Positions 1-64,000 of a stretch of 64,000 bases of DNA are shown one piece after another. The DNA comes from an uncultured Trueperaceae bacterium. Its GTDB lineage: Bacteria > Deinococcota > Deinococci > Deinococcales > Trueperaceae. The translations under genes were made by a program, and so were the position numbers. Every line of letters begins with the position of its first letter. Positions within the stretch are counted from its first letter, which is position 1. The stretch lies in the NCBI GenBank assembly GCA_963727505.1, contig CAVSGP010000008.1:17704-81703 (forward strand). The letters run 5' to 3'. The notes under the pieces were generated by a model. The model had not been told where the DNA came from, did not search any database, and was given only the letters and a program-made list of their open reading frames with translations.

Positions 1-157
1 TCTCGAGGTGGCGGCTCATCACCACGACGCGCGCGCCGGCGCCGGCCAGGGTCTCCGAGAGGCCTGCTCCGAGCCCGCCGCTGCCGCCGGTGACCACGGC
101 CACCGCGCCGGCCAGGCGGCTCTGCGTGTCGGGCGTCGGGACGGGGCGGGCGCTCAT
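1..157 (-). CDS. SDR-family oxidoreductase, N-terminal part only (runs off the window); possibly fructuronate/mannonate oxidoreductase
   Basis: Hand translation MSARPVPTPDTQSRLAGAVAVVTGGSGGLGAGLSETLAGAGARVVV contains the TGxxxGLG Rossmann motif. The ATG overlaps the uxaE stop (ATGA). Confidence 0.8.
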   Translation of the reverse strand, partial: MSARPVPTPDTQSRLAGAVAVVTGGSGGLGAGLSETLAGAGARVVVMSRHLE

Positions 158-1668
158 CGCGCGGCCTCCGCGAAGGGCCGCACGTGCTTCACGAAGTGGC
201 GGTCGAGCGCGGCGTAGTGCTCGTCCTCGTGCGCGCGCAGCTCGCGCTGCAGCGCGTCCCCGTAGGCTTCCAGGGCGGAGCCGAAGGTGACGTGCAGCAC
301 CTGCCGGGCGTCGAACTGGTCGAGTAGCCCGGGCAGGTCGCCGTCGCTCAGCGCGCCCTCCTCCGGGACCTTCTCGAGTTGCGCGGAGATGTGGTAGCTG
401 GCTCGGTCGGTGGGATAGCGCACCCGCGCGAACGCGAGGATCTCCCGGAACAGCGCGGGGGCCACGCCGGCGATCACCCGCAGCGCCTCCAGGTAGGAGG
501 TGCCCGCCGTCTTGAGGTGGGCCAGGCCGCCGGTGGCCCTCGTGAACGGCCCGTAGACGGAGAACTTGTCCGAACCGGAGTGCAGGCTCAGCTTGTAGGG
601 CCCCAGCGCGCGGGCGATGGCGGCGTGGCGCTTCAGCTCGACGGTGAGCGCGTCGACGTCACCGATGTAGTCCACGCCCTTCTCGAAGCGGCCGGGGAAG
701 CGTGGGGCGAGGCTCACCCAGACGACGCCCAGGCGCTTCAGCTCGAGCGCGATGAAGGCGTGCTCGGCCGGCGAGGTGGGGGTCCCGGTCTCGTCGACGG
801 AGACTTCGAAGTCGAAGCTCTCCTTGCGCGCGGCGAGGTGGCGGTACATGCGCGCCACGTGCGCCAGCGCGGCGCCGTACTTGGCCGCGGCGCGCAGGAC
901 CTGCTCGCGCTCGAGGGTGATGCGTTCGTCCTCGAGCTCGACGGTGCGGCCGACGTACGCCTTCTCCATGGCTTCGCGGGTGGTCTCGAGCCCCTCCCAG
1001 GGCAGGGCCGCCAGGCGCCGCTCCAGATCGGCGGCGTCCGCGCCGTCGGCGTCGTCGTCGACGTGGTCGCCGGGGTCGACGGTGAAGAAGGAGAAGCCGG
1101 CGTCGACGCAGGCGTCGATGTGCTCGGGGAGCTTGAGGTGATCGGCGTCGGCGCCCAGCGGGCCACGCCAGCCGGCCTCGAAGGCGCCGAAGGTGGCGTC
1201 GCGCAGCACCTCGGTGGGCGAGCGCCGGGTGCGCGTCATCTCGCGGATCGATTGCTGCGCGAAGATGGGCGCCACCAGCCCGCCGGCCGCGCCGGCACTG
1301 CCGAGCGAGCGCACGTGGCCCGGGGTGGCGATGCCGAGGCGATCGCCGAAGCCCGCCGAGGTGGCGAGCCCGAGCGGACGCGGCGCCAGGTCGGGCAGGG
1401 TCGCGCGGAGGGCGGCGGCGTTGGCGTCGTTGAGCGGGCAGCGCAGCAGCGCCAGGCCGTCGACGGTGCCGGCGGGGGCGCCCTCGAAGCGCTCCAGCAC
1501 GGCCGAAGCCGGCGGGGCGGCGACCAGCAGGCGCTTGCCGTAGGCGCCGCGCTCGAGCACCAGCACGGCGCGGGCGCCATCGAGGTCGATGTCGGCGCGG
1601 GAGCCCGGGTAGAGCTGCGCGTCGTTTCTCACCAACCGATCGGTGGGAAGGGCGGCGGGTCGGGTCAT
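154..1668 (-). CDS. uxaE: Tagaturonate/fructuronate epimerase UxaE family
   Basis: Motifs GFGDRLG, AQQSIREM, GADADHLK, EVSVDET, KLSLHSGSDKF, HLKTAGTSYLEALR. Confidence 0.9.
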   Translation of the reverse strand: MTRPAALPTDRLVRNDAQLYPGSRADIDLDGARAVLVLERGAYGKRLLVAAPPASAVLERFEGAPAGTVDGLALLRCPLNDANAAALRATLPDLAPRPLGLATSAGFGDRLGIATPGHVRSLGSAGAAGGLVAPIFAQQSIREMTRTRRSPTEVLRDATFGAFEAGWRGPLGADADHLKLPEHIDACVDAGFSFFTVDPGDHVDDDADGADAADLERRLAALPWEGLETTREAMEKAYVGRTVELEDERITLEREQVLRAAAKYGAALAHVARMYRHLAARKESFDFEVSVDETGTPTSPAEHAFIALELKRLGVVWVSLAPRFPGRFEKGVDYIGDVDALTVELKRHAAIARALGPYKLSLHSGSDKFSVYGPFTRATGGLAHLKTAGTSYLEALRVIAGVAPALFREILAFARVRYPTDRASYHISAQLEKVPEEGALSDGDLPGLLDQFDARQVLHVTFGSALEAYGDALQRELRAHEDEHYAALDRHFVKHVRPFAEAAR

Positions 1669-2714
1669 GGGCGAACCTCCTCAGCTCGCGGCGTGGAGGG
1701 TGACGGTCGTGTGCCAGCAGCCACGGTGCTGCCGCGCACCACCAGGGTGGGCCTGAGCACCACCTCGGCGTGCACGTTGCGGCCGGCGATGCGGTCCAGC
1801 AGGATGCGCATCGCGTTGACGCCGAGATCGTACTTGGGGACGTGGAGGGTGGTCAGCGGCGGCGTGAACATGCGGGCGAAGGCGATGTCGTCGAAGCCGA
1901 CGACCGCGACGTCCTGCGGCACCCGCAGCCCCGCCGCCGCGCACGCCTGCAGGGCGCCCGCCGCGACGAGGTCGTTGTAGCACAGCAGCGCGTCGAGGGG
2001 TCCCGCCATCTCGAACAGGCGGGCGGCCGCGTCGGCCCCTTCATCGATGTAGGGCGCCGTCTTGACCATCCGGTCGGGGGCCAGCGGCATGCCGCGCGCC
2101 TCGAGCCCGGCACGGATGCCTTCCAGGCGCTCGCGGGCGGCGAAGGAGCCGTCGGGCCCGGCGAGGACGCCGATGCGGCGGCGCCCCAGCGCCAGTAGGT
2201 GGTCGATGGCCTGCATGACGCCGCTGACGTGATCGAGGCGCACGGCGCCGGCGACCTCGGGCGGCGCCGTGCGGTTGACGACGACGGCCGCCCGGTGGCT
2301 GCGCAACAGGGCATGGAGTTGCCGCTCGGGCAACCGCGGGCTCACCACGATGACGCCGTCCACGCGCCGCTCCTCCATCAGGCGCAGGAGCGTGGCCTCG
2401 CGCCGCTGATCCTCGACGGCGTTGCTCAGGAACACCCCGTAACCCGCCTCCAGCGCCACGTCCTCGGCGCCGCGGACGATCTCGGGGAAGTAGGGGTTGG
2501 TGATGTCGGGGACGAGCAGGCCGAGCGTGTGGGAACGGCTGGCCTTGAGACCGCGGGCGAGGCTGTTGCGGCGATAGCCGAGCTTGCCGATCGCGGCGCG
2601 CACCTGCGTCCGCCGCCGCTCGCTCACGCCCGGCTGCTCGTTGAGTACGCGCGACACGGTCATCGCGGACACGCCGGCCTCGCGCGCTACGTCCTGGATG
2701 GTGACACGTGCCAT
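1665..2714 (-). CDS. LacI-family transcriptional regulator
   Basis: N-terminal TIQDVAREAGVSAMTVSRVLN HTH; sugar-binding domain with VPQDVAVVGFDD and PPLTT. Confidence 0.95.
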   Translation of the reverse strand: MARVTIQDVAREAGVSAMTVSRVLNEQPGVSERRRTQVRAAIGKLGYRRNSLARGLKASRSHTLGLLVPDITNPYFPEIVRGAEDVALEAGYGVFLSNAVEDQRREATLLRLMEERRVDGVIVVSPRLPERQLHALLRSHRAAVVVNRTAPPEVAGAVRLDHVSGVMQAIDHLLALGRRRIGVLAGPDGSFAARERLEGIRAGLEARGMPLAPDRMVKTAPYIDEGADAAARLFEMAGPLDALLCYNDLVAAGALQACAAAGLRVPQDVAVVGFDDIAFARMFTPPLTTLHVPKYDLGVNAMRILLDRIAGRNVHAEVVLRPTLVVRGSTVAAGTRPSPSTPRAEEVRP

Positions 2715-2831
2715 GTCCGAAAGGTCCGCTCCGTCCTCGTTCGACGTTAACGATACCAGACCCTACGGCGCCGTGGCGCCGCTGTGGCGGGGACTTCGCG
2801 GAAACGTCGACGCAGGCGGGACATCGTGTCG

Positions 2832-2860
2832 TTGACACCTCTCAGGGGCCGTGCTAGCGT
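2832..2860 (+). promoter_or_regulatory. Sigma70-type promoter for the TRAP operon
   Basis: TTGACA-17 bp-TAGCGT with extended TGn. Confidence 0.7.
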
Positions 2861-2921
2861 TCAAGAGATGTCCACACCACGCCCTCGGCTCGCGTGGACC
2901 CACGAGCTTGCGTTCGTCCGC

Positions 2922-2937
2922 GAACGTTAACGTTCAC
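2922..2937. promoter_or_regulatory. Putative LacI-type operator
   Basis: Perfect palindrome GAACGTTAACGTTC (2922-2935). A related site CGTTAACGATACC lies at 2745-2757 next to the lacI start. Confidence 0.6.
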
Positions 2938-3035
2938 GTGTAGTACGGGAGGGGTTTGCGAGACGAGAGGGCGACCGCGTTCCGGAGGATCTCCGCGCGG
3001 GTGGGGTCCGGTCGTGTACCGGAGAAGGGAGATGC

Positions 3036-4013
3036 ATGCGACGCTTCGTGACGTCCCTGTTCGTCCTGGCCACCTTGATGATGGGGGTGGCGACCGCCCA
3101 GCAGATCACGCTCAAGGCGGCCGACAACCAGCCCGAGGACTACCCGACCGTCCAAGGGCTCAAGTTCATGGCCAACTATCTCGATGCCGCCACCAACGGG
3201 CGCATCAAGATGGAGGTCTTCGCCGGCGGTCAGCTCGGCGACGAGCGCTCCACCATCGAGCAGGTCCAGCTCGGCGTCATCGACGTCGTGCGTACCTCGA
3301 CCAGCCCGGTCGGCGAGTTCTACGCGCCCATGGGCGTCTACAGCATGCCCTACATCTTCCGCAACGCCGCCCACATGTGGAAGGTCGTGCAGGGCCCGAT
3401 CGGGCGCGAGCTGCTCGACGGCCTGAAGCAGGCGAACCTCGTGGGGCTCGCCTACTACGACTCCGGCAGCCGCAACTTCTACACCACCAAGTCCGCCGGT
3501 CCCATCAAGAGCGTGGCCGATCTCAAGGGGATGCGCATCCGCACGCAGCAGAGCGAGGTCGTGCTCGACATGATGAAGGCGCTGGGCGCGGAGCCCGTTC
3601 CGATGGCCTTCGGTGAGGTCTACAGCTCGCTGCAGACCGGTGTCATCGACGGCGCCGAGAACAACTTCCCCTCCTACGGTCCGCAGGGCGTCCGCCACTA
3701 CGAGGTGGCCCCCTACTTCACGCTCGACGGTCACGCCCGCGTGCCCGAGGTCGTGATGATCAGCAAGTCCACCTGGGACAAGCTCAGCCCCGAGGACCAG
3801 AGCCTGGTTCGCGAGGCCGCGCTGGCCAGCGTGCCCGTGGAGATGGCGCTGTGGGCGCAGCTCTCCAACACCAGCCGCGACGAGGTCGTGAAGGCCGGCA
3901 GCGAGATCATCACGGTCGACACCGCCGAGTTCCAGGCCGCCATGAAGCCGGTCTACGACAAGTACGGCTCGCAGTACGGCGACCTCATCCAGCGCATCGT
4001 CGACACCAAGTAG
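3036..4013 (+). CDS. dctP: TRAP transporter substrate-binding protein (probably uronate/sugar acid)
   Basis: Signal peptide; GQLGDE, DLKGMRIR, EVYSSLQTGVIDGAENN motifs. Confidence 0.93.
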   Translation: MRRFVTSLFVLATLMMGVATAQQITLKAADNQPEDYPTVQGLKFMANYLDAATNGRIKMEVFAGGQLGDERSTIEQVQLGVIDVVRTSTSPVGEFYAPMGVYSMPYIFRNAAHMWKVVQGPIGRELLDGLKQANLVGLAYYDSGSRNFYTTKSAGPIKSVADLKGMRIRTQQSEVVLDMMKALGAEPVPMAFGEVYSSLQTGVIDGAENNFPSYGPQGVRHYEVAPYFTLDGHARVPEVVMISKSTWDKLSPEDQSLVREAALASVPVEMALWAQLSNTSRDEVVKAGSEIITVDTAEFQAAMKPVYDKYGSQYGDLIQRIVDTK

Positions 4014-4029
4014 AGGGGGTCGCGACCTC

Positions 4030-5958
4030 GTGACCCAACAGGCCGGCGCGGAGGGGGGAGCCCCCCCTCCGCGCCACCTCTATCAGCGCATCGAGGACGT
4101 CGTCGTCGGCATCGTGCGCGCGGTCGTGGTCGGCCTGCTGGTCGGCATCGTGTTCGCCATCTCCTGGCAGGTGCTGACGCGCTACGTTCCGGGGCTGCCG
4201 GTGCCGCGCTGGACCGAGGAGGTCAGCCTCATCCTGATGGTGTGGCTCGCCATGGTCGGCAGCGCGCTGGCCGTGCGCACCGGCGAGCACCTGGCCATGG
4301 ACATCCTCCACCGCCAGGTCGACCCCCGCCTGCGGGACCCGCTGGTCCGGCTGGTGTGGCTGCTGGCCGCCGCTTTCGGCGCCTACCTGGTCTGGTACGG
4401 CTGGGAGCTGTCGATGCGCACCATGATGCAGACGTTCTCGGCCACCAAGTGGCCGATCGGCTGGATGTACCTCGGCATCCCGGTCGGCGGCGCGCTGATG
4501 CTGTTCTTTTCGGCGAAGAACATCCTTCTGCCGCCGCGGTCGTCCTACGACGAGGCAGAGGAGCGGACCACCGGCCGGAACCCGCTGGTCCGCCTGGCAT
4601 TCATCGCCATCGTGGCGGCGCTGGTGGTGGGCGTGGTCGCCCTCTTCGGGTTCGACAGGCTCTTCGGTCCCATCGGGGCGCTACTGGGAACGTTCGGCGT
4701 GCTGCTGGTGCTGGGCGTGCCGATCGCCTTCGGGCTGGGCATCGCCAGCCTGGTGACGGTGCTGATGCTCGGCATCCCGCCGCTGATCGTCGCGCAGCGC
4801 ATGGCCAACGGCGTCAACTCCACCCCGCTCCTCGCGATCCCGTTCTTCATCATGGCCGGCCAGCTCATGGCCGAGGGCGGCATCGCTGCCCGCTTGGTCG
4901 ACTTCGCGCGGGTCCTGGTGGGTCCCATCCGCGGCGGCCTGGCGATGGTCAACGTGGTGGCGTCGATGCTGTTCGGCGGCGCCTCCGGCTCGGCCGTGGG
5001 AGACGTGAGCGCCAACGGCTCGATCCTCATCCCGATGATGAAGAAGAAGGGCTACGACACCGACTTCGCGGTCGGGATCACCGTCGCCAGCTCCACCCAG
5101 GGCCTCATCATCCCGCCCAGCCACAACGCCGTGATCTACTCGCTGGCGGCCGGCGGCGTGTCGATCGGCGCTCTCTTCCTGGGCGGCTACATCCCTGGCA
5201 TCATGATCGGCCTGGGGTTGATGGTGGCCAGCTATGTGATCGCCCTGCGACGCGGCTACCCCTCCGAGGCGAGGCCGCCGCTGAGGCAGAGCGCGCGCAT
5301 CTCGCTCGAGGCCATCCCCGCCCTCGGGGTGGGCTTCATCATCGTCGGCGGCATCGCCTTCGGCTTCTTCACCGCCACCGAGGCCGCCGCCATCGGCACC
5401 GTCACGGCGTTCCTGGTGGGCGCCTTCGTGTACCGCGAGCTCACCCCCCGCAAGCTGTGGGACGCGCTGCTGCAGTCGGTGCGGACCATCTCGATCGTCA
5501 TCTTCCTGATCTCCACCGCCAGCGCCTTCGCCTGGCTCATGGCCTACCTGCGCATCCCCTCGCTGCTGGCGTCCGGGCTGCTGTCGCTGACGCACGACCG
5601 GATCCTGCTGCTGCTGTTCATCAACATCCTCCTGCTGCTGCTGGGCGCGATCATGGACATGGCGCCGCTCATCCTGATCCTCACGCCGGTGCTGCTGCCC
5701 ATCGTCACGGCGCCTCCCATCAACATGAACCCGGTGCACTTCGGGATCGTGTTGCTCATGAACCTCGGCCTGGGGCTCACCACGCCGCCGGTCGGCACGG
5801 CGCTGTTCGTGGGGTGCGCCATCGGCAACATCCGCATCGAGCGCGCCAGCCGGGCGATGCTCTATCTGTGGCCGGCCATGGTCATCGTGCTGCTGCTGGT
5901 CACCTACGTGCCGTGGTTCGTCAACTTCCTGCCCGACCTCCTGCACGTCCTCCGGTGA
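4030..5958 (+). CDS. TRAP transporter fused small+large permease (DctQ-DctM)
   Basis: N-terminal DctQ part (WTEE, HLAMD) followed by DctM motifs LLAIPFF, IIPPS, TATEAA, PVHFG, TPPVG. Confidence 0.92.
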   Translation: MTQQAGAEGGAPPPRHLYQRIEDVVVGIVRAVVVGLLVGIVFAISWQVLTRYVPGLPVPRWTEEVSLILMVWLAMVGSALAVRTGEHLAMDILHRQVDPRLRDPLVRLVWLLAAAFGAYLVWYGWELSMRTMMQTFSATKWPIGWMYLGIPVGGALMLFFSAKNILLPPRSSYDEAEERTTGRNPLVRLAFIAIVAALVVGVVALFGFDRLFGPIGALLGTFGVLLVLGVPIAFGLGIASLVTVLMLGIPPLIVAQRMANGVNSTPLLAIPFFIMAGQLMAEGGIAARLVDFARVLVGPIRGGLAMVNVVASMLFGGASGSAVGDVSANGSILIPMMKKKGYDTDFAVGITVASSTQGLIIPPSHNAVIYSLAAGGVSIGALFLGGYIPGIMIGLGLMVASYVIALRRGYPSEARPPLRQSARISLEAIPALGVGFIIVGGIAFGFFTATEAAAIGTVTAFLVGAFVYRELTPRKLWDALLQSVRTISIVIFLISTASAFAWLMAYLRIPSLLASGLLSLTHDRILLLLFINILLLLLGAIMDMAPLILILTPVLLPIVTAPPINMNPVHFGIVLLMNLGLGLTTPPVGTALFVGCAIGNIRIERASRAMLYLWPAMVIVLLLVTYVPWFVNFLPDLLHVLR

Positions 5959-6000
5959 CGGTGGGATGGGCCCGCTTCGCAACCGGTAGCGAAAGGACCA

Positions 6001-6029
6001 TGGACGCTCCAGACGCAGCGGGGTAGACT
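6001..6029 (+). promoter_or_regulatory. Putative promoter of the Ugp-like ABC operon
   Basis: TGGACG-17 bp-TAGACT. Confidence 0.5.
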
Positions 6030-6261
6030 TGAACCCTGGACACGCGACCAGCGGATAGGGGAACGGGGAGCGCACGTGGCGCTTCCCTCGGAGCCGCCAA
6101 GGGAGGCTCGACGCCCCACCCGTACCGGTCGCCTTCGGCCGCCAGAAGCACGCGGCGCCACCGGAGGAAGCGAGTCGGCACGTAACGCGTTGCCGTCAGA
6201 CGAAGCCATGACGGACGGGTGCTACGTTGACGCCGACTTCACAGGAAGGGAAAGGGGAACC

Positions 6262-7560
6262 ATGAAGCGTATCGTCATCCTGTTCTCGCTGCTCGCACTG
6301 CTCGGCAGCACCGCGCTGGCGCAGACGAAGATCGATTTCTTCGAAGCGTTCAGCACGGAGCGGCTCCAGTGGATCAAGGACCGCGCCGCGGAGTGGAACA
6401 AGCAGAACCCGAACTACGAGATCGTGGTCACGCCCAAGGCGTCCTACCGCGACGTCCTCAACGCCGCGGTGCTCGGCGCCCGGCAGGGCAACCCGCCGGC
6501 GCTGGTGCAGCTCTTCGAGGTCGGCAGCCAGCAGGCCAAGGACTCCGGCCTGTTCATCCCGGTCGGCGATATCCCCGGCAGCTTCGACACCAGCGATTAC
6601 ATCAAGCCGGTGCTCGACTACTACACCATCGACGGTACGGTGAACTCCATCCCGTTCAACTCCTCGAACGCGGTGATGTTCGTCAACAAGGCCATGATGC
6701 AGAAGGCGGGCCTCGATCCCAACAACCCGCCCAAGACCTACAGCGACGTGATCAACGACTGCGCCGCGCTGCGCGCCGCCGGTGACACGCAGGACAGCTG
6801 CATCACCTTCGCCCTGCACAGCTGGTTCTTCGAGCAGTGGATGGCCGAGCAGAACGCGCCCCTGGTCAACAACGACAACGGCCGCGGCGGCCGCGCGACC
6901 CAGGTGCTGCTGACGAGCCAGCCGTCGCTGAACATCGTCAGCTGGATCAAGGAACTCAACGACAAGGGCTACTACACCTACACCGGCAAGCTCGAGGACT
7001 GGAACGGTAGCGAGGCCATCTTCAACCAGGGCCAGGCCATGTTCCACATCGACTCGACCTCCGAGGTGAACGCCATCAGCAAGGCCGGCCAGGACGGTGG
7101 CTGGGGTGCCGCCACGGCCGCGCTGCCCATCGCCGACAACGCGCCCCGTGAGGGCGTCGTCATCGGCGGCGCTTCGCTGTGGATCGCCAAGGGCGTGCCG
7201 CAGGACGTGCAGCAGGCCGCCCGCAACTTCGCGCTGTACATGACCGACACCCAGAACATGATCAGCTGGCACAAGCTCACCGGCTACTTCCCGGTGCGCA
7301 TCAGCTCGGTCAACCAGCTCGACAAGGAAGGCTGGTTCCGCGACAACCCCAACTACGCCGTCGCGTTCAAGCAGCTCCTCGACACCAAGGCCTCGCCCGC
7401 CACGGCCGGCGCCCTGATGGGCCCGTTCCCGCAGGTGCGGACCATCATCGAAGAGGGCATCCAGAAGGTCCTCAACGGCGCCTCGGTCGATTCGGCCATG
7501 GGCCAGGCCGAGAAGCTGGCCAACCAGGCCCTGCAGCAGTACAACAGCAACTTCCAGTAA
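6262..7560 (+). CDS. ABC transporter substrate-binding protein, UgpB-like (CUT1)
   Basis: Purine-rich RBS before ATG 6262; signal peptide MKRIVILFSLLALLGSTALA; QLFEVG, PFNSS, GGASLW, TGYFP motifs. Confidence 0.85.
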   Translation: MKRIVILFSLLALLGSTALAQTKIDFFEAFSTERLQWIKDRAAEWNKQNPNYEIVVTPKASYRDVLNAAVLGARQGNPPALVQLFEVGSQQAKDSGLFIPVGDIPGSFDTSDYIKPVLDYYTIDGTVNSIPFNSSNAVMFVNKAMMQKAGLDPNNPPKTYSDVINDCAALRAAGDTQDSCITFALHSWFFEQWMAEQNAPLVNNDNGRGGRATQVLLTSQPSLNIVSWIKELNDKGYYTYTGKLEDWNGSEAIFNQGQAMFHIDSTSEVNAISKAGQDGGWGAATAALPIADNAPREGVVIGGASLWIAKGVPQDVQQAARNFALYMTDTQNMISWHKLTGYFPVRISSVNQLDKEGWFRDNPNYAVAFKQLLDTKASPATAGALMGPFPQVRTIIEEGIQKVLNGASVDSAMGQAEKLANQALQQYNSNFQ

Positions 7561-7570
7561 TCGCATCGAT

Positions 7571-7598
7571 GCCGGCGGCGGGGAGACCCGCCGCCGGC
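7571..7598 (+). terminator. GC hairpin after the binding-protein gene (mRNA stabiliser or attenuator)
   Basis: GCCGGCGGCGGG-GAGA-CCCGCCGCCGGC; no U-tract. Confidence 0.55.
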
Positions 7599-7659
7599 CC
7601 TCCATGACGTCCACGAGCGGCGCGGGCTCGGCACGCCGGCGGCGCCGCAGGAGCCCAGC

Positions 7660-8598
7660 ATGAACGAGGGAACGCCCGTATTTAAGAGCTGGACGACGGC
7701 CTGGCTGCTGTTGCTGCCCACGGTCGTCATCCTGGTGATCTTCCTTTACTATCCCGCCCTCCAGTCGTTCGTCCTCAGCATGTACCGCAGCAACCTGATC
7801 CTGGGGACGCGCCGGTTCATCGGGTTGGAGAACTTCCGGCAGCTCTTCTCAGGCCTGCTGGCGCCGATGTACCGCCAGGTGGTGCTGCAGAGCGTGGTCT
7901 TCAGCGCCTCCGTGGTGATCCTGGGCCTGATCGTCAGCCTGGCCTTCGCGATGCTCGCCAACCAGAAGGTGACGGGCTCGCGCTTCTACCGGCTGCTGCT
8001 CATCTGGCCCTTCGCGCTGTCGCCGGCCATCGCCGGCACCATCTTCTCGTTCCTGTTCAACCCGCAGGTGGGCGAGGTCAACCAGGTCCTCTCCCGCGTG
8101 ATCGGTATCGCGCCGCGCTGGCTCGACAACCCGCTGCTGGCGTTCGGCCTGGTGGTCGGCGCAGCGATCTGGAAACAGCTCGGCTACAACGTCGTGTTCT
8201 ATCTCGCGGCGCTGCAGAACATCCCCGGGGAGCTGTCGGAGGCGGCCGCCATCGACGGTGCCAACGCCTGGCAGCGCTTCCGGGCGGTGACGCTGCCGCT
8301 GCTCTCGCCGATGACGTTCTTCCTGGTGTTCACCAACCTGGCCTACTCGTTCTTCGAGGTCTTCGGCCTCATCGATATCCTCACGAAGGGCGGCCCCGTG
8401 GGTCCGAGTGCGTTGCACCTGGACAACGCCGGCCTGACAACGACCATGATCTACCGCCTGTACCAGGACGGCTTCGGCGGCACCGGCAGCCTCGGCTTCG
8501 CCGGCGCACAGGGCGTGGTCCTGCTCCTGCTCGTCGCCGTCATCACGGTGTTGCAGTTCCGTTACGGCGGGCGCAACGTTCACTACGGAGGGGGCTGA
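7660..8598 (+). CDS. ABC transporter permease, UgpA-like
   Basis: Multiple TM segments; EAA loop ELSEAAAIDGANAWQRF. Confidence 0.9.
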   Translation: MNEGTPVFKSWTTAWLLLLPTVVILVIFLYYPALQSFVLSMYRSNLILGTRRFIGLENFRQLFSGLLAPMYRQVVLQSVVFSASVVILGLIVSLAFAMLANQKVTGSRFYRLLLIWPFALSPAIAGTIFSFLFNPQVGEVNQVLSRVIGIAPRWLDNPLLAFGLVVGAAIWKQLGYNVVFYLAALQNIPGELSEAAAIDGANAWQRFRAVTLPLLSPMTFFLVFTNLAYSFFEVFGLIDILTKGGPVGPSALHLDNAGLTTTMIYRLYQDGFGGTGSLGFAGAQGVVLLLLVAVITVLQFRYGGRNVHYGGG

Positions 8599-8599
8599 G

Positions 8600-9526
8600 A
8601 TGGCGGCGCGAACGGTGAGCACCGGGACGCCCACCCGCAAGGGTCGACGCCCCCGCACGCGTTGGCTCATCCACATCCTGTTGATCCTGAGCTGCCTGCT
8701 CGTGACGGGCCCGATCCTGTTCGCCTTCATCAAGGCGACGCAGACCACGGCACAGGTGCTTTCGCCGAGTATGGTGCCGGGCCTGGAGCTGTGGCACAAC
8801 GTGAAGACCGCCTGGGTGACCGCCGATCTCGGCATCTACATGCGCAACTCGCTGATCATCGCGTTCGCCGTGACCCTGGGCAAGACGATCCTGTCGCTGA
8901 TGGCGGGGATGGCGCTGGTGTACTTCCGGATCCCCTTCAAGCCCATCGTGTTCGGCTTCATCCTGCTGACGCTGATGATGCCCACGCAGGTGCTCATCGT
9001 GGGGCTGTTCGACCTGGTGTCGAAGCAGGCGCCGCCGACCTGGGTGGCGCTGCTCTCCTGGATCACGCATCCGCTGGCGCCCACGGCCTACGGCTTCAAC
9101 TGGTCGAACTCCTACTGGGCCATCATCGTGCCGTTCCTGGCCTCCGCGACCGGCGTGTTCCTATTCCGGCAGCATTTCATGTCGATCCCGGTGAGTCTGG
9201 CCGACGCCGCCAAGATCGACGGCGCCGGCCCGTTGCGCTTCCTGCTGAGCATCCTGGTGCCGATGAGCACCAACACCATCGGCGCGCTGGCCGTGATCCA
9301 GTTCGTCTACGTCTGGAACCAGTACCTGTGGCCGCTGGTCATCATCCGGCGCGCCGATCGGCAGGTGGTCCAGGTGGGCCTCAACCTGATCATCAGCACG
9401 GGGCAGGACACGGAGTGGGGACTGGTGATGGCCGGGGCCATCCTCGCGCTGATCCCGCCGCTGATCGTGTTCATGCTGCTTCAGGAGCAGTTCATGCGCG
9501 GCTTCGCGCTCTCCGCCGAGAAGTAA
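8600..9526 (+). CDS. ABC transporter permease, UgpE-like
   Basis: ASATGVFLFRQHF, DAAKIDGAG, WNQYLWPL. Confidence 0.9.
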   Translation: MAARTVSTGTPTRKGRRPRTRWLIHILLILSCLLVTGPILFAFIKATQTTAQVLSPSMVPGLELWHNVKTAWVTADLGIYMRNSLIIAFAVTLGKTILSLMAGMALVYFRIPFKPIVFGFILLTLMMPTQVLIVGLFDLVSKQAPPTWVALLSWITHPLAPTAYGFNWSNSYWAIIVPFLASATGVFLFRQHFMSIPVSLADAAKIDGAGPLRFLLSILVPMSTNTIGALAVIQFVYVWNQYLWPLVIIRRADRQVVQVGLNLIISTGQDTEWGLVMAGAILALIPPLIVFMLLQEQFMRGFALSAEK

Positions 9527-9571
9527 GGCGGCGCGGGTCACGCCCGGCGCCGCCCCCGTCCCCTACGCACG

Positions 9572-9605
9572 ACGCCCGCCCCGGAGACGACTCCGGGGCG
9601 GGCGT
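9572..9605. terminator. Hairpin between convergent genes
   Basis: ACGCCCGCCCCGGAG-ACGA-CTCCGGGGCGGGCGT. Confidence 0.65.
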
Positions 9606-9643
9606 GTGTCGGCGGTGCCGCACGGGACTGGCGCGCGCCGGTG

Positions 9644-10672
9644 TCAGCCCGCCTGGCTCGACTGCGCCCAGATGTTGATGCCGGCGTCGGTGGCGTAGCG
9701 GTCGATCTCGGCGAGTTCGTCGTCGGTGAATTGCAGGTGGTCCAGCGCCGCCACGTTCTCCTCGAGCTGGCGGACGCTGCTGGCCCCGATCAGCACCGAG
9801 GTGACGCGCGGGTCGCGCAGCACCCAGGCGAGCGCCATCTGTGCCAGCGTCTGGCCGCGGCGCTCGGCGATGTCGTTGAGCGCGCGCACCTTGTGGAGGT
9901 TCTCCTCGCGTAGGAAGTCCTCCCGGAAGCTCTCGGCGCGCTTCACGCGGGCGTCGTCGGGTACGCCGCCGAGGTACTTGTCGGTGAGCAGACCCTGCGC
10001 CAGGGGCGAGAAGGCGATGCAGCCCACGCCCTCGTCCTCCAGCGTCGGCAGCAGCTCGGGCTCGACCCAGCGGTTGAGCATCGAGTAGGAGGGCTGGTGG
10101 ATCAGGCAGGGGACGCCCATCTCGCGCAGCAGGCCGACCGCCTCGCGCGTCTTGGCCGCCGAGTACGACGAGATCCCGACGTAGAGCGCCTTGCCCTGGT
10201 GGACGGCCGAGGCCAGTGTCCCCATGGTCTCTTCCAGCGGGGTGTTGGGGTCGAAGCGGTGGGAGTAGAAGATGTCGACGTAGTCCAGTCCCATCCGCTC
10301 CAGGCTCTGGTCCAGACTGGCGGTCAGGTACTTGCGCGACCCCCACTCACCGTACGGGCCCGGCCACATCAGGTAACCCGCCTTGGTGGAGATGACGAGC
10401 TCGTCGCGGTAGGGCGCGAAGTCCTCGGCCAGGAGGCGCCCGAAGTGCGTCTCCGCGCTCCCCGGAGGTGGGCCGTAGTTGTTCGCGAGGTCGAAGTGGG
10501 TGACGCCCAGATCGAACGCGCGGCGCAGGATCGCGCGCTGCGTCTCGATGGAGCGGTCCTCGCCGAAGTTGTGCCAGAGGCCGAGCGACACCGCCGGCAG
10601 GCGTAGGCCGCTGCTGCCCGTCTGTCGGTACTGCATCCGTTGGTAGCGGTCGGGAGCGGGTTGGTAGGCCAC
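9644..10672 (-). CDS. Aldo/keto reductase, L-glyceraldehyde-3-phosphate reductase (YghZ/Gpr/MgrA) type
   Basis: SLGLWHNFG, HFDLANNYGPPPGSAE, STKAGY, IHQPSYSM. GTG start at 10672 with AGGAGG RBS. Confidence 0.9.
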   Translation of the reverse strand: MAYQPAPDRYQRMQYRQTGSSGLRLPAVSLGLWHNFGEDRSIETQRAILRRAFDLGVTHFDLANNYGPPPGSAETHFGRLLAEDFAPYRDELVISTKAGYLMWPGPYGEWGSRKYLTASLDQSLERMGLDYVDIFYSHRFDPNTPLEETMGTLASAVHQGKALYVGISSYSAAKTREAVGLLREMGVPCLIHQPSYSMLNRWVEPELLPTLEDEGVGCIAFSPLAQGLLTDKYLGGVPDDARVKRAESFREDFLREENLHKVRALNDIAERRGQTLAQMALAWVLRDPRVTSVLIGASSVRQLEENVAALDHLQFTDDELAEIDRYATDAGINIWAQSSQAG

Positions 10673-10890
10673 GGGTACCTCCTGTGCGTGCACGCGTTGG
10701 GTGCCTTCACGGGCGCTGGGTCAGGGTTTCGGCGCTGGCATTGTACGACGGGGAGGGGCGTCGTCCCGTCGGCTGCGGGCCGGCGCGTGTTCCGAGGGCG
10801 GCTTTGGCGGCCCGTGAGCTGTGCTGGCGGTGACGGCGGCCGGCTGGAGGGTGTCCGCGACGCCTGGGGTCCGATGTACAGACTGGCTTT

Positions 10891-10940
10891 CGGCTTCGGC
10901 TTCGGCTTCCGGCTGCGGCTGCGGCTGCGGCTGCGGGTGC
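10891..10940. repeat. Intergenic hexamer tandem repeat
   Basis: (CGGCTT)3 followed by (CGGCTG)4 and CGGGTG. Confidence 0.8.
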
Positions 10941-11178
10941 GCGGCGGGGTCCGGCGCCAGGCGGCCGAAACGTCGGGGGATCGGCCGTGGCGTCATGTGG
11001 CGGCGCCCGCCTCCCGCCCCTCCGAAAGCGAGGCTTAACGTTGCGACCAGGGGTCCGCGCGACCCCCCCCGTGCCCTATCGCATGGCAGCGGGCGCCGCC
11101 CGGTGGCGACGCCCGCTCGGCGTAGGTTGACGTGCGCGGGTTGACGTGCGCGGTCCCGCCCCGGTCCTCCCCGCGAAC

Positions 11179-12399
11179 CTACGGTCTGGCGGTCCCGCCC
11201 CCGGCCGGCCCGCCGGACGAACCGGACGGCGGCGCTGTCAGCCGCTGGATGGCGCCGGTCGAGCCGGCCCCGGCCGCCCCGGAGCTCCCACCGTTCGACG
11301 CCGGCTTGGCGATGAAGTCGGCCTGCTTCTTGCCGACCACGTCGCCGAGCGCCGAGCTCGAGACCTGTACGACGTAGGGGGAGTCGGAGATCCGGATCGG
11401 GTAGAAGCCCTTCTTGTCCTTGGCGCCCACCGTGATGGTGGTCGTGGTGGTGACGGGCTTGGCTGCCGGTTGGGCGGCGCTCGCAGCGGCGCCGGCCGAG
11501 CTGGTGCTGGCCGAGTTCGTGCCGCTCGAGCTGGTCCCGCTCGAGCTGGTCCCGCTCGCATCGGCGCTCTTCGCGGGCTTCACGGTCGTCAGGGTCACCA
11601 CCGCCAGAGGCTTGTCGAACGCGTAGGCGGGCTTGACGGTCTTGCCGAGCGGCTCGTCGAGTTGCAGCCTGGAGAGGCTGCCGGCGAGGGTGCTCACGGC
11701 GTGCGCGTCGAGCTGCTTGCCGCTGGGAAGGCCCTGCATGGACCAGCCGCTCTTGGCGTGCGTGAACACGAAGTCCCCGTTGGCGTTGCGGACCTCCATG
11801 CGCGTGAGGTTGGCCGGGTCGAGGCTGAGCACGGTGGTGTCGACGTAGCCGGAGGGATCGCTGCGTGCGTCGCTGGCGTGCAGCGCGTGCGTGACGTAGA
11901 CGCCCTTGGCGCTGGCGAGGCGGACGTGGGTGCTGCCGTAACTCGGCTCCGAGCCGATGAGGAGGGTCTCGCTGCCGCCGCTCTTGAGCGTCAGATCGAC
12001 CTTCTTCTGGTAGGTGTCCTTGGTCACCTTCAGGCGCTTGTAGGCGTCCGCGGTGGTGGCCACCAGGCCGCTGCGTTGCAGGCCCACGAGCTGCTGCAGG
12101 AAGCTCTTCACGCGGGTTCCCTGCGCCGGGTACCCGCCCTGGTCAGGAAGCACCCAGTTGGTGCCGTCGCGCTTGAGGGTGACGCTCTTGCCGTCCGAGC
12201 CGGTCACCGTGAAGGCGTCGATGTTCGCGACGGTGACGTCCTTGCCCAGCAGCGGTCCGGAGCTGGTCTTGGGCGGCCGTGCCACGGTGAGCAGCACCAG
12301 CGCGAGTAGCCCGAGCTGCACCAGGGCAAGGACGGCCAGCCCCAGGTTGCCGCGCCGGGTTGCGGCGGGCGCGCGCAGGGTCCTGCTGGCGGCGCTCAC
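11179..12399 (-). CDS. DUF4340-domain membrane-anchored protein (Gld-type ABC accessory)
   Basis: GTG start overlapping the upstream stop, GGAGG RBS; single N-terminal TM helix; W...YPA motif and repeated 'TLLIG' elements; lies downstream of the GldG-type gene. Confidence 0.75.
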   Translation of the reverse strand: MSAASRTLRAPAATRRGNLGLAVLALVQLGLLALVLLTVARPPKTSSGPLLGKDVTVANIDAFTVTGSDGKSVTLKRDGTNWVLPDQGGYPAQGTRVKSFLQQLVGLQRSGLVATTADAYKRLKVTKDTYQKKVDLTLKSGGSETLLIGSEPSYGSTHVRLASAKGVYVTHALHASDARSDPSGYVDTTVLSLDPANLTRMEVRNANGDFVFTHAKSGWSMQGLPSGKQLDAHAVSTLAGSLSRLQLDEPLGKTVKPAYAFDKPLAVVTLTTVKPAKSADASGTSSSGTSSSGTNSASTSSAGAAASAAQPAAKPVTTTTTITVGAKDKKGFYPIRISDSPYVVQVSSSALGDVVGKKQADFIAKPASNGGSSGAAGAGSTGAIQRLTAPPSGSSGGPAGGGTARP

Positions 12400-15359
12400 G
12401 ACTGACCTCCCAGGGCGCGGTTCGTGGGGGCGGTCCCGCCGACGCCCAAGATGGGCGAGCGCCTGCGCTTGCGCCACTGCCAGATGCCGGCGATCAGCAC
12501 CAGCGCGAGCAGCGCGAAGACGTAGTTGCCGACCTCCCAGCCGGTCTCCTGCGCTTGCGTCAGGTGCTCGAGCACGCGCGTGGTGGCGCCGCTGGCGCGG
12601 ATGCCGAGCAGGCTGGCGTCCTCGGTCGACCAGTCGACGGCGTTCTGCAGGAGCTTCAGGTCCTCCCCCGAGAGGTTCTGGCTGAGGCGCGAAGCGAGGT
12701 TCAGCACGGTGTCGTTTACGATCTCGCCGGAGCCGATCACGACCAGGCGGGCGTTGTCCGGCGACGAGGCGATGACGCCGACCTGGCCGGACGAGCTGGA
12801 GCTCGAGGCCGCAGAGCTCGAGCCCGCAGAGCTCGAGCCGCTGGAGCTCGAAGCGTTCGAGCCGCTGTTCCCACTACTGCCGCTACCCTGCAGCGGGTCC
12901 TTCTTGCCCTTGAAGTAGCTCGTGAACGAGCCGCGCACGGCGACCGCCAGCGGGTAGGCCTTCTGCGTCTTGCCCACCGGGAAGCCGTGCTTCGGGTAGC
13001 TCTGGAAGTCCGGGATGATGTTGGTGCTCTGCGAGGTCCAGGCGTTGGGGCTCGACGACAGCAGCACGTCCACCTTGCGCGCGCCGCTCGATCCCTTCTG
13101 CACGGTCAGTGGCGACGCCCACGGCACCGTCACCGCCGGCAGGCTGGAGGTGATGGGCGAGGACCGGTCCATGCTGCTCGGGCGCACGTCGACGAAGAAG
13201 GGGTAGTCGACGGCCTGCACCTCCTGCACCGGCACGCCGCCGACGTTGTGCGGCACCACCACCGGGAACTGCGTGTTCTGCGTGTCCATCACCACCGAGT
13301 CGCCCACGGTGACGCCGTAGCTCTTCAGCATGTCGGCCAGGCCGCCCTGCACCTTCTTCAGCGCGAGCTGGCCGGAGTAGGGCTGCTGGGTGAGAGCGTA
13401 GTTGCCGCCCGCCACCACCACCGAGCCGCCGCGCATCAGGAACTGGTCGACGGCGAAGCGCTGCTTGGCGTTCATGCCCTGGGGTGACAGCAGCAGCAGG
13501 GTGTCGACGTCGTTGGGAACGGTACCGTTCGACAGCGACACGTTCTCCACCTTGTAGTCCTTCTGGAGCTGCTTCTGGATGAGCTGCGTCTTGTAGATCT
13601 GTTGTTGCTGCCGGGCGTAGGGGCTGCGGCCTGCGGGCGGGGGCGTCCACAGCCCGACCACCTTCAGGAAGCCGGAGGTGGAACGCTTCAGCGCCGCGGT
13701 GACGGCGTCCTTCACGGTCTTCTGGCTGAAGCTCCCGGACGGTACCACCACCTGGCTCTTGCCGTTCACGGTGAGCAGCATCTGCAGGTAGTAGGTGTCG
13801 TTGGAGAGCAGGCCGGCCGGGATGGGCTGGATGCCGTATTGCTGCTGCAGCTGCTGGGGCGTGTAGGGGGCGTTGGCGGAGCGGGGGTCCACCTGCTGGA
13901 AGGCGAACTGGCCCTTGGCGCCGCTCTCGATGGAGTCTGCCACCTTCTTGACGATGCCGGGGGCGTCCTGCAGGTTCTGCGGGAGCGACTTCGGTGTCGC
14001 CAGCAGCGTCAGCTTGGCAGGCTGCTTGAGCGAGGCCAGCACCGTGTCGACGTCGCTGAAGCCGGCCACGTCCTTCTTGATGGCGCGCGTGAGGTTGTAC
14101 TCGAGGTTGTTGAGCTCGACGTTGGGCGTGCCGCCGGTCGGGTTGGAGGTCACGTTGATGAGGTCGCTGAGCTTGAGCACCTGGGTCTGGTCGCCGTAGC
14201 GCACCAGGATCGCGAAGTAGGCGTTCACGACCGACGACTGGTAGCGGTTCGCCACCTGGAAGGGATGCGGCTGGATGCCGTAGTCCTGGTTGGCGGTCTG
14301 TTCGATCTTGGGGTTGGTGGAGGGATCGACCACCTCGGCCTTGACGCGCCCGTGTGAGGCGACCTGGTACTCGTGTAGCATGTCCGCTACCTGCGGGATG
14401 AGAGGCTTGAGGAGCGGGTGGGTGTCCTTGCTGATGTAGGCGCGAATGAGCAGCGGTTGCTGCAGCGAGTCGAGCAGGTCGTGCGTGGTGGCCGACAGGC
14501 TGTAGCGGTGGCTCTGCGTCATGTCGACGCGCAGACTGGAGAGCGGCAGCATCCAACCATTGAGCAGGATCAGGTTGAGCGCGACCAGGCCCACGCCCAA
14601 CAGCCGGGCGTTGCGGTAGGGGCGGGTCATGGCGGTGCCGCTCCAGCGCTTGGCGTCGAGCGACAGCACGTTGAGCGCCAGGAACAGCCCGGCGAGGGAG
14701 AGGTAGAAGGCGAGGTCGCGCAGGTCGAGAACGCCGCGCTCGATGGACTGGAAGTGGGTGGTGGTGGAGAGCTCTCGGAAGACGGCGGCGACGCCGTTGG
14801 GCACGAAGTCGAGCACGGCGTTGGTGCCGATCAGGTAGAACGCTCCGCCGATCAGCAGCGTCACGATGAGCGACACGATCTGGTTGTCGCTGCGCGAGGA
14901 CACGAACAGGCCGATGGCGGCGTAGGCGGCGGCCATCAGCAGGGCGGCGACGTAGCCGCCGATGACGGGCCCCCAGTCGAGGTTGCCCAGCAGCGCCACG
15001 GTGATCGGCAGGCTGACGGTGAGCGCCAGCGCCACCGTCACGAGCGTCATCACGGCCAGGAACTTGCCGAGCACCAGCCGCCAGGCGTCGACCGGCAGGG
15101 TGAGCAGCATCTCGAGGGTGCCGGAGCGCTGCTCTTCGCTCCACTGCCGCATCGTCAAGGCGGCGACGAGGAACACCAGCAGGAGCGGCATCCAGGTGAA
15201 GAGCGGGCGCACGTCGGCGATGCCGCGCGCGAAGAAGGTGGCCACCCAGAAGAACACGAAGAAGGTGACCAGCAGGAAGGTGCCCATGAAGATGAGCGCC
15301 AGGGGCGACCCGAAGGCGCTCGAGAGCTCCTTCTTGGCGATGGCGACGGTCTGTCGCAA
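12396..15359 (-). CDS. Fused ABC-2 permease (GldF-like) and GldG-family auxiliary domain
   Basis: SEEQRSGTLEMLLTLP, LGKFLA, RGVLDLRD, then DMTQSHRYSLS, LEYNLT, DQFLMRGG and a C-terminal TM. TTG start with GGAGG RBS. Confidence 0.88.
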   Translation of the reverse strand: MRQTVAIAKKELSSAFGSPLALIFMGTFLLVTFFVFFWVATFFARGIADVRPLFTWMPLLLVFLVAALTMRQWSEEQRSGTLEMLLTLPVDAWRLVLGKFLAVMTLVTVALALTVSLPITVALLGNLDWGPVIGGYVAALLMAAAYAAIGLFVSSRSDNQIVSLIVTLLIGGAFYLIGTNAVLDFVPNGVAAVFRELSTTTHFQSIERGVLDLRDLAFYLSLAGLFLALNVLSLDAKRWSGTAMTRPYRNARLLGVGLVALNLILLNGWMLPLSSLRVDMTQSHRYSLSATTHDLLDSLQQPLLIRAYISKDTHPLLKPLIPQVADMLHEYQVASHGRVKAEVVDPSTNPKIEQTANQDYGIQPHPFQVANRYQSSVVNAYFAILVRYGDQTQVLKLSDLINVTSNPTGGTPNVELNNLEYNLTRAIKKDVAGFSDVDTVLASLKQPAKLTLLATPKSLPQNLQDAPGIVKKVADSIESGAKGQFAFQQVDPRSANAPYTPQQLQQQYGIQPIPAGLLSNDTYYLQMLLTVNGKSQVVVPSGSFSQKTVKDAVTAALKRSTSGFLKVVGLWTPPPAGRSPYARQQQQIYKTQLIQKQLQKDYKVENVSLSNGTVPNDVDTLLLLSPQGMNAKQRFAVDQFLMRGGSVVVAGGNYALTQQPYSGQLALKKVQGGLADMLKSYGVTVGDSVVMDTQNTQFPVVVPHNVGGVPVQEVQAVDYPFFVDVRPSSMDRSSPITSSLPAVTVPWASPLTVQKGSSGARKVDVLLSSSPNAWTSQSTNIIPDFQSYPKHGFPVGKTQKAYPLAVAVRGSFTSYFKGKKDPLQGSGSSGNSGSNASSSSGSSSAGSSSAASSSSSSGQVGVIASSPDNARLVVIGSGEIVNDTVLNLASRLSQNLSGEDLKLLQNAVDWSTEDASLLGIRASGATTRVLEHLTQAQETGWEVGNYVFALLALVLIAGIWQWRKRRRSPILGVGGTAPTNRALGGQS

Positions 15360-15371
15360 GTCTCTACCTCC

Positions 15372-16343
15372 CTAGGCGGGGGACGTCGTGGGCGACGTCG
15401 TGGGCGACGGCGTGGGCGCGCTGTCGCGGGCCAGTTCGTTGAACACCGTCTCCAACGTGCGGGTCTCGCGGTGCAGCTCCTGCAGCGGCCAGTTGTGCCG
15501 CTTGGCGAGCTCGAAGATGGCGGGACACAGGTCGCGGTCGTCCTCCGCGTGCACCACGTATGCCACCCGGCCGTCGCCGACGGTGCCCGGCTGGACGCCG
15601 CTCGCGCCGGGCAGGCCGCGAAGCGCGTCGCTCACCGACGGGTCGGCGGCCGTGCCCCCTAGCACCAGCCGTGCCGTGCCGCTCCGGGACAGCTCGGAGA
15701 GCTGCGCGTCGGCGCGAATCACGCCGCCCATGATCATCACGGCGCGGTCGCACAGTGCCTCCACCTCGGGCAGGATGTGGCTGGAGAAGAGCACGGTGCT
15801 GGTCTTGGCCAGGGTCCGCACGAGCTGCCGGATCTCGGCGAGCTGGGTCGGGTCGAGCCCGACGGTAGGCTCGTCGAGGATGAGCAACTTGGGCCGGTGC
15901 AGGATGGCCTGCGCGATCCCCACCCGCTGGCGGTAGCCCTTGGAGAGTTGTTGGATGGGACGGGTGAGCATGGGTCCCAGCCCGGTCGCCCGGATGGCGT
16001 CGGAGAGCGACTTCGTCTGCTGCGCGCGGGGGATGCGCCGCACGTCGGCCATCATCAGCAGGTACTCCTGTACCGTCAGCTCGGGGTAGAGGGGCGCGTT
16101 CTCGGGCAGGTAGCCGATGCGCTCCTGCGCCTGGCGGCGCTCCAGGAGCACGTCGAAGTCCTCGATGCTGACCTGTCCGCTGTCGGGCTGCAGGTAGCCG
16201 GTCAGGACCTTCATGAGGGTGGACTTGCCGGCGCCGTTGGGGCCGAGCAGGCCCACGATGGTGCCCGCCTCGATCCGGAAGCTCACGTCTTGCAGAGCCC
16301 GCACCGCGCCGTATGATTTGGTTACGTTCCGAACGTCGACCAA
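15372..16343 (-). CDS. ABC transporter ATP-binding protein (GldA-like)
   Basis: GPNGAGKST, LSKGYRQRVG, LDEPTVGLDP, SSHIL. TTG start at 16343 with GGAGG. Confidence 0.92.
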   Translation of the reverse strand: MVDVRNVTKSYGAVRALQDVSFRIEAGTIVGLLGPNGAGKSTLMKVLTGYLQPDSGQVSIEDFDVLLERRQAQERIGYLPENAPLYPELTVQEYLLMMADVRRIPRAQQTKSLSDAIRATGLGPMLTRPIQQLSKGYRQRVGIAQAILHRPKLLILDEPTVGLDPTQLAEIRQLVRTLAKTSTVLFSSHILPEVEALCDRAVMIMGGVIRADAQLSELSRSGTARLVLGGTAADPSVSDALRGLPGASGVQPGTVGDGRVAYVVHAEDDRDLCPAIFELAKRHNWPLQELHRETRTLETVFNELARDSAPTPSPTTSPTTSPA

Positions 16344-16667
16344 GTTGAACCTCCCGACTCTGCGGTCGTCGTTGCGCCTAGAGGCGGTGTCGGCGGAGGC
16401 TTCGGGTGCCGGCGGCGCCGGCGTGGCCCCCACGGGACCGTGGCCGCGCGCTGCCGGCCGAGTTTTTCGCCGTCACCCAAGTGGTTTACCAAATTTCAGA
16501 TGAAAGTTGGACCAGGGTTTCGTGAAATTGTTGAGTACGCTCGCCCCGGCCGAGGCCCGCGAGGCGGTACGACACGCGCCGCGGCCAGAAGGGCGGCCGC
16601 TCCGTAGAATGCAAGGAGCGCCTCGCACAAGCCGTCCAGATCGGTCGGCCACCGCACGCAACAGGAG

Positions 16668-19232
16668 ATGACGCGCATGTCGCTGGTCCGTAGCCCCTTC
16701 GTCCCCTCGCTCGTCCTCAGCGGCCTCGCGCTGCTGGTGCTGGCCTGGGTGGCGTGGGTCCGCCGTCGCGACGTGCGCGGCGGGCGGGCGTTGGCCCTGC
16801 TTGCCGCGCTCGGCGCGTGTTGGGCGGGGGCGCTCGCGTTGTGGGTGGCAGCGGGGAGCGGGGCCACTGGCGAAGCGGGTCTGCGGCTGCAGGCGGCCGC
16901 CGGCGTGCTGGTGCCGTGGGCTCTCCTGGCCTTCGCCGTTCGTGCCACGCGGCTGCTCGAGCACGGGGACGCGCTGCTGTGGGGGCTGGCCGTCCCTTCG
17001 CTGGCGGCCGCCGCGCTCGCCTTCGGCCCGGTCGGCGGCCTGGGGCTGTGGCGAGCCGAAGGCGAGCGCGCCGCCCTCGGCGGTTCGCTGTGGGTCGGCG
17101 AGGCGAGTCTCTACGGCAACCTTGTGGGCGCCTACGACGCGGTCCTGGTGGCGGCCGCAGTGGCCTTCCTGGCGCTGGCCGTGGTGCGCGCCCCGGCGTC
17201 GCGGCGCCCCCCGCACGCCTGGACGCTGGCCGGTGTGGCGCTGCCGGTCGCCGCCGCCGCGGCGGTCGGGCTGGTTGCGGCGTTCGCGCCCTCCGCGCTC
17301 CCCGCGGCGTTGGCGCTGCTGCCGCCGGCGGCGTTCCTGCTGGCACCGGCGGCCCTGGCTGTCGCGCACGGCCTGTTCGGCGAGGTGCGGACGCACGCCG
17401 GCGACGAGGAGGGCGAGGGGCCCGTTCCCGGCGCTGCCGCGGTGGGCTTGCATCGGGGCGCGTTGGTGGACCACCTCGAGCAGCCCGTGCTGCTTCTCGA
17501 CGGAGCGTCGCGCGTGCGTTACGCCAACGCGGCGGCCACGCGGTTGTTCCATCGCGACGGGGACCTGCTGGGCACGCCCGCCGAAGCCCTCTTCCGCGAC
17601 CTCCCCGGGGTGCTGGCCGCGCTGTCCCGGCGCCGGAGCGCCGTGCAGGAGATCGAGCTGCCACGCGCCGGCGGTTCCCGACGCTTCGAGGCGTGGCTCA
17701 CGCCGCTGACCGAGGCCAGCGGGCGGCATGGCGGGACGCTGCTGGCGCTCGTCGACAGCGCTCGGCTGCACAGGGCCGAAGCTGCCTCGGAGGAGGTGGA
17801 GGCCCAGGCCCGGCGCCACGAGGCGCTGCTCGAGGCGCTCCACGAGGCGCTCCGCGCCATCGGCAGGGGCGAGACGCTAGGACTGCTGCTCGACATCGTG
17901 CTGACCAGCGCCGCAAGCGCGCTCGAGGCGCCGCACGCCGCGCTCTACCTGCACGACCCGGCCGCCGACGTGTTGCGCCGGCGCACCGCCGTCGGCGGCT
18001 TCGAGGCCCTGGAGGAGCCGCCGCTGCGGCGCGAGGAGGGGCTGGCGGGCGAGGCCTGGGCGACCTCCTCGGTGGTGCCGGCGGAGGCGTTCCCCGCCGA
18101 CGGCGGGGATGCGAACGGAGGCGAGGCCTGGGCGGGCGCCGCCGTGGCGGTGCCGTTGCGGCTCGGCGGCCGCACCTTCGGGGTGCTGCTGGTCGCGCGC
18201 CCGCGCGCCGACCACAGGCCCTTCGTAACCGACGAGGTGGACGCCCTGCAGCGCTTCGCGGAGCTGGCGGCGATCGCGGTCCGGGACGCGCGGGCACGCG
18301 AACGCGCCGAGGGCGCCGAGGAGGAGCTGGCGTGGCTGGACCGGCTCGACGCGGCCATCGCGCGGCAGGCGCCCGACACCGCGGTGCTCGACCTTGCCCT
18401 CACCGCGGCGCAGCAGGTCGCCGGACTCGAGCGGGCGGTGGTGTGGCTACCGTCGGCGGACGGCCGGGCGCTGCAGGCGGGCGCCTGGCTGGGGCTCGAG
18501 CTTGGCCCCGAATCGACGCAGCGCGTGCTGCTGGACGGCTCCGCGCCGCTTCTCGAGGACGCCTTCTTGGGCGGCCACGAGATCGTGCTGCAGGGGGGCG
18601 GGCCGCTTCCGCAACGGCTGCGGCCGACCGGTCCGGCGGCGGTTTCGCCGCTGATGCGGCCGAGCTGGCCGACCGTGCTGCCGCTGCGCGGCTCGGGCGG
18701 CGTGGTGGGCGTGCTGGTGGCCGACGACCACCGTCAGGGGGCCGACCTCGAGCCGCGCCTGCGGGCGCTGCGGCGCATCGCCGCACGTGCGGGCCAGGCC
18801 CTCGACCGGGCGCGGCTGCACGACGAGGCGCAGTGTCAAGCGGCCGCCGTGGGGCGGGCCGAGGCACAGCTCCACGGTGTGCTGGCCGCCCGCGAGGCCC
18901 TCCTCGACGCCCTCCCCGTCGCCTACTTCGAGACCGATCTTCGTGGTGAGCTGACGCGCGCCTCACCCGAGTTGGCGCGCCTGGCCGGCTTCGACGAGGC
19001 GGTGCTGCGCGGCATCTACCTGGGTGACCTGGCAGCGTCCGGCGGAGAGGGGGCGCTGACCGAGCTGTTCGGGCGCGTACTGCGCAGCGGTCGCGTCGCC
19101 CGCCGCGCATCGTGGGCGCTGCTCGCGCGTCGCGGCGGCGCCCTGCCGGTGGAGCTGTCGATCGGCCTGTTACGGGGCCCGACCGGCGAGGCGGCGGGGT
19201 ACTTCGGGCTCGTGACGCCGCGCGCTCGCTAG
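16668..19232 (+). CDS. Membrane sensor: 7TM (HisKA_7TM-like)-PAS-GAF-GAF-PAS, no recognisable output domain
   Basis: AGGAG RBS; about 7 hydrophobic segments; PAS (VLLLDGASRVRYANAAA); GAF (EGLAG...AVPL...GVL); second GAF; C-terminal PAS. Confidence 0.7.
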   Translation: MTRMSLVRSPFVPSLVLSGLALLVLAWVAWVRRRDVRGGRALALLAALGACWAGALALWVAAGSGATGEAGLRLQAAAGVLVPWALLAFAVRATRLLEHGDALLWGLAVPSLAAAALAFGPVGGLGLWRAEGERAALGGSLWVGEASLYGNLVGAYDAVLVAAAVAFLALAVVRAPASRRPPHAWTLAGVALPVAAAAAVGLVAAFAPSALPAALALLPPAAFLLAPAALAVAHGLFGEVRTHAGDEEGEGPVPGAAAVGLHRGALVDHLEQPVLLLDGASRVRYANAAATRLFHRDGDLLGTPAEALFRDLPGVLAALSRRRSAVQEIELPRAGGSRRFEAWLTPLTEASGRHGGTLLALVDSARLHRAEAASEEVEAQARRHEALLEALHEALRAIGRGETLGLLLDIVLTSAASALEAPHAALYLHDPAADVLRRRTAVGGFEALEEPPLRREEGLAGEAWATSSVVPAEAFPADGGDANGGEAWAGAAVAVPLRLGGRTFGVLLVARPRADHRPFVTDEVDALQRFAELAAIAVRDARARERAEGAEEELAWLDRLDAAIARQAPDTAVLDLALTAAQQVAGLERAVVWLPSADGRALQAGAWLGLELGPESTQRVLLDGSAPLLEDAFLGGHEIVLQGGGPLPQRLRPTGPAAVSPLMRPSWPTVLPLRGSGGVVGVLVADDHRQGADLEPRLRALRRIAARAGQALDRARLHDEAQCQAAAVGRAEAQLHGVLAAREALLDALPVAYFETDLRGELTRASPELARLAGFDEAVLRGIYLGDLAASGGEGALTELFGRVLRSGRVARRASWALLARRGGALPVELSIGLLRGPTGEAAGYFGLVTPRAR

Positions 19233-19279
19233 CTCTCCGGGCGCGTCTGCGACGGCGCAAATGCTACGCTGAGCGCAAC

Positions 19280-20161
19280 ATGTCTCGGCTGGATCGATCG
19301 CCGACCCCCCACAACGACAGGTCCGCAGCAGGTGCCGCCGGCGTCACGCTGGTGGTGGGCGCCGGCGGTGCGGCGTGCGCCGCGGCGGTGGGCGCCCACC
19401 GCGCGTTGAAGCGCGCCGGCGTAGCGGTCGACGGCGTCGTCGGCAGCTCCACCGGCGCGGCGGTGGCGGCCGCGCTGGCGCTAGGCTGGGAGGCCGAGAC
19501 CACCGAGGCGGTGCTGCGGCGGCTGTGGGTGCCGGCCGTGATGCGCGGCGCCCGGCAACGCGCGGCGCTGCGGCTGGCGTTGCCGCGGCTGGCGCGTGGC
19601 GGCGGCTTCGCGCTGAGCGAGGGCGGGGCGCTCGAGGAGCGCGTACGCAGGGCGTTCGGGGAGGCGCGCTTCGAGGACGCCCGCATCCCTCTCGTGATCG
19701 TCGCCACCGACCTTGCCAGCGGCGAGCGCGTGCGCCTCGAGGAGGGCCTCGTTGCCGACGCGGTCCGCGCCAGCCTCAGCGTCCCGCTGCTCTTCCCGCC
19801 GGTCCTCTGGCAGGGTCGGGAGCTGGTGGACGGCGCCCTCTCCGAGCCCCTGCCGGTGCTGGAGGCGTTGGGGTGGGGGTCGGTGGCGGTGGTGGCGCTG
19901 GGGTTCGCGAGTCGCGCGCCGGAGCGCGCCGGCGGGGCGCTGGGGGCGGTGCTGGCGACGCACGTGGCTGCGGTCAACAACCTGATGCGGCTGGCGTCGG
20001 CCTACTACGACCTGGCGTCACCGGTGCGACTCCTCCGGCTCGAGCCCGAGCTCGGCGACGCCGCCCCCATGTTCGACGGCTCGGGCACCGCCGAGGCGAT
20101 CGCAAGCGGCGAGCGCGCCATGGAAGAGGCCATGGAGGACCTACGGCGCCTGCTCGTGTGA
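19280..20161 (+). CDS. Patatin-like phospholipase family protein
   Basis: GAGG oxyanion motif, GSSTG nucleophile, ATDL, AVRASLSVP, DGA. Confidence 0.85.
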   Translation: MSRLDRSPTPHNDRSAAGAAGVTLVVGAGGAACAAAVGAHRALKRAGVAVDGVVGSSTGAAVAAALALGWEAETTEAVLRRLWVPAVMRGARQRAALRLALPRLARGGGFALSEGGALEERVRRAFGEARFEDARIPLVIVATDLASGERVRLEEGLVADAVRASLSVPLLFPPVLWQGRELVDGALSEPLPVLEALGWGSVAVVALGFASRAPERAGGALGAVLATHVAAVNNLMRLASAYYDLASPVRLLRLEPELGDAAPMFDGSGTAEAIASGERAMEEAMEDLRRLLV

Positions 20162-20167
20162 CGGGGC

Positions 20168-20593
20168 TCAGGTGGTCTGCCGGCTGTCGATGAGTTGCGC
20201 CAGGTGCACGCGGTCGAGCGTCTCGCGGATGGCGAGGCTGGTGCTCAACCACGCCACGTTGAGGCGGCAGAAGCCCTTTCGCTGCTGGGTGGCGCAACGC
20301 GCCTGGGTCTGGCAGGTGTCGACCACCACCGACCCCGACATGGCTTCGATCACGTCGAGCAACGATAGCCGCTCGACGTCCACGCGCAGCGTGACGCCCC
20401 CGTTGCGCCCCGGCTTGCTCTCCAGGAAGCGCGCGGCGGACAGCTTGCGCAATACCTTGGCCAGGAAGGCAGGAGGCATCTGGAGATCCTTGGCCATCTT
20501 CGCGGCGCTTGCGCCAGGGTTCTCGGCGGCGTAGATGAGCGCGTGGATCGCGTAGCTCTCTTCGCGCCTCAGCAGGGTCCGGATGTCGTCCAT
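20168..20593 (-). CDS. Rrf2-family transcriptional regulator (three Cys, probably Fe-S)
   Basis: YAIHALIY, FLAKVLRKL, GRNGG, SLLDVIEA, CxxxxxC...C. Confidence 0.9.
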   Translation of the reverse strand: MDDIRTLLRREESYAIHALIYAAENPGASAAKMAKDLQMPPAFLAKVLRKLSAARFLESKPGRNGGVTLRVDVERLSLLDVIEAMSGSVVVDTCQTQARCATQQRKGFCRLNVAWLSTSLAIRETLDRVHLAQLIDSRQTT

Positions 20594-20758
20594 ACCAGTG
20601 CTCCGGCGGCAACCCGAGCTGCCTCCATGCTAGCAGACAAACGCGGAGATGGCGCTCGGATTTGGCGCGGGGTCGCCGTCGTGCGCTCCGCTCGCGCGCT
20701 CGAAACATGGAGCTGTGGGTCCGAGTCAAGCTTTGTCCGCGGAGCGGACGCGGCGATT

Positions 20759-22390
20759 TCAGTGCGGCAGCGCCAGCAGCAGCACTTGCGCCAGCAGGAT
20801 CTTGACGATGGTGGCCAGCGGGAACACGGTGGCGTAGCCGACGTTGGGCAGGTCGTTGCCGGTCTGCTCGTTGGCGAAGCCCAGCACGGCCGGTTGGGTC
20901 TGCTGCCCCGACAGCATGCCGATCAGCAGGCTCATGGGGATACGCAACAGCCGGCTTCCCACCACCAGCGTCAGCAGGGCGCTGGCGCAGGTGACGAGCG
21001 CACCGCCCAGGAACAGCCTCAGGCCGCCGCCGCTGGCGAGCGTGGTCGCGAAGGCGTCGCCGCTGCGGGTGCCGATCCCGGCGAGGAACAGCACCAGCCC
21101 GAGCTGGCGCAGCGTCAGGTTGGCGCTGTAGGGCGGCTGCCAAACGATGGGCCCGGTGCGCCGCAGGGCGGACAGCGCCAGCGCCACGACCAGCGGGCCG
21201 CCCGCGAAGCCCAGTCGGAAGGTGAGGCCGCCGGGCAGCGGCAGCGGCACCAGGCCGAGCGCCAACCCCAGCGCGATGCCGAGGCCGAAGGGCAGCACGT
21301 CGATCTCGGACAGCGAGCGGTAGGAATCGCCGAAGAAGCGCCCGACCGCGTCCATGCGGTCGCGGCGGGTGACGACGCGGACACGGTCGCCGAGCTCCAG
21401 CCGCATGCCCCCCGAGGGGAGCAGGTCGCTGTCGCCCCGCCGCACGCGCGTCACCAGAGCACCGAAGCGTTCCAGCAGGCCCAGGTCGCGCAGGGCCCTA
21501 CCTGCCACCTCCGGGCGGGACACGAAGATGCGTCGCACGTCCAGGCGCGCCCGGTCGAACTCGAGGTGCTCCGGGCTGGGCTCGCCCAGCGCCGGCATCA
21601 CGGCCTGCAGGTCCTCGGCGGCGCCCACCAGGGTGACGTCGTCGCCGGGGCGCAGCACGGTGTCGCCGTGCACCAGGTCGAGCTCGTCGCCGCGCCGGAA
21701 GCGCGCGAAGAGCACGTGCCAGCGCTCGCGTTCCAGCCACCCCTGGACGCTCCGCTCGGCCATGTCGGGGCGGGTGATGCGCACCGTCGCCGCGTCCAGC
21801 CGCTCGCCCGAGGCACCCAGGTCGCGCAGCGCCCGCGCCTCCTTGCGGTAGTCGATGCGCCAGATCCGCTGCGCGATGAAGATCGCCAGGATGACCCCCA
21901 CGACACCCACCGGGTAGCTGATCGAGTACGCCACCACGGGCTGGTTGTCGAGCGCTGCCCGCCCGCTCTGCTGTAGCGTCTCCACCAGGCTGGCGAGTGC
22001 GGGCGTGTTGGTGAGCCCTCCAGCGAACAGGCCGGCCGCGAACGGTCCCGGGATCCCGAGTCCGAGTGCGAGCGCCGTGGTCAGGCCGGCGGCGAAGAGT
22101 AGCGCGGCCAGCACCAGCAGGTTGTCGCGCAACCCGCGGCGTCCGAACGACGCGAAGAAGCCGGGCCCGCTGGCCAGCCCCACCGTGTACACGAAGATCA
22201 CCAGGCCGAGCTGATAGACGAGATCTGGCAGCCGCAGGCTGGGGTCGATCGCGCCCACCCCCAGCCCCACGAACAACACGGCGGCGACGCCGAGGTTGAA
22301 GCCGGCCACTCGTATGCGCCCCAACGGGTAACCCAGCGCGGCGACGATGAACAGGAGCAGCAGCGGATTGCCGGCGATCAGCGCGACCAT
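20759..22390 (-). CDS. Aspartate:alanine exchanger (AAE; YidE/YbjL) family transporter with two TrkA-C domains
   Basis: GGLTNTPAL, YSISYPVG, AGGPLVVAL, GQQTQPAVL, YATVFP. Confidence 0.9.
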   Translation of the reverse strand: MVALIAGNPLLLLFIVAALGYPLGRIRVAGFNLGVAAVLFVGLGVGAIDPSLRLPDLVYQLGLVIFVYTVGLASGPGFFASFGRRGLRDNLLVLAALLFAAGLTTALALGLGIPGPFAAGLFAGGLTNTPALASLVETLQQSGRAALDNQPVVAYSISYPVGVVGVILAIFIAQRIWRIDYRKEARALRDLGASGERLDAATVRITRPDMAERSVQGWLERERWHVLFARFRRGDELDLVHGDTVLRPGDDVTLVGAAEDLQAVMPALGEPSPEHLEFDRARLDVRRIFVSRPEVAGRALRDLGLLERFGALVTRVRRGDSDLLPSGGMRLELGDRVRVVTRRDRMDAVGRFFGDSYRSLSEIDVLPFGLGIALGLALGLVPLPLPGGLTFRLGFAGGPLVVALALSALRRTGPIVWQPPYSANLTLRQLGLVLFLAGIGTRSGDAFATTLASGGGLRLFLGGALVTCASALLTLVVGSRLLRIPMSLLIGMLSGQQTQPAVLGFANEQTGNDLPNVGYATVFPLATIVKILLAQVLLLALPH

Positions 22391-22417
22391 GATGGAGAGC
22401 GGGCGGGCGGCGGGGGG

Positions 22418-24019
22418 TCAGACCTGCGGGCCGGCCCGGACGACCTCCTCGGAAACCTGGTCCCCGAACTGGCGGAAGTTGTCGCGGAACATCCCCGCCA
22501 GCTTGCGTGCCTGCTGGGCGTAGGCGTCCTTGTCGGGCCAGGTGCCGCTGGGCATGAGCACGTCCGAGGTCACGCCGGGAACGCTCCTGGGCACCGCAAG
22601 GCCGAAGAGCGGCTCCTCGTCGAACTCGGCGTGGTCGAGCCGCGAGCTCACCGCCGCCTCGACCATGGCGCGCGTGTAGCTGATCGGCATGCGATGCCCC
22701 TGGCCGTACGCCCCGCCCGTCCAACCGGTGTTGACCAGCCATACCGACGCGCCCGCTTCGCGTACCTTCTCGGCCAGGAGCTCGGCGTACACGACGGCAG
22801 GTCGGGGCATGAAAGGCCCCCCGAAGCAGATCGAGAACGTCGCCTGGGGCTCGTCCACCCCGCGCTCCGTGCCGGCCAGTTTGGCGGTGTAGCCCGAGAG
22901 GAAGTAGTACATCGCCTGCTCCGGAGTGAGTCGGGAGATCGGCGGCAGCACCCCGAAGGCATCGGCCGACAGGAACACGACGTGGGTGGGATGCCCTCCG
23001 AAGCCGACGCGACTGGCGCTCGGGATGTGGGAGATGGGGTAGGCCGCGCGCGTGTTCTCCGTCTTGCTGGTGTCGTCGAGGTTGACCTTGCGGGTGTCCG
23101 GATCGACGATGACGTTCTCCAGGATGGTGCCGAAGCGCCTCGTGGTCTGGTAGATCTCCGGCTCGGCTTCCGACGACAGGTGTTCGATCTTCGCGTAGCA
23201 GCCGCCCTCGAAGTTGAACACGCCCTGGTCCGACCAGCCGTGCTCGTCGTCGCCGATGAGGGTGCGGTCGCTGGTCGAGGAGAGGGTCGTCTTCCCGGTG
23301 CCCGAGAGCCCGAAGAACAGGGCCACCTCGTTGTCAGGACCGACGTTGGCCGAGCAGTGCATGGGCAGCACGCCGCGCGCCGGCAACTCGAAGTTCATCA
23401 TCGAGAAGGCCGCCTTCTTCATCTCGCCGGCGTACTCGGTGGAGCCGACGATCACCAGCTTCTCGCTTAGGTTCATGGCGATGACCGTCTCGTTGCGCGT
23501 GCCCATGGTCGCCGGGTCGGCGCGCAGGCTTGGCAGGTCGAGGATGGTGTAGACCGGCTCGAAGCGCTCGCGTGCCCGCAGGGTGGGGCGCACGAACAGG
23601 TTGCGGATGAACAGGCTGTGCCAGGCGTACTCGGTGATGACGCGCACCGGTACGCGGAAGTCGGGGTGGGCGCCCACGAAGACGTCGGCGACGAAGAGCT
23701 CGAGCCCGCGGGTGGTGTCGAGCGCAGCGCTGCGCAGGGCCTCGAACTGCTCGGGCTCCATCGGCTGGTTGATCGGCCCCCACGCCACCGTGTCCGCGGT
23801 GGTGGCGTCGCGCACGATGTACTTGTCCTTCGGCGAGCGGCCCGTGTAGCGCCCGGTATCCACCACCAGCGGCCCCATGTGGGCCAGTTGCGCCTCGCCA
23901 CGGTTCAGGGCCGCGGTGTAGAGCTCCGGGGTGCCGAGGTTCCAGTGGACGACGACCGCGTCCGCGATCCCCGAGGCCGCGAACGACTCTGCCTTGATGT
24001 TGTGACCATCATGCTTCAT
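22418..24019 (-). CDS. pckA: Phosphoenolpyruvate carboxykinase (ATP)
   Basis: TGRSPKDK, YAGEMKK, MHCSAN, FFGLSGTGKTTLS, IGDDEHGW, NFEGGCYAK. Confidence 0.97.
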   Translation of the reverse strand: MKHDGHNIKAESFAASGIADAVVVHWNLGTPELYTAALNRGEAQLAHMGPLVVDTGRYTGRSPKDKYIVRDATTADTVAWGPINQPMEPEQFEALRSAALDTTRGLELFVADVFVGAHPDFRVPVRVITEYAWHSLFIRNLFVRPTLRARERFEPVYTILDLPSLRADPATMGTRNETVIAMNLSEKLVIVGSTEYAGEMKKAAFSMMNFELPARGVLPMHCSANVGPDNEVALFFGLSGTGKTTLSSTSDRTLIGDDEHGWSDQGVFNFEGGCYAKIEHLSSEAEPEIYQTTRRFGTILENVIVDPDTRKVNLDDTSKTENTRAAYPISHIPSASRVGFGGHPTHVVFLSADAFGVLPPISRLTPEQAMYYFLSGYTAKLAGTERGVDEPQATFSICFGGPFMPRPAVVYAELLAEKVREAGASVWLVNTGWTGGAYGQGHRMPISYTRAMVEAAVSSRLDHAEFDEEPLFGLAVPRSVPGVTSDVLMPSGTWPDKDAYAQQARKLAGMFRDNFRQFGDQVSEEVVRAGPQV

Positions 24020-24252
24020 GCGTGTCCTCCCGCCGGGTCCGACCCGTACGCGTACGTTAGCCTTTCGCGCGGGTGGCAGGTGGCCCAACGGGAGGGACAA
24101 CGGCCGGAGGGGCGTGCGTCGACCGTCTACACGGCCTCCCAGCAGCAGGCGCAGCACGGCGGCGGGCAGCACGGTGCCGGACCCTGGTCGACGGGCTTAT
24201 CGACGTCGGACGCCGACGAACCTCGTGAGCGCCGGCACTATGATGGGGCGCC

Positions 24253-24915
24253 ATGCCCCTGGACGGCCACACTCCTCACCCCCGCCCGTCGCCTGCACGG
24301 CGGACCGCCCGCCTCTTCCTGCTCAACCTGTTGGTCTTCGGCGGCGCGATGCTGCTGCTGTGGGGTGGTTCGAAGCTGCTCCACCACCCCAGGGGCGCCG
24401 CCGCCAACGTTCCCATGCCGGCCGGCATGGTGGTCGGGCGGGCGCCGGGCCCGCTCGATTCCGGCGACTACCGTCTGTGGCTCCAAGGCGCGCGCTGGGT
24501 CCGCCAGGACAGCCTGCCCGGGAACGTCCGCCTCAGCTTCCGGGCGCGCCCCAACATGCTGGTCGACTACCTGGTGGTGCACGTGACCGTGGGGGACCGC
24601 GGCGGCGCGACGCTGCCGTTGAGCTACCAGGGTGTCGAGCAGGACGTGCGCTTCGTGCTCGGGTCGAACGACCCCGACTCGCGCTACGTCGAACCGGTGC
24701 CGCCGGCCGACGCGGCGACCATCAGCGGCGACGCGCCGCTCGCAAGCGGCGCGCTGGCGCCCGGCGAGCGCCGCAGCGGGGTGCTGGTGTACGCCATCGA
24801 GCCCTTCCGGAAGGGGTTCGCGCTGCTCCTGATCCCGCGGTACGCGGCCGGCGGATCGCCCGACGCCGGCCCCATCGAGCCCGCCCTCGAGATGCGTTTC
24901 GCGCCCGGGCGCTGA
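24253..24915 (+). CDS. Hypothetical membrane-anchored protein (DUF4352-like beta domain)
   Basis: One TM segment; C-terminal LAPGERRSGVLVY motif; TATGAT 8 nt before the ATG. Confidence 0.55.
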   Translation: MPLDGHTPHPRPSPARRTARLFLLNLLVFGGAMLLLWGGSKLLHHPRGAAANVPMPAGMVVGRAPGPLDSGDYRLWLQGARWVRQDSLPGNVRLSFRARPNMLVDYLVVHVTVGDRGGATLPLSYQGVEQDVRFVLGSNDPDSRYVEPVPPADAATISGDAPLASGALAPGERRSGVLVYAIEPFRKGFALLLIPRYAAGGSPDAGPIEPALEMRFAPGR

Positions 24916-24981
24916 AGATACTCACCGTTTCGGGCGCCCGACGCGCCCGGGAGTAGGGCAGCCGGGGCCCGCCGCCGACGG

Positions 24982-26013
24982 CTAGCGGGTGCGGGTGACC
25001 TTGCGCAGGTGGCGGGGCGCGTCCGGATCGATCCCGCGCGAGCGCGCCAGGCGTTCGGCGAGGAGCTGGCCGGCCACGACCAGCACGAAGCTCGCCGTGA
25101 CCTCGTGCAGCCCTTCGGGCAGCGCCGCCGACGCGGATGCGAGGCGCAACAGCGAGGGTGCGCCCGCCAGCACCGTCAGGTCGGCGCCGACCTCGCGCAG
25201 CCGCGAGGCGACCGCCTCGTTTCCACTCAGGCTGGCGTCCTCGGTCGCCAGCAGCAGCAGCGGGTCGCCGGCGTCCACCACCGCGATGGGGCCATGCTGG
25301 AACTCGGCGCTGGAGTACGCCTGGGCGTCGATGTAGGCCGTCTCCTTGAGCTTGAGGGCGGTCTCCAGCGCGGCCGCGAACGACAGGCCGCGCCCCAGCA
25401 CGTAGAGCCCATCGGCGTGCGTCAGTCGCAGCGCCGCCCGCTCCAAGGCGTCCACGTCGGCCAGCAGGGTCTCCAGCGCGGGCGGGACGGCGTCGAGCGC
25501 AGCGCGCAGATCGTCGTCGGCCGCCCACTCCGCCACCAGTCGCGCCAGCACCATCATCTGGCTGGTGAAGGTCTTGCTCGCCGCCACCGCCTGTTCCTCG
25601 CCGGCGTGCTGTGCCAGCGCGTGGTCGGCCTGCGTCGCCAGATGGCTGCCCGGCTGGTTGGTCACGGCCAGCGTGAGCGCGCCGGCCTCCTGCAGCGCGG
25701 CCAGACCTTCCACCACGTCGGTGCTCTCGCCGGACTGGCTGACGCCGATGCCGAGCGCGCCCTCGAGCCGCAGGCGGGCGCCGTAGAGGGTGAGCAGCGA
25801 GGGCGGCACGCTCGCCACCGGCAACCCCAGGCTGCGGCCCGCCAGATAGGCGAAGAAGGTGACGGCGTTGTCCGACGAGCCACGCGCCAGCGTGGCGACC
25901 AGCGGCACGTCGCGGCCGCGCAGCTCGCCCGCCAGCTCGGCAACGGACGGGTCCTGCAGGATGCGCGCCAGGACGGCGGGTTGCTCGGCGATCTCGCGTT
26001 CGAAGTGACTCAC
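24982..26013 (-). CDS. SIS-domain sugar-phosphate isomerase/deaminase (glucosamine-6-P deaminase, GlmD/NagB-II type)
   Basis: EIAEQP, ARGSS, SQSGES, AVAASKTF, ALKLKET, EFQHGP; no glutaminase domain. GTG start overlaps the murQ stop. Confidence 0.85.
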   Translation of the reverse strand: MSHFEREIAEQPAVLARILQDPSVAELAGELRGRDVPLVATLARGSSDNAVTFFAYLAGRSLGLPVASVPPSLLTLYGARLRLEGALGIGVSQSGESTDVVEGLAALQEAGALTLAVTNQPGSHLATQADHALAQHAGEEQAVAASKTFTSQMMVLARLVAEWAADDDLRAALDAVPPALETLLADVDALERAALRLTHADGLYVLGRGLSFAAALETALKLKETAYIDAQAYSSAEFQHGPIAVVDAGDPLLLLATEDASLSGNEAVASRLREVGADLTVLAGAPSLLRLASASAALPEGLHEVTASFVLVVAGQLLAERLARSRGIDPDAPRHLRKVTRTR

Positions 26014-26897
26014 GGGTCCTCCCGTCGATCGTCCAGTGCGTCGCGCACGCGGTCGCGGTGGCGCGCGAGAAGTGTGCGGGCCACCTCCGGGTCGACGCCC
26101 GCCTCCAGCATCACGATGGCCTCGCGGATCCCCCAGGCGGCGGCGGCCAGGGAACGTTCGGCAGCCTCGCGCGGCGCGCCGGTGGCCGCGCACACCACCT
26201 CCACCGCCCTTCGCCGGAGCTTGGCGTTGGTGGGGCGCATGCCGACCATCAGGTTCCGGTAGGCGCCGCCCGAGCGCACGAGCACGGCCGTGGACAGCGC
26301 GTTGAGGGCGATCTTCTGCGCCGTGCCTGCCGCCAGCCGGGTGGAGCCGGCCAGCACCTCCGGTCCGGTATCCAGCAGGACGCCGACCTCGGCCGCGGCG
26401 AGCAGCGGTGTGCCGGCGTTGTTGGCGATGCCGACGGTGAACGCGCCGCGTTCGCGGGCGGCGTGGATCACGCTGAGGGTGTAGGGCGTGCGGCCGCTGG
26501 CCGCGATGCCGAGGACCGCGTCGTCCGGCCCCAGGCCGGCGCCCGCGACGTCGCGGGCGGCCGCGTCCGTGTCGTCCTCGGCGTTCTCGACGGCCACGGC
26601 GCCGGCGCTGCCGCCGCCGGCCATGAGCACCACGGTGCGCTCGAAGCCGAAGGTGGGCGGCAACTCCGCGGCGTCCTGCAGGGCGATGCGGCCCGAGGTT
26701 CCGGCGCCCGCGTACACGAGCCGACCGCCACGCGACAGGCGCGCCTCGACGCCGATCGCCGCCCGCTCCAGCGCGTCGCGTGCGTTCCACGCGGCATCGA
26801 CCGCGCGCTGGCCGCCATCGACGACGGCATCGACGATGCGGCCGAGGGACCAGACGTCGAGGTCCCGGTAGTTGGGGTCGCGGCCCTCCGTGGTCAT
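26010..26897 (-). CDS. murQ: N-acetylmuramic acid 6-phosphate etherase
   Basis: TTEGR, YAGAGTSGRI...DAAELPPTFG, IAASGRTPY, TGPEVLAGSTRL, NLMV, NAKLRRRA. Confidence 0.93.
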   Translation of the reverse strand: MTTEGRDPNYRDLDVWSLGRIVDAVVDGGQRAVDAAWNARDALERAAIGVEARLSRGGRLVYAGAGTSGRIALQDAAELPPTFGFERTVVLMAGGGSAGAVAVENAEDDTDAAARDVAGAGLGPDDAVLGIAASGRTPYTLSVIHAARERGAFTVGIANNAGTPLLAAAEVGVLLDTGPEVLAGSTRLAAGTAQKIALNALSTAVLVRSGGAYRNLMVGMRPTNAKLRRRAVEVVCAATGAPREAAERSLAAAAWGIREAIVMLEAGVDPEVARTLLARHRDRVRDALDDRREDP

Positions 26898-27661
26898 GGC
26901 TCGCCCGCCCGCAGGTGCAGCACCATGCGGTACATGTCGCCACGATACGCACTGCGCACGAACTCGAAGGGCCGGCCGTTGCCGTCGTACGTGGTGCGCT
27001 CGAGCTCGAGCACCGGGACGTCGCGGCCGATCTGCAGCAACCGGCACTCCTTGGCCGTCGGAAGGCGCGCGCCTACGGCCTGCCGCGCTCGTGCCGGACG
27101 GATCCCGAACTGCGCTTCCAGGCAGCGGTAGAGGCTGCCGGTGCGCTCCAGCTCCTCGAGCGACAGCGCCGCGACATGCGGGGCCAGGTTCGCCGCCTGC
27201 AGGGCGAGCGGTGCGTCGTCGGCGCCGCGAAGGCGCTCGATGCGGAGCAGCGGTGCGCCCGCCGGCACGAGCAGGGCGGCGGCGGCGTCACGGTCGGCGG
27301 GGACCTCGGAGGACGCGAGCAGACGTGCGGTGGGATGGAACCCGAGGCCGCGGGCCTCGTCGGTGAAGCCCAGCACGCGATCGAGCACCTGTTCCAGGGG
27401 GTGGCCCCGGACGTACGTGCCCGAACCCTGGCGCTGCTCCACCAGGTCTCGGCGCTCGAGTTCCTCGAACGCGCGGCGCACGGTCATGCGCGACAGCCCG
27501 AGTTGCTGCGCCAGCTCGCGTTCGCTGGGCAGCGCCTGCCCGGGGCTGAGCGAGCCGTCCTCGATGGCCTGCTCCAGCGCCTGGCGGAGCTGCAGGTACG
27601 CCGGCGTCGGCAGGGCCTTGTCGATGGCGGGCGCGAACGTCATGGGACGCTCGGCCGCCAC
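26894..27661 (-). CDS. GntR/HutC-family regulator with UTRA domain (NagR/DasR-like); alternative start ATG 27643
   Basis: LPSERELA...SRMTVRRA...QGSGTYV HTH; C-terminal UTRA domain. Confidence 0.92.
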   Translation of the reverse strand: MAAERPMTFAPAIDKALPTPAYLQLRQALEQAIEDGSLSPGQALPSERELAQQLGLSRMTVRRAFEELERRDLVEQRQGSGTYVRGHPLEQVLDRVLGFTDEARGLGFHPTARLLASSEVPADRDAAAALLVPAGAPLLRIERLRGADDAPLALQAANLAPHVAALSLEELERTGSLYRCLEAQFGIRPARARQAVGARLPTAKECRLLQIGRDVPVLELERTTYDGNGRPFEFVRSAYRGDMYRMVLHLRAGEP

Positions 27662-27681
27662 GGGGCTACGACCGTGACCAT

Positions 27682-27718
27682 GCCACTATTGTACCAATCC
27701 GCGCCGGGCCTCTATACT
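27682..27718. promoter_or_regulatory. Overlapping divergent promoters (gntR / sugar ABC)
   Basis: Plus strand TTGTAC-18 bp-TATACT; minus strand extended -10 TGG-TACAAT overlapping that -35. Confidence 0.6.
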
Positions 27719-27888
27719 TGACTCGTCCAACGAGGGTGCCGCGCGAGGTGCAAGCGGCCAAGCCGCCGGAGTCGGCCGGGCGACGTCCGCTCCTCCCGAA
27801 CGAACCGGCGGCGTGCTGTCCCCGACGGCGCCCTCGAGCGCTCTCCCGACCGCGATGCCGGCGGGGGAGGATCGATCGGAGGAAAGGT

Positions 27889-29121
27889 ATGAAGAGGATC
27901 GGTGGCATGCGTCTCCTGGCCGTTCTGCTCGGCCTGGTCCTGCTTGGCAGCGCGGCAGCGCAATCGCTGTCGTTCTGGAGCTGGCGTACGGAGGACGTCG
28001 ACGCCTACAACAGCTTCATCGCCGCGTTCCAGAAGGATCACCCCAACATCGACGTCACGTTCACGCCCTACAAGAACACCGAATACAACACCATCCTGTC
28101 GACCGCCATGCAAGGCGGCGGCGGCCCGGACATCGCCCACCTGCGCGCCTACGGCGGCATAGAACCACTGGCGGAGGCCGGCTTGCTGGTTCCCCTGGGC
28201 GACAAGGTGCCGGCGCTCGCCAACTTCGACCCCAACGTGCTCAAGGCCGCCACCGACCGCGCCGACGGCAAGGTCTACGGGGTGCCATTCGCGCTCCAGA
28301 CCATCCAGGTCCTGTACAACAAGGACGTCTTCGCCAAGCTCGGCCTCAGCGAACCCAAGACCTGGCAGGAGTTCCTCGACGTCGCGCAGAAGATCAAGGC
28401 GTCCGGGATCGACGCGCTCGCCAACGGCACCAAGGACCCATGGACGGTCGAGACGCTGTTCGGCGGCGTGGCCCCGGCGTTCTACGGCTGCAACGCCTTC
28501 TACGACAAGATGGCGGCCGGCACGTCCACCTTCGAGGACCCCGCCTTCAAGGGCGCGCTACAGCGCATGGTCGACCTCGAGCCCTACCTGGCGAGCAACT
28601 ACCAGGGCGTGGCCTACTCCGACATGCAGTCGCTGTTCGCCTACGGCCAGGCCGGCATGCTCATCGGCGGCAGCTACGAGCTCGGCACGCTCGCCCAGCT
28701 CGCTCCCGACTTCAACGTCGGCTCGTTCCTGATCCCCAACGATCAGGGCCAGACCTGCGAGACCTTCTACGTCGACGGCTCGTACGGCATCAACACGGCC
28801 AGCAAGCACCAGGACGCCGACGTGCAGTTCATCAACTTCCTGGCGAGCAAGGCGTACGGTCAGATGTTCACCGACACCCTGAAGCAGATCTCGGCGGTAC
28901 CCGGTGTCCTCCCGACCGATCCGGTACTGGCGCAGATGGCCGACCGGATGCACAGCGAAGGCACGCCCTACCTGATGCTCACGCTCTTCCGCTACGGTCA
29001 GCCCTCGGGCTCGACGCTGTTGCAAAACGAGATGCAGGCCGTGCTGGCCGGTAGCGAGACCGTCGACCAGGCGGCCGCCAACATCCAGCGCGGGGTGGCG
29101 ACCTGGTACACCTTCCAATAG
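27889..29121 (+). CDS. Sugar ABC transporter substrate-binding protein (probably amino sugar/muropeptide-derived)
   Basis: GGAGG RBS; signal peptide; GPDI, YGVPFA, YNKDVF, PKTWQEF. Confidence 0.88.
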   Translation: MKRIGGMRLLAVLLGLVLLGSAAAQSLSFWSWRTEDVDAYNSFIAAFQKDHPNIDVTFTPYKNTEYNTILSTAMQGGGGPDIAHLRAYGGIEPLAEAGLLVPLGDKVPALANFDPNVLKAATDRADGKVYGVPFALQTIQVLYNKDVFAKLGLSEPKTWQEFLDVAQKIKASGIDALANGTKDPWTVETLFGGVAPAFYGCNAFYDKMAAGTSTFEDPAFKGALQRMVDLEPYLASNYQGVAYSDMQSLFAYGQAGMLIGGSYELGTLAQLAPDFNVGSFLIPNDQGQTCETFYVDGSYGINTASKHQDADVQFINFLASKAYGQMFTDTLKQISAVPGVLPTDPVLAQMADRMHSEGTPYLMLTLFRYGQPSGSTLLQNEMQAVLAGSETVDQAAANIQRGVATWYTFQ

Positions 29122-29154
29122 CCCGGGTGGACGCGCGCATCGTGTCCCCCGCGT

Positions 29155-29184
29155 GGTGGGGTCGGGCTTCGGCCCGACCCCACC
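29155..29184 (+). terminator. Hairpin after the binding-protein gene
   Basis: GGGGTCGGGC-TTCG-GCCCGACCCC stem with a TTCG tetraloop. Confidence 0.55.
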
Positions 29185-29248
29185 CTCCTGATGGAGCAGC
29201 CGTGCCGGCAGGCCCGCTCCGGCCCGCCCGGGCGACGGGCGCTGCCCG

Positions 29249-30178
29249 ATGACGGGCGCGCGGGTGTGGTTCCGTCGCCACGGTCACCTGGTGGTGTTCC
29301 TGGCGCCGGGGTTGCTCCTCTACGGGCTGTTCATGGCCTACCCGCTGCTCACGTCGCTGTCGTACAGCCTGTCGGACTGGCACGGCCTGCTGCGCGGCGC
29401 CTTCTCGGGCTTCGCCAACTTCACCAAGGTCCTGACGCAGTGGCCGTACAACGTGCGCTTCTGGGGCGCGTTGAGTCACAACGCCCTGTTCTTCTTGTTG
29501 ACCTTCCTGATCCAGTCCACCCTGGGGCTGTTCCTGGCCGTGCTGCTGAGCCGCAAGTGGCGCGGCTTCGCCTTCTTCCAGGCGGCATATTTTCTTCCCT
29601 ACACGATGTCGATGGTGGTCGTGGGCTTCCTCTGGCTGCTGCTGCTCAACCCCACCTGGGGCCCCGTGGCACACGGCCTCAGGCTGGTGGGCCTGGGCGA
29701 GTGGGTGCAGCCGTGGTTGGGGCAACGCGGCACGGCCCTCGTCACCGTGATCCTGGTCAACTCCTGGCACTGGCTGGGCTTCCCGGTGCTGGTCTTCATG
29801 GCCGCCATCCAGGGCATCCCGCGCGAGTTCTACGAGGCCGGACTGGTGGACGGCGCCAACGACTGGCAGGGCTTCCGCTTCATCACCTTGCCGTTGTTGC
29901 TCCCCAGCCTCGCCATGATGTCGATCCTCACCTTCATCTGGGACTTCAACGCCTTCGAGCTCGTGTTCGTCATGCAGGGTGCGTCGGGGTCGCCGAACTA
30001 CGCCACCGACCTGCTGGCGACCCTCTTCTACCGGACCGCCTTCGGGGACCCCACCACCGGCGGCGAGCCCGGGCAGATCGGCCTGGCCTCGGCCATCGGC
30101 GTGCTGATGCTGATCATCATCGGTGCCGCCTCGGCCTTCGGCGTGCGCTTCACCCAGCGCAGCCAGACGGAGTATTGA
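29249..30178 (+). CDS. Carbohydrate ABC transporter permease
   Basis: EFYEAGLVDGAN EAA loop; multiple TMs. Confidence 0.9.
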   Translation: MTGARVWFRRHGHLVVFLAPGLLLYGLFMAYPLLTSLSYSLSDWHGLLRGAFSGFANFTKVLTQWPYNVRFWGALSHNALFFLLTFLIQSTLGLFLAVLLSRKWRGFAFFQAAYFLPYTMSMVVVGFLWLLLLNPTWGPVAHGLRLVGLGEWVQPWLGQRGTALVTVILVNSWHWLGFPVLVFMAAIQGIPREFYEAGLVDGANDWQGFRFITLPLLLPSLAMMSILTFIWDFNAFELVFVMQGASGSPNYATDLLATLFYRTAFGDPTTGGEPGQIGLASAIGVLMLIIIGAASAFGVRFTQRSQTEY

Positions 30179-30179
30179 C

Positions 30180-31043
30180 ATGCTTCCCCGCGCCCCTACG
30201 GCCCGGTCGCGCCCGCCAACAGCGCGCGTGCTCTCCCGCCTGCTGATCTACCTGGTGCTCGTGCTGCTGGCGCTGGGCTTCCTCTACCCCATCGCGCTGA
30301 TGGTGCTCGACGCCTTCAAGACGACACCCGAGATCTTCCGGAGCCCCTTCGGGCTGCCGTCGCACGTGGGCCTGGAGACCTTCCGCGAGGTCTGGCGCCG
30401 TGCCCACTTCGGCCTCTACCTGCGCAACAGCGTCCTGGTGACCGGAGGCTCGCTGGCGGTGCTGCTGGCCTGCGCGGCGCCCGCCGCCTACGCCATCGCC
30501 CGCTACCGCTTCCCGGTGCGGGGCCTGATCTTCCTGTTCTTCCTTGCCGGAATCATGGTACCGATCCGGCTCGGCATCCTCCCGCTCTATCTGCTGATGA
30601 AGCACCTGAGTCTGCTCGACACGCCGTTCTCGCTGATCCTCACGTACGCCGCGAGCGGCATGCCGATGTCGGTGTTCCTGCTGAGCACCTTCTTCCGAAC
30701 GCTCCCCAGCGATCTGGAGGACGCCGCGCGCATCGACGGCTGCAGCGAGTACCGCACTTTCTGGAGCATCATGCTGCCGCTGGTGCGCCCCGCCGTCGCC
30801 ACCGTGACGATCGTCAACGTCGTGCCCTGGTGGAACGACTTCTTCTTCCCGCTGCTGTTCCTGCAGAGCAACACCTGGAAGACGGTGCCGCTGGGCATGC
30901 AGATCTTCTTCGGTCAGCACCTGACGAACTGGAGCCTGGTGTTCGCCGGCATGCTGATGTCCAGCCTTCCCCTGCTTGTCGTCTACCTCCTGATGTCGCG
31001 GCAGTTCATCTCCGGCCTGACGTCGGGCGCGCTGAAGGGCTGA
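30180..31043 (+). CDS. Carbohydrate ABC transporter permease
   Basis: LEDAARIDGCS, WNDFFFP, C-terminal GALKG. Confidence 0.9.
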   Translation: MLPRAPTARSRPPTARVLSRLLIYLVLVLLALGFLYPIALMVLDAFKTTPEIFRSPFGLPSHVGLETFREVWRRAHFGLYLRNSVLVTGGSLAVLLACAAPAAYAIARYRFPVRGLIFLFFLAGIMVPIRLGILPLYLLMKHLSLLDTPFSLILTYAASGMPMSVFLLSTFFRTLPSDLEDAARIDGCSEYRTFWSIMLPLVRPAVATVTIVNVVPWWNDFFFPLLFLQSNTWKTVPLGMQIFFGQHLTNWSLVFAGMLMSSLPLLVVYLLMSRQFISGLTSGALKG

Positions 31044-31048
31044 GCTCC

Positions 31049-33316
31049 ATGGCGCCGATCGTCGCGCTCGGGATCGACCGCCTGGTGACCGACCCCGAGG
31101 TCTGGTTGCGGGGGCGCCGGGTGGCGCTGCTCGCCAACCATGCCTCGCTCACCTCCGAACACCGGCCCAGCGTGGACGCGCTGGGAGAGGCTCTGGGCGG
31201 CGGCCTGACGGCGTTGCTGACCCCCGAGCATGGGGCGAGCGGCTTCGAGGAGGATGCCACCGCCGTCCCGGACGGGCGTGACGCCCGCACCGGTCTCCCC
31301 GTCCACAGCCTCTACGGGCCGCGACGGCGACCCGACCCCGAGCTGCTGCGCCGCCTCGACGCGGTCGTGGTGGACCTGCGGGACGTTGGCGTGCGTTGCT
31401 ACACGTACGCCACCAGCGTGGCCCTGCTGCTCGAAGCCGCTCGCGAGACGGGCACCGAGGTGCTGGTGTGCGACCGGCCGTCGTTGCTCGGCCCGCGGGT
31501 CGACGGTCCCGCGCTCGACAGCGCGCGCCGTTCGTTCCTGGCGTATCTCGACGTTCCTCTCCAGCACGGCCTCACGCTGGGCGAGCTCGCCCGCCGCCAT
31601 GCGCGCCGGCTCGGCGGCGCGCCGCTGCGCGTGATCGCGGTCGAGGGGTGGCGCCGCGGCCAGCCGGATCCCGGGCCCTTCGTGCCCCCATCGCCCGGTC
31701 TGCCCTCGGCGGCTTCCGTGGCGTTGTACCCGGGGCTGGTCGCCCTCGAGGGCACCGGGCTCTCCGAGGGCCGTGGCACGCCGCTCCCCTTCGAGCTGGT
31801 GGGCGGTCCGGACGTCGACGGGCACGCGCTGGCCCGGGAACTGAACGCCCTCGGGCTGGGGGGCGTGTGGGCGCGGCCGGTGGCGTTCCGCCCGGACAGC
31901 GGCAAGCTCATGGGGCTGGCGTGCCAAGGGGTGCAGCTCCACCTCTCCGACCCCGCCGCGCTGCGGCCGCTCGAGCTCGGCGCCGCCGTGCTGCGCGCGC
32001 TGTTCGCGGCCGGGAAGGTGAGCTGGCGGCGGTCGGACGCCATGCCGTGGGCGCAGGCGCCGGACGCGGGGCGGCCCTGGCACGAGCCGGTGGAGGGCTT
32101 GCTGGTCGATGCCCTGTTGGGCGACGACAGTTTCCGTGCGGTGGCGGAGGGGCGGGTGTCGTTCGCGGATGCGGCCGGGCTCTGGGCGGAGCAGCACCAC
32201 GCCTACCTGGAGGCGTTGGACGGCGACCTGCTGTACCGTCCTGCACCTGCTGCATGGCCTGCAGGGACGTCGCAGGTGGCGTCGCGGGTGGCGCCGCATG
32301 GTCCAGCGCTCGGAGCGAGTCCGGCGCGGGCGGCGCCTCCGAGCGACGCGCGTCCGGCAGGGAACGACGCGCCGGCGGCGAGCCAAGGGACGCGTCAGGG
32401 CGGCCCGCTCGGCCTCGGCATCGACGCGGGCGGCTCGAGCACGCGCTGGCGGCTCGAGGGCCCCGCCGGGGCGGTGGCGGAGGGGCGGTTGCCAGCACTC
32501 GCCGGGCACCTCTACGACGACGCCGGGCGCAGCGATGCCGGCGCCCGGTTGAGCGAGCTGGCGGCGGCGGTGGCCGCCGCCTCGGCCGAGCCGCCGACGG
32601 CGGTGGTGGCCGGCGTCACGGGCCTGGCGCAGGCAGGCGCAGAAGCCACCTGGCTGCGTCGCGAGCTGGCCGCCGGGATCGGCCTTGCCGAAGCGGCGGT
32701 GACCGTGCTCGACGACATCGAGCTGGCCCTCAGGGCGGCCTTCGCGGGGGACGACGGTGTGCTGGTGTACGCCGGCACCGGTGCGATCGCCGTCGCCCGC
32801 GCGGGCGGTCAGCGGCTTCGCGCGGGTGGCCACGGCTACCTCCTGGACGACGATGGAGGGGGCTTCTCGATCGGGCGCGCGGCGCTCCGCGCCGTGCTGC
32901 GCCAGACCGACGCCCGTGGCAGCACGCCGGACACACCTCTCGCGCACCGGCTCTACGGCGCGATCGGGGGTGCCGACTGGGACAGGGTGCGCGCCTACGT
33001 CTACGGCGGCGGTCGCGGCGCCGTGGCGGCGCTGGTGCCGCTCGTCGTGCAGGCGGCGGCCGACGGGGACGGCGAGGCGCGCGCGATTCTGACGTGGGCC
33101 GGAGAGGAGCTCGCGCGCCTCGCCCGCCTCCTGCTCCAGCGCTGCGGCGAGCCGCGCCCGGTGGCTCTGGCAGGGGGGGTGGCCAAGGTCGGAGGCGCGC
33201 TCGAGGCGAGGTTCCGGGGCGCGCTGCCGGCGGGTACGGAAGTCCGCGTGCTCACGGACGAACCTGTCCGTGCGGCGGCCCGCCTGGCGTGGGTAGCAGC
33301 GCAGGGCGCGCGATAA
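31049..33316 (+). CDS. Fusion: exo-beta-N-acetylmuramidase NamZ (DUF1343) + BadF/BadG/BcrA/BcrD-family amino-sugar kinase
   Basis: N-terminal: ALLANHAS, PEHG, SLYG, DLRDVGVRCYTY, DRP, HGLTLGELA, PSPGLP, SEGRGT. C-terminal: GIDAGGSSTR, YAGTGA, RAGGHGYLLDDDGGG, LAGGV. Single uninterrupted ORF. Confidence 0.85.
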   Translation: MAPIVALGIDRLVTDPEVWLRGRRVALLANHASLTSEHRPSVDALGEALGGGLTALLTPEHGASGFEEDATAVPDGRDARTGLPVHSLYGPRRRPDPELLRRLDAVVVDLRDVGVRCYTYATSVALLLEAARETGTEVLVCDRPSLLGPRVDGPALDSARRSFLAYLDVPLQHGLTLGELARRHARRLGGAPLRVIAVEGWRRGQPDPGPFVPPSPGLPSAASVALYPGLVALEGTGLSEGRGTPLPFELVGGPDVDGHALARELNALGLGGVWARPVAFRPDSGKLMGLACQGVQLHLSDPAALRPLELGAAVLRALFAAGKVSWRRSDAMPWAQAPDAGRPWHEPVEGLLVDALLGDDSFRAVAEGRVSFADAAGLWAEQHHAYLEALDGDLLYRPAPAAWPAGTSQVASRVAPHGPALGASPARAAPPSDARPAGNDAPAASQGTRQGGPLGLGIDAGGSSTRWRLEGPAGAVAEGRLPALAGHLYDDAGRSDAGARLSELAAAVAAASAEPPTAVVAGVTGLAQAGAEATWLRRELAAGIGLAEAAVTVLDDIELALRAAFAGDDGVLVYAGTGAIAVARAGGQRLRAGGHGYLLDDDGGGFSIGRAALRAVLRQTDARGSTPDTPLAHRLYGAIGGADWDRVRAYVYGGGRGAVAALVPLVVQAAADGDGEARAILTWAGEELARLARLLLQRCGEPRPVALAGGVAKVGGALEARFRGALPAGTEVRVLTDEPVRAAARLAWVAAQGAR

Positions 33317-33358
33317 CGCTTCGATACCGCCGGGTCTGGCGCGCGGCCGCGAGCCTAC

Positions 33359-34342
33359 TCAGCCGTGCGCCAGACCCTCCCGCACGAAGCGGAGCTGCTC
33401 CAGCACGTGGAGCGTCTCGCCGCCCTCGTGCCCGTTGAAGCGGTACAGGCGCAGGGTCTTGGGTCCGGCGTAGTGGTTGTAGGTGGCGTACACCGTCGAC
33501 GGCGGTGAGATGAGGTCCATCAGGCCCGCCGAGAACAGGGCGCGCGCCGAGGCCCGGGCCGCGAAGTTCATGCCGTCGAAGTAGGCCAGGGTCGCGAAGA
33601 CGGCGCCCACCTTGCCCTTGTGGACCTTGCAGTAGCCGGCGATCTCGGCGTAGGGCGCAGCGTCGGTGATGGTGGCGGCGCGCTCGAAGTGGCACAGGAA
33701 GGGCACGTCCGGCAACGCCAGCGGCAGGTCGGGCACCAGGCCCGCCAGCGCCAGCGTGAGGCCGCCGCCCTGGCTCCGGCCGGTGGCCGCCACGCGTGCC
33801 GGGTCGACCGCCGGATGGGCGCGCAGGGTGCCCAGCGCCCGGACCGCGTCGGTGTACAGGCGACGGAAGTAGTAGGTCTCCGGGTCGAGGATGCCCGCCG
33901 TCATGAAGCCGGGATGGTGCGGCCCGGTGGCGTTGGGGTCGTCCATGGGATCGGCCGTGGCTCCCTCCAGCCAGGCGCTCCCCTGGCCGCGGGTGTCCAT
34001 CACCAGCGTGGCGAAGCCGGCGCTGGGCCACAGCAACCAGTCGGCGGGGAAGCCGCGACCGCCTCCGTAGCCGATGAACTCCACCATGCCCGGTAGCGGC
34101 CCGTCGCGGAGCTTCGGCAAGAGCAGCCAGCCGCGCACCGGCTGGCCCGCGAAGCCGGCGAAGGTGACGTCGAAGGCGTCGATGGTTGCCAGACCGGCGT
34201 CGAACGGTTCGAAGCGCGGCTCCCAGGCGCGTGCTTCGGCGTCGTCGAGGGTTGCTTTCCAGAAGGCATCGAAGTCATCGGGTGCGGTGAGGGGCGGGAG
34301 GTAGCGTTCGAGTTCCTCCAGGGGCAGGTCGAAGACAGCCAT
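33359..34342 (-). CDS. Acetylxylan esterase / cephalosporin-C deacetylase (CE7, AXE1)
   Basis: FDLPLEEL, P.DFDAFW, RGQ, GRSQGG, D..ISPPST, GHE. Confidence 0.92.
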   Translation of the reverse strand: MAVFDLPLEELERYLPPLTAPDDFDAFWKATLDDAEARAWEPRFEPFDAGLATIDAFDVTFAGFAGQPVRGWLLLPKLRDGPLPGMVEFIGYGGGRGFPADWLLWPSAGFATLVMDTRGQGSAWLEGATADPMDDPNATGPHHPGFMTAGILDPETYYFRRLYTDAVRALGTLRAHPAVDPARVAATGRSQGGGLTLALAGLVPDLPLALPDVPFLCHFERAATITDAAPYAEIAGYCKVHKGKVGAVFATLAYFDGMNFAARASARALFSAGLMDLISPPSTVYATYNHYAGPKTLRLYRFNGHEGGETLHVLEQLRFVREGLAHG

Positions 34343-34423
34343 GGGGCTTCCTTCCTCGCGCGGTGTGCCGCGGGCACGCCCAGGCTACCCGGTCGAGCGG
34401 CGCTTCTCGGCGCTGCGTGCGGG

Positions 34424-34613
34424 TCACACGTCTCGCCCGCGCAGGGTGGGGTCCAGCAGGTCCCGCATGCGCGGCATGCTTGTGCGTGGGCTGTCCTATC
34501 ACGTCTCGTCCCGCGCAGGGTGGGGTCCAGGAGGTCCCGCATGCGCGGCATGCTTGTGCGTGGGGCCTACACGTCCCTCCCGCGCAAGGTCGGGTCCAGG
34601 AGGTCCCGCATGC
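34424..34613. repeat. Three tandem ~70-bp copies of the dppC 3' end
   Basis: Copies at about 34424-34497, 34498-34566 and 34567-34613 (the last is inside the CDS). On the minus strand each encodes MRDLLDPTLRG. Confidence 0.9.
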
Positions 34614-35415
34614 CGTCGCCGAAGAGATTGAAGCCCAGCGAGGCCAGCAGGATGGCGAGTCCCGAGACGATCGACACCCAGGGCGAGAGGAGCATGTAGT
34701 CGCGGCTCTGCGAGAGCATCAGGCCCAGCGAGGGGGTGGGCGGCTGCGTGCCGAGGCCGAGGAAGCTCAGGCTGGCCTCGACCAGGATGGCGGTGGAGAG
34801 CGAGAGCGTGGTCTGCACCAGGATGGGCGCAAGGATGTTGGGCAGCACGTGGCGCATGATGATGCGCCCACCTCCCGCTCCCACCGCGCGGGCCGCGGCG
34901 ACGTAGTCCCACGACAGCACTGTCAGTGCGGGCCCACGGGCGAGCCGCGCGAAGATCGGCGTGTAGACGATGCCGATCGCCAGCGCCGTGTTGGTGCCGC
35001 CCGGACCCAGCACGGCCAGCACCGCGATGGCCAGCAGGATGATGGGGAATGCCAGCAGCACGTCCATGAGGCGCATCAGCAGGCGGTCGACCCAGCCGCC
35101 GAGGTACGCGGCGACAAGGCCGATGGTGGAGCCCAGCAACGTCGACAGGGCCACGGCACCGAACGACACCGCGATGGAGGTGCGGTAGCCGAAGAGGATG
35201 CGCGCCAGGGTGTCCCGGCCGAAGTTGTCCGTGCCGAGCAAGTGGTGGAGGCTGGGTCCCTCGAAGCGCTCCAACACGCTCTGGTGCAGAGGGTCGATGC
35301 CGACGACCCAGGGTCCGACGGAAGCGGCCAGCGCGACCAGGACAGCCAGCACGAAGCCCAGCATGCCGACGCGGTTGCGCCACAACCGCGCCAGGAAGTG
35401 ACGCACGGGCGCCAT
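34567..35415 (-). CDS. Peptide/Ni ABC transporter permease (DppC-like)
   Basis: HLLGTDNFGRD, RHVLPN, LSFLGLG, FNLFGDGMRDLLDP. Confidence 0.92.
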   Translation of the reverse strand: MAPVRHFLARLWRNRVGMLGFVLAVLVALAASVGPWVVGIDPLHQSVLERFEGPSLHHLLGTDNFGRDTLARILFGYRTSIAVSFGAVALSTLLGSTIGLVAAYLGGWVDRLLMRLMDVLLAFPIILLAIAVLAVLGPGGTNTALAIGIVYTPIFARLARGPALTVLSWDYVAAARAVGAGGGRIIMRHVLPNILAPILVQTTLSLSTAILVEASLSFLGLGTQPPTPSLGLMLSQSRDYMLLSPWVSIVSGLAILLASLGFNLFGDGMRDLLDPTLRGRDV

Positions 35416-36365
35416 CACCCGTACTCCACCCGCGGGTCGATCCAGGCGTAGGCCAGGTCGACGAGCAGGTTGACCACCACGAACACCGCGGTGATGGCGA
35501 GGACGATGCCCTGGATGAGCGGGTAGTTGCGCTGGTTGATGGCGCCGATGATCAGACGTCCGATGCCGGGGATGGCGAACACCTGCTCGATGACCACCAC
35601 GCCCGACAGCAGGTATCCGAGCTGCACGCCGATCACCGTGACGACCGGGATCATGGCGTTGCGCAGGGCGTGCTTGTAGAGCACCGGCCGTTCCGCCAGG
35701 CCCTTGGAGCGCGCCGTGCGGACGTAGTCGCTGTTGAGCACGTCGAGCAGGCTCGAGCGCAGGATGCGCGTCAGCCCCGCGATCATCGGTAGCGACACGG
35801 CCACCACCGGCAGCGCCATGCGCGCCAGGTTGCCGAGCGGATCCTGGCCGAACGGGACGTACCCGATCGCCGGCCAACCCGGCAGATAGAGCGAGAAGAC
35901 GAGCAGCATCAGCACGCCGACCCAGAAGGTCGGCAGCGTCAATCCCACGATCGACAGCACCCGAACCACCAGGTCGCTGGCGCTTCCGCGCGCGCGGGCC
36001 GACAGGACCCCGAGTGGGAAGGAGAGCACCAGCGCCAGCAGCAGCGCCAGTCCCGTGATCTCGAGGGTGGCGGGCGCGCGCGCCAGGATCTCGGCGCTCA
36101 CCGGCCGCCCGGTCCAGATGCTGGTACCCAGGTCGCCGTGCAGCACGCCCGTCAACCAGCGCCAATATTGCGCGTGGATGGGCAGGTCGAGGCCCAGGCT
36201 GTGGCGCAGCGCGGCGACCCGGTCGGGCGTGATGTCGGTGTTGGCCCCCAGCATGATCTCGACGGCGTCCCCGGGGATGAAGCGCACCATCAGGAACACC
36301 AGGATCGAGACGCCGAGTAGCACGAAGGCGAGGTCGATGAGGCGGCGGGCGATGTAACCGATCAT
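35415..36365 (-). CDS. Peptide/Ni ABC transporter permease (DppB-like)
   Basis: IPGDA, LGLD, GDLGTS, DYVRTARSKG, HALRNA, EQVFAIPGIG. Confidence 0.92.
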   Translation of the reverse strand: MIGYIARRLIDLAFVLLGVSILVFLMVRFIPGDAVEIMLGANTDITPDRVAALRHSLGLDLPIHAQYWRWLTGVLHGDLGTSIWTGRPVSAEILARAPATLEITGLALLLALVLSFPLGVLSARARGSASDLVVRVLSIVGLTLPTFWVGVLMLLVFSLYLPGWPAIGYVPFGQDPLGNLARMALPVVAVSLPMIAGLTRILRSSLLDVLNSDYVRTARSKGLAERPVLYKHALRNAMIPVVTVIGVQLGYLLSGVVVIEQVFAIPGIGRLIIGAINQRNYPLIQGIVLAITAVFVVVNLLVDLAYAWIDPRVEYG

Positions 36366-36486
36366 GCGGGCACGGGTGTCATGCGCGAACCTTGAGCGCT
36401 CGGGGGCGCGAGAGGGGTGGGGGCGCACACGCCCCCACCCCAGGCTAGCCCGAAGGGCCGCTTCGAGCGCGACGGGAACGGCGGCG

Positions 36487-37987
36487 CTACGGCAGGCTCA
36501 CCTCGCGCAGGTAGCGCAGGCCGCGCGTGGGCATCTGCTGGAAGCCCTGGACGTTGTCGCGCAGGCCCGTGAAGAGCGTCCCGTAGGCGATGTGGACGAT
36601 GGGTCCGGTGCAGGCGAGCTGCTTCTGGAGGTTGTCGTAGATCGCCTGGCGCTGGCCCTTGTCGGCGGTGGTGCGGCCCTGGTCGAGCAGGGTGTCGACC
36701 GACGGGTCGCTGAACTTGAAGATGTTGGTCGAGCCGCCGGTGTGGAACGTGCGGTAGAGGTAGCCGTCGGGGTCGGTGGAGCCGCCGTTCAGGCTCACGA
36801 ACATGTCGAAGTTCGAGTTCTTCCAGTCCTGGACGAACTTGCCGAACTCCTCCACATCGACCTTGGCGTCGATGCCGACCTGCGCGAGCTGCGCCTGGAG
36901 CACCTGGGCGGTGTCGGACACCTCCTTGATGGTGCCGAAGGTGATGATGGTGGTCTTGAAGCCGTTGGGGTAGCCGGCGTCGGCCAGCAACTGCTTGGCC
37001 TTCGCCACGCTGGGCTGGTAGCAGGGGAACTGCGAGACCGGCACGGCCCAGTCCTTCAGCGCCGGGCTGAGTGGGCCGCCCGGCACGGCGTTGCCGAGGT
37101 AGACGGCCTGCACGATGTCGGAGCGGTTCACCGCGTAGTTGATGGCCTCACGCACGCGCGGGTCGTCGAAGGGCTTGCGGCTGACGTTGAGGCCGAGCAG
37201 CGAGTAGGCAAGATCTTGCGTGCCCATCACGGTGACGCCGCCGGCGTTCTTGAGCGTCTGCGCGGTGACGGGGTCGACCGTGGGGAGGAGCTGGTAGGTG
37301 CCGGTGCGCAGCCCCGCGGCCCGGGTGGACGCCTCGGGCACGATGTTGAACTTGAGCTCGGCCACCTTGGGCTCGCCCGGCCGGTAGTAGTCGGGGTTCG
37401 CCTTGAGCAGCACGTAGGTGTCGGGGACGACCTTGTCGAGCTCGAAGGGGCCGGTGCCGACCGCCACCTTCTGCAGGTTGCCGTTGGCCTCGACGACCTC
37501 CTTGGGCACGACGTAGAGGTTGGTGAGGTTGGCGAGGAAGGGAGCGAACGGCTCCTTCAGCGTGAAGCGCACCTCGTACGGTCCCGTGGCCTCGATCTTG
37601 GACACCTCGCTGAAGCGGCTGGCCTGCGGCGAGCCGGTGTTGGGGTCCATGATGCGGTCGTAGGAGTAGACGACGTCGGCCGACGTCATCTGCGCGGCCG
37701 TTGTGGAACTTGACGCCCTGGCGCAGCTCGAACGTGTAGCTCAGGCCGTCGGGCGACACCGACCACGACGTCGCCAGCGCGGGCTCGAGCTGGAGCTTGC
37801 TGTTGACCTCCAGCAGCCCCTCGTAGATCTGGTCGACCACGGCGAAGGACGAGAAGGCCGTGACGATGTCGGGGTCGAGACCGACCGGCGATTGGTCGAC
37901 GGCGATCTCGAGCGTTCCCTGTTGCGCATACGCCAGGCTCATGGCGGCGACGAGCGCTGCTACGAGCAGACCGATACGGATTCGCAT
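36487..37987 (-). pseudogene. Peptide ABC substrate-binding protein (DppA-like), split by a 1-nt insertion (real or sequencing error)
   Basis: Signal peptide...LDP...YEGL...LRQGVKFHNG in one frame continues as AQMTSADVVYS...VGTGPF in another. Removing one C at about 37696 restores the frame. GGAGG RBS. Confidence 0.85.
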
Positions 37988-38119
37988 ACCAACCTCCTTC
38001 TGCGATGGTGGCAGGGAAGCCCGTCCCCCACGCAAGCCACGGCTGCCGACGGAACAATTGCGACGCGCCTAGTGTACCATTCCCAGACCAGTCGATTCAA
38101 TCGTGCTAGCGTTGCGGCC

Positions 38120-39205
38120 ATGAACCATGCAGCAGCGGCCGAGGCCCGGGGCCGGGACGCCGTGGCAGCCGCCCTCGAGGCGGCGGTCGCGGACGGGACG
38201 GTGCCGGGAGGCGTGCTCCTGGTCGGCGGCGCCGACCACGTCTGGGACCCCGTCGTCGCCGGCGTACGGCGCTACGGGGGGGAGCGCGTGACGCGCGACA
38301 CCCGCTACGACCTCGCCTCGCTCACCAAGGTCGTCGGCTGCCTGAGCGCCCTGTTGCACCTCCTCGACGCCGGTGCGCTGACCCTGGACGACCCGGTCCG
38401 GAAGTTCTTCAGCAACGCCGGCTGGTTCCAGGAACCCTCGCTCGGCGACGTTCGCCTCGAAGCGCTCGCCACCCACGTGTCGGGCCTGCCGGCGTGGCGG
38501 GCGCTGTTCGCGCAGGTCACAGGGCGCCGCATGGCCCTGGCCAGCGTGTTGCAGACGCCGCTCGAAGGGCCCGCCGACCGCTTCCGCTACTCCGATCTCG
38601 GGGTCATCGTCCTGACGGCCGTCATCGAGCGCGTCGCCGGGGAGCGGATCGATGCGCTGCTGGCGCGCGAAGTCTTCGAGCCGCTCGGCATGGACCGCAC
38701 CGGCTACGGCCCGCTCGACCCCGGCCTCCCCGTCGCCGCCACCGAGGACGACGGCCTGCGCGGTGGTGTCCTGCAGGGCGTCGTCCACGACGAGAACGCC
38801 TGGGCGTTGGAGGGTATCTCCGGGCACGCCGGCCTGTTCGCCCCGGCTTCCGACGTGCTCGCCTTCGGCCTGGCCTGGCTGCGGCTCCAGGCGCCGTTCG
38901 CCTCGGAGGGCACGCTCCGGTCGGCCCTGCGCGATCGCTCCGGCGGCGAGGGCGCTCGTCGCGGCCTGCTGTGGCGCCTGGGCGAGCCCGATGGGTTCTT
39001 CGGGCCGGAGACGACGGAGGCGGCGTTCGGGCACACCGGCTTCACCGGCACCAGCCTGGTGGTGGAGCCGCGTCAGGGCTGGACGGCCGCCCTCCTCACC
39101 AACCGCGTGCACCCGACCCGCGAGGCGGGTGCCGGGATCGACGACCTGCGCAGGCGCGTGCACGGCCTGGTGGCCGGCGCGTTCGACGAGGAGGCGCTGC
39201 GATGA
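38120..39205 (+). CDS. Serine hydrolase, beta-lactamase/AmpC family (AmiE-like muramyl-peptide amidase by context)
   Basis: SLTK (SxxK), YSD, GVVHDENA, GHAGLF, GHTGFTGT; no signal peptide. Confidence 0.85.
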   Translation: MNHAAAAEARGRDAVAAALEAAVADGTVPGGVLLVGGADHVWDPVVAGVRRYGGERVTRDTRYDLASLTKVVGCLSALLHLLDAGALTLDDPVRKFFSNAGWFQEPSLGDVRLEALATHVSGLPAWRALFAQVTGRRMALASVLQTPLEGPADRFRYSDLGVIVLTAVIERVAGERIDALLAREVFEPLGMDRTGYGPLDPGLPVAATEDDGLRGGVLQGVVHDENAWALEGISGHAGLFAPASDVLAFGLAWLRLQAPFASEGTLRSALRDRSGGEGARRGLLWRLGEPDGFFGPETTEAAFGHTGFTGTSLVVEPRQGWTAALLTNRVHPTREAGAGIDDLRRRVHGLVAGAFDEEALR

Positions 39206-40380
39206 CGGATTCCGAACAGGGTGCGGCCGTTCCCGGCGATCTGGCAGCGATGACGGTGCTCGGCCTCATGTCGGGCACCTCGCTGGACGGGGTGGACACG
39301 GTCACCGTACGCCTGGCGCGGCGCGGCGGCCGGCTCGACTGGGAGGTGCTGGCGCGCGCTTCCCACCCCTACGACGATGCCCTGCGCGAGCGCTTGCAGC
39401 GCGCCATCGATCCGGCGCGCTCCGACGTGATCCTGTTGACCGAGCTCCACCAGGAGGTGGGGCGGGCCTACGCCGACGCGGCGGCTTCGGCCGCCGCGCG
39501 CCACCCGCTCGACCTGGTGGGCCTCTCGGGCCAGACCGTGTACCACATCCCCCGAGCCGACGAGGAACGGGGCTGGCACGTGGTGAGCACCCTGCAGCTG
39601 GGGGAGGCGAGTGTCGTGACCGAGCGTTGCTCGGTCGTGACGGTGTCGGACTTCCGGCAGGCGGACCTGGCGGCGGGCGGTCAGGGGGCGCCGATGGTGC
39701 CCTTCGCCGACCTACAGCTCTACCACCGGCCAGGGGAGCGGATCGCCGTGCAGAACATCGGCGGCATCGGCAACGTCACCGTGCTGCCGGCCGACGGCGA
39801 CCCGGCGGCGGTGCAGGCGTTCGACACCGGTCCCGGCAATTGCCTGATGGACGAGGCGATGGAGTTGCTGTTCGACGAGCCGTTCGACGATCAGGGGCGG
39901 GTGGCGGCCTCGGGGCGCGTTCTGGGCGACGCCCTGCAGCGGCTGCTCTCCGAGCCCTACTTCGAGCTCCCGCCACCCAAGACCACCGGCCGCGAGCTGT
40001 TCACGCTTCCGCGCGCCATGGAGCGCGGCGGTCTCGAGGGCGCGGCCCCCGCCGACGTGGTCGCGACCCTGAACGCGTTCACCGTGGCGTCGATCGCGCA
40101 GGCGTACGAACGCCACGTGCTGCCCGGAGGCCTCGATGAGGTGCTGATCGCGGGCGGCGGCGCCCGCAACCCGGTCCTGGTCGAGGGACTGCGCCGGCGC
40201 CTGCCGGTGCGGGTCCGTACCTTCCGGGAGGCCGGCTACCAGGACAAGGACCGCGAGACGCTGGCGATGGCGGTGATGGCGTTCATGGCGTTCCACGGGG
40301 AGCCGAACGTGCTGCCCGCAGCGACGGGCGCGCGGCATCCGGTGATCGCGGGGAAGGTGTGCCGGCCCTACCGGGGTTGA
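39202..40380 (+). CDS. anmK: Anhydro-N-acetylmuramic acid kinase
   Basis: GLMSGTSLDGVD, GQTVYH, DFRQAD..AGGQGAPMVP, NIGGIGN, FDTGPGN, PPKTTGRELF, GGGARN. Confidence 0.96.
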   Translation: MTDSEQGAAVPGDLAAMTVLGLMSGTSLDGVDTVTVRLARRGGRLDWEVLARASHPYDDALRERLQRAIDPARSDVILLTELHQEVGRAYADAAASAAARHPLDLVGLSGQTVYHIPRADEERGWHVVSTLQLGEASVVTERCSVVTVSDFRQADLAAGGQGAPMVPFADLQLYHRPGERIAVQNIGGIGNVTVLPADGDPAAVQAFDTGPGNCLMDEAMELLFDEPFDDQGRVAASGRVLGDALQRLLSEPYFELPPPKTTGRELFTLPRAMERGGLEGAAPADVVATLNAFTVASIAQAYERHVLPGGLDEVLIAGGGARNPVLVEGLRRRLPVRVRTFREAGYQDKDRETLAMAVMAFMAFHGEPNVLPAATGARHPVIAGKVCRPYRG

Positions 40381-40386
40381 AGCGCG

Positions 40387-42123
40387 TCAGTCGTCCCCGC
40401 CGGCCCGCACCGGCGTGGGCCGCCCCTCGGGGGCGTCGATCATCTCCTTGAACGCCTCCATCGACTCCTGGGTGGCCACTACGGTCAGGCGGTCGCCCTC
40501 CTCCAGCATGGTGTTGCCGTCGGGGATCGAGGCCTGCTCGTTGTGCATCACGCCGGCGATGAGGACGTCGGAGGGGAGTCGTAGCTCGCGCAGCTTCTTG
40601 TTGGTGACGGGGCAGCCTGGCGGCACCTCGGTCATGTAGACGAACTCGTGGCGGCCCACCATCGGCACCGGCTCTCCGCGCGACAGCCGGTCGACGAACT
40701 CACGATCGAGGATGGTGGGGTCGAGCGTGACCACCCGTTGCCGCAGCAGCTTGAGCACCGCCTGGTAGTACTCCTGCTGATGGACCGGGCTGTCGCCGGG
40801 ATGCGCGACCTGCCACTCGTACAGGGTGGGGTACTTGGCGCGCCGCGTGAGCGTGTCCTGGATGACGTAACTGAGGGCCACGGTCAACATGGTCGGAACG
40901 ATCAGGCGGTAGCCGCCCGTCATCTCGGCGACCATGATGAGGGTCGCGAGCGGCACCCGGGCGGCGCCGGCGAAGATGGCGGCCATTCCGACCACGGCGA
41001 GCGCCTCCGGGCTCGGACCCGACGGCGTCAGGTAGTGAAGGAAGCTCGCCAGCGCACCGCCCAGCATGGCGCCGACGAACAGGGTGGGGCCGAAGACTCC
41101 GCCCGAACCGCCGGAGCTGATGGTGAACGACATCGCTACGATCTTGCCGAAGGCCAGCAACACCATCAGCCACAACGCCAGCTTGCCGTCGATGGCGAGC
41201 TGCATGTAGCCGTAGCCCCCGCCCAGCAGCTGCGGCAGCGCCATGCCCAGCAAGCCGAGCATCAGGCCGCCGATGGCGGGCTTGACGTGGTTGGGGACGG
41301 GCAGGGCGCGGAACCAGTCGCGCAGGCGATAGAAGACCCAGGGGATGAGGGTAGCCACCAGGCCGGCGGCGACGCCGAGGATCGCGAACCAGATGAGCTC
41401 GCGTACGCCGGTGAAGTCGAGCGGGGCGGGCAGCGCGAACAGCGGCGTCCAGCCGCTGAAGCTGCCGGTAACGGCGTAGGCGGTGGCGGCGCCGATCAGC
41501 GTGTAGACCAGCGCGCCGCCCTCGAAGGCCATCTCCCGGTACAGGATCTCCACGGCGAAGATGGCGGTGCCGAGCGGGCTCTTGAAGACCGCCGACAGAC
41601 CGGCCGCCATGCCGACCAGCAGCAGGTAGCGGCGCTCCTCGGCAGGGAGCCTGAGGAGCGTTCCCATCACCGAGCCGAAGCCGGCCGCGATCTGCGCGGT
41701 CGGGCCTTCACGGCCCGCCGCGCCGCCCGATCCGATGGTGATGGCGCTGGCGACGGTCTTGAGGATCGGCACGCGGGCGCGCACGAAGCCGTCGAGACGA
41801 TGGTAGGCCTTGACGGCCGCGTCGGTACCGTGCCCCTCCGACTCCGGCGCGAACGTGTAGACCAGGAAGCCGACGACGAGACCACCCAGGGTGGTGGATA
41901 CCGGGATCAGCCAGTTGAGGTAGTGCTGCTGTGGGGGGCCCGCCAGGCCGGCGGCGGCGCCGGCCGAGAGGATGGGGTTGTGCGCCAGGCCGGCGATGAG
42001 GTAGTGCGACACCCAGTCGATCATCCACTCGAAGAGTCGAGCGCCCAGAGCGCCCACGACCCCGAGGAGTACGCTGAGCAGAACGAGTCTGGAGGTGCGG
42101 TCGAGTCGGAGAAGCCAGTTCAC
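40387..42123 (-). CDS. ClC-family chloride channel/antiporter with C-terminal TrkA-C (RCK_C) domain
   Basis: GHGTD, GREGP, GSGGVFGP, Y near the C-terminus; tail LRELRLP...IPDGNTMLEEGD. GTG start inferred. Confidence 0.88.
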   Translation of the reverse strand: MNWLLRLDRTSRLVLLSVLLGVVGALGARLFEWMIDWVSHYLIAGLAHNPILSAGAAAGLAGPPQQHYLNWLIPVSTTLGGLVVGFLVYTFAPESEGHGTDAAVKAYHRLDGFVRARVPILKTVASAITIGSGGAAGREGPTAQIAAGFGSVMGTLLRLPAEERRYLLLVGMAAGLSAVFKSPLGTAIFAVEILYREMAFEGGALVYTLIGAATAYAVTGSFSGWTPLFALPAPLDFTGVRELIWFAILGVAAGLVATLIPWVFYRLRDWFRALPVPNHVKPAIGGLMLGLLGMALPQLLGGGYGYMQLAIDGKLALWLMVLLAFGKIVAMSFTISSGGSGGVFGPTLFVGAMLGGALASFLHYLTPSGPSPEALAVVGMAAIFAGAARVPLATLIMVAEMTGGYRLIVPTMLTVALSYVIQDTLTRRAKYPTLYEWQVAHPGDSPVHQQEYYQAVLKLLRQRVVTLDPTILDREFVDRLSRGEPVPMVGRHEFVYMTEVPPGCPVTNKKLRELRLPSDVLIAGVMHNEQASIPDGNTMLEEGDRLTVVATQESMEAFKEMIDAPEGRPTPVRAGGDD

Positions 42124-42315
42124 GTGTCGGTCCCGGGCCCAGGCGACCGGGTGGCGCCCGCCATGCGCAGGCGTCCTCCGGAGGCGCCTCGGCGCCAAAG
42201 GAAGATTGTACATACAACGGGGTGTACCCGCAACCGGCAACGGCCCATGGCATCATGGGGGCGCCCAATGCTGCGCCGTCCGGGCGCGAGCGACGACCGA
42301 AGGGAGGTGGAGCCC

Positions 42316-43935
42316 ATGGAGGAGGACATCGAAGAGGGTCTGGGCGGGGAACTGGATGCGGCCCCCGGCCACGCTTCCGCGATGGAGGCCGAGGGTTTGC
42401 TGTACGTGGTGCGGCCCGCGCCCGAGATGACGATCAAGGCTCCCACCACCCGCAACGCCTTCCGCAGGCGGCTCAAGGCCAACGTCGGGGACGCCGTCAA
42501 GCGCTGGGGGCTGCGCGCCCGGGTGCGTGCGCTCTACGGGCGCCTGATGGTGCGCATCGACCCGGGCGACGAGCGGCCCGACGCGGTGGCGGCGCGCGCC
42601 GCCGAGGCGCTGTCGCGCGTGTTCGGCGTGGCCTCGTTCTCGCCCGCCGAGGGCCATTGCCGCGCCGACCTCGACGCCATCGTCGCCATGGGCCGCGATC
42701 TCTTCGCCGAGCGCGTGAAGGGGCGCCGCTACGCCGTGCGCTGCAAGCGTACCGGCAGCCACCCTTTCGGGTCGATGGACGTGGAGCGGCGGCTCGGTGC
42801 CGCGCTCAACGAGGGCGCTACCGTCGACCTGACGGACCCCGAGGTGACGGTGTCGGTGGAGATCACCGGCGGTCGCGCCGTCTTCTTCAGCGAGCGGCTG
42901 GCCGGTCCGGGCGGGTTGCCGTTGGGGACCGGCGGTCGCGCGCTGGTGCTGCTCTCCGGCGGGTACGACTCGGTGGTCGCCGCCTGGTACGTCATGAAGC
43001 GCGGCGTGGACGTCGATTTTCTGCACTGCCGCATGGGGGGGAGCGCGTCCGAGCGCCTGACGCTGCAGATCGCCAAGGTGTTCACCGACTACTGGGCGAT
43101 GGGTAGCCGCCCGGACTTCTACGCCGTCGATTTCGCGCCGGTGGTCGAGGAGCTGCAGGCCTCATCGAGGCCCACCTACTGGCAGGTGGTGCTCAAGCGG
43201 CAGATGCTGCGCACCGGCGACGCGCTCGCCGACCGCATCGAGCGCGACCTGGACCTGCGCTCCAAGCAGCGCGGCGAGCGCCGCAAGCCGTCGATGGTGG
43301 ACGCCCTGGTCACCGGCGAGGTGCTGGCGCAGGTGTCGTCGCAGACGCTGAGCAACCTGCGCGCCATCGACGGCGCCGCCGAGCGGCCGGTGCTGCGTCC
43401 GCTGGCGGGGCTCGACAAGCTGGAGATCATCCGGGGTGCCGAGCGCATCGGTACCGCCGCGCTGTCGGCGCAGGTGCGGGAGTTCTGCGCCATCACGCCA
43501 GTCCATCCCGTCACCTCGACCCGTCCGGGCGAGGTCGAGCGCCAGGAGGTCGGCCTCGACCCGGCGCGGCTGACGGCGCTGGTGGATCAGGCGGAGCGCC
43601 GACCCCTACGTGCGCTCACCCCGGCCGACCTCATGCTCCCCTACCTCTACGTCGAGGAGGTTCCCGACGGGGCGGTCGTGCTCGACTGCCGCCTGGAGGG
43701 CGCCCGCCGCGCCTGGAATCCCGACGGCGCCGTCCACGCGCCGCTTCCCGACCTGCTCGGCCGCCTGCGCGAGTTCGACAAGGCGCCCACCTACGTGCTG
43801 TTCTGCCAGTTCGGCACCCGCAGCGCGCAGGCGGCGGAGGTGATGCAGCAAGCGGGCTTCGAGGCCTACTCGTTCCGGGGCGGGGAGCGGGCGTTGCGCG
43901 CGCACCTCGAGGCGCCCACGCGCGTGTCTGTCTAG
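42316..43935 (+). CDS. thiI: tRNA 4-thiouridine(8) sulfurtransferase ThiI with C-terminal rhodanese domain
   Basis: THUMP domain, GGLPLG, PP-loop LLSGGYDS, GE..AQVSSQT..NL, RPL, rhodanese CQFGTRS; GGAGG RBS. Confidence 0.93.
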   Translation: MEEDIEEGLGGELDAAPGHASAMEAEGLLYVVRPAPEMTIKAPTTRNAFRRRLKANVGDAVKRWGLRARVRALYGRLMVRIDPGDERPDAVAARAAEALSRVFGVASFSPAEGHCRADLDAIVAMGRDLFAERVKGRRYAVRCKRTGSHPFGSMDVERRLGAALNEGATVDLTDPEVTVSVEITGGRAVFFSERLAGPGGLPLGTGGRALVLLSGGYDSVVAAWYVMKRGVDVDFLHCRMGGSASERLTLQIAKVFTDYWAMGSRPDFYAVDFAPVVEELQASSRPTYWQVVLKRQMLRTGDALADRIERDLDLRSKQRGERRKPSMVDALVTGEVLAQVSSQTLSNLRAIDGAAERPVLRPLAGLDKLEIIRGAERIGTAALSAQVREFCAITPVHPVTSTRPGEVERQEVGLDPARLTALVDQAERRPLRALTPADLMLPYLYVEEVPDGAVVLDCRLEGARRAWNPDGAVHAPLPDLLGRLREFDKAPTYVLFCQFGTRSAQAAEVMQQAGFEAYSFRGGERALRAHLEAPTRVSV

Positions 43936-43959
43936 GGTAACGGCCCGGCGGCTCGCGGC

Positions 43960-44877
43960 TCAGGCGGCGCTGGCGGTGGCCGCGCCGCGCAGCAGGCGCT
44001 GCAGCGCCCGGCGGCGGGCCGGTTCGAGGCGCGCGCCCATCACCAGCCACACGTCCACCCGGTCCTCGCCGGGCTCGACCGCCACCCGCGCCAGCCAGCC
44101 CGCCTCGCTCTCCGGACCGACGTAGGACCACACCGTCACGCCGATGCCCTGACCGGCCAGCACGGCCGCACGCACCGCAGCCGGGCCGCTCAGCTCCAGG
44201 GTGCGGCCGGGCTCGAGCCCGGCGTCGCGCATCTCCTGGCGGACGTGGGCGTTCAGGCTGCTGGAGCGCGAGGGCAGCAGCAGCGTCTCGCCGCGCAGGG
44301 CGGCGGGATCGACCAGCCCCTCGCGGGCCACGGGGTCATCGGGGAGGGTGGCGAGGCAGATCCGTTCGGTGCCGAGCCGCTCGACGGTGAGCGCAGGGTC
44401 GCGAGGCGGGGGCGCGCCGAGGGTGACGGCCGCGTCGAGGCTGCCCGCCTTCACGGCCTGGACGAGCGGGGTCGAGTAACCCTCCTGCAGCTCCGGCTCG
44501 AGCGGCGTTCCGAGGCCGGCCAGGCGCCGCGCCTCTCGCAGGAGCGCGCCGCTCAAGCGCGGCACCAGGTGATGACTGAGCCCCAGCCGCAGCGTGAGTG
44601 GCGTCGGCTCGGGGTTGGCCAGCGCGGCCGCCGCGCCGCGGAGGGCGGCGTCGATAGCGCGGGCGTGGGGCAGGAGCGCCCGTCCCTGAGCGGTCAAGGC
44701 CGCGCCCTGGGGGCCGCGGCGCAGCAGAGGTGCGGTTCCGGTGCGCTGCAACGCCGCCAGGCGCCGGCTGACCGCGGACTGGCTGATGCCGAGCTCGCGG
44801 GCCGCCTCGCTCTCGCTGCCGGCGTCGGCGACGGCGAGGAGGGTGAGCAGGTGGGTCGCATCGGGGCGTTCGGGCAT
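43960..44877 (-). CDS. LysR-family transcriptional regulator
   Basis: SESEAARELGISQSAVSRRLAAL HTH, LTAQG, substrate-binding domain; CATAAT 5 nt before ATG. Confidence 0.92.
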   Translation of the reverse strand: MPERPDATHLLTLLAVADAGSESEAARELGISQSAVSRRLAALQRTGTAPLLRRGPQGAALTAQGRALLPHARAIDAALRGAAAALANPEPTPLTLRLGLSHHLVPRLSGALLREARRLAGLGTPLEPELQEGYSTPLVQAVKAGSLDAAVTLGAPPPRDPALTVERLGTERICLATLPDDPVAREGLVDPAALRGETLLLPSRSSSLNAHVRQEMRDAGLEPGRTLELSGPAAVRAAVLAGQGIGVTVWSYVGPESEAGWLARVAVEPGEDRVDVWLVMGARLEPARRRALQRLLRGAATASAA

Positions 44878-44884
44878 GCCCTAT

Positions 44885-44901
44885 TATGAACCCAGCGCAT
44901 A
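44885..44901. promoter_or_regulatory. LysR-type T-N11-A box 1 (over the lysR -10)
   Basis: TATGAACCCAGCGCATA; its reverse complement matches box 2 at 14/17 positions. Confidence 0.65.
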
Positions 44902-45115
44902 GTAGGTGCGGGTGTTCACCAGAAAGGCCGTGGGGCACGCGGTGCGACGCGGCCGGAGGGTGCCGGGGGGTTGTTCGCACCCCCTGGTCGGAACGTACAG
45001 GTGGGCTTTCGGTTTGGCAGGCAGGGCGGAGCGACGGGTGGACCTCGAGGCGTGCCGCCCGGCCTTCTCCGCTCCCTGTTCCGCTGCCTGTTGCGCGGCC
45101 GACCACGACCGTGGA

Positions 45116-45204
45116 TCGTGCGGCCCGTTCTCGTCCGGCTCGCGTTTGTCCGGCTCGCGTTTGTCCGGTTCGCGTTCGTGTGGCCCGTTCTCGTCCGGCT
45201 CACG
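45116..45204. repeat. Nested intergenic tandem repeat
   Basis: Two ~29-bp copies of TCGTGYGGCCCGTTCTCGTCCGGCTCRCG flanking 15-bp GTCCGGCTCGCGTTT units. Confidence 0.8.
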
Positions 45205-45468
45205 GTCGCTCGACCTGTGTTCGTTCAACCAGGCTTTACGTTGGATCCAGGGCGCGCACGAGCCCCCCGGCCCCTCGGAGCTCCGTGGGCGCGAGGCCCG
45301 TCGAACGCGACCTTCGGCCTGGGCCACGGCGATGCGCCCCTTCTGTTCTCCGGCGACCCTCCGACCCGCCCTGCTCCCGCTACCATGACGCTGTCGAATG
45401 CGGCCGACCCGGTGCGCCCGACCGGTTCGCCCGGGCGGTGCGCCCGACCGGCGCGCGGAGGTGCTTGC

Positions 45469-45485
45469 TATGCGCATGGCTCATA
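45469..45485. promoter_or_regulatory. LysR-type T-N11-A box 2 (upstream of the sulfur operon -35)
   Basis: TATGCGCATGGCTCATA. Confidence 0.65.
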
Positions 45486-45502
45486 TAAGGTCGCGCGTTC
45501 CG

Positions 45503-45531
45503 TTGACCATATCCCGGAGGGGTATTAGTCT
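45503..45531 (+). promoter_or_regulatory. Promoter with a CsoR/CstR-type operator in the spacer
   Basis: TTGACC-[ATATCCCGGAGGGGTAT]-TAGTCT; the 17-bp spacer has the ATA-C tract-G tract-TAT form. Confidence 0.65.
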
Positions 45532-45582
45532 TGACCCATGCCCCGCGGCCCACGGCACGCTGTTGCCGGCCGGGCGCGGCGC

Positions 45583-45642
45583 CACCCCTACCCGCGACAC
45601 CCCTACCCGCGACACCCCCACCCGCGACACCCCCACCCACGA
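45583..45642. repeat. 15-bp tandem repeat x4 in the 5' leader
   Basis: CACCCCYACCCRCGA x4. Confidence 0.85.
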
Positions 45643-45692
45643 CGTGAACCCCGTCGCAACGAGCAAGCTCAGCAAGGCGTGAAGGGAGACGG

Positions 45693-47171
45693 ATGTTCTT
45701 CAAGCACTTCTACGACACGGACCTGGCCCAGGGTAGCTACCTGATCGGGTGCCAGGCCAGCGGGGAAGCCATCGTGGTGGACCCGCGCCGGGACGTGCGC
45801 ATGTACCTGGACGAGGCCGCGGCCCAGGGGCTGCGGATCGTCGCCGTCACGGAGACGCACATCCACGCCGACTACCTGTCGGGCTCGCGAGAGCTCGCGC
45901 AGGCGGCTGGCGCACGCCTCTACCTCTCCGACGAGGGCGCCCCCAGGGCCGAGGGAGACGAGGACTGGAGCTACGGCTTCGATCACGTCGGGCTTCGCAA
46001 CGGCGACGCCATCCGCATCGGCAACATCGAGATCGAAGCGCTGCATACCCCCGGCCACACACCCGAGCATCTCTCCTTCCTGGTGACCGACGGCGGCCTG
46101 ACCGAGCGCCCCGGTTACCTGTTGAGCGGCGACTTCGTGTTCGTCGGCGATGTCGGTCGGCCCGACCTGCTCGACGAGGCCGCGGGCGGCGTCGACACCC
46201 GCTTCTCGGGCGCGAAGCAGCTCTTCGCCAGCCTGCGCGACGTCTTCCTGCCCCTCCCCGACTTCGTCCAGGTATGGCCCGGCCACGGCGCCGGGAGCGC
46301 CTGCGGCAAGGCTCTGGGCGCAGTGGCGAGCACCACCGTCGGCTACGAGCGCCTGACGGCGTGGTGGCGCGACTACCTCGAACGCGACGACGAGGAGGGG
46401 TTCGTGGCGGCGCTGCTCGACGGGCAGCCCGACGCTCCCCGCTACTTCGGGCGCATGAAGCGGCACAACCGCGCCGGCCCGGCATTGCTGGGCGAGCGTG
46501 CGCCGGTGCGCCGCTTCGAACATGATGAGGTGCGCCGCCGCTTGGGCGTCGACCTCCACCTGCTCGACACCCGGCCCGAAGCCCAGCAGTGGCTCGGCGC
46601 CGTGCCCGGCGCGCTGACCGTGCCCGGCGGCAAGAGCTTCGCCACCTACGCTTCCTACGTCCTCGATCCCGAGAGCGACACGCGCGATCTCGTGGTGCTC
46701 GCGCCGGACGCGACCACGGCGGAGCGCTACCGCGACCGCCTGGCCTTCGTCGGCATCGACCGCGTGGTCGGCTATCTGCCGTCGCTCGAGCCGATGACGT
46801 TGCAGCCGCTGCCGCTCATGTCCCCGGCCGAGCTCGAGCAGCTCGAGGACCCCTATGTGCTCGACGTGCGCACTGCCAACGAGTACGCCGAAGGGCATAT
46901 CCCGGGCGCCGTCCAGCTCCACGCCGGGCGCGTGGCATGGAACCTCGATGCGCTGCCGCCCGATCGCCGCGTGATCGTCCACTGCCAGAGCGGCGCGCGC
47001 TCCGCCGTGGTCGCCGGCCTGCTCCGCAGCGAAGGTTTCGAGGACGTCGTCGAGCTCGAGGGCAGCTACCTGGCGTGGCTCGCCTATCAGCGCGAGAAGC
47101 CCGAACCCCCGACCCCGTCCGCACGACCGAGTGAGCACACAACCTCCGGAGGTACGCAACATGTTCGATGA
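45693..47171 (+). CDS. MBL-fold persulfide dioxygenase-rhodanese fusion (CstB-like)
   Basis: ETHIHADY, HTPGHTPEH, GDFVFVGDVGRPDL, PGHGAGSACGK, pseudo-rhodanese and rhodanese HCQSGARS. Confidence 0.88.
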   Translation: MFFKHFYDTDLAQGSYLIGCQASGEAIVVDPRRDVRMYLDEAAAQGLRIVAVTETHIHADYLSGSRELAQAAGARLYLSDEGAPRAEGDEDWSYGFDHVGLRNGDAIRIGNIEIEALHTPGHTPEHLSFLVTDGGLTERPGYLLSGDFVFVGDVGRPDLLDEAAGGVDTRFSGAKQLFASLRDVFLPLPDFVQVWPGHGAGSACGKALGAVASTTVGYERLTAWWRDYLERDDEEGFVAALLDGQPDAPRYFGRMKRHNRAGPALLGERAPVRRFEHDEVRRRLGVDLHLLDTRPEAQQWLGAVPGALTVPGGKSFATYASYVLDPESDTRDLVVLAPDATTAERYRDRLAFVGIDRVVGYLPSLEPMTLQPLPLMSPAELEQLEDPYVLDVRTANEYAEGHIPGAVQLHAGRVAWNLDALPPDRRVIVHCQSGARSAVVAGLLRSEGFEDVVELEGSYLAWLAYQREKPEPPTPSARPSEHTTSGGTQHVR

Positions 47172-47505
47172 GATCTACCCCGACGACCTGGCGCAGTGGC
47201 TCGAGGACGGCGCCCAGCTCGTGGACGTACGCGAGGCCTGGGAGTACGGAGCCGGGTACGTGCCCGGCGCCGTCAACATCCCCCTCGACGAGCTGATCGG
47301 TCGCATCGGCGAGCTGCGCGAGCCGCTGGTGCTGGTGTGCGCCAGCGGCAACCGCTCCGGGATGGCGGCGCAGTACCTGACCGGCCGTGCCGGCTTCACG
47401 AAGGTCGCCAACCTGATGGGCGGCACCTACCTCTGGGTGGCGCGCGGCAAGCCGCTGCGGAAGCCGGGCGAAGCCACCGAACAGGACGCCTCCCGAACGG
47501 CGTAG
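47161..47505 (+). CDS. Single-domain rhodanese
   Basis: DVRE..EY..G..PGA.NIPL, CASGNRS, LMGG..W; GGAGG RBS. Confidence 0.9.
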   Translation: MFDEIYPDDLAQWLEDGAQLVDVREAWEYGAGYVPGAVNIPLDELIGRIGELREPLVLVCASGNRSGMAAQYLTGRAGFTKVANLMGGTYLWVARGKPLRKPGEATEQDASRTA

Positions 47506-47521
47506 GCTCCGTTCTCGAGCC

Positions 47522-49453
47522 ATGAGCCCGTCGCCCGCCTCGCAGTCGCAGGCCGGCGCTGCGCGTCCTTCGGGGCTCGAGCGCTGGCTTCCGGCGTGGG
47601 GTTGGCTGCGGCGTTACGATCGCCGCGACCTCGGTGGCGACGTCACCGCCGGCATCGTGGTGGCGGTCATGCTGGTCCCCCAGGGCATGGCCTACGCCAT
47701 GCTGGCGGGCATGCCGCCGGTGGCGGGCCTGTACGCGTCCGCCATCCCGGTGCTGGCGTACGTGCTGTTCGGGTCCTCGCGTCAGTTGGCGGTCGGCCCG
47801 TCGGCGCTGACGGCGCTGCTCACGCTGGCCGGCGTGTCGCAACTCGCGACTCCCGGCAGCGCCTCGTTCGTGGTGCTGGCCGGGGCGTTGGCGCTGATGG
47901 CGGGGTTGTTCCAGCTCCTGCTGGGCCTGCTGCGCGCCGGCTTCATCACCAACTTCCTCTCCAGCGCCGTCATCAACGGCTTCACCTCGGGCGCGGCGAT
48001 CATCATCGCCGTCAACCAGCTCAAGGACCTGCTGGGCGTGAAAGCGGACGCCGGCGCCGGCCTGGTGGGGCTGGTGCGCGGCCTGCTGCCGCACCTGCAC
48101 CAGACCAACCTGCCGACCCTCGTCATCGGCGCGGGAGCCGTGGCGCTGCTACTCGCTCTCAAGCGCTGGCGCGTGCGCGCCCTCCCCGGGCCGCTGGTCG
48201 CGGTGGTGCTGGGTACCGTGGCGGTGGGGCTGACGCATCTCGACGCCGGCGGGGTGGCGGTGGTGGGACGCGTACCGCGCGGCCTGCCGCTGCCCGCGCT
48301 GCCGGCCATCGACCTGGGCACCCTGCCCGCGCTCGTCCCCGCCGCCCTCACCCTCGCGTTCGTGGGGTTCATGGAGGCGATCGCGGTGGGCAGGTCCCTC
48401 GCTGCGCGCGAGCGCACCACCGTGGACGCCAACCGCGAGCTCATCGGGCTCGGCCTCGCCAACCTGGTGTCGGGCGTGGTGCGTGGCTACCCGCTGGGGG
48501 GCGGCTTCGGCCGCTCGGCGGTGAACTACGAGGCCGGCGCACGCACGCAGCTCGCCTCGGTGGTGCGCGCGGCGCTGCTGGTGCTGACGCTGTTGGCGCT
48601 GACCCCGCTCTTCACGTTCCTGCCGCGCGCGGTGCTGGGCGCCATCGTGTTCGTGGCGGTGATCGGGCTGGTCGACCTGCGCGAGCCCGTCCGGCTGTTC
48701 CGGGTGCGTCCCGCCGACGGTTGGACGCTGATCGTCACCTTCGCGGCCACGCTCTTCATCGGGGTGGAGGCCGGCATCCTGATCGGCGTGGCGTTCTCGC
48801 TGTTGGTCTTCGTGGCGCGCAGCGCCTATCCCCACGTGGCGGAGCTGGGCTGGCTGCAGGGCGACGGCGTGTTCCGTAACGTGCTGCGCTTCGAGGATGC
48901 CCGGCGCTACCGCGGCGTGCTGCTGGCGCGCCCCGACGCCTCGCTCTACTTCGCCAACATGGCGTTCCTGGAGAGCTGGCTCGACGACGCCCTGCGGCGC
49001 CGCGCCGCCGACGCTGGCGAGCCCGTGCGCGCCGTGGTGCTCGACTGCTCGGCGGTGAACGACGTCGATGCCGTGGCGCTGGAGGCGCTCGAGCGGCGCC
49101 TGATCGCCTGGGACGGCGCCGGCGTGGCGCTCCATCTGGCCGGCGTGAAGGGCCCGGTGCGCGACCGGCTGGCGCGCTCCGGCTTCAGCCGGCGCCGCCC
49201 CGAGCGCGTGGCGCACCTGAGCGTGGCGCACGCGTTGGAGGCTCTCGGTGCCGAGCTCGAGGCTCCCGCCAGCACCGTGGCCCCCGCCGGCGCGTCCGCG
49301 TCCGACCCGGACCTCCCGGGCGGGAGCGGGAGCGGGACCGGGACCGGGGACGGCGAGCCTCCGACCGGAGCGACCGAAGCCAGCGATGCGTCCCCATCTC
49401 CCCGAACGTCCGCCGGGCCGAAGAGGCGCCGCGCGGTAGGAGGAAACCCATGA
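47522..49453 (+). CDS. SulP/SLC26 anion transporter with STAS domain
   Basis: GDVTAG, PQGMAYA, GLY, GSSRQLAVGP, NRELIGLG, RSAVN, LYFAN, STAS; low-complexity tail. Confidence 0.93.
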   Translation: MSPSPASQSQAGAARPSGLERWLPAWGWLRRYDRRDLGGDVTAGIVVAVMLVPQGMAYAMLAGMPPVAGLYASAIPVLAYVLFGSSRQLAVGPSALTALLTLAGVSQLATPGSASFVVLAGALALMAGLFQLLLGLLRAGFITNFLSSAVINGFTSGAAIIIAVNQLKDLLGVKADAGAGLVGLVRGLLPHLHQTNLPTLVIGAGAVALLLALKRWRVRALPGPLVAVVLGTVAVGLTHLDAGGVAVVGRVPRGLPLPALPAIDLGTLPALVPAALTLAFVGFMEAIAVGRSLAARERTTVDANRELIGLGLANLVSGVVRGYPLGGGFGRSAVNYEAGARTQLASVVRAALLVLTLLALTPLFTFLPRAVLGAIVFVAVIGLVDLREPVRLFRVRPADGWTLIVTFAATLFIGVEAGILIGVAFSLLVFVARSAYPHVAELGWLQGDGVFRNVLRFEDARRYRGVLLARPDASLYFANMAFLESWLDDALRRRAADAGEPVRAVVLDCSAVNDVDAVALEALERRLIAWDGAGVALHLAGVKGPVRDRLARSGFSRRRPERVAHLSVAHALEALGAELEAPASTVAPAGASASDPDLPGGSGSGTGTGDGEPPTGATEASDASPSPRTSAGPKRRRAVGGNP

Positions 49454-49854
49454 AGCGATCGTCCCTTCCCCCGCTGGCGCGCCGCGCCTGGCCGCTCGCG
49501 GCCGCGCTGGCGCTGGTGCTCACCCTCACGGCCTGCGGCAACACCTACAAGACCGTCAGCGTGAAGGACCTGCGCGCCGCCAGCGAGCCCAACCGCATCG
49601 TGCTCGACGTCCGCGAGCCGTACGAATACGCCGCCGGTCACATCGCCGGCGCCAAGCTGCTGCCGCTGTCGCAACTGCAGTCGCGCCTCGACGAGGTGCC
49701 TTCCGACCAGCCCGTGTACGTCTACTGCCACTCCGGCAACCGCTCCAAGCAGGCCAGCGAGATCCTCGCCAAGGCCGGCATGAAGGACATCCGCGACGTG
49801 CGGGGCGGCATCCTGGCCTGGGAGGCCGCCGGCTACCCCATCACCAAGGAGTAG
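49450..49854 (+). CDS. Rhodanese-domain lipoprotein
   Basis: Signal peptide with lipobox LTAC; DVREPYEY..GHI, CHSGNRS, GGI.AW. Confidence 0.88.
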   Translation: MKRSSLPPLARRAWPLAAALALVLTLTACGNTYKTVSVKDLRAASEPNRIVLDVREPYEYAAGHIAGAKLLPLSQLQSRLDEVPSDQPVYVYCHSGNRSKQASEILAKAGMKDIRDVRGGILAWEAAGYPITKE

Positions 49855-49871
49855 CCGGGACGCTCCCGATG

Positions 49872-49911
49872 CCACGTCGAAGGGCGGCCGCGCGGCCGCC
49901 CTTCGACGTGG
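49872..49911. terminator. Perfect 40-bp palindrome between convergent genes
   Basis: CCACGTCGAAGGGCGGCCGC|GCGGCCGCCCTTCGACGTGG. Confidence 0.7.
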
Positions 49912-49951
49912 ATGTGCTTCAAGTGCGGGTCGCGAGGCCGCGCTCCGCGGA

Positions 49952-50611
49952 TCAGTCGCCCATGCGCCGCACGTTGCCGCCGCCGGCGATCGTCTGCTTC
50001 AGCTTGGGATCGCCGTGGTAGCGCACCCGGCCGTAGCCCGAGATGCTGACATCGAGGCTGTCGGTGACGCGCAATTCCGCGTCGCCGTGACCGCTGATGT
50101 GCACCTCCGCGCGCTGCGCCGAGAGCTCCGGCAGCTCGACCTCCCCGGAACCGGCGATGTCGATGCGTGCGTCGTCGACCTTGCCGCGCGCCTCGATCTC
50201 GCCGCGGCCGTTGATCTTCACGCGTAGCGCGCCGGCCTGCAGGTCGTCGATGTGCACGTTGCCCTGGCCGCTGATGGCCAGGGTGAGGTCGTCGGCGCGG
50301 AGCGACGCGGCGTGGATGCTCCCGCGACCCGACACGCCGATGCGCCGCAGGGTGTCGACCCCGATGCGGTAGGTGAGCGGGTGCCGACCGATGAACCGCA
50401 GCCCCTCCACCAGGCGCTCGAGCCAGTCCTGTCCGATCTCGAGGATGAGCGAGCCCCCCTCGACCCGCACGCTCAGTTTCTGCAGCAACTCGGGATCGCC
50501 CTCCACCACGAGACTCTCGCCCTCGCCCTGGGTCACGATCATGTCGCCGAACCAGCGGAGCTCCACGGTGTCGAAATCGCGGACCTCGAATTCCTTGCGT
50601 TCCTCGGCCAT
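49952..50611 (-). CDS. DUF2807 (head GIN domain) protein
   Basis: Repeated ISGxG beta-helix motifs; C-terminal G.VRYHGDP; GGAGG RBS. Confidence 0.85.
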   Translation of the reverse strand: MAEERKEFEVRDFDTVELRWFGDMIVTQGEGESLVVEGDPELLQKLSVRVEGGSLILEIGQDWLERLVEGLRFIGRHPLTYRIGVDTLRRIGVSGRGSIHAASLRADDLTLAISGQGNVHIDDLQAGALRVKINGRGEIEARGKVDDARIDIAGSGEVELPELSAQRAEVHISGHGDAELRVTDSLDVSISGYGRVRYHGDPKLKQTIAGGGNVRRMGD

Positions 50612-50753
50612 GCCCTACCTCCCATCGTGGGCCCGCATCTACGCGGCGCCCTCCACGCGGTCATGCTAGCGCGGCGCCCTCCACGCCACGTCCTCCGAAA
50701 GGAGGACGCGCGCCCCCGGCGGGAGCGCTACAGTCGTTGGCCGAGGAGGGTCT

Positions 50754-51665
50754 GTGATGACGCGTGATAGAGAAAGACGTCCGAGAGGAGCCGGCCTGGC
50801 GATCGTGCTGATCGTCGTGGGGGTTCTCATCTTGCTGGCGAACTTCGGTTGGTTCGACTGGTTCACGCTGCTGCGGCTCGGCTCGCTGTGGCCGGTGCTG
50901 CTGATAGCCATCGGCGCCGACATGCTCACCCGAGGCCGCTACCGCGTGTGGGTCTGGGGCGCGGCGATCGTAATCGGCGCGCTGTTCTACGTCTACGACA
51001 CCGGTGGCCCGCGCGGCGTCTTCGGCGGCGGCCCGGCGGAGACGCACGCCGTAACGCACAGCCTGGCGGGCGCCGACGCGGCGGAAGTGACCATCTCCAC
51101 CAGCGTCGGCACCCTGCGCCTGTCCGACCTGACGTCGGGTGGCGAGCTGGTGCAGGGCACCATCCAGACGGGGCGCGGAGAGACGCTCGCCGACGACCTC
51201 AGCCACCGCGGGAACACGGCCGTGTTGCGACTCACCAGTCAGCAACGTCCCGGCGTGAACCTGGGCGGCGGCGCCGACCGGCGCACCTGGGACCTGCAGC
51301 TCACGCGCTCCGTGCCGATCGCGCTGGACATCAACACCGGCGTGGGGCAGGCGCGGCTCGACCTGCGGTCGCTCGACCTCACCAGCCTGCGCATGGAGGC
51401 GGGCGTGGGCGAGGTCACCGCGACGCTGCCGGCGCACGGGGTGTACCAGGCCGACTTCAAGGCCGGCGTGGGGGCGACCCACGTGACCATCCCGTCGTCG
51501 ATGGCCGCCCGCGTGACGGTCAAGGCCGGTCTGGGCTCGGTGCACGTCAACGGCACCTTCGCGCGTAGCGGCGACGTCTACGAGACGCCGGGCTACGCAT
51601 CCGCCAGCGACCGGGTGGACCTGAACGTCGAGGGCGGTCTCGGACAGATCACCGTCGACCGCTAG
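50754..51665 (+). CDS. LiaI/LiaF-like membrane domain plus toast-rack beta domain (envelope-stress protein)
   Basis: LIVVGVLILL.N...LWPVLLIAIG N-terminus; repeated GVG..LDL motifs. Confidence 0.75.
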   Translation: MMTRDRERRPRGAGLAIVLIVVGVLILLANFGWFDWFTLLRLGSLWPVLLIAIGADMLTRGRYRVWVWGAAIVIGALFYVYDTGGPRGVFGGGPAETHAVTHSLAGADAAEVTISTSVGTLRLSDLTSGGELVQGTIQTGRGETLADDLSHRGNTAVLRLTSQQRPGVNLGGGADRRTWDLQLTRSVPIALDINTGVGQARLDLRSLDLTSLRMEAGVGEVTATLPAHGVYQADFKAGVGATHVTIPSSMAARVTVKAGLGSVHVNGTFARSGDVYETPGYASASDRVDLNVEGGLGQITVDR

Positions 51666-51790
51666 GCTCAGCCATCCCGAGGCGCGGGTTTCGGAGGGCG
51701 GGATCTCTTCGGCGGTCCCGCCCGATCTCTGGTCGCGCCCGATTTCTGAGCGCGCCCGTTGTCTGGGCGCGCCCCGTCGCTGCCTCGCAC

Positions 51791-52336
51791 TCAGGGCTGG
51801 TAGCGGGTCACCTCCAGCGTTCGCTCGCCGCTGGTCACCTGATAACTCTCCACCTCGTCGTTCCCGGTGTCCAGGATCAGGAAGGTGGCGGGGACGTCGG
51901 CGCCGGCCAGCGGGTCGTACCCCAGAAGTGTTCCGGGGTTGAGCACCCAGCCGGCGTCCGTGCGTTCGACCCGGTAGCGGTGGTCGTGCCCGTACACGAT
52001 CAGGGGGATGCTGACGGGGTCCATGGCTTCGGCGATCGCCGGGAAGTGGTTCATGACGACCGCCTGTCCGTCGAGGTGACCTTCGTACACCTCCCCGTGC
52101 AGCTCAACGTGATCGAAGGCGCGAGCCACCATCGCCATCCGGAAGCGGTCGCCGTCGTTGTTACCGAACACGACGTGGATGCGGCCGCCCGTGTAGCCCT
52201 CGGCCAGGATGGGCACGACGAAGGGCGAGCACAGGTCGCCCGCCACCAGCAGGGTGTCGACGTCCTTCAGGTGGGTCAGCGCCGCCCGCAGGTTCCAGAC
52301 GTGATCGTGGATGTCCGAGACGATGCCGATCCTCAT
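51791..52336 (-). CDS. Metallophosphoesterase (YfcE family)
   Basis: SDIHD, GD, GNND, GHDH, NPG motifs. Confidence 0.9.
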   Translation of the reverse strand: MRIGIVSDIHDHVWNLRAALTHLKDVDTLLVAGDLCSPFVVPILAEGYTGGRIHVVFGNNDGDRFRMAMVARAFDHVELHGEVYEGHLDGQAVVMNHFPAIAEAMDPVSIPLIVYGHDHRYRVERTDAGWVLNPGTLLGYDPLAGADVPATFLILDTGNDEVESYQVTSGERTLEVTRYQP

Positions 52337-52383
52337 GGTGTCTCCGTTCGGGAGCGGGCGGGGTCGTTCGCGGCCCAGCCCGG

Positions 52384-52869
52384 TCAGAGCTTGTAGCCGA
52401 TCTGCCGCAGGAGGCCCTTGCGCCAGGCCACGCCCTCGTCGTCCTCCACGCCGAGCGGCGGCGCGCCGTCGATGACGCCGAGGATGCCGCGGCCCTGCTC
52501 GCTTTCGGCCACGATCACCTGGCTGGGGTTGGCGGTGGCGCAGAAGATGCGGCACACCTCCGGGACCGCCTGGAGCGTGTTCAGCACGTTGATGGGGTAG
52601 AAGCCCTCACCCAGGAACAGCAGGAAGCTGTGGCCGGCACCGATGGCCTGTGCGTTGCGGCTCGCCAGCGCGACGAGTTCGTCGTCGGTGCCGCTGAGGC
52701 GCACCAGACGCGCACCCGAGGCCTCGCAGAAGGCGAGCCCGAAGCGGATGCCGGGCACCGCCGTCACCAGCGCCTCGTGGATGTCCTCCACCGTCTTGAT
52801 GAAGTGGGACTGGCCGAGCACGAAGTTCAGCGCTTCCGGCTTGTCGATGCCGACGAGGGTGAGCTCCAC
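52384..52869 (-). CDS. Adenosine-specific kinase family (DUF355)
   Basis: GQSHFIKTVED, GLAFCEASG, GHSF, YPINVLN, FCATANP, GRGILGVIDG. Confidence 0.9.
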   Translation of the reverse strand: MELTLVGIDKPEALNFVLGQSHFIKTVEDIHEALVTAVPGIRFGLAFCEASGARLVRLSGTDDELVALASRNAQAIGAGHSFLLFLGEGFYPINVLNTLQAVPEVCRIFCATANPSQVIVAESEQGRGILGVIDGAPPLGVEDDEGVAWRKGLLRQIGYKL

Positions 52870-53063
52870 GGCTGTCTCCTTCCCGGCCCCATTCGGGTCG
52901 TTGGCCGCACCGCGTCCAGCCTACCCGACCGTGCGCGGCGCACGACGTGCGCGACGGGGTTGCGCCGCGCGCACCCGCGAGGATCACGTGCGGAGGCGCC
53001 GGGAGTCGGACGGCCGGGAAACGGACGGTCGGGAGGCGGGACGCATGCTTCGCGGGCGCGCGC

Positions 53064-53666
53064 CTACAGCCAGCCGCGCTCGCGCGCGAGGCGCGCCGCC
53101 TCCACCCGGTTGGCCGCGCCGAGCTTGCTGATGGCCTCGGAGAGGTAGTTGCGAACCGTTCCTTCGGACAGGCCCAGCTCGGCGGCGATATCGGCGCCGC
53201 TGCGCCCCTGCCCGGCCAGCCTGAGCACCTGCCGCTCGCGGTCGGTGAGCGGGTCGGGCTCCCCCCATGCCTCGGCGGCCAGGGCCGGGTCGATGGCGCG
53301 CCCGCCGGCATGGACGCGCCGGATGGCGTCGGCCAGCTCGCTCGCCGGGGCGTCCTTGAGTAGGTAGCCGCTGGCGCCGGCGTCGAGCGCGCGCCGCAGG
53401 TAACCCGAGCGCGCGAAGGTGGTGAGGATGATCACGCGGGTGGGCAGCGCGCGCTCGCGTACGGCGGCGGCGAGCTCGAGCCCGGTCATGTGCGGCATCT
53501 CGATGTCGGTCACCAGCACGTCGGGTCGCAGCTCGATCACGGCGTCCAGCGCGGCCCGACCGTCGGGCGCCTGGGCGGCGACCTCGATGTCGCCCTGGAG
53601 CTCGAGAAGTGCCGCGAGGGCGCCGAGCACCATGGCCTGGTCCTCGGCCAGGACGGTGCGGATCAC
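53064..53666 (-). CDS. NarL/LuxR-family response regulator (DesR-like)
   Basis: AEDQ, DIEMP, TTFARSGY, LKD, PLTDRE, SEGTVRNYLS. Confidence 0.95.
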   Translation of the reverse strand: MIRTVLAEDQAMVLGALAALLELQGDIEVAAQAPDGRAALDAVIELRPDVLVTDIEMPHMTGLELAAAVRERALPTRVIILTTFARSGYLRRALDAGASGYLLKDAPASELADAIRRVHAGGRAIDPALAAEAWGEPDPLTDRERQVLRLAGQGRSGADIAAELGLSEGTVRNYLSEAISKLGAANRVEAARLARERGWL

Positions 53667-53685
53667 GGGACGAGCCTACCGGCGC

Positions 53686-54855
53686 TCATGCCGTGGGCAG
53701 CTCCCCACCGCCGAGCTTCCCGGCCGGCGCTTCGGCGCGGGAACGGGCGCCTTCGAGCGGCAGCGCCACCCGCAGCCGCGTACCGCGATCGTCGGTCACC
53801 TGCAGCGTCCCTCCCAGCGCCTGCAGGCGTGCGCGCATGCCGGCCAGGCCGCCGTCGGCGACCGCGGCACCGCCCACCCCGTCGTCCTCCACCGTCAGCT
53901 CGGCGTGGTCGCCGAGCCTGCGGAGCCGCACCGTGCAGTGCTCGGCGCCGGCGTGGCGCAGGACGTTGGTGACGGCCTCGCGCAGGGCGAGCGCCAGCGC
54001 GCTCTCGCGCTCCGGCGTCAGCTCCAGCGGTTCGGCGTAGTAGTCGAACGCGACCTCACCTGCCTCCAGCGCCAGCTTGACGTTGGCCAGCTCGCCCTGC
54101 AAGCCGCGCGCGCGGAAGCCGGTGACGGCACTGCGCACCTCAGCGAGGGCCTCGCGCGAGATGCGTTCTACGTCCCGCATCTCGCCGGCGGCGCGCTCCG
54201 GGTCGTCGAGCGCAAGCTTGTGGGCCAGCTCGGATTTCAGCGTGATGGTCGACAGGGTGTGCCCCAGCAGGTCGTGCAGGTCGCGCGCGATGCGCTCGCG
54301 TTCGGCGATGGCTGCCAGGTGCTCGATCTGGTCCTGCGCCATCGCCAGGCGCGCGTTGGTCTGGACGCGTTCACGCTGGAACAGCACCGACAGCCCGATG
54401 ACCGGCACGAGCAGCAACGCCGGCGCGAAGGCCGCCAGCAGATAGGGGAAGGGGATGCGCGAGGTGAACGCGGCCAGCAGCACCGTGGCCATCACCAGGG
54501 CCACCGCCGTGAGCGCACGCCGTCGCGGCCGCAGCGCTCCTCCGGCGGCGGCGGCGTAGACGAGGAAGGTGGTGGCACCCGAGTTGATGGGGATGCTGGC
54601 CACGCCGATGGCGACCATCGCGATGATGCCGAGCACGGCGCCGGGTCGTCGGCGCTCGCGGCTCCACAGGTAGGGTTGAGCGGTGCAGCGCGGGAACGTC
54701 CACAGGTAGACGGGGAGGAACACCACGGTCATCACGCCGGTGGCGATCCAGGTGCTGGCTACGGTCGACGGGTCGAACAGCGGCTGGAAGAACAGGAACA
54801 GCAGGTAGACCAGGTAGACCGCGGAGGAGCGTGGGGCGTGGCGCTGCCGCGTCAT
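53686..54855 (-). CDS. HisKA_3 sensor histidine kinase (DesK-like)
   Basis: TM region; ERERIARDLHDLLGH, REAVTNVLRHA, DDGVG, GLAGMRAR. Start 54855 inferred from TAGGAT 7 nt upstream (alternative 54864). Confidence 0.93.
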   Translation of the reverse strand: MTRQRHAPRSSAVYLVYLLFLFFQPLFDPSTVASTWIATGVMTVVFLPVYLWTFPRCTAQPYLWSRERRRPGAVLGIIAMVAIGVASIPINSGATTFLVYAAAAGGALRPRRRALTAVALVMATVLLAAFTSRIPFPYLLAAFAPALLLVPVIGLSVLFQRERVQTNARLAMAQDQIEHLAAIAERERIARDLHDLLGHTLSTITLKSELAHKLALDDPERAAGEMRDVERISREALAEVRSAVTGFRARGLQGELANVKLALEAGEVAFDYYAEPLELTPERESALALALREAVTNVLRHAGAEHCTVRLRRLGDHAELTVEDDGVGGAAVADGGLAGMRARLQALGGTLQVTDDRGTRLRVALPLEGARSRAEAPAGKLGGGELPTA

Positions 54856-54945
54856 GGCGCCCATCCTACGCGCTCGATCGGCGCACGACGGCGTCGCTCC
54901 GGTCTGGGGGCACCGGAGCGACGGTCGTGGGCGTGATGCACGGGC

Positions 54946-55746
54946 TCAGCCGTAGGTACGGCCCTCGTCGCGGCGGTAGGCGTAGCCGGCGGCGACCAGG
55001 AACAGTGTTGTGAAGGCGGCAAGGGCGAGCAGGTGGTGACCCACGGAGCCGACGGGGTGGGCGCCGATGGCTGCCAGGGCGAGCTGGCCGAAGTGGTAGG
55101 CCGGCAGGTAGGGCGCGATGTGCTGGACGAAGGGCGGGAGCTGCGTGATGGGGATGTAGAGCCCGGAGACGAAGGTCATCGGCAAGTTGACGAGGTTCAG
55201 GACCGTGGGGGCGGAGTTGGGGCCGAGCGCGTAGCCGAAGGCCAGTCCCATCGCCGCGAAGGGGATCACCCCGGCTGCCAGCGTGCCGAGCAGCTGCAAC
55301 CAGGTGACGACCGGCAGCTGCACGCCCTGAAGCAGGTAGGCGGTAATCGTGAGGGCGATCAGCACCAGCGCCGAGAACATCACCGCCATCAGCGTCTTGG
55401 CCGTGAAGTAGGCGGACGCCGGCATGGGGGAGACGCGCTTCAGCATCATCCACCCCTGGCCGCGCTCTGCGGCGACGCCGGCGCCGAAGGAGAAGACGGC
55501 GGCGTTGATCACGCCGACCGCGGCATAGCTGGCCAGCAGGTAGGCGGCGACCCGGATGCCCTGCGAGCTGAAGCCGCCGAAGCTGCTGCCGAAGATCAGG
55601 TAGAACATCACCGGGAACACCAGCGTGGACAGGCTGTAGGCGCGCAGGCGCCAGAGCTTGAGGAACTCGTACTTGGTCTCGAGCAGGTAGAGGCGGGGCA
55701 GATTGCGGGTGGCGGCGCGGCTGGGGTTCGCCGTGGTGGTGGTCAT
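54946..55746 (-). CDS. ABC-2 exporter permease (YvfS-like)
   Basis: Six TMs; ERGQGW, LP.YH; AGGAGG RBS. Confidence 0.9.
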   Translation of the reverse strand: MTTTTANPSRAATRNLPRLYLLETKYEFLKLWRLRAYSLSTLVFPVMFYLIFGSSFGGFSSQGIRVAAYLLASYAAVGVINAAVFSFGAGVAAERGQGWMMLKRVSPMPASAYFTAKTLMAVMFSALVLIALTITAYLLQGVQLPVVTWLQLLGTLAAGVIPFAAMGLAFGYALGPNSAPTVLNLVNLPMTFVSGLYIPITQLPPFVQHIAPYLPAYHFGQLALAAIGAHPVGSVGHHLLALAAFTTLFLVAAGYAYRRDEGRTYG

Positions 55747-55769
55747 CGGGGGTCCTCCTGGGTAGGCAC

Positions 55770-56735
55770 TCAGGCCTGGGGGCGCTGCGTTAGGGCGAGG
55801 AAGGCGTCCTCGAGGCCGGCGCCGCCGACCTCCAGGTCGTGCAGGGCGGGGTCGCGCTGCAGGAGCTCGAGCACCACGGCTTCGGCGTGGCTGGTGAGGA
55901 TCTCGACGGCGGCGCCGTTGCGCTCCACCGAGACGACGCCGTCGAGGGAGCGGATCAGCTCGGGTTCGAGGCCGGTGACGGCGTGCACGCGCCGGCCGGC
56001 GGTGCGCGACTTGATCTCCGCGGGGGTCCCCTCCGCGATCACGGTGCCGTGGTCGACGACCACGATGCGGTCGGCCAGCGCGTCGGCCTCCTCCAGGTAG
56101 TGCGTGGTGAGCACGACGGTGCGGCCGGAGCCGATGAAGTCGCGCACCTGCTGCCAGAAGGCGCGGCGGGCGCCGACGTCGAGACCGGTGGTGGGCTCGT
56201 CGAGGAACAGCAGGTCGGGGTTTCCGACCAGAGCCAGCGCGAAGTGCACGCGCTGCTTCTGCCCACCGGAGAGCTTGCCGTAGGGCCGGTCGGCGACCTC
56301 CACCAGGTCGGCGAGCTCGAGGGCGCGGGCGACCGGCAGCGGCGCCGGGTAGTAGCTCGCGAACAGCTCCAGATGCTCGCGCACCCTGAGGGTCGCGGGC
56401 ACGCCGGAGATCTGCAGCATCGCGCCGACGCGCACCTTGGCGGCGGTGCTCTGCGGGTCTCCGCCGAAGAGCCGGACGTCGCCGGCGGTGGGCTTGAGCA
56501 ACCCCAGCAGCAGCCCGACGGCCGTGGTCTTGCCGGCGCCGTTGGGGCCAAGAAGCGCCAGCACCTCGCCGGAGCGGACTTTCAGGTCGACGCCGCGCAG
56601 GGCCTGCACCGTGCCGTAGTTCTTGCGAACGCCCTTCAGCTCGGCCACGACGTGCCCGGGCGCCTCAGTGAACCCGGATAGCTCACGCTGTCGAGCCGAG
56701 AAGGCGGATGGCATGGTCATCGGTTGCGTTTCCAT
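55770..56735 (-). CDS. ABC transporter ATP-binding protein (YvfR-like)
   Basis: GPNGAGKTT, LSGGQKQR, LDEPTTGLD, TTHYLEEA. Confidence 0.95.
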   Translation of the reverse strand: METQPMTMPSAFSARQRELSGFTEAPGHVVAELKGVRKNYGTVQALRGVDLKVRSGEVLALLGPNGAGKTTAVGLLLGLLKPTAGDVRLFGGDPQSTAAKVRVGAMLQISGVPATLRVREHLELFASYYPAPLPVARALELADLVEVADRPYGKLSGGQKQRVHFALALVGNPDLLFLDEPTTGLDVGARRAFWQQVRDFIGSGRTVVLTTHYLEEADALADRIVVVDHGTVIAEGTPAEIKSRTAGRRVHAVTGLEPELIRSLDGVVSVERNGAAVEILTSHAEAVVLELLQRDPALHDLEVGGAGLEDAFLALTQRPQA

Positions 56736-56796
56736 GCCTGTAAGTGTCGCGCGCTACGCGGGTGGCGCCGTAGTGAGCAGCGTCATGGTGCAGGGG

Positions 56797-56808
56797 TGAC
56801 ATCTGTCA
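56797..56808. promoter_or_regulatory. Putative DesR-like response-regulator binding site
   Basis: TGACA-TC-TGTCA inverted repeat with extra GTCAT half-sites, about 60 bp upstream of the ABC-TCS operon. Confidence 0.55.
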
Positions 56809-57038
56809 TGGCCGTCATCGGCCGAACCGTGCCCGGAGCGTTCCGGGGCATGTGGCCGCCGGTCCGCGTGTTCTAGGCGCTCGCGAGGTGGGCGGTGTGG
56901 CCCGTTCTGCGTGGTGTGCAGCGCCTCATGACCGACCCCGACCGCAACTTCACCCCACGGAACGAAGAGTGCATGCGGCCGGCCGCGGGGGCTCTGGTTG
57001 GCGGCGGCGTGTGCAGGTCGTGGAGTGGTGTTCTGCCC

Positions 57039-57257
57039 TCACGCCTTCAGGAGGCGGTAGAGCCAGCGTGGCGTGAGGTCCGGGCGGTCCGGTCCGGCGC
57101 TGCGCGTCGGGTTGCGGTTGGGTCCGGTGGCCTGCATGCGGGTGGATTCGGCGATCTCGGTGCGGTCGGGGCGGTGGTGCCCCTGGCGGTGGTAGTCGGC
57201 GGTGCGTCGGAAGTCCTTGTAGCGTTCCATCGCGGCGCGCATCTCGGTGTGGGTCAT
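57039..57257 (-). CDS. Small hypothetical protein (72 aa)
   Basis: Strong AAGGAGGAA RBS before ATG 57257; no recognisable motif. Confidence 0.5.
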   Translation of the reverse strand: MTHTEMRAAMERYKDFRRTADYHRQGHHRPDRTEIAESTRMQATGPNRNPTRSAGPDRPDLTPRWLYRLLKA

Positions 57258-57452
57258 GGTCTTCCTCCTTCTTGCCTCCACCATGCGGCGGGCTCTACTT
57301 GAGACGAAAGGGATCAAGTCAAGTAGAGGATGGTGCGCCTCGTGCGCCTGCGGTCCGGGGTGCCCGGAGGCACACGAGGCGCCCGAGCGGGGCGCTCAGG
57401 GCCGCGGCTCCGGGACCGCCGCTACCGCCTGCCTGACGCGGGTCGGGCACGG

Positions 57453-57481
57453 TTGACCGGTCCCCGACGGCCGAGTAGACT
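57453..57481 (+). promoter_or_regulatory. tRNA promoter
   Basis: TTGACC-17 bp-TAGACT. Confidence 0.75.
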
Positions 57482-57495
57482 ACGTAACGCATCGC

Positions 57496-57570
57496 GGGCG
57501 GTTAGCTCAGCGGGAGAGCACTCGCTTCACACGCGAGGGGTCGTAGGTTCAAATCCTATACCGCCCACCA
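57496..57570 (+). tRNA. tRNA-Val (anticodon CAC)
   Basis: Acceptor stem GGGCGGT/ACCGCCC + ACCA; D arm AGCTCAGCGGGAGAGC; anticodon arm CTCGC-TTCACAC-GCGAG; T loop GTTCAAATC. Confidence 0.97.
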
Positions 57571-57593
57571 CAGAGAACAGCGTCACAGACGCG

Positions 57594-57635
57594 AACGCCG
57601 CCAGCTCGTCCGCTTGAGTTGGCGGCGTTGTCTTT
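57594..57635 (+). terminator. Intrinsic terminator after the tRNA
   Basis: AACGCCGCCAGCTC-8 nt-GAGTTGGCGGCGTT followed by GTCTTT. Confidence 0.75.
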
Positions 57636-57639
57636 GCAT

Positions 57640-57661
57640 TTGACAGCCAATTGACAGCCAA
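57640..57661. repeat. 11-bp tandem direct repeat (candidate integrase arm-type sites)
   Basis: TTGACAGCCAA x2, 70 bp from the tRNA 3' end. Confidence 0.7.
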
Positions 57662-57832
57662 TGATCAAGGGCACGTCAGAGAGATCTCATCACGGGCTGT
57701 CTGAGCGAAGACATTCATTGCTGCGGGCGTTGTCTTCCGCCAGAGGGCGGGAGGCTCGCTCGACGTGGTGATGTAGACCAGTTCGTGTCCGGGGGAAAGG
57801 GTTCAGGGCTGCATGAGCGCCGCCCTGGAGCC

Positions 57833-58072
57833 GACTTGTGGACTTGTGGAGTCTTGCAGTTGGACACTTGTGGACTTGAAGACTTGTGGAGCGGAACAGT
57901 AGGCCCCTGCGCCAGTGGAACACTGGACCAGTAGCCTACTAGCACACTGGGGCAGCGGCCTACTAGAACAGTGTGCTAGTAGGCCAGAGTTCCACTACAA
58001 CACTGGTCCAGTAGTCCAGTAGACCCCTGGCTTAGTGGAACAGTAGACCAGTAGCACACTGTTCCAGTAGCT
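57833..58072. repeat. Array of 30 degenerate octamers in unbroken 8-bp phase
   Basis: Seven GACTTGTG-type units, one bridging unit, then 22 units of consensus YASTRGNN (CAGTAGAC, CACTGGAC, TACTAGCA...). Confidence 0.9.
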
Positions 58073-58346
58073 CAGCGCGGTGTTCGAGCCCGGGGTGCCT
58101 GTGGCCCTTCCCGAAGCCGGGCGGAGCGACCAGCGCTACCCTCGGTAGCGAGAGGGGGGAGGCTCGATCGTCATCGGCCGAGCCGCATGGGGGCCTTGAG
58201 GCTTGATCCCAACCAGCTCTGCGGGCCGGTCGAGCCAGCCACGTCAAGCAGGGAACCTACCACCACATATGGTGCACTGAGCCGCCGGAAAGCCTGCATG
58301 CGCCGTCCCGCAGCTCCGGCTAGATCGTGGTCGTCTTGGCCGGGTC

Positions 58347-58690
58347 TTGCTGATCGGTGCCGTCGTGCTGGCCGTAGCGCTCCGGCTGGGAAGCAGTGGA
58401 GCCGCGTCCGTCTGCAAGGCGGTGGCGCCTCAGCAGCACATCACGGTGTCGTTCACCAGCGGATCCGAGTGGGACCCAGATCTACACCCAGGGGCTCACG
58501 ACCCCCGAGGTCACCGCATTGCTCCCTGGCCAGTCGTCCACCTTCACCGGCTACGCCGACTGGAACCCTGTCGCAACCAACGCCAGAATCTCTTTCGTCG
58601 ACAGCGCTGGCAACATGCTCAAGCCCATGACCCGTGCGCAGGTCAACGCCCTTGGGGACGCCGATCGTACGCTTGGCGTTGAAGGCCCCC
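58347..58690 (+). pseudogene. Degraded FxLYD-like domain exported protein
   Basis: Hydrophobic segment and HITVSFT in one frame continue as DPSGTQIY...LLPGQSSTF in another; no clean start or stop. Confidence 0.4.
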
Positions 58691-58717
58691 TACGATGGCG
58701 CGAAGAGGAGATAGAAC

Positions 58718-59005
58718 ATGGCACAGACCAACAACACCAAGGGTCGTCAGGAGGAGTACTGGGCGCTGGTCCTCCGGTACGACGACAGAGGCCACGTCAG
58801 CATCCCAGAGGGAATGACTCCGCCACCACCCGATGTCACGGGCCTGGAAGGAAGAACCTTCCAAGACATCGCCAACAAGATGGCCCAGGAGGGCGGCTGG
58901 GAGCTGATCTCGTCGTCGTTCATCGGCGTCGCTCCCTATTCCTGCATGGTCTGGTTCCGGCGTTCCACCACGCGCAGCAATCCGCCCACGATGTCCTCCA
59001 TCTAG
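58718..59005 (+). CDS. Small protein, DUF4177-like
   Basis: GAGGAG RBS; EY...N.MAQEGGWELIS...WFRR pattern. Confidence 0.55.
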   Translation: MAQTNNTKGRQEEYWALVLRYDDRGHVSIPEGMTPPPPDVTGLEGRTFQDIANKMAQEGGWELISSSFIGVAPYSCMVWFRRSTTRSNPPTMSSI

Positions 59006-59048
59006 TCGCCGGAGGCTCGAGCAGGAGTCCGAAGTCGGCTGGAAGCGC

Positions 59049-59582
59049 CTATATCAAGCCGGCCTGGCGCAGCGAGGCAACGACATCCTTCATGGGGATG
59101 AACATGCGCTGGCCGTCCCCCAACGGCTCGAAGCTGTAGCGCCGGTAGAAGGCCGCCGCCTGCTCGTGCAGTGGGTCCACCACCACGGCCGCGCTGGCCA
59201 CCGTGGTGGAAGCCTTGACGGCCAGGATGAGGGCCTCCCGTAGCAGCTGGCCACCCAGCCCCTGCCCCTGGAAGGCCCGGTCTACGGCTAGGCGCCCCAC
59301 CAGGGTGGCGGGGACGTCGGGGTAGCGGGGAAGATGCTTCCGGGCAGCTTCGGGCACGGCTTGCAGGGCCACTGCGGAGTTGGCGAGGGTGACGTAGCCG
59401 GTGATCCGGTCTGGCTGGTCGTCGGGGGTCAGCACGTACACCACGGCCGCTCGCCGATCGCTGTCCTGCCCGGCGAAGCGGCGCAGGTAGGTGTCGAGGC
59501 TCTCCTCGCCACACGCGAAGCCGCGCCGGTCGTGCCGGCGCGGATCCAGGAGCTGCAGGGTGTAGGTAGCCTCGGAGCTCAC
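59049..59582 (-). CDS. GNAT-family acetyltransferase toxin (AtaT/TacT type)
   Basis: FACGEESLDTYL, GYVTL, PATLVGRLAVD..FQGQGLG, VVVD, AAAFY.RYSF. Confidence 0.92.
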   Translation of the reverse strand: MSSEATYTLQLLDPRRHDRRGFACGEESLDTYLRRFAGQDSDRRAAVVYVLTPDDQPDRITGYVTLANSAVALQAVPEAARKHLPRYPDVPATLVGRLAVDRAFQGQGLGGQLLREALILAVKASTTVASAAVVVDPLHEQAAAFYRRYSFEPLGDGQRMFIPMKDVVASLRQAGLI

Positions 59583-59884
59583 TTCCGGAACAGGTCCACC
59601 AGTTCCTTGCGGGGCCGTCCTGGGCCACTCAGGGCGTCCACGAAGCGCTGGCTGGCTTCAGCGTCGAGCTCGAAGCGGGTGTGCTGCTCAACGATGCGCG
59701 TGGCCTCCTGCGAAGCCACGGACAGCACGAAGTCGGTGACGCTCACGCCGCTGTAGGCGGCGGCCTGCTCGATGCGCTCCTTGACGTCGACCGGCACACG
59801 GAGACCCAGGCGCTCGGTCGGCGAGGCCGAGGCGGTGCGCTTGGCCTTCTTGTCCTTGCGCGGCGCGGCAACGGGCGTGCTCAT
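59579..59884 (-). CDS. DUF1778 (AtaR/TacA-type) RHH antitoxin
   Basis: ERLGLRV...IEQAAA..G.SVTDFV...F..AL..P; overlaps the toxin start by 4 nt. Confidence 0.9.
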   Translation of the reverse strand: MSTPVAAPRKDKKAKRTASASPTERLGLRVPVDVKERIEQAAAYSGVSVTDFVLSVASQEATRIVEQHTRFELDAEASQRFVDALSGPGRPRKELVDLFRK

Positions 59885-59980
59885 GGTCTCACGCGGTCCT
59901 TCCTGCGGCCGGGATCCGAGGCCAAGTTGGCTTCGGGCGGGCCGGACTGGCTCATCCTGGGCCAACTTGTCCGCAAGCAC

Positions 59981-60009
59981 AGTGTACGCACGGTGTACGT
60001 ACGCGTCAA
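59981..60009 (-). promoter_or_regulatory. Toxin-antitoxin promoter/operator
   Basis: Minus strand TTGACG-17 bp-TACACT overlapped by GTACG-N9-CGTAC. Confidence 0.65.
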
Positions 60010-60063
60010 CGAGGCGCGGCACACGCCGGCAAGAGGGGCGAGAATGACGGACATGGGGGAAGC

Positions 60064-60639
60064 ATGGGCCTGACTCCGCTGTTGATCGTCCTCGTAGTGC
60101 TCATGGTGGGTGTGGGCATTCTCAGCAGGCTGGCGCCGCAACGGCGCAGCGGTTCCGCGGCCAAGCTAACCTTCCCGTACTACGGCAGGAAGGCGCTGTT
60201 CTCCGCCGCAGAGCGATCCTTCCTCGGGGTCCTCGAGCAGGCCGTCGAGGGCCGCTACCGCGTCTTCGGTAAGGTCCGCCTGGCGGACGTGCTGGGCGTC
60301 AAGGCGGGCACGGGGGCGGGGGAGAGGCAGCGCGCCCTGAACCGGGTGCTGGCCAAGCACGTTGACTTCGTGCTATGCCACCCAGAGGACCTGACGATCG
60401 CCGCGCTGGTAGAGCTCGACGACAGCTCCCACAAGCGGACCGATCGACGGGCGCGTGACGCCTTCCTGGAGCAGGCCTGCGCCGCCGCCAGCGTGCGGCT
60501 GCTGCGCTTCCCCGTTCGTCCCCACTACGCCCTAGGCGAGGTGCGCGCCGGGCTGGCATCACTGGATGGTGGCATCGGCCCCGACACCCCACCCACGCCT
60601 TCGACGCCGACCATCGGCCGGCCTGGGGCACGCCCGTGA
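60064..60639 (+). CDS. DUF2726-domain protein
   Basis: N-terminal TM; LFSAAE..F..L, KVRLAD, KHVDFVL, VELDDSSH, RD. Confidence 0.9.
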   Translation: MGLTPLLIVLVVLMVGVGILSRLAPQRRSGSAAKLTFPYYGRKALFSAAERSFLGVLEQAVEGRYRVFGKVRLADVLGVKAGTGAGERQRALNRVLAKHVDFVLCHPEDLTIAALVELDDSSHKRTDRRARDAFLEQACAAASVRLLRFPVRPHYALGEVRAGLASLDGGIGPDTPPTPSTPTIGRPGARP

Positions 60640-63387
60640 CCCCCGAGGCCTTCGTCGACAAGTGGCGCCACGTGAGCGTCAAGGAGAGCGCCGCAGCGCA
60701 CTCCCACTTCGAGGACCTGTGCGAGCTGCTGGGCGTCGAGAAGCCGCTCGACGCCGACCCAGACGGCGACTGGTACACCTACGAGAAGCACGTCAGCAAG
60801 GCCGTCGGCGGCAAGGGCTACGCCGACGTCTGGAAGAAGGGCTACTTCGCCTGGGAGTACAAGGGCAAGCGCAAGAACCTGGACGACGCCTACCTGCAAC
60901 TGCTGCTCTACCGCGACGACCTGGCCAACCCGCCGCTGCTGATCGTCTCGGACCTCGAGCGCATCGAGATCCACACCAACTTCACCGGCACCAACAAGCG
61001 CCTCTACAAGCTCACCCTGGACGACCTGCTCGACAGCGAGAACCGGGAGTTGCTGCACAAGGCCTTCACGGATCCGGAGGCGCTCAACCCGCAGCACCAG
61101 CGTCAGCGCATCACCGAGGACGCCACCGCCCGCATCGGCGCGATCGCCCTCAAGCTCCGCGATCGCGGCCACGACCCGCAGCGCGTGGCGCACTTCCTCA
61201 TGCAGCTGGTGTTCGCACTGTTCGCCGAGGACGTCAAGCTGCTGCCCAACCACCTGGTGAGCGAAATCCTCGAGAAGACCAAGGGCAACCCGAAGCGTGC
61301 CCAGCAGTACCTCACCATGCTGTTCAACGCCATGGCCAGCGGGGGAGAAGTCCTGCTCCACGACGTGCCGTACTTCAACGGCGGGCTGTTCCAGAACGGC
61401 GAGGCCCTGGAGCTCACCAGCGAGGAACTCGGCATCCTCTACGAGGCCGCCCGGCTGGACTGGAGCGAGGTCGAGCCCGCCATCTTCGGCACCCTGTTCG
61501 AGCGCTCCCTGGACCCCCAGAAGCGCAGCCAGCTCGGCGCCCACTACACCAGCCGCCAGGACATCCTGCGCATCGTCCAGCCCGTCGTGATCGACCCACT
61601 GCGGCGGGAGTGGGCGGAGATCCGCGAGGAGGTTGAGAGGCGCCTCGATCGCGGCCACCACAAGAAGGCCGCCGAGCTCGTCGGCGCCTTCCTACAGAAG
61701 CTGCACAACGTGCGGGTGCTCGACCCCGCCTGCGGATCCGGCAACTTCCTGTACGTCGCCATGTAGCAGCTCAAGGAGCTCGAGAAGGAGGTCTCGGTGC
61801 TGGCGCAGCAGGTCAACGCGCCCAGCATGACCTTCGTGGGCCCCAAGCAGTTCTACGGCCTCGAGCTCAGCGTCTTCGCCGTCGAGCTCACCAGCATGGT
61901 CGTCTGGATCGGCTACCTGCAGTGGAGCCTCACCAACGGCCCCGGCAACTTCCAGACGCCCATCCTCGAGATACTCGACAACATCGTCCTGCACGACGCC
62001 CTGATGAACGACGACGGCAGCGAGTACGCGTGGCCGGAGGCCGACTTCATCATCGGCAACCCACCATTCATCGGCAACAAGCGCATGCGAATTGAGTTGG
62101 GATCCGCCTACGTCACGCGGCTCCGACAACTGTTCACCGATCGGCTTCCGAAGACAGTGGACTATGTCTGCTATTGGTTCGAGAAGGCGCGTGCCCGCAT
62201 CGACTCTGGAGCGTCACATAGAGCTGGGCTTATCGCCACGAACAGCATTACCCAGTCTCGAAACCGAGTTGTCCTTGACCGTATTACCTCGGGTTCCGGC
62301 ATCTTCATGGCATGGCCTGACCAGCCATGGGTGCTCGAAGGGGCATCGGTTCGCGTCAGCATCGTCGGGTTTGGTGTACACGGAAGCGGAGACTGCACGC
62401 TTTCGGGGGCAACAGTAGACAGGATCAACTCGAATCTCACCGCTTCACTGGCTCTGAGCCTTGCCCAGCGTCTACCGGGGAAGTCTCAACTCGTATTCGA
62501 AGGAATCTCCCCGGCCGGGCAGTTCGATGTTGGTGAGATGGTGGCCCAGACATGGCTGGACCTGCCGAACCCTAGCGGCGCTTCTAACCACGCCGTTCTC
62601 AAGCGCTATGTCGTGGCGAAGGACATCCTGGGCCGCGATCTCCACCGCTGGATTGTCGACTTCGGCAACATGAGTGAGTCCGAAGCTCGGCGATATGTCG
62701 TGCCCTTCGACTACATCGAACAGGCGGTCAAGCCAGGGAGGGCCGATAACCCACGAAAGGCCCGCCGCGATCGCTGGTGGATCTTCGGCGAGTCCAGACC
62801 CGCCATGCGCGAGGCCCTAGCCCCACTCGCCCGCTTCATCGCCACTCCGAAGACTTCGAAGCACCGCGTCTTCGTGTGGCTACCCTCGGGCACCCTGCCA
62901 TCGAGTCTCCTCGCTGTGTTTGCCTAGAAGACGACTACTCGTTTGGAGTCCTCCATTCGAAGGTTCACCAGCTCTGGGCGCTAGGCCAGAACGTGTCACT
63001 AGAGGATCGCCCGCGCTATACGCCCACCGTCTGCTTCGAAACCTTCCCCTTCCCACAGCCGGGCCGGGAAGAACCGTCGCAATAGCCTCGTGGGCCAAGC
63101 ACCTCGATGAGATTCGCAGGGGGATCCTCGAGAGTGACCCGAAGCTCACCATGACCAAGCTCTACAACGAGCTCGAGGAGCTCAAGGAGCACCGCGACAG
63201 CAGCCACCGCGCCTACCCCCTGCTGGTGGCCCACGAGAAGCTCGACGAGGCCGTGGCGGCCGCCTACGGCTGGGAGTGGCCGCTCGAGGACGAGGAGATC
63301 CTCAGGCGCCTGCTGGAGCTCAACCTGCAGCGCGCTACCGAGGAACAAGGAGGCCGACTACCGGTCAAGGACACATCAGAAGCCTGA
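60636..63387 (+). pseudogene. MmeI-like type IIG/IIL restriction-modification enzyme, inactivated
   Basis: AD...WEYK nuclease motif, FNGGLF, GAHYT, LDPACGSGNFL, GNPPF, RYTP..CFETFPFP, H..LD.AV..AYGW. In-frame TAG at 61764-61766 and frameshifts near 62923 and 63070. Confidence 0.9.
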
Positions 63388-63424
63388 AAGAACCCGCATG
63401 GGAGATTGGCCGTCGGGAGGAGAA

Positions 63425-63936
63425 ATGTTGATGACCAAGACGACCGTGGCACTGACTATCGTGACCGGAGTACTGCTCGGAACCTATGCCTTCGCTGGCG
63501 ACAAGTGGACGCAAGACAGTGGCATTCACTGTTCCAGCTCAACAAGGACCAGTTCTCGGGCGACAGCTACACGCTCATGTGCGCCAGCTTGTATGACTCA
63601 GCCGCAGAAGGCACGACACCACAGGACATCCGGGACTTGGTACGCAACCAGCTCGGCTTCATGGCTCCCGATTTCGACAAGAACACCGTCTTGCTCTGGT
63701 GCAAGGCTTCCCCACAGTCGGGTGCGCCGTACTTCTTCCCCATGGACCTTGGATACTCGTCGGATGGCTACAGCTACGACATCGGCTTCGGCGATTACCA
63801 AGAAATAAAAGGGTCATCGGGCAAGCTTCGAGGCGACGTCACACTGTTCTACGTCTTGAAGGGTGCCCAGTACGACAAGCCCTTCACCGTCTACCTCGAC
63901 GACGACTCCGTCAAGGTGACGCTTCCTGCTCCATGA
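63425..63936 (+). pseudogene. Secreted hypothetical protein, frameshifted
   Basis: GGAGGAG RBS and signal peptide (..VLLGTYAFA) in one frame; the body (SLFQLNKDQF...VTLPAP) is in another frame after about 63525. Confidence 0.55.
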
Positions 63937-64000
63937 GCGATCGGGCCAGCAGGCCCGATCGCCTGTAGTTCTGCAACTATTCAGCCAATCTCCGAGGGCA

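Follow-up and report, generated by a model that had tools for sequence, protein, structure and literature searches.

A probable PTS-independent peptidoglycan-sugar salvage locus with a NamZ-kinase fusion in a Trueperaceae bacterium

The window analysed here is a stretch of 64,000 nucleotides from an uncultured Trueperaceae bacterium. Positions 24982-40380 (~15 kb) hold 13 genes, closely packed into four operons with two divergent promoter regions. A Pfam scan of 25 ORF translations from the locus, NCBIfam profile searches and a reading of the start codons gave the following features:

24982..26013, minus strand: SIS protein, NagB-II/GlmS-isomerase-like deaminase/isomerase, 343 aa (Pfam SIS 97.3 bits)
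26010..26897, minus strand: MurQ, MurNAc-6-phosphate etherase, 295 aa (NCBIfam)
26894..27643, minus strand: GntR/HutC-type regulator with UTRA effector domain, 249 aa (Pfam GntR 78.4, UTRA 135.5 bits)
27686..27699, plus strand: operator-like box 1, CTATTGTACCAATC (kept in relatives; genome pattern search)
27889..29121, plus strand: CUT1-type sugar-binding protein (SBP_bac_1 137.1 bits)
29249-30178 and 30180-31043, plus strand: two CUT1 ABC permeases (BPD_transp_1 56.8 and 61.1 bits)
31049..33316, plus strand: NamZ_N, NamZ_C and BadF kinase in one 755-aa ORF (184.1, 110.3 and, for BcrAD_BadFG, 67.8 bits)
33359..34342, minus strand: CE7 acetyl esterase, 327 aa (AXE1 348.6 bits)
34567-35415, minus strand: DppC permease, GsiD/DppC-like (BPD_transp_1, OppC_N and BPD_transp_1_N set, with DppB)
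35415-36365, minus strand: DppB permease, NikB/GsiC-like (NCBIfam)
36487..37987, minus strand: Dpp-type (cluster C) binding protein, in two frames (SBP_bac_5 270.6 bits)
38069..38082, plus strand: operator-like box 2, CTAGTGTACCATTC (genome pattern search)
38120..39205, plus strand: beta-lactamase-fold (SLTK) serine hydrolase (Pfam Beta-lactamase 162 bits)
39202..40380, plus strand: AnmK, anhydro-MurNAc kinase (Pfam AnmK 296.4 bits)

Every gene named in the initial annotation (SIS, murQ, GntR, sugar ABC, NamZ-kinase, CE7, Dpp ABC, hydrolase and anmK) is thus present by Pfam and NCBIfam, and to these we add a frameshift in the SBP_bac_5 gene. The scanned ORFs lacking a Pfam match are shadow ORFs antisense to these 13 genes, and none of the 25 translations is a nagA, nagZ, PTS or ABC ATPase product. 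In all four operons, adjoining genes overlap by 1-4 nt or are 1-5 nt apart; the SIS gene starts in a GTGA overlap with the murQ stop and murQ in an ATGA overlap with the gntR stop. A 74-bp repeat lies at 34414-34613. The flanks are unrelated, with PEPCK and a conserved unknown ORF to the left and a CLC channel to the right.

The 755-aa ORF joins NamZ (GH171) to a BadF/MurK-like sugar kinase by a low-complexity linker of ~50 residues. Its NamZ scores exceed the cut-offs (26.9 for NamZ_N, 25 for NamZ_C), and this half matches PDB entries 4k05 (2.1e-46) and 4jja (1.6e-41). Its putative catalytic residues Glu60 (PEHG) and Arg242 (GRGT) align with 4jja and are invariant in 12 fusion proteins; we infer that they correspond to the putative catalytic residues of B. 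subtilis NamZ (PMC8054146), Glu92, with which strand 2 ends, and Arg279, in the C-terminal domain. The other half exceeds the BcrAD_BadFG cut-off of 31.5 bits, as expected of a BadF/ASKHA kinase, and the motifs GIDAGGSSTRW and AGTGAIA are conserved in the same 12 proteins. Its PDB matches are 2e2n (2.5e-19) and the MurNAc/GlcNAc kinase 8zo3 (2.1e-14), and its best NCBIfam match is a GlcNAc kinase model, NagK_SO3507, at 67.6 bits and far under the cut-off of 370. The fused kinase scores 121 bits with a murQ-side kinase of Deinococcus and 65.5 bits with its own paralogue, and so is nearer to the former. This context, fusion to NamZ and an orthologue beside murQ in Deinococcus, points to a putative MurNAc 6-kinase. 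Among 37 hits in a Rosetta-stone search, 12 protein clusters contain NamZ::kinase and 8 combine NamZ with a beta-lactamase-fold domain; the NamZ::kinase fusion also occurs in the window's genus. No signal peptide was found on NamZ::kinase or the serine hydrolase, and the homology of both begins no more than 7-9 residues after the start, which supports the cytoplasmic location originally suggested for them. A kinase placed behind an exo-muramidase in one protein implies that the imported substrate is a disaccharide or larger.

Among the remaining enzymes, AnmK exceeds the cut-off of its NCBIfam equivalog (NF007148, 405.1 against 387 bits), and MurQ exceeds those of NF003915 (325.9 against 168) and NF009222 (262.2 against 255) and falls under that of TIGR00274 (247.3 against 302). 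The SIS protein scores 214.5 bits with NagB_SO3506, below the equivalog cut-off of 430, and 202.9 bits with the glmS isomerase half; its PDB matches include 3fj1 (2.1e-63) and 8eol, a 'glucosamine-6-phosphate deaminase' (5.2e-42). Owing to the latter match, and despite the missed NagB-II cut-off, action as a GlcN-6-phosphate deaminase is plausible. The CE7 protein shows the RGQ, GxSQG and HE motifs in alignment with 1vlq (3.8e-120). In 8/13 related loci its gene is no more than 2 kb away from that of the kinase or of AnmK, and each of these 8 has the CUT1-NamZ module; in L007 it is placed elsewhere. The serine hydrolase is a PF00144 protein whose SLTK sequence fits SxxK; against the model of E. 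coli PBP4B/YfeW it reaches 105.7 bits, short of the cut-off of 385. It shares 34% identity (9e-36) with the hydrolase part of P0031, a hydrolase::NamZ fusion, and 39% (1e-47) with the product of the gene adjoining murQ in Deinococcus. B. subtilis AmiE has a beta-lactamase fold, and the hydrolase is a candidate AmiE-like MurNAc-L-Ala amidase.

The GntR winged helix and UTRA domain place the regulator in the HutC subfamily. A 14-nt box, CTANTGTACCANTC, has exactly two copies in the 3.26-Mb genome, one in each divergent region (27686 and 38069), and no further site was found elsewhere in the genome at up to 1 mismatch. Box 1 overlaps a -35-like hexamer, TTGTAC, 18 nt ahead of a conserved TATACT; among five relatives it is identical to the window in L007, L008, L009 and G330 and has one change in L011. 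Box 2 is followed by the conserved AGACCAGT and TGCTAGCGT. Scans for consensus promoters and terminators gave no result, and no operator of its own was found for the CE7 gene. The occurrence of the box once in each divergent region, and only there, supports control by the GntR/UTRA repressor of the locus. The co-regulation assumed in the initial annotation therefore gains support: the four operons are apparently co-regulated through a candidate operator pair.

Both binding proteins have a Sec signal peptide and no lipobox cysteine in the N-termini read, and both resemble only generic sugar and peptide binders. That of the CUT1 system matches NgcE weakly (54.3 bits), with the chitin-oligosaccharide binder 7eho (3.4e-25) among generic PDB matches. 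Together with the match of CE7 to a Thermotoga acetyl xylan esterase (3.8e-120) and the GlcNAc kinase model that heads the kinase's NCBIfam matches, this could mean that the sugar ABC, NamZ::kinase and CE7 act on chitin or acetylated xylo-oligosaccharides, leaving only MurQ and AnmK concerned with peptidoglycan. We regard this as very unlikely: the CUT1-NamZ operon has its operator in common with gntR-murQ, no chitinase or xylanase gene was found in the window, and the characterised GH171 enzymes cut only after MurNAc and do not cleave pNP-GlcNAc (PMC8054146; preprint).

No ATPase genes follow the Dpp permease genes; the genome encodes seven Dpp-type ATPases, each within other operons, and a single MalK/UgpC-type ATPase, an orphan outside the locus (476.8 bits, above the UgpC cut-off of 432). 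The substrate of the Dpp-type importer bears on a further alternative, that this importer and the hydrolase handle sugar-free stem peptides, the hydrolase being an S12-type D-aminopeptidase or carboxypeptidase, and that only the sugar ABC feeds the MurNAc enzymes. The binding protein and permeases are indeed closest to peptide systems of the GsiB/DppA/Nik type, and in PDB and NCBIfam the hydrolase has the S12 peptidase 3wwx, AmpH and esterases among its neighbours. However, the anmK start overlaps the hydrolase stop as ATGA, and homologues of the hydrolase domain occur in fusions with NamZ and, according to PMC6987092, with a NagZ. Moreover, in 3/3 Deinococcus loci the hydrolase, MurQ, GntR and kinase are accompanied by no transporter but a Dpp-type importer, which must therefore carry a MurNAc-bearing substrate. 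On balance the stem-peptide alternative seems unlikely.

The initial annotation had looked to the rest of the genome for nagA, nagZ and shared ATPases. A NagA-like gene is present and, like the MalK/UgpC-type ATPase gene, is an orphan outside the locus (211.5 bits, just under the cut-off of 225.65). NagZ, GH20, GH73, AmpD-type amidase (Amidase_2) and PTS EIIC are absent from the whole genome. NagZ is missing in 9/10 genus genomes, but 27 of the family's 36 genera have it, there inside the same cluster. With no NagZ, GH20 or GH73, the genome offers no known means of freeing anhMurNAc from GlcNAc-anhMurNAc, which leaves the supply of AnmK unexplained. Such losses might indicate that the locus is decaying in this genus: the lost NagZ and second Dpp system, together with the frameshift and a repeat expansion, would mark a pathway on its way out; AnmK is found in only 6/10 and NamZ/kinase in 8/10 genus genomes. 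Yet several genomes without a match are only 70-92% complete, all remaining frames are open, and the proteins are 78-96% identical to those of G330 (same genus) with order kept. The +1 frameshift itself, an extra base at 37691-37693 in this assembly, is missing from near-identical contigs in 4/4 metagenome runs from two studies, and the gene is intact in L007 and L008; it may be real in the sequenced strain. Decay has, in our view, only a slim chance of being the explanation.

Building on the observed gene identities, cytoplasmic or exported locations, fusion, synteny, operator pair and genome-wide absences, we propose, with a probability of roughly two in three (0.68), a repressor-controlled locus in which two ATPase-less ABC importers take periplasmic peptidoglycan fragments for cytoplasmic breakdown to fructose-6-phosphate; every substrate, and the repressor effector, is a prediction. 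In one route, the CUT1 system, energised by the single orphan MalK/UgpC-type ATPase, would import glycan fragments that are free of peptide and carry MurNAc at their non-reducing end (MurNAc-GlcNAc). CE7 would strip 6-O-acetyl groups that would block 6-phosphorylation, the NamZ half would free MurNAc, and the attached kinase would yield MurNAc-6-phosphate and possibly also GlcNAc-6-phosphate. In the other, the Dpp-type system would import (anhydro)MurNAc-peptides, the beta-lactamase-fold hydrolase would remove the peptide, and the translationally coupled AnmK would convert anhMurNAc to MurNAc-6-phosphate. Both would converge at MurQ, giving GlcNAc-6-phosphate and D-lactate, followed by deacetylation by the orphan NagA and deamination of GlcN-6-phosphate by the SIS enzyme. 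The GntR/UTRA protein would repress all four operons via one 14-nt box per divergent region until released by a pathway sugar phosphate.

Among known systems, E. coli-type recycling employs AmpG, NagZ, AmpD, AnmK, MurQ and NagA. This pathway, outlined in PMC13691567, resembles the present case in AnmK, MurQ, NagA and cytoplasmic processing, whereas here the genome has neither NagZ nor AmpD-type Amidase_2 and import is by ABC systems. The B. subtilis murQ-murR-murP-amiE-nagZ-namZ(ybbC) operon, according to PMC8054146 and PMC5061867, secretes AmiE, NagZ and NamZ and takes up MurNAc via the MurP PTS. It likewise groups MurQ, a GH171 NamZ and an AmiE-type amidase (here a candidate) in one regulated cluster, and strips peptidoglycan fragments to MurNAc and on to GlcNAc-6-phosphate. 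By contrast, in the present locus both NamZ and the hydrolase are cytoplasmic enzymes, two ABC systems serve for uptake, NagZ is absent, phosphorylation would fall to the fused BadF kinase and AnmK, and the regulator is GntR/UTRA rather than RpiR. With no signal peptide on NamZ::kinase or the hydrolase, no PTS EIIC and no NagZ, the locus does not fit extracellular muropeptide rescue of the B. subtilis type.

In S. aureus, PTS uptake phosphorylates the disaccharide, which a 6-phospho-muramidase then cuts. This MurP-MupG route also splits MurNAc-GlcNAc inside the cell (PMC8054146), but here cleavage would precede phosphorylation; the same paper describes NamZ and MupG as tending to be mutually exclusive. 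The kinase-dependent MurNAc routes of Tannerella forsythia (MurT-MurK-MurQ) and Clostridium acetobutylicum (MurK) (PMC10465942; PMC5790795; PDB 8zo3) likewise take up their substrate independently of a PTS and then use an ATP-dependent MurNAc 6-kinase and MurQ. In these routes the kinase is a separate protein that phosphorylates imported monosaccharide, unlike the present kinase fused behind an exo-muramidase, whose similarity to 8zo3 is only 2.1e-14.

The closest syntenic loci are in MAGs labelled Deinococci/Deinococcales/Trueperaceae, and gene order is shared with G330, L007, L008 and L009, so that synteny across relatives holds. The host is a member of the Deinococcota and not a Gram-positive. 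The idea of a merger between 'Gram-negative' AnmK and 'Gram-positive' NamZ/AmiE/MurK routes is not supported; a Shouchella genome (Bacillaceae) also clusters AnmK, NagZ, NamZ and a BadF kinase. The loci of Deinococcus oregonensis/aquatilis (L026-L028) and of the family relatives G248, G289 and G243 share the GntR/UTRA regulator, MurQ, hydrolase, ATPase-less Dpp-type importer and BadF kinase. Unlike the window, the Deinococcus loci are without the CUT1-NamZ module, and CE7 and AnmK are not nearby. The three family relatives have a second Dpp-type system and, next after it, a cytoplasmic NagZ carrying KHFPGHGDTDVDSH, which the window's genus lacks. Because the same cluster includes a cytoplasmic NagZ in family relatives, the window shows a pared-down version of a modular cluster typical of the lineage. 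No known enzyme making MurNAc-terminated fragments from the cell's own wall was found in the genome, and the absence of any known beta-N-acetylglucosaminidase is compatible with scavenging the walls of other bacteria. Taken together, and as first read, this is a real PTS-independent salvage locus for peptidoglycan (MurNAc) with two ABC importers and two kinases, representing a variant of a known pathway and not a new kind of system.

Translated ORFs from 24.2-43.9 kb of the window were scanned against Pfam (25 ORFs) and NCBIfam (15 ORFs), and every gene named in the initial annotation was recovered. Reading of the N-termini gave a locus of 13 genes in four units.

Genes of the locus (window positions, strand, feature)
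24982-26013, minus: SIS gene, GTGA overlap with murQ
26010-26897, minus: murQ, ATGA overlap with gntR
26894-27643, minus: gntR
27889-29121, plus: sugar-binding protein, divergent from the gntR-murQ-SIS unit
29249-30178 and 30180-31043, plus: two CUT1 permeases
31049-33316, plus: NamZ::kinase ORF
33359-34342, minus: CE7 esterase
34567-35415, minus: dppC
35415-36365, minus: dppB
36487-37987, minus: Dpp-type binding protein, first of the unit that continues with dppB, dppC and CE7
38120-39205, plus: beta-lactamase-fold hydrolase, divergent from the Dpp unit, ATGA overlap with anmK
39202-40380, plus: anmK

Intergenic gaps within the unit ending in NamZ::kinase (a GH171 NamZ and a BadF/MurK-like kinase in one ORF) range from 1 to 127 nt. 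The flanks are unrelated, with PEPCK and an ORF of no known family at the left and a CLC channel at the right. AnmK and MurQ passed curated NCBIfam cut-offs. Scores fell short of them for the SIS protein (NagB-II), the kinase half (NagK) and the hydrolase (PBP4B), which are assigned at family level only. AmiE of B. subtilis has a beta-lactamase fold. The left-hand ORF (24253-24915, plus strand, 220 aa), between PEPCK and the SIS gene, was left out of the locus; its position is kept in the related loci L007, L008, L009 and L011 and in the genomes G248 and G330, at 54-82% identity. It had no Pfam or NCBIfam match, and a feature search led to DUF3298-like clusters at 0.93, look-alikes by features only. 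A tandem repeat at 34414-34613 (period 74, 2.8 copies, 87% matches) begins in the last dppC codons and fills the 224-bp gap before CE7, a gap of ~70 bp in G330. Further out, 154-9526 holds a sugar-acid utilisation block (tagaturonate epimerase UxaE, a LacI regulator, the TRAP transporter DctPQM and another ATPase-less CUT1 system), whilst 60459-64000 carries a fragment of an MmeI-type restriction-modification gene (MmeI_hel, MmeI_Mtase), possibly foreign DNA, with G+C down to 0.60 at the window end.

The window has a G+C content of 70% and its genome comprises 3.26 Mb in 15 contigs, rated 97.4% complete. An alignment built on the fusion protein, scanned over species-representative genomes, gave 26 loci; the nearest five come from MAGs whose labels read Deinococci, Deinococcales, Trueperaceae or uncultured, and named Deinococcus species account for three that are further away. 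By tblastn of the window proteins, L007, L008 and L009 share the gene order, including the PEPCK and unknown-ORF flank, as does L011 in part. In G330, of the same genus, the order is identical and the proteins are 78-96% identical. These labels and the shared synteny place the host in the Deinococcota; an actinobacterial origin, which the high G+C had suggested, was rejected on the labels of the closest loci. This phylum is diderm, and both binding proteins carry a Sec signal peptide without a lipobox cysteine, as expected for a host with a periplasm. In 8 of 13 related loci, CE7 is found no more than 2 kb from the kinase or anmK gene; each of these 8 contains the CUT1-NamZ module.

Two 14-nt operator-like sites lie in the divergent intergenic regions. 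The box 1 block, CATGCCACTATTGTACCAATC, between gntR and the binding-protein gene, is identical in the window, L007, L008, L009 and G330 and has one change in L011, with a conserved TATACT 18 nt after the block; the second region (box 2) contains CTAGTGTACCATTC. The pattern CTANTGTACCANTC, with 12 fixed bases, has only two occurrences when both strands of the whole genome are counted, at window positions 27686 and 38069, every other site having at least 2 mismatches. As the pattern was derived from these same two sites, this count only checks specificity; independent support comes from the relatives in which box 1 is conserved. None of the 26 matches in a relaxed scan (up to 3 mismatches) lay upstream of nagA, the orphan ATPase or CE7. 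Transcription from the two divergent regions can cover all 13 genes, and we infer that the GntR/UTRA protein represses them through these putative operators. Between TATACT and the sugar-binding-protein start lies an untranslated leader of ~165 nt (27722-27888); four relatives share its block AACGAGGGYGCC, which directly follows the -10, and the remainder varies. Rfam (E up to 0.1) found nothing in 24000-41000, and the leader is thus without a known riboswitch. A consensus promoter scan gave 0 sites, and terminator-like sites showed no excess over shuffles.

A search of a 5.8-billion-protein collection, in which 8000 candidates were scored, returned 37 matches for the fusion. Among these were 12 full-length NamZ_N + NamZ_C + BadF proteins (62-100% identity, the window's own included), 1 shorter form, 16 NamZ-only proteins and 8 with NamZ joined to a beta-lactamase-fold domain. 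Both halves are conserved in the 12 fusions, joined by a low-complexity linker of variable length. In a survey of 364 genomes of the phylum, made with a stricter first look, so that its counts are floors, at least 247 match one or both halves; single-frame matches over both, likewise a floor count, occurred only in the window's genus (G330, G332, G326). Adjacent but separate halves are found in a few other genera of the phylum. The closer match of the fused kinase is the one encoded in the Deinococcus murQ cluster (43% over 280 residues), its own paralogue being more distant. A second BadF-type kinase of the genome (contig 10, L046:8287-15237) directly precedes another CUT1 binding protein and two permeases, in a cluster that also encodes a 901-aa protein with a Glucodextran_B domain and sits between fatty-acid synthesis genes and murJ. 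In L009, a Deinococcales MAG, the NamZ gene (7116-8281) reads in two frames and its protein P0018 ends in out-of-frame Arg/Pro-rich text; this NamZ-only form is therefore probably a broken fusion. A Bacillaceae locus (L030, Shouchella sp., 3568-14374) combines AnmK, NagZ, NamZ, an RpiR regulator and lactate/glycolate-oxidase-like FAD and Fe-S proteins with a BadF kinase fused to a GNAT acetyltransferase.

Homology of the fusion to PDB 4k05 starts at residue 8, too early for a signal peptide to precede it, and a kinase that uses ATP has to reside in the cytoplasm; we therefore place the protein there. The alignment of the hydrolase with its Deinococcus homologue starts at residue 9 of the former and residue 4 of the latter, whereas the homologous domain of P0031, a hydrolase::NamZ fusion, is preceded by a hydrophobic leader. 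The cytoplasmic location of both window proteins differs from that in B. subtilis, where NamZ, AmiE and NagZ are all described as secreted (PMC8054146).

Two partners that the initial annotation found missing from the locus were located elsewhere, each standing alone: a NagA-like gene on contig 5 (211.5 bits against a cut-off of 225.65) and a single MalK/UgpC-type ATPase on contig 4 (476.8 bits against 432), which would be expected to serve as shared motor for the CUT1 systems. Seven Dpp/Opp-type ATPase domains occur in the genome as three pairs and a singleton; those whose surroundings were examined have other transporters for neighbours, and none is attributed to the locus. No ATPase gene adjoins the Dpp-type permeases in the window, G330, L007, L008, the Deinococcus loci L026-L028 or L047-L049. 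For both binding proteins, the matches of PDB sequence searches were limited to generic binders of sugars or peptides. On contig 9 (L041:8508-18360), the row of genes that includes the genome's only GH3 encodes a Dpp-type binding protein with two permeases and one DppD/F-type ATPase, a Gfo/Idh/MocA oxidoreductase and a xylose-isomerase-like TIM barrel; judged by its genes, this cluster is a putative sugar system built on a peptide-type transporter. The Dpp-type binding protein of the locus spans two reading frames that meet at GVKFHNGR / QMTSADV, and its L007 and L008 orthologues are single ORFs. Contigs of at least 99% identity from four metagenome runs in two studies each lack one base at 37691-37693, a check that is not fully independent, as one of the samples may be the assembly source. 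The frameshift probably stems from an error in the assembly or from a private mutation.

The NagZ model NF003740 matches 88 of 128 family genomes (74 over the cut-off; 27 of 36 genera). Within the window's genus, counted with one unpublished genome (G325), it matches 1 of 9 other genomes, under the cut-off, and AnmK is retained in 6 of 10 genomes at 75-100% identity. The absence of nagZ noted for the locus extends to the whole genome, by both NF003740 and tblastn; a G248 NagZ query hit only a BglX-type GH3 (33%). That only GH3 was rejected as a substitute: its architecture is GH3_N+GH3_C+Fn3-like, its best models are arabinopyranosidase/beta-glucosidase, and it reads KHFALNNQE where NagZ has KHFPGHG. 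The cluster of the family relatives G248, G289 and G243 includes NagZ, placed immediately after a second Dpp-type system distinct from the first, and the NagZ of G248 has the NagZ motif and no signal peptide. Since NagZ is common in the family and inside the cluster of relatives, and is missing here, the locus is a reduced form of a modular, lineage-typical cluster. A whole-genome search found no PTS EIIC, GH20, GH73 or Amidase_2, and the genome encodes two SLT-domain lytic transglycosylases. A cell without a known beta-N-acetylglucosaminidase (the search covered NagZ/GH3, GH20 and GH73) would be unable to expose MurNAc ends on its own glycan, or to free anhMurNAc from the GlcNAc-anhMurNAc that its lytic transglycosylases produce. 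The true substrates may be fragments already cut by other organisms, in line with the scavenging proposed initially; the alternative is an enzyme that has escaped recognition.

Characterised GH171 enzymes are reported to cut after a non-reducing-end MurNAc (PMC8054146; preprint 10.1101/2021.12.02.470905), and one member to release a disaccharide (preprint 10.1101/2021.12.02.470905). A cytoplasmic NamZ would need an imported substrate of at least two sugars, for which the upstream CUT1 genes would be the obvious supplier, and the fused kinase would phosphorylate the MurNAc released. Several observations link the hydrolase, a candidate AmiE-like enzyme, to muramic acid: its gene overlaps anmK, homologous domains are fused to NamZ (34% identity, 9e-36) and, as reported in PMC6987092, to a NagZ, and in Deinococcus it lies next to murQ. 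No importer other than the Dpp-type system adjoins the kinase and MurQ genes in those Deinococcus clusters, which speaks for MurNAc-peptides as the cargo of such systems. CE7, predicted to be catalytically intact, would logically have the putative role of removing a 6-O-acetyl group before 6-phosphorylation, and MurQ, the orphan NagA and the SIS enzyme would finish the path. We tentatively propose, with a probability of about 0.3, that CUT1 imports unphosphorylated MurNAc-GlcNAc or short MurNAc-terminated glycans, that NamZ::kinase couples cytoplasmic exo-muramidase cleavage to 6-phosphorylation, and that CE7 is a cytoplasmic 6-O-acetyl-MurNAc esterase unblocking the phosphorylation site. This would be a third way to consume MurNAc-GlcNAc, beside PTS-MupG and extracellular NamZ with a PTS, kept by a genus that has lost NagZ and would so feed on cell-wall pieces that other bacteria have already cut.

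The steps of peptidoglycan recycling are established for Proteobacteria, Bacillota and Tannerella, and PTS-independent, kinase-dependent use of MurNAc is already known in Tannerella and Clostridium. In literature searches, no paper mentioned MurQ and AnmK together with Deinococcus, DUF1343 with BadF, or NamZ with an ABC transporter and MurNAc-GlcNAc. The parts of the locus are known enzyme families, recombined; new are the cytoplasmic NamZ fused to a kinase, ABC import with a GntR/UTRA regulator, the CE7 esterase as a regular neighbour, and the loss of NagZ with AnmK retained. For three missing pieces the locus supplies candidates: an ABC importer of MurNAc-containing sugars, a cytoplasmic exo-muramidase coupled to a kinase, and an esterase that would act on the O-acetylated form of muramic acid. 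Moreover, the near-genus-wide lack of NagZ with AnmK kept is a clean natural experiment on the supply of anhydro-muramic acid.

Follow-up and report, generated by a model that had tools for sequence, protein, structure and literature searches.

MurNAc is widely O-acetylated at C6, a modification that blocks lysozyme and lytic transglycosylases; the acetyl group sits on the very hydroxyl that has to be phosphorylated by salvage kinases or phosphotransferase transporters. Accessible portions of the primary literature place MurNAc O-acetylation on the C6 hydroxyl (PMC1199599) and describe phosphorylation of this hydroxyl en route to MurNAc-6-P, the substrate of MurQ (PMC8054146). The only dedicated de-O-acetylases that we found described, in the available text, are exported SGNH-type Ape enzymes that act on the wall (PMC1199599). 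No enzyme for O-acetylated fragments after import is named in the openly accessible full-text literature that we searched, and the words 'esterase' and 'O-acetyl' occur zero times in the accessible text of the founding paper on NamZ (PMC8054146).

CE7 acetyl esterases, as the accessible part of the family literature describes them, are intracellular enzymes of very low positional specificity that form caged hexamers and admit small substrates only; their accepted role is the deacetylation of acetylated xylo-oligosaccharides, and cephalosporin C deacetylase activity also belongs to them (PMC6282417). The T. maritima member TM0077, whose catalytic residues are numbered Ser188, Asp274 and His303 in the same text, adjoins xylanase and beta-xylosidase genes (PMC6282417), whereas the CE7 gene described here, found in a 64,000-nucleotide stretch of DNA from an uncultured Trueperaceae bacterium (the window), sits in an island of MurNAc salvage genes. 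The persistent place of CE7 in this island, and not the enzyme itself, is the unusual point. This lasting proximity to recycling genes hints that the enzyme may strip acetyl groups from imported wall fragments, and we tentatively propose that it serves as an accessory de-O-acetylase in the cytoplasm, acting on imported O-acetylated MurNAc sugars of probably foreign origin.

The CE7 open reading frame runs on the minus strand, starts with ATG and has a third-position GC content of 0.91, typical for real genes in the host genome (~70% GC). Residues 1-320 of the encoded protein matched positions 1-318 of the 321 in the Pfam AXE1 model (PF05448; E 3.2e-104, 348.6 bits versus a cut-off of 21), which was the sole Pfam match of the protein. 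The closest solved structure is TM0077 (1VLQ; E 3.8e-120); the alignment spans Met1 through the C-terminus and contains a single 2-residue insert, and identity is ~57% by hand count on the printed alignment. Inspection of the protein revealed the motifs RGQ (118-120), GRSQG (188-192, with Ser190), GLMD (273-276, with Asp276) and GHEGG (304-308, with His305), and allowing for the 2-residue insert, Ser190, Asp276 and His305 align with Ser188, Asp274 and His303 of TM0077. Because its N-terminus is level with Met1 of TM0077, the protein has no N-terminal extension or hydrophobic leader. The initial annotation had called an intact CE7 esterase (RGQ, GxSQG, HE) without a signal peptide; the AXE1 match, the TM0077 alignment and the motifs bear out the former point, and the alignment from Met1 the latter. 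Compared with TM0077 and the CE7 esterases of B. subtilis and B. pumilus, the window protein is a full-length homolog with the same motifs and triad positions, and without a signal peptide. Judged by its sequence, it is a canonical, ordinary member of its family with intact catalytic residues, and from the ~57% identity to TM0077 we infer that it may form a hexamer with buried active sites. The host genome (3.26 Mb in 15 contigs, 97.4% complete) encodes a single CE7 gene; a second CE7 match is marginal, at 18.4 bits.

The genes of the island were called first from codon-position GC and next from matches to Pfam and NCBIfam profiles (Table 1). MurQ, AnmK and NamZ are MurNAc-specific families; MurQ and AnmK scored above their cut-offs and both NamZ_N and NamZ_C were found, in agreement with the earlier description of the region as a salvage locus. 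Also correct was the placement of CE7 downstream of the Dpp-type permeases: the family-5 binding-protein gene, DppB, DppC and CE7 follow one another in this order, all on the minus strand, with the co-directional DppC-like and DppB-like genes upstream of CE7 and a gap of 224 nt between DppC and CE7. On its other side, CE7 is convergent with the NamZ-kinase gene across a 42-nt gap. The two parts of the NamZ-kinase fusion are joined by a Pro/Ala-rich linker, and the best match of the kinase domain is NagK_SO3507, at 64 bits versus a cut-off of 370. Since the fusion, the beta-lactamase-fold protein (encoded 3.8 kb from CE7) and CE7 all lack signal peptides, the processing of fragments by island enzymes is firmly predicted to be cytoplasmic.

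Table 1. Features of the MurNAc salvage island and its CE7 gene, in window coordinates
Feature	Position	Strand	Remarks
Double-SIS protein, GlcN-6-P deaminase NagB-II-like	24982..25950	-	Below equivalog cut-off; start approximate
MurQ, MurNAc-6-phosphate etherase	26010..26900	-	NF003915, 325.8 bits versus cut-off 168; start approximate
GntR/HutC-type regulator (GntR + UTRA domains)	26894..27661	-	First gene of GntR-MurQ-NagB-II-like operon
CACTATTGTACCA, candidate GntR operator	27684..27696	+	Divergent GntR/binding-protein promoter region; kept in relatives
CUT1 sugar ABC importer, whole	27718..31043	+	Pfam/NCBIfam
CUT1 binding protein	27718-29121	+	
CUT1 permeases	29249-30178 and 30123-31043	+	
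NamZ-kinase fusion: exo-beta-N-acetylmuramidase (NamZ_N + NamZ_C) + BadF/BcrAD-type sugar kinase	31049..33316	+	Single ORF
CE7 acetyl esterase (AXE1 family), 327 aa	33359..34342	-	ORF call, Pfam, TM0077 alignment, motifs
Tandem repeat, ~74 nt unit, 2.8 copies	34414..34613		Overlaps DppC 3' end, fills most of DppC-CE7 gap
Dpp/Opp-type ABC permeases: DppC-like 34567-35451, DppB-like 35415-36428	34567..36428	-	Pfam/NCBIfam
Dpp-type (family 5) binding protein with Sec signal peptide	36487..37987	-	Reading frame broken
Beta-lactamase-fold protein, candidate MurNAc-peptide amidase	38120..39205	+	Best match PBP4B; fold family of B. subtilis AmiE
AnmK, anhydro-MurNAc kinase	39202..40380	+	NF007148, 407.3 bits versus cut-off 387; start 39202 or 39250

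The island holds no ABC ATPase gene, and the Dpp-type ATPases (DppD/F) are absent from the island in every relative examined; in one relative (G006), a 3-kb insert between CE7 and DppC carries a MarR gene, a DrrA-type ATPase and an HTH gene. The broken frame of the family-5 binding-protein gene reflects one extra base near 37692 as compared to G003. Matching contigs from four of four metagenome runs are without this base, and one of them differs at just one other position across 876 nt; the frameshift thus probably reflects an assembly error or a strain-specific change. We also considered CE7 as a substitute for NagA and rejected it: CE7 is an O-esterase family, and a NagA-like gene is present outside the island in the host genome (211.1 bits, just under the cut-off of 225.65).

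Comparison with described MurNAc loci revealed both shared and divergent components. MurQ, NamZ and an AmiE-type protein are common to the island and to the murQ-murR-murP-amiE-nagZ-namZ operon of B. subtilis, as given in the accessible text (PMC8054146), and the island can also be likened to the murQ/murP region of E. coli, which serves MurNAc catabolism. The MurP phosphotransferase transporter of both species is replaced in the island by ABC importers and a kinase, and the regulator is of the GntR/HutC type rather than the MurR/RpiR type of those systems. NamZ of the island is cytoplasmic and kinase-fused, in contrast to that of B. subtilis, which has a signal sequence that the authors, according to the part of their paper that is accessible, removed for cytoplasmic expression in E. 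coli (PMC8054146). AnmK and the CE7 esterase are additions of the island with respect to the B. subtilis and E. coli loci.

How often CE7 accompanies these genes was assessed in 128 genomes of the family, with CE7 counted at E<=1e-40. CE7 was present in 36 genomes, NamZ_N in 44 and both in 14. In half of these 14 (G000, G003, G005, G006, G007, G019 and G033), CE7 and NamZ lie <=10 kb apart; in the other seven they are on separate contigs or 0.14-1.2 Mb apart. In four further members of the window's genus (G001, G002, G008 and G009), CE7 adjoins other genes of the island; in G001 it is a fragment at a contig end beside the kinase. Linkage is thus found in 9 of the 10 genomes of the genus (G000, G001, G002, G003, G005, G006, G007, G008 and G009) and, beyond it, in G019 and G033, one genus each. 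The possibility, raised at the outset, that the linkage is unique to this genome does not hold: CE7 adjoins recycling genes in 11 genomes and three genera, within one Deinococcota family. The rows for G006 and G008 are not independent of each other, because their CE7 sequences are identical.

The linked genomes display at least six gene orders for CE7. It is convergent with NamZ-kinase in the window's own genome, G003, G006, G008, G033 and G001; co-directional and directly after NamZ-kinase, with an 82-nt spacer, in G019; between ClC and AnmK in G007; immediately ahead of GntR, MurQ and NagB-II-like, in that order and all on one strand, in G009; followed by NagB-II-like and PEPCK in G002; and facing NamZ in G005. 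The CUT1 importer and NamZ-kinase are the only island genes beside CE7 in G033. In all 11 genomes (~2-4.4 Mb), CE7 is no more than two genes away from a recycling gene; in eight of them it directly abuts a NamZ or kinase gene, and the linked CE7s diverge down to 60% identity. An GGTAGCCT(T)GGGCGT-like element upstream of CE7 moves together with the gene, which seems to take this element along when it changes position, and a divergent PGA_cap gene accompanies CE7 in three genomes.

Of the 44 family genomes with NamZ, 30 are without CE7 at the E<=1e-40 threshold, and the pathway therefore runs without it; these 30 include G001, with its contig-end CE7 fragment, and G021, which has a 36%-identical homolog. 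NamZ frames of fusion length occur in some of the CE7-less genomes, among them the 100% complete G108.

Outside the family, a CE7 protein search of species-representative genomes yielded 79 loci, with which we compared 16 window proteins by tblastn. CE7 was found in 74 of these loci and recycling genes were adjacent in three (L003, L004 and L006), all Deinococcota MAGs of the window's own genus. The other 71, from Chloroflexota, Actinomycetota, Planctomycetota/Verrucomicrobiota and others, had no recycling genes beside CE7, some on short contigs. A set of 16 unlinked CE7 neighborhoods (67 ORFs) contained FGGY kinases, LacI regulators and various glycosidases or housekeeping genes, and a recycling family in none. 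Searching from the other direction, a profile-guided scan of metagenomes gave 80 NamZ loci (767 kb), among which MurQ was present in 16, an AmiE-like gene in 9 and a credible CE7 in none. The co-occurrence of CE7 with recycling genes that the initial annotation put forward as a check stands in part: it extends to 11 genomes of three genera, but fails at E<=1e-40 in 30 of the 44 family genomes with NamZ, in 71 of the 74 CE7 loci and in all 80 metagenome NamZ loci.

A tree of 66 CE7 sequences grouped seven linked sequences in one clade (SH-aLRT 99) and placed G019 elsewhere. Two independent recruitments of CE7, as the position of G019 in this quick tree would imply, are not supported, because a constrained tree holding the eight linked CE7s together scored better, with a log-likelihood 7.18 above that of the free quick tree (p-AU 0.606). 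All linkage may come from one evolutionary event, and the 11 genomes are therefore not independent. We also set aside an active-site specialization of the linked clade: just 10 alignment positions separate its CE7s from the unlinked ones, and none of these is at a catalytic motif; two of them, T112 and A186, lie a few residues ahead of RGQ and GRSQG, respectively.

From gene content, we envisage the following route. MurNAc-GlcNAc disaccharides, anhydro-muropeptides and stem peptides would enter through the two ABC importers and, given the absence of signal peptides, would be processed in the cytoplasm. MurNAc bearing a 6-O-acetyl group would not be phosphorylated at C6 by the NamZ-fused kinase and would never reach MurQ, because the acetyl group is on the C6 hydroxyl and MurQ needs MurNAc-6-P. 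CE7 would de-O-acetylate the mono- or disaccharide after import, with release of acetate. Judged from the families present, the kinase, MurQ, a NagA encoded outside the island and the NagB-II-like protein could then convert the sugar to fructose-6-P. An ester of a mono- or disaccharide is a plausible substrate by analogy, because the CE7 family is, in the accessible account, intracellular, low in positional specificity and restricted in substrate size by its cage (PMC6282417).

The host genome has no match to Acyl_transf_3 (OatA type) or MBOAT (PatA type), and GH25 muramidase was not found in it. Its own wall is probably not O-acetylated, since OatA- and PatA-type acetyltransferase matches are absent. 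This makes the recycling of an O-acetylated wall of its own unlikely and favors the scavenging of foreign fragments: with no detectable peptidoglycan O-acetyltransferase, the substrates are more likely to derive from the O-acetylated walls of other bacteria. The suggestion that CE7 unblocks imported O-acetylated fragments is supported in part: it gains from a linkage that reaches beyond one genome and from the lack of support for a xylan role; it loses from the restriction to one lineage and a possible single origin. That such a step had not been assigned to CE7, as the same annotation supposed, agrees with the openly accessible full-text literature that we searched, where we found no such assignment.

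The proposed chemistry, removal of a MurNAc 6-O-acetyl group so that a C6-dependent enzyme can act, is the same as that described for Ape1/Ape in the accessible text (PMC1199599). There, Ape1 is first proposed as a CE3 acetyl-xylan-esterase homolog in a non-xylanolytic bacterium (PMC1199599), and both enzymes were first inferred from 'acetyl xylan esterase' homology in a non-xylanolytic organism. The folds are unrelated: Ape is a CE3-like protein of the SGNH fold, whereas the window CE7 is an alpha/beta hydrolase that matches AXE1 only, without an SGNH/GDSL match, and is therefore not an Ape member but at most Ape-like in action. Their places of action also differ, Ape being periplasmic and acting on the sacculus, while the cytoplasmic CE7 would act on small imported fragments. 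Export and linkage to patA/patB, both features of Ape, are not shared by the window CE7, which has no leader and whose genome contains no MBOAT or Acyl_transf_3 match.

On the reading that we tentatively prefer, a broad-specificity cytoplasmic CE7 was possibly taken into the MurNAc salvage island as an accessory enzyme in one Deinococcota lineage. A stricter form, in which CE7 is a 6-O-acetyl-MurNAc esterase dedicated to freeing C6 for the kinase fused to NamZ, and so allows feeding on foreign O-acetylated (lysozyme-resistant) peptidoglycan, strikes us as somewhat doubtful. We have similar doubts about a generalist housekeeping esterase with no specific part in wall salvage, whose gene inserted once beside the island in an ancestor and has remained near since by descent and local rearrangement. 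One origin is compatible with the tree test (p-AU 0.606); CE7 appears to travel with its upstream element and three times with PGA_cap, in a cassette-like manner; the linked enzymes have no distinguishing residue at the catalytic motifs; the 16 unlinked CE7 neighborhoods are heterogeneous and often housekeeping; and the salvage pathway is without CE7 in most relatives. Such an account would have to accommodate, however, that across at least six gene orders and with identity down to 60%, CE7 always stays at most two genes from a recycling gene, and that it directly abuts a NamZ or kinase gene in 8 of 11 genomes. It is also conceivable, but unlikely, that CE7 is functionally tied to the island through a different acetylated sugar that the CUT1 importer likewise delivers; candidates would be 6-O-acetyl-GlcNAc units and further amino-sugar oligosaccharides with O-acetyl groups. 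This possibility draws on the same linkage data as the preferred reading, on G033, in which just the CUT1 importer and NamZ-kinase are beside CE7, and on the very low positional specificity of CE7 enzymes, as stated in the accessible text (PMC6282417). The island itself offers no pointer to a non-MurNAc substrate, and its MurQ, AnmK and NamZ are MurNAc-specific.

The canonical role, deacetylation of imported acetylated xylo-oligosaccharides or other plant-derived ones, is the accepted one for the family in the accessible literature (PMC6282417), and both the ~57% identity to TM0077 and the FGGY kinases, LacI regulators and glycosidases beside some unlinked relatives speak for it. The genomic context argues the other way: the whole 97.4%-complete genome has no match to GH10 or GH43 and no xylose isomerase above cut-off, none of these genes occurs within 10 kb of CE7, and the uronate cluster at the left end of the window is >20 kb off, behind unrelated genes. 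The earlier remark that no xylan genes lie nearby was accordingly right, and applies genome-wide for GH10, GH43 and above-cut-off xylose isomerase; we regard the canonical role as very unlikely here. We give hardly any credence to a cephalosporin-type beta-lactam deacetylase working with the neighboring beta-lactamase-fold protein. Cephalosporin C deacetylase activity occurs in CE7, as the accessible text has it (PMC6282417), and the beta-lactamase-fold gene is only 3.8 kb away, but none of the observed orders places the two genes side by side, CE7 following NamZ-kinase, MurQ or AnmK instead, and the best match of the fold protein, PBP4B, fits muropeptide processing.

The cytoplasmic de-O-acetylase reading is overall a modest, testable lead. 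If true, it would fill a gap in the recycling map, the de-O-acetylation of fragments after import; the CE7 family, whose intracellular location has long been puzzling, would gain a second natural substrate class and a role beyond plant-polysaccharide breakdown; and a way for environmental bacteria to exploit acetyl-protected wall debris would come into view. If it is not true, the locus would serve as a caution that a gene can persist in an island through many rearrangements in one lineage without shared function.

Finally, scanning for regulatory elements revealed that the candidate operator CACTATTGTACCA, a 13-nt palindrome-like site, occurs once in the window at <=2 mismatches; a copy with 3 mismatches is located at 38067, in the SBP5/AmiE region. 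Across 12 scanned sequences, among them the window segment, no motif of the CACTATTGTACCA type was present upstream of CE7. The public sequencing runs listed for this DNA included no RNA data set. A consensus scan of positions 33200-34700 gave no promoter-like sites and one terminator-like site, which lies on the opposite strand inside the CE7 coding region.

Directly within the salvage island that surrounds the CE7 acetyl esterase gene, a NamZ domain and a BadF/BcrAD-type sugar kinase domain are encoded in a single open reading frame. NamZ is an exo-beta-N-acetylmuramidase of family GH171. A cytoplasmic fusion of glycosidase and kinase would link MurNAc-GlcNAc cleavage to C6 phosphorylation. 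Open frames of at least 649 aa at 18 further NamZ matches, distributed over 17 genomes of the family, are compatible with the same fusion. The paper that founded NamZ (PMC8054146) makes no mention of a natural NamZ fusion, and the sole occurrence of the word "fusion" there describes a His-tag construct.

Coordinates of features in the window and in loci of related genomes (L-numbers)
Feature	Position	Strand	Details
Sugar-acid cluster	154-10720		tagaturonate epimerase UxaE, LacI regulator, TRAP transporter (DctP, DctQM), CUT1 ABC importer, aldo-keto reductase
CACTATTGTACCA	27684-27696		divergent GntR/binding-protein promoter region
Weaker CACTATTGTACCA copy	38067-38079		3 mismatches; SBP5/AmiE-like divergent region
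NamZ + BadF/BcrAD-type sugar kinase, single ORF	31049-33316	+	~755 aa, Pro/Ala-rich linker, no signal peptide
Element before CE7	~34360-34400; L083:1540-1670; L091:975-1110; L092 spacer before CE7
Tandem repeat	34414-34613		period ~74 nt, 2.8 copies, 87% matches
Dpp-type binding-protein gene, frameshifted	36487-37987	-	one extra base near 37692
ORF with MmeI helicase-spacer and methyltransferase domains	60459-61766	+
PGA_cap/CE7 divergent loci	L003:2169-3218; L083:565-1551; L091:1-981
Long open frame in G044	L097:6302-9523

The reading frame of the Dpp-type binding-protein gene (SBP5) is interrupted by a base that is extra relative both to G003, another genome of the genus, and to intact orthologues in three related loci (L004, L086 and L092). 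Contigs from all four metagenome runs are without the extra base, which makes an assembly error or a mutation specific to the strain the probable cause.

A GGTAGCCT(T)GGGCGT-like element lies 5' of CE7 across different gene orders and is possibly the esterase gene's own promoter. TTGACG stands 18 nt upstream of it in L083 and L091, and the -35-like part is absent from the window copy. CACTATTGTACCA is conserved without change in L082, L086 and L091, while L114 differs from it at one position; this motif may serve as the operator of the GntR/HutC regulator.

Three members of the genus, G009, G002 and G005, have a gene for a CapA-like PGA_cap protein (PF09587) divergent from CE7, as if PGA_cap and CE7 move as a pair; no PGA_cap match was found in the window's own genome. 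Between DppC and CE7, the tandem repeat begins within the 3' end of DppC, occupies most of the intergenic region and contains GCATGC-CGC-GCATGC palindromes, and several 1-nt deletions fall across it in metagenome contigs.

Elsewhere in the window, the sugar-acid cluster is unrelated to the island, and the right end, where GC drops to 0.60-0.67, carries the MmeI-type ORF, which may be a mobile restriction-modification gene. In G044, which belongs to another family of the same order, a long open frame with matches to both an ABC permease domain and the acyltransferase domain Acyl_transf_3 directly adjoins an unlinked CE7 gene, and is itself adjoined by a GH2 mannosidase-like gene; an esterase next to an O-acyltransferase may be of interest.

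Follow-up and report, generated by a model that had tools for sequence, protein, structure and literature searches.

An uninterrupted array of 30 head-to-tail octamers occupies positions 57833 - 58072 (240 bp) of the window, the 64,000-nucleotide stretch of DNA that was analysed, with units starting at 57833+8k and, on direct reading, zero indels. The array is real and well beyond chance, and is best described as an orphan, unusually long form of a known type of cis-acting array. That it is a specific protein-binding lattice of some sort appears probable. A narrower reading, drawn by analogy with known plasmid and phage sites, is offered tentatively as the best explanation: the array may be an orphan cooperative binding lattice of the ribbon-helix-helix (RHH) type, a centromere or operator that belongs to, or was left by, a mobile element. 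We infer that a protein binds the array, that this protein is RHH-like, and that its role would be in partition or at an operator.

Architecture of the array

Unit alignment divides the array, read on the plus strand, into block A with seven octamers (units 1-7, 57833 - 57888, consensus GACTTGTG), a single bridging octamer GAGCGGAA (unit 8, 57889 - 57896) that keeps A2, G3 and G6 and has C at position 4, and block B with 22 octamers (units 9-30, 57897 - 58072) of the form Y-A-S-T-R-G-N-N. Autocorrelation is 0.52-0.57 at lags of 8, 16, 24, 32, 40 and 48, and 0.07-0.32 at the remaining lags up to 48. Together with the direct reading, this bears out the original prediction of 30 octamers in perfect phase without an indel, and the predicted layout of a 7-unit block, a bridge and a 22-unit block was likewise recovered. 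The motif NANTNG is fitted by 21 of the 30 units in a single phase, whereas 5000 shuffles averaged 1.5 such units and never exceeded 5; A.T units number 25 in phase 0 versus 0-1 in each of the seven other phases, and a five-unit pattern has a single match in the window and none in 100 shuffles. Both ends of the lattice are abrupt, and it is not continued in the eight octamers tested on each flank. In a sliding scan for 8-bp periodicity across the whole assembly (15 contigs, 3.26 Mb, 97% complete, with the array on contig C8), the array ranked first with a score of 0.324, the runner-up scoring 0.156; TRF detects it only in pieces.

The units have diverged, 27 of the 30 being distinct, while the phase has been kept, as had also been predicted, and the GC content of the array is 0.54. 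Position 2 is A in 28 of the 30 units, position 3 is C or G in all 30, position 4 is T in 27 and position 6 is G in 24, and position 7 is random (A9, C6, G6, T9). The central position 3 is thus A or T in none of the units, with G in 16 and C in 14. Mismatches to the consensus number 10, 2, 14, 3, 18, 6, 21 and 17 at positions 1 to 8, a heterogeneity (chi2 51.5) whose p value is inflated by the relatedness of the units. Fixed A2, S3, T4 and G6 with a random position 7 is the pattern of a contacted core and a free spacer.

Blocks A and B share the register A-S-T-N-G, and represent two versions of a single lattice, not separate motifs, so that the two motif families of the original prediction merge into one. 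The central base is C in five of the seven block A units, which therefore have mostly one orientation, whereas block B has G in 13 units and C in 9 and is of mixed orientation. The YASTR core of block B is its own complement, C stands at position 8 in 13 of 22 units, and 2 of 10 two-unit matches fall on the minus strand, shifted by one base; block B is accordingly quasi-palindromic, as claimed. Each unit comprises a pseudo-palindrome of 7 bp, C-YASTR-G, and a single free base, and is directed only by its central base.

Two other classes of repeat can be set aside. The array is not a CRISPR, in agreement with the original prediction, since its units are 8 bp long and contiguous and spacers are absent, whereas CRISPR repeats measure about 23-50 bp and alternate with unique spacers of comparable size. 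Nor is it the coding remnant of a repeat protein, the reading that had been named as a possible refutation: stops occur in six of six frames, the longest open run is 54 codons, and lags 8, 16, 24 and 32 are equal in strength, so that a 24-bp preference is absent.

Repeat search and folding further resolve block B into three modules of 43-49 nt (57907 - 58070) that alternate in orientation and have hairpin potential. The inverted arms 57907 - 57949 and 57969 - 58011 are 74% complementary, the arms 57960 - 58008 and 58022 - 58070 are 76% complementary, and a perfect 16-nt inverted repeat is formed by 57934 - 57949 and 57969 - 57984. Folding of these modules gives z-scores of -3.08 for the plus strand as DNA and -3.91 for the minus strand as RNA. 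Such values could suit an element that works as a single-stranded hairpin, be it a structured RNA or the single-strand origin or priming signal of a rolling-circle element. However, the Rfam search of the array found no family at threshold, with chance-level microRNA hairpin matches only, block A has no partner arm, and the conserved positions form a palindromic core on a fixed register rather than paired columns; a hairpin element is very improbable on this evidence. The centres of all block B modules fall on one 8-bp grid irrespective of orientation, and this common spacing of G- and C-centred units and of three inverted modules supports a binding lattice.

Natural variants and comparison arrays

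Variants of the array were available in contigs of three public DNA runs from soil and sediment (2 studies), in each of which the region is a small share; no RNA run is listed among the public runs that carry the region. The contigs cover 57763 - 57971 and 57981 - 58206 with few differences, and because they carry the same stretch the array did not arise as an error of this one assembly. The contig covering 57763 - 57971 has five substitutions in 70 bp of flank versus one in 139 bp of array (Fisher p 0.017), and the array substitution, at 57863, falls on the free position 7 of its unit. The contig covering 57981 - 58206 has one array substitution, at 58072 (position 8 of its unit, also free), and a 24-bp deletion. 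With the differences pooled, the array has about 2 in 207 bp and the flanks about 7 in 204 bp (p 0.10). One public-run contig contains a joint from 57878 to 58148, with 30 nt on one side. A neighbouring segment of about 100 bp (58148 - 58252) also appears in contigs of three soil and sediment runs in the public data (2 studies), and an exact 24-mer of this segment had zero matches in the metagenome contig collection. The plus-strand fold of 58080 - 58270 has a z-score of -2.17.

The 24-bp deletion is the only indel among the variants. It removes exactly three units between two identical CAGTAGAC units, and so fits the original prediction that the phase is under selection; slippage between the identical units would give the same deletion anyway, without selection, and that part of the prediction is left standing only halfway. 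The uneven mismatches, the centre limited to C or G, the divergence of units without a break in phase and the natural variants are together suggestive, not decisive, of constraint on the array.

Related arrays were sought by alignment and by pattern. With blastn, the array had no match among plasmids (E up to 10) or phages (E up to 1). A five-unit YASTRG pattern occurred at 71 loci in viral contigs, nearly all near-perfect microsatellites, with a few heterogeneous arrays of low GC in the structural or terminase regions of phages. A four-unit G-then-C pattern gave 31 loci in species-representative genomes, all short with few unit types and none of them a donor of a dispersed YASTRG family, and at least 121 loci in metagenome contigs, for 80 of which the flanks were examined. 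The best look-alike among the metagenome matches listed (L172/L223) was rejected, being surrounded by CAG-type simple repeats and having a 7-bp unit that breaks the phase. A six-unit ASTNG pattern had at least 120 loci in viral contigs, none beside par genes among the matches listed, and an eight-unit lattice with up to 3 mismatches matched in five of 363 genomes of the order, the own genome included, none of them alike. These lattice scans demand near-exact fits and diverged relatives may escape them. A link between the same octamers and par or rep genes elsewhere, which the original prediction had in view, did not emerge, as no related array was found beside par genes.

The patterns did reveal that intergenic octamer arrays are common. 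In a genome of the same family (G027), a three-unit TACTYGAM pattern has 124 matches (74 + 50) on dozens of contigs, compared with 0 in the control; CAGTAGGG arrays lie in various intergenic places of GTA-like clusters, NNNTGGAG arrays are found across many phyla, and in the own genome short arrays of octamers separate convergent gene pairs at C9:138960 and C2:189560. Because dispersed octamer arrays without par context exist, as in G027, an 8-bp tandem build is not in itself evidence of a centromere. These arrays also lend substance to the view that the present one is functionless or not specific to a protein, a short tandem array built by slippage, unequal exchange and inverted duplication and carried in with its island: whole-unit indels such as the observed 24 bp come from slippage and keep the phase without selection, and the array has no partner gene. 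Against such an origin, those octamer arrays draw on few unit types (1-5 in arrays of 6-14 units, where counted), whereas here 27 of 30 units are distinct and still free of indels, and the uneven mismatches over positions, the C/G-only centre and the occurrence of a single array in the genome argue against a plain repeat. A functionless array is therefore unlikely, though it keeps appreciable weight, and a cooperative binding lattice is favoured over a decaying repeat because of the C/G-only centre and the position-specific conservation.

The tRNA-Val site, its island and the search for partner genes

The array lies beyond a tRNA-Val gene with anticodon CAC (57496 - 57570, plus strand; ARAGORN, with an Rfam tRNA score of 68.7 bits). 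The 3' half of the tRNA and 92 bp beyond it make up an att-like stretch (57526 - 57662, plus strand) that contains a terminator-like hairpin (57610 - 57625, plus strand, from a terminator scan) and two 11-bp direct repeats TTGACAGCCAA (57640 - 57662, plus strand, from TRF). When 56000 - 64000 was compared by BLAST with the loci of relatives, homology stopped at 57662. In a genome of the same genus (G003), the stretch 57526 - 57662 is repeated 5-6 times on one contig, where its copies bound islands along that contig; these islands at the same hot spot hold nothing but cargo, and par, rep, tra and int genes are absent from them. These comparisons mark the tRNA-Val site as an integration hot spot.

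The DNA that follows, 57663 - 64000, forms an island that is absent from 61 relatives by BLAST, has a GC content of 0.64 versus 0.71 in the rest of the window, and is cut on its right side by the contig end. A blastn search with 921 bp around the array against the same number of relatives (61) matched only the tRNA and the att-like tail. The array starts 170 bp inside the island and 263 bp past the end of the tRNA, and is followed by 275 bp and then by an unrelated, frameshifted ORF for a small secreted protein (58347 - 58700). Farther into the island are a 95-aa ORF (58718 - 59005), the GNAT toxin TacT (59049 - 59582, minus strand) and TacA (59579 - 60022, minus strand), a DUF2726 protein (60064 - 60639), and an MmeI-like enzyme split in three (60636 - 61766, 61797 - 62927 and 62920 - 63387). 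The 95-aa ORF has one weak match in 362 other genomes and a weak DUF4177 lead in Atlas, and belongs to no Pfam or PHROG family. No contig-end overlap that would extend the island, and no second copy of the tRNA 3' end (attR), occurs in the assembly. Four small contigs have, by their ORF and GC profiles, a GC content like that of the rest of the genome.

The position of the array near the island boundary would be consistent with an operator or architectural array, used by a repressor that controls the genes downstream, or by an excisionase or recombination-directionality factor (RDF) working at the att site close by. Proteins of the RHH and Xis types can build filaments along tandem sites. Known RDF sites, however, follow the helical repeat rather than 8 bp, and known RDF arrays have far fewer than the 30 sites found here. 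The only two tyrosine recombinases of the assembly are both on contig C4, and the ORF downstream of the array is frameshifted. An operator or RDF array of this type is on balance a distinctly improbable explanation.

Profile searches of contig C8 gave no match to AAA_31, CbiA, ParG or RHH_1, where the island is cut at 64000 and a partner further to the right is possible. The original prediction had noted the lack of a cognate Par or Rep gene, and this was confirmed, with none among the ParA, RHH and Rep families searched on this contig. In the rest of the assembly, ParA-like genes are found only on contigs other than C8, RHH_1 and ParG have no match in the genome, and Arc has two sub-threshold matches only (E 0.009 and 0.087, on C4 and C10). 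Relatives of the ParA and ParB of mycobacteriophage RedRock were absent from the 97%-complete assembly, tblastn giving only weak P-loop matches elsewhere. TacA, the only RHH protein near the array, was considered as the partner of the array and rejected, the likely tacA operator (11-bp repeats, 59977 - 60003) being different in motif and about 1.9 kb off. The array is an orphan site, with no partner gene from the families searched in the assembled genome.

Known binding arrays and possible roles

The best explanation remains the RHH-type lattice. A small dimeric ribbon-helix-helix protein would coat the double-stranded array, in the build of type Ib plasmid and phage centromeres, with one dimer on each 8-bp site and the central C or G setting the orientation of the site. 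Adjacent dimers 8 bp apart would touch, to give a cooperative helical sleeve over the 240 bp. Because neighbouring dimers are proposed to touch at 8 bp, the spacing of centres would be kept while the non-contacted positions drift. The array would be part, or a remnant, of a mobile element that inserted at the tRNA-Val hot spot, and its partner protein is not encoded in the assembled genome. The location in foreign DNA at a tRNA hot spot supports this reading. Other protein lattices of such a build are the MetJ met-boxes, which are 8-bp tandem sites, and the pSM19035 omega heptads.

Type Ib centromeres have short, contiguous, degenerate repeats of 4-10 bp in a fixed register, as does the array, and have a small parA and an RHH gene immediately on one or both sides, neither of which was found on contig C8. 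Known arrays abut parA or parB and the present one has no such neighbour; in addition, its 30 units are three to four times the usual number, and its spacers are not AT-rich.

The closest parallels are found in three partition systems. In plasmid TP228, parH-OF consists of 20 degenerate ACTC boxes spaced by 4 bp and grouped as two clusters (parH with 12 and OF with 8); the boxes are both direct and inverted, one ParG (RHH) dimer binds each box cooperatively, and rearranged orientations are still active (PMC3130281). The likeness to the present array extends to the 8-bp register, the degenerate boxes in both orientations and the two adjacent clusters, and the ACTC box resembles the A-C-T-N / N-A-G-T core; the TP228 array differs in lying directly upstream of parF-parG and in its AT-rich spacers, whereas the present array has 30 units and no parA or RHH gene. 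The two different proteins of the original prediction are not required, as one core is common to both blocks and, in TP228, one protein binds both clusters.

The parS sites of RedRock-type phages are likewise octamers that follow one another in phase without gaps, each with a conserved core and variable remaining bases, and the same was seen in 9 arrays at 5 phage parAB loci. The RedRock system has a small ParA and an 89-aa ParB, homologues of which are annotated as Arc-like, and its arrays parS-L and parS-R lie flush against parA and parB. The contiguous, in-phase 8-bp units are shared with the present array, and RedRock GAGTAGTC resembles its CAGTAGTC. Unlike the present array, those of the phages have 6-10 units each, and a core of TCGAG, TCGAC or TCACG, so that other positions are conserved.

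In the Leifsonia plasmid pCXC100, nine unspaced and rather divergent 9-bp repeats are described as cooperatively bound by RHH dimers (PMC3074162). Unspaced, divergent short repeats and RHH coating are points of likeness, on a high-GC actinobacterial plasmid; the 9-bp register, the non-palindromic, direct-only repeats, the number of nine units and the adjoining parA-parB are points of difference.

The array is not classed as a centromere because it is not linked to parA or an RHH gene, has other conserved positions than the phage arrays, has more units, and has no par-linked relative. Of the cooperative binding lattice proposed in the original prediction, the position-specific conservation, the non-coding nature and a build known from centromeres and operators hold; a linked protein gene and a homologous array, which would have completed the case, were not found in the searches described above.

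Motifs within the array raise the prospect of a plasmid-type replication origin, in which DnaA-box-like sites would come from block A and Rep iterons, in the form of a long interrupted inverted repeat, from block B. Block A contains TGTGGAC and TGTGGAG twice each, with DnaA-box-like cores on the minus strand, where AAGTCCACA occurs twice (5 copies genome-wide), a weak lead; the host oriC-type box TTGTCCACA, which has the DnaA box consensus, has 7 occurrences. Block B contains GTGGAAC twice and GTTCCAC and GTTCCAG once each, and its inverted modules have fold z-scores of -3.1 to -3.9. Iterons are usually 17-22 bp, which exceeds the 8-bp unit. A clear AT-rich unwinding stretch is also lacking, as GC falls no lower than 0.47 in any 40 bp near the array; the Prim-Pol and Replicase families have zero matches genome-wide, and no rep-like gene occurs among the island ORFs or the other ORFs scanned in 57039 - 64000. 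A precedent is provided by the origin of the Streptomyces theta plasmid pWTY27, about 270 bp of non-coding DNA with five GTGGGAAC and five complement copies that form an inverted repeat of about 105 bp bound by RepA (PMC3583192). pWTY27 and the array have in common some 270-300 bp of non-coding DNA, 8-bp repeats on both strands and a long interrupted inverted repeat, and GTGGGAAC resembles the GTGGAAC of the array; the ten pWTY27 repeats are not reported as a gap-free lattice, and they adjoin repA-repB, genes that were not found here. A replication origin is, on these grounds, a doubtful reading of low probability.

A somewhat similar comparison can be made with the clt sites of Streptomyces, which are also 8-bp repeats on actinomycete mobile elements, and chromosomal clt-like sequences have been proposed to mobilise islands. 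The array sits in an island, and a clt site recognised in trans by an FtsK-like TraB would make that island mobilisable. The clt repeats, however, are direct and oriented and are read by the winged helix of an FtsK-like translocase, whereas the array units are pseudo-palindromic and occur both ways round, mostly one way in block A and mixed in block B; repeats of a single orientation would be the expected target of a polar winged-helix reader. The single FtsK_SpoIIIE match in the genome is a 1299-aa frame on contig C14, with none on C8, and this frame is read as the chromosomal FtsK. With no TraB and no AICE genes (int, rep) found, a clt function is quite improbable.

The genes around the array allow one further proposal, that it is a chromosomal centromere decoy. 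As a bank of sites in a defence island (TacAT, DUF2726, MmeI-like), it would titrate the RHH partition proteins of incoming plasmids and plasmid-prophages, so that these elements would segregate badly and partition incompatibility would act as immunity; the 30 degenerate, two-way units of two sub-types would widen the range of proteins titrated. Such a decoy is a long shot at present.

In summary, a protein coat, if there is one, would make the array the longest RHH-type lattice described from nature, with 30 sites versus 20 in TP228 and 6-10 in the actinophage arrays, and the first such lattice orphaned in a chromosome island. It would then provide a clean substrate for examining the role of centre spacing, site orientation and spacer sequence in cooperative coating. 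If there is no binder, perfect phase with a highly degenerate unit would be possible without a protein, and caution would be due in calling such arrays centromeres. The array would gain greatly in interest with the discovery of a binder, or should the decoy idea prove right, and it raises the questions of whether islands keep centromere-like sites for episomal life, and whether hosts may keep such sites as decoys.

The array-adjacent segment and the island genes

Adjoining the array of 30 in-phase octamers (window 57833-58072) is a non-coding segment of about 100 bp (58148-58252). Versions of it that differ by a few substitutions turn up in contigs from three public sequencing runs on soil and sediment. 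One contig carrying it, 1054 nt in length, has no other match to the stretch, and in one public-run contig position 57878 is fused directly to 58148, so that block B (the last 22 units of the array, 57897-58072) is skipped. The plus-strand fold of 58080-58270 gave a z of -2.17, and a search of Rfam returned no match for 58148-58252.

Further into the island, a small ORF (58347-58716) has a signal-peptide-like start at 58347, and at about 58465 its reading passes into a different frame; it had no family match, and looks like a frameshifted secreted-protein gene. An 11-bp repeat, GCACGGTGTAC, is present in 2.5 copies (59977-60003) in the promoter region between the divergent tacA and DUF2726 genes, and this site is likely the operator of TacA. 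An MmeI-like (type IIL / BREX-PglX-like) methyltransferase-endonuclease gene at 60636-63387 is spread over three consecutive frames (60636-61766, 61797-62927 and 62920-63387), and is either broken or mis-assembled.

A tRNA-Val hot spot in a same-genus genome

In the same-genus genome G003, five or six copies of a stretch comprising the 3' half of tRNA-Val and about 90 further bp are distributed along 50 kb (G003:C10:978-49662; loci L011-L013), bordering segments that hold only cargo, namely STAND/LuxR regulators, an HsdM fragment, a beta-lactamase-family gene, MMPL and a heavy-metal ATPase. No integrase was found in the segments between these copies, and the region has the appearance of a decayed tandem-island hot spot.

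Octamer arrays in viral contigs and representative genomes

Perfect CAGTAGGG arrays of 5-14 units, some as convergent pairs, occur in IMG/VR viral contigs of 65-72% GC (L035, L039, L049, L050, L054, L058, L060, L063, L068, L070 and L073), at varied intergenic spots within gene-transfer-agent-like head-tail clusters (terminase, portal, capsid, tail tube, DUF2460), and mostly immediately upstream of the next same-strand gene. A heterogeneous TACTAGAC / TAGTAGAG octamer array is recurrent in low-GC phage contigs of IMG/VR (L027 and L031; also L036, L046, L051, L055 and L080). At the two loci examined, L027 and L031, it is flanked by ORFs of 161-162 and 506 amino acids, which by size and position look like a putative small and large terminase; the array may serve in packaging or as a promoter.

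Among the species-representative genomes, NNNTGGAG (or TGGAA) octamer arrays are followed by a short centre and then an inverted array, CTCCANNN (L093, L098, L103, L105, L112 and others). These are intergenic, with hosts in Planctomycetota, Deltaproteobacteria and one Bifidobacterium MAG, and every unit contains GGAG, resembling a Shine-Dalgarno sequence.

Octamers within the genome and the family

Elsewhere in the window's own genome, short GC-rich octamer runs of about 8 units each, CTACGGAG-like and CCCTGACG-like, occupy gaps between convergent genes (G000:C9:138960 and G000:C2:189560). In the same-family genome G027, tandem TACTYGAM octamers form a genome-wide family on dozens of contigs (for example L269:7405-7476, L270:7681-7736 and L271:9000-9047, with 20 more loci, L394-L413). 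The three-unit pattern gave 124 matches there, 74 forward and 50 reverse, compared with 0 for the control. By the ORF calls of this analysis, 15 of the 26 arrays examined lie no more than 50 bp upstream of a same-strand gene start, the adjoining genes being ordinary housekeeping genes. The G027 octamers look like a family of repeats located close to leaders or promoters.
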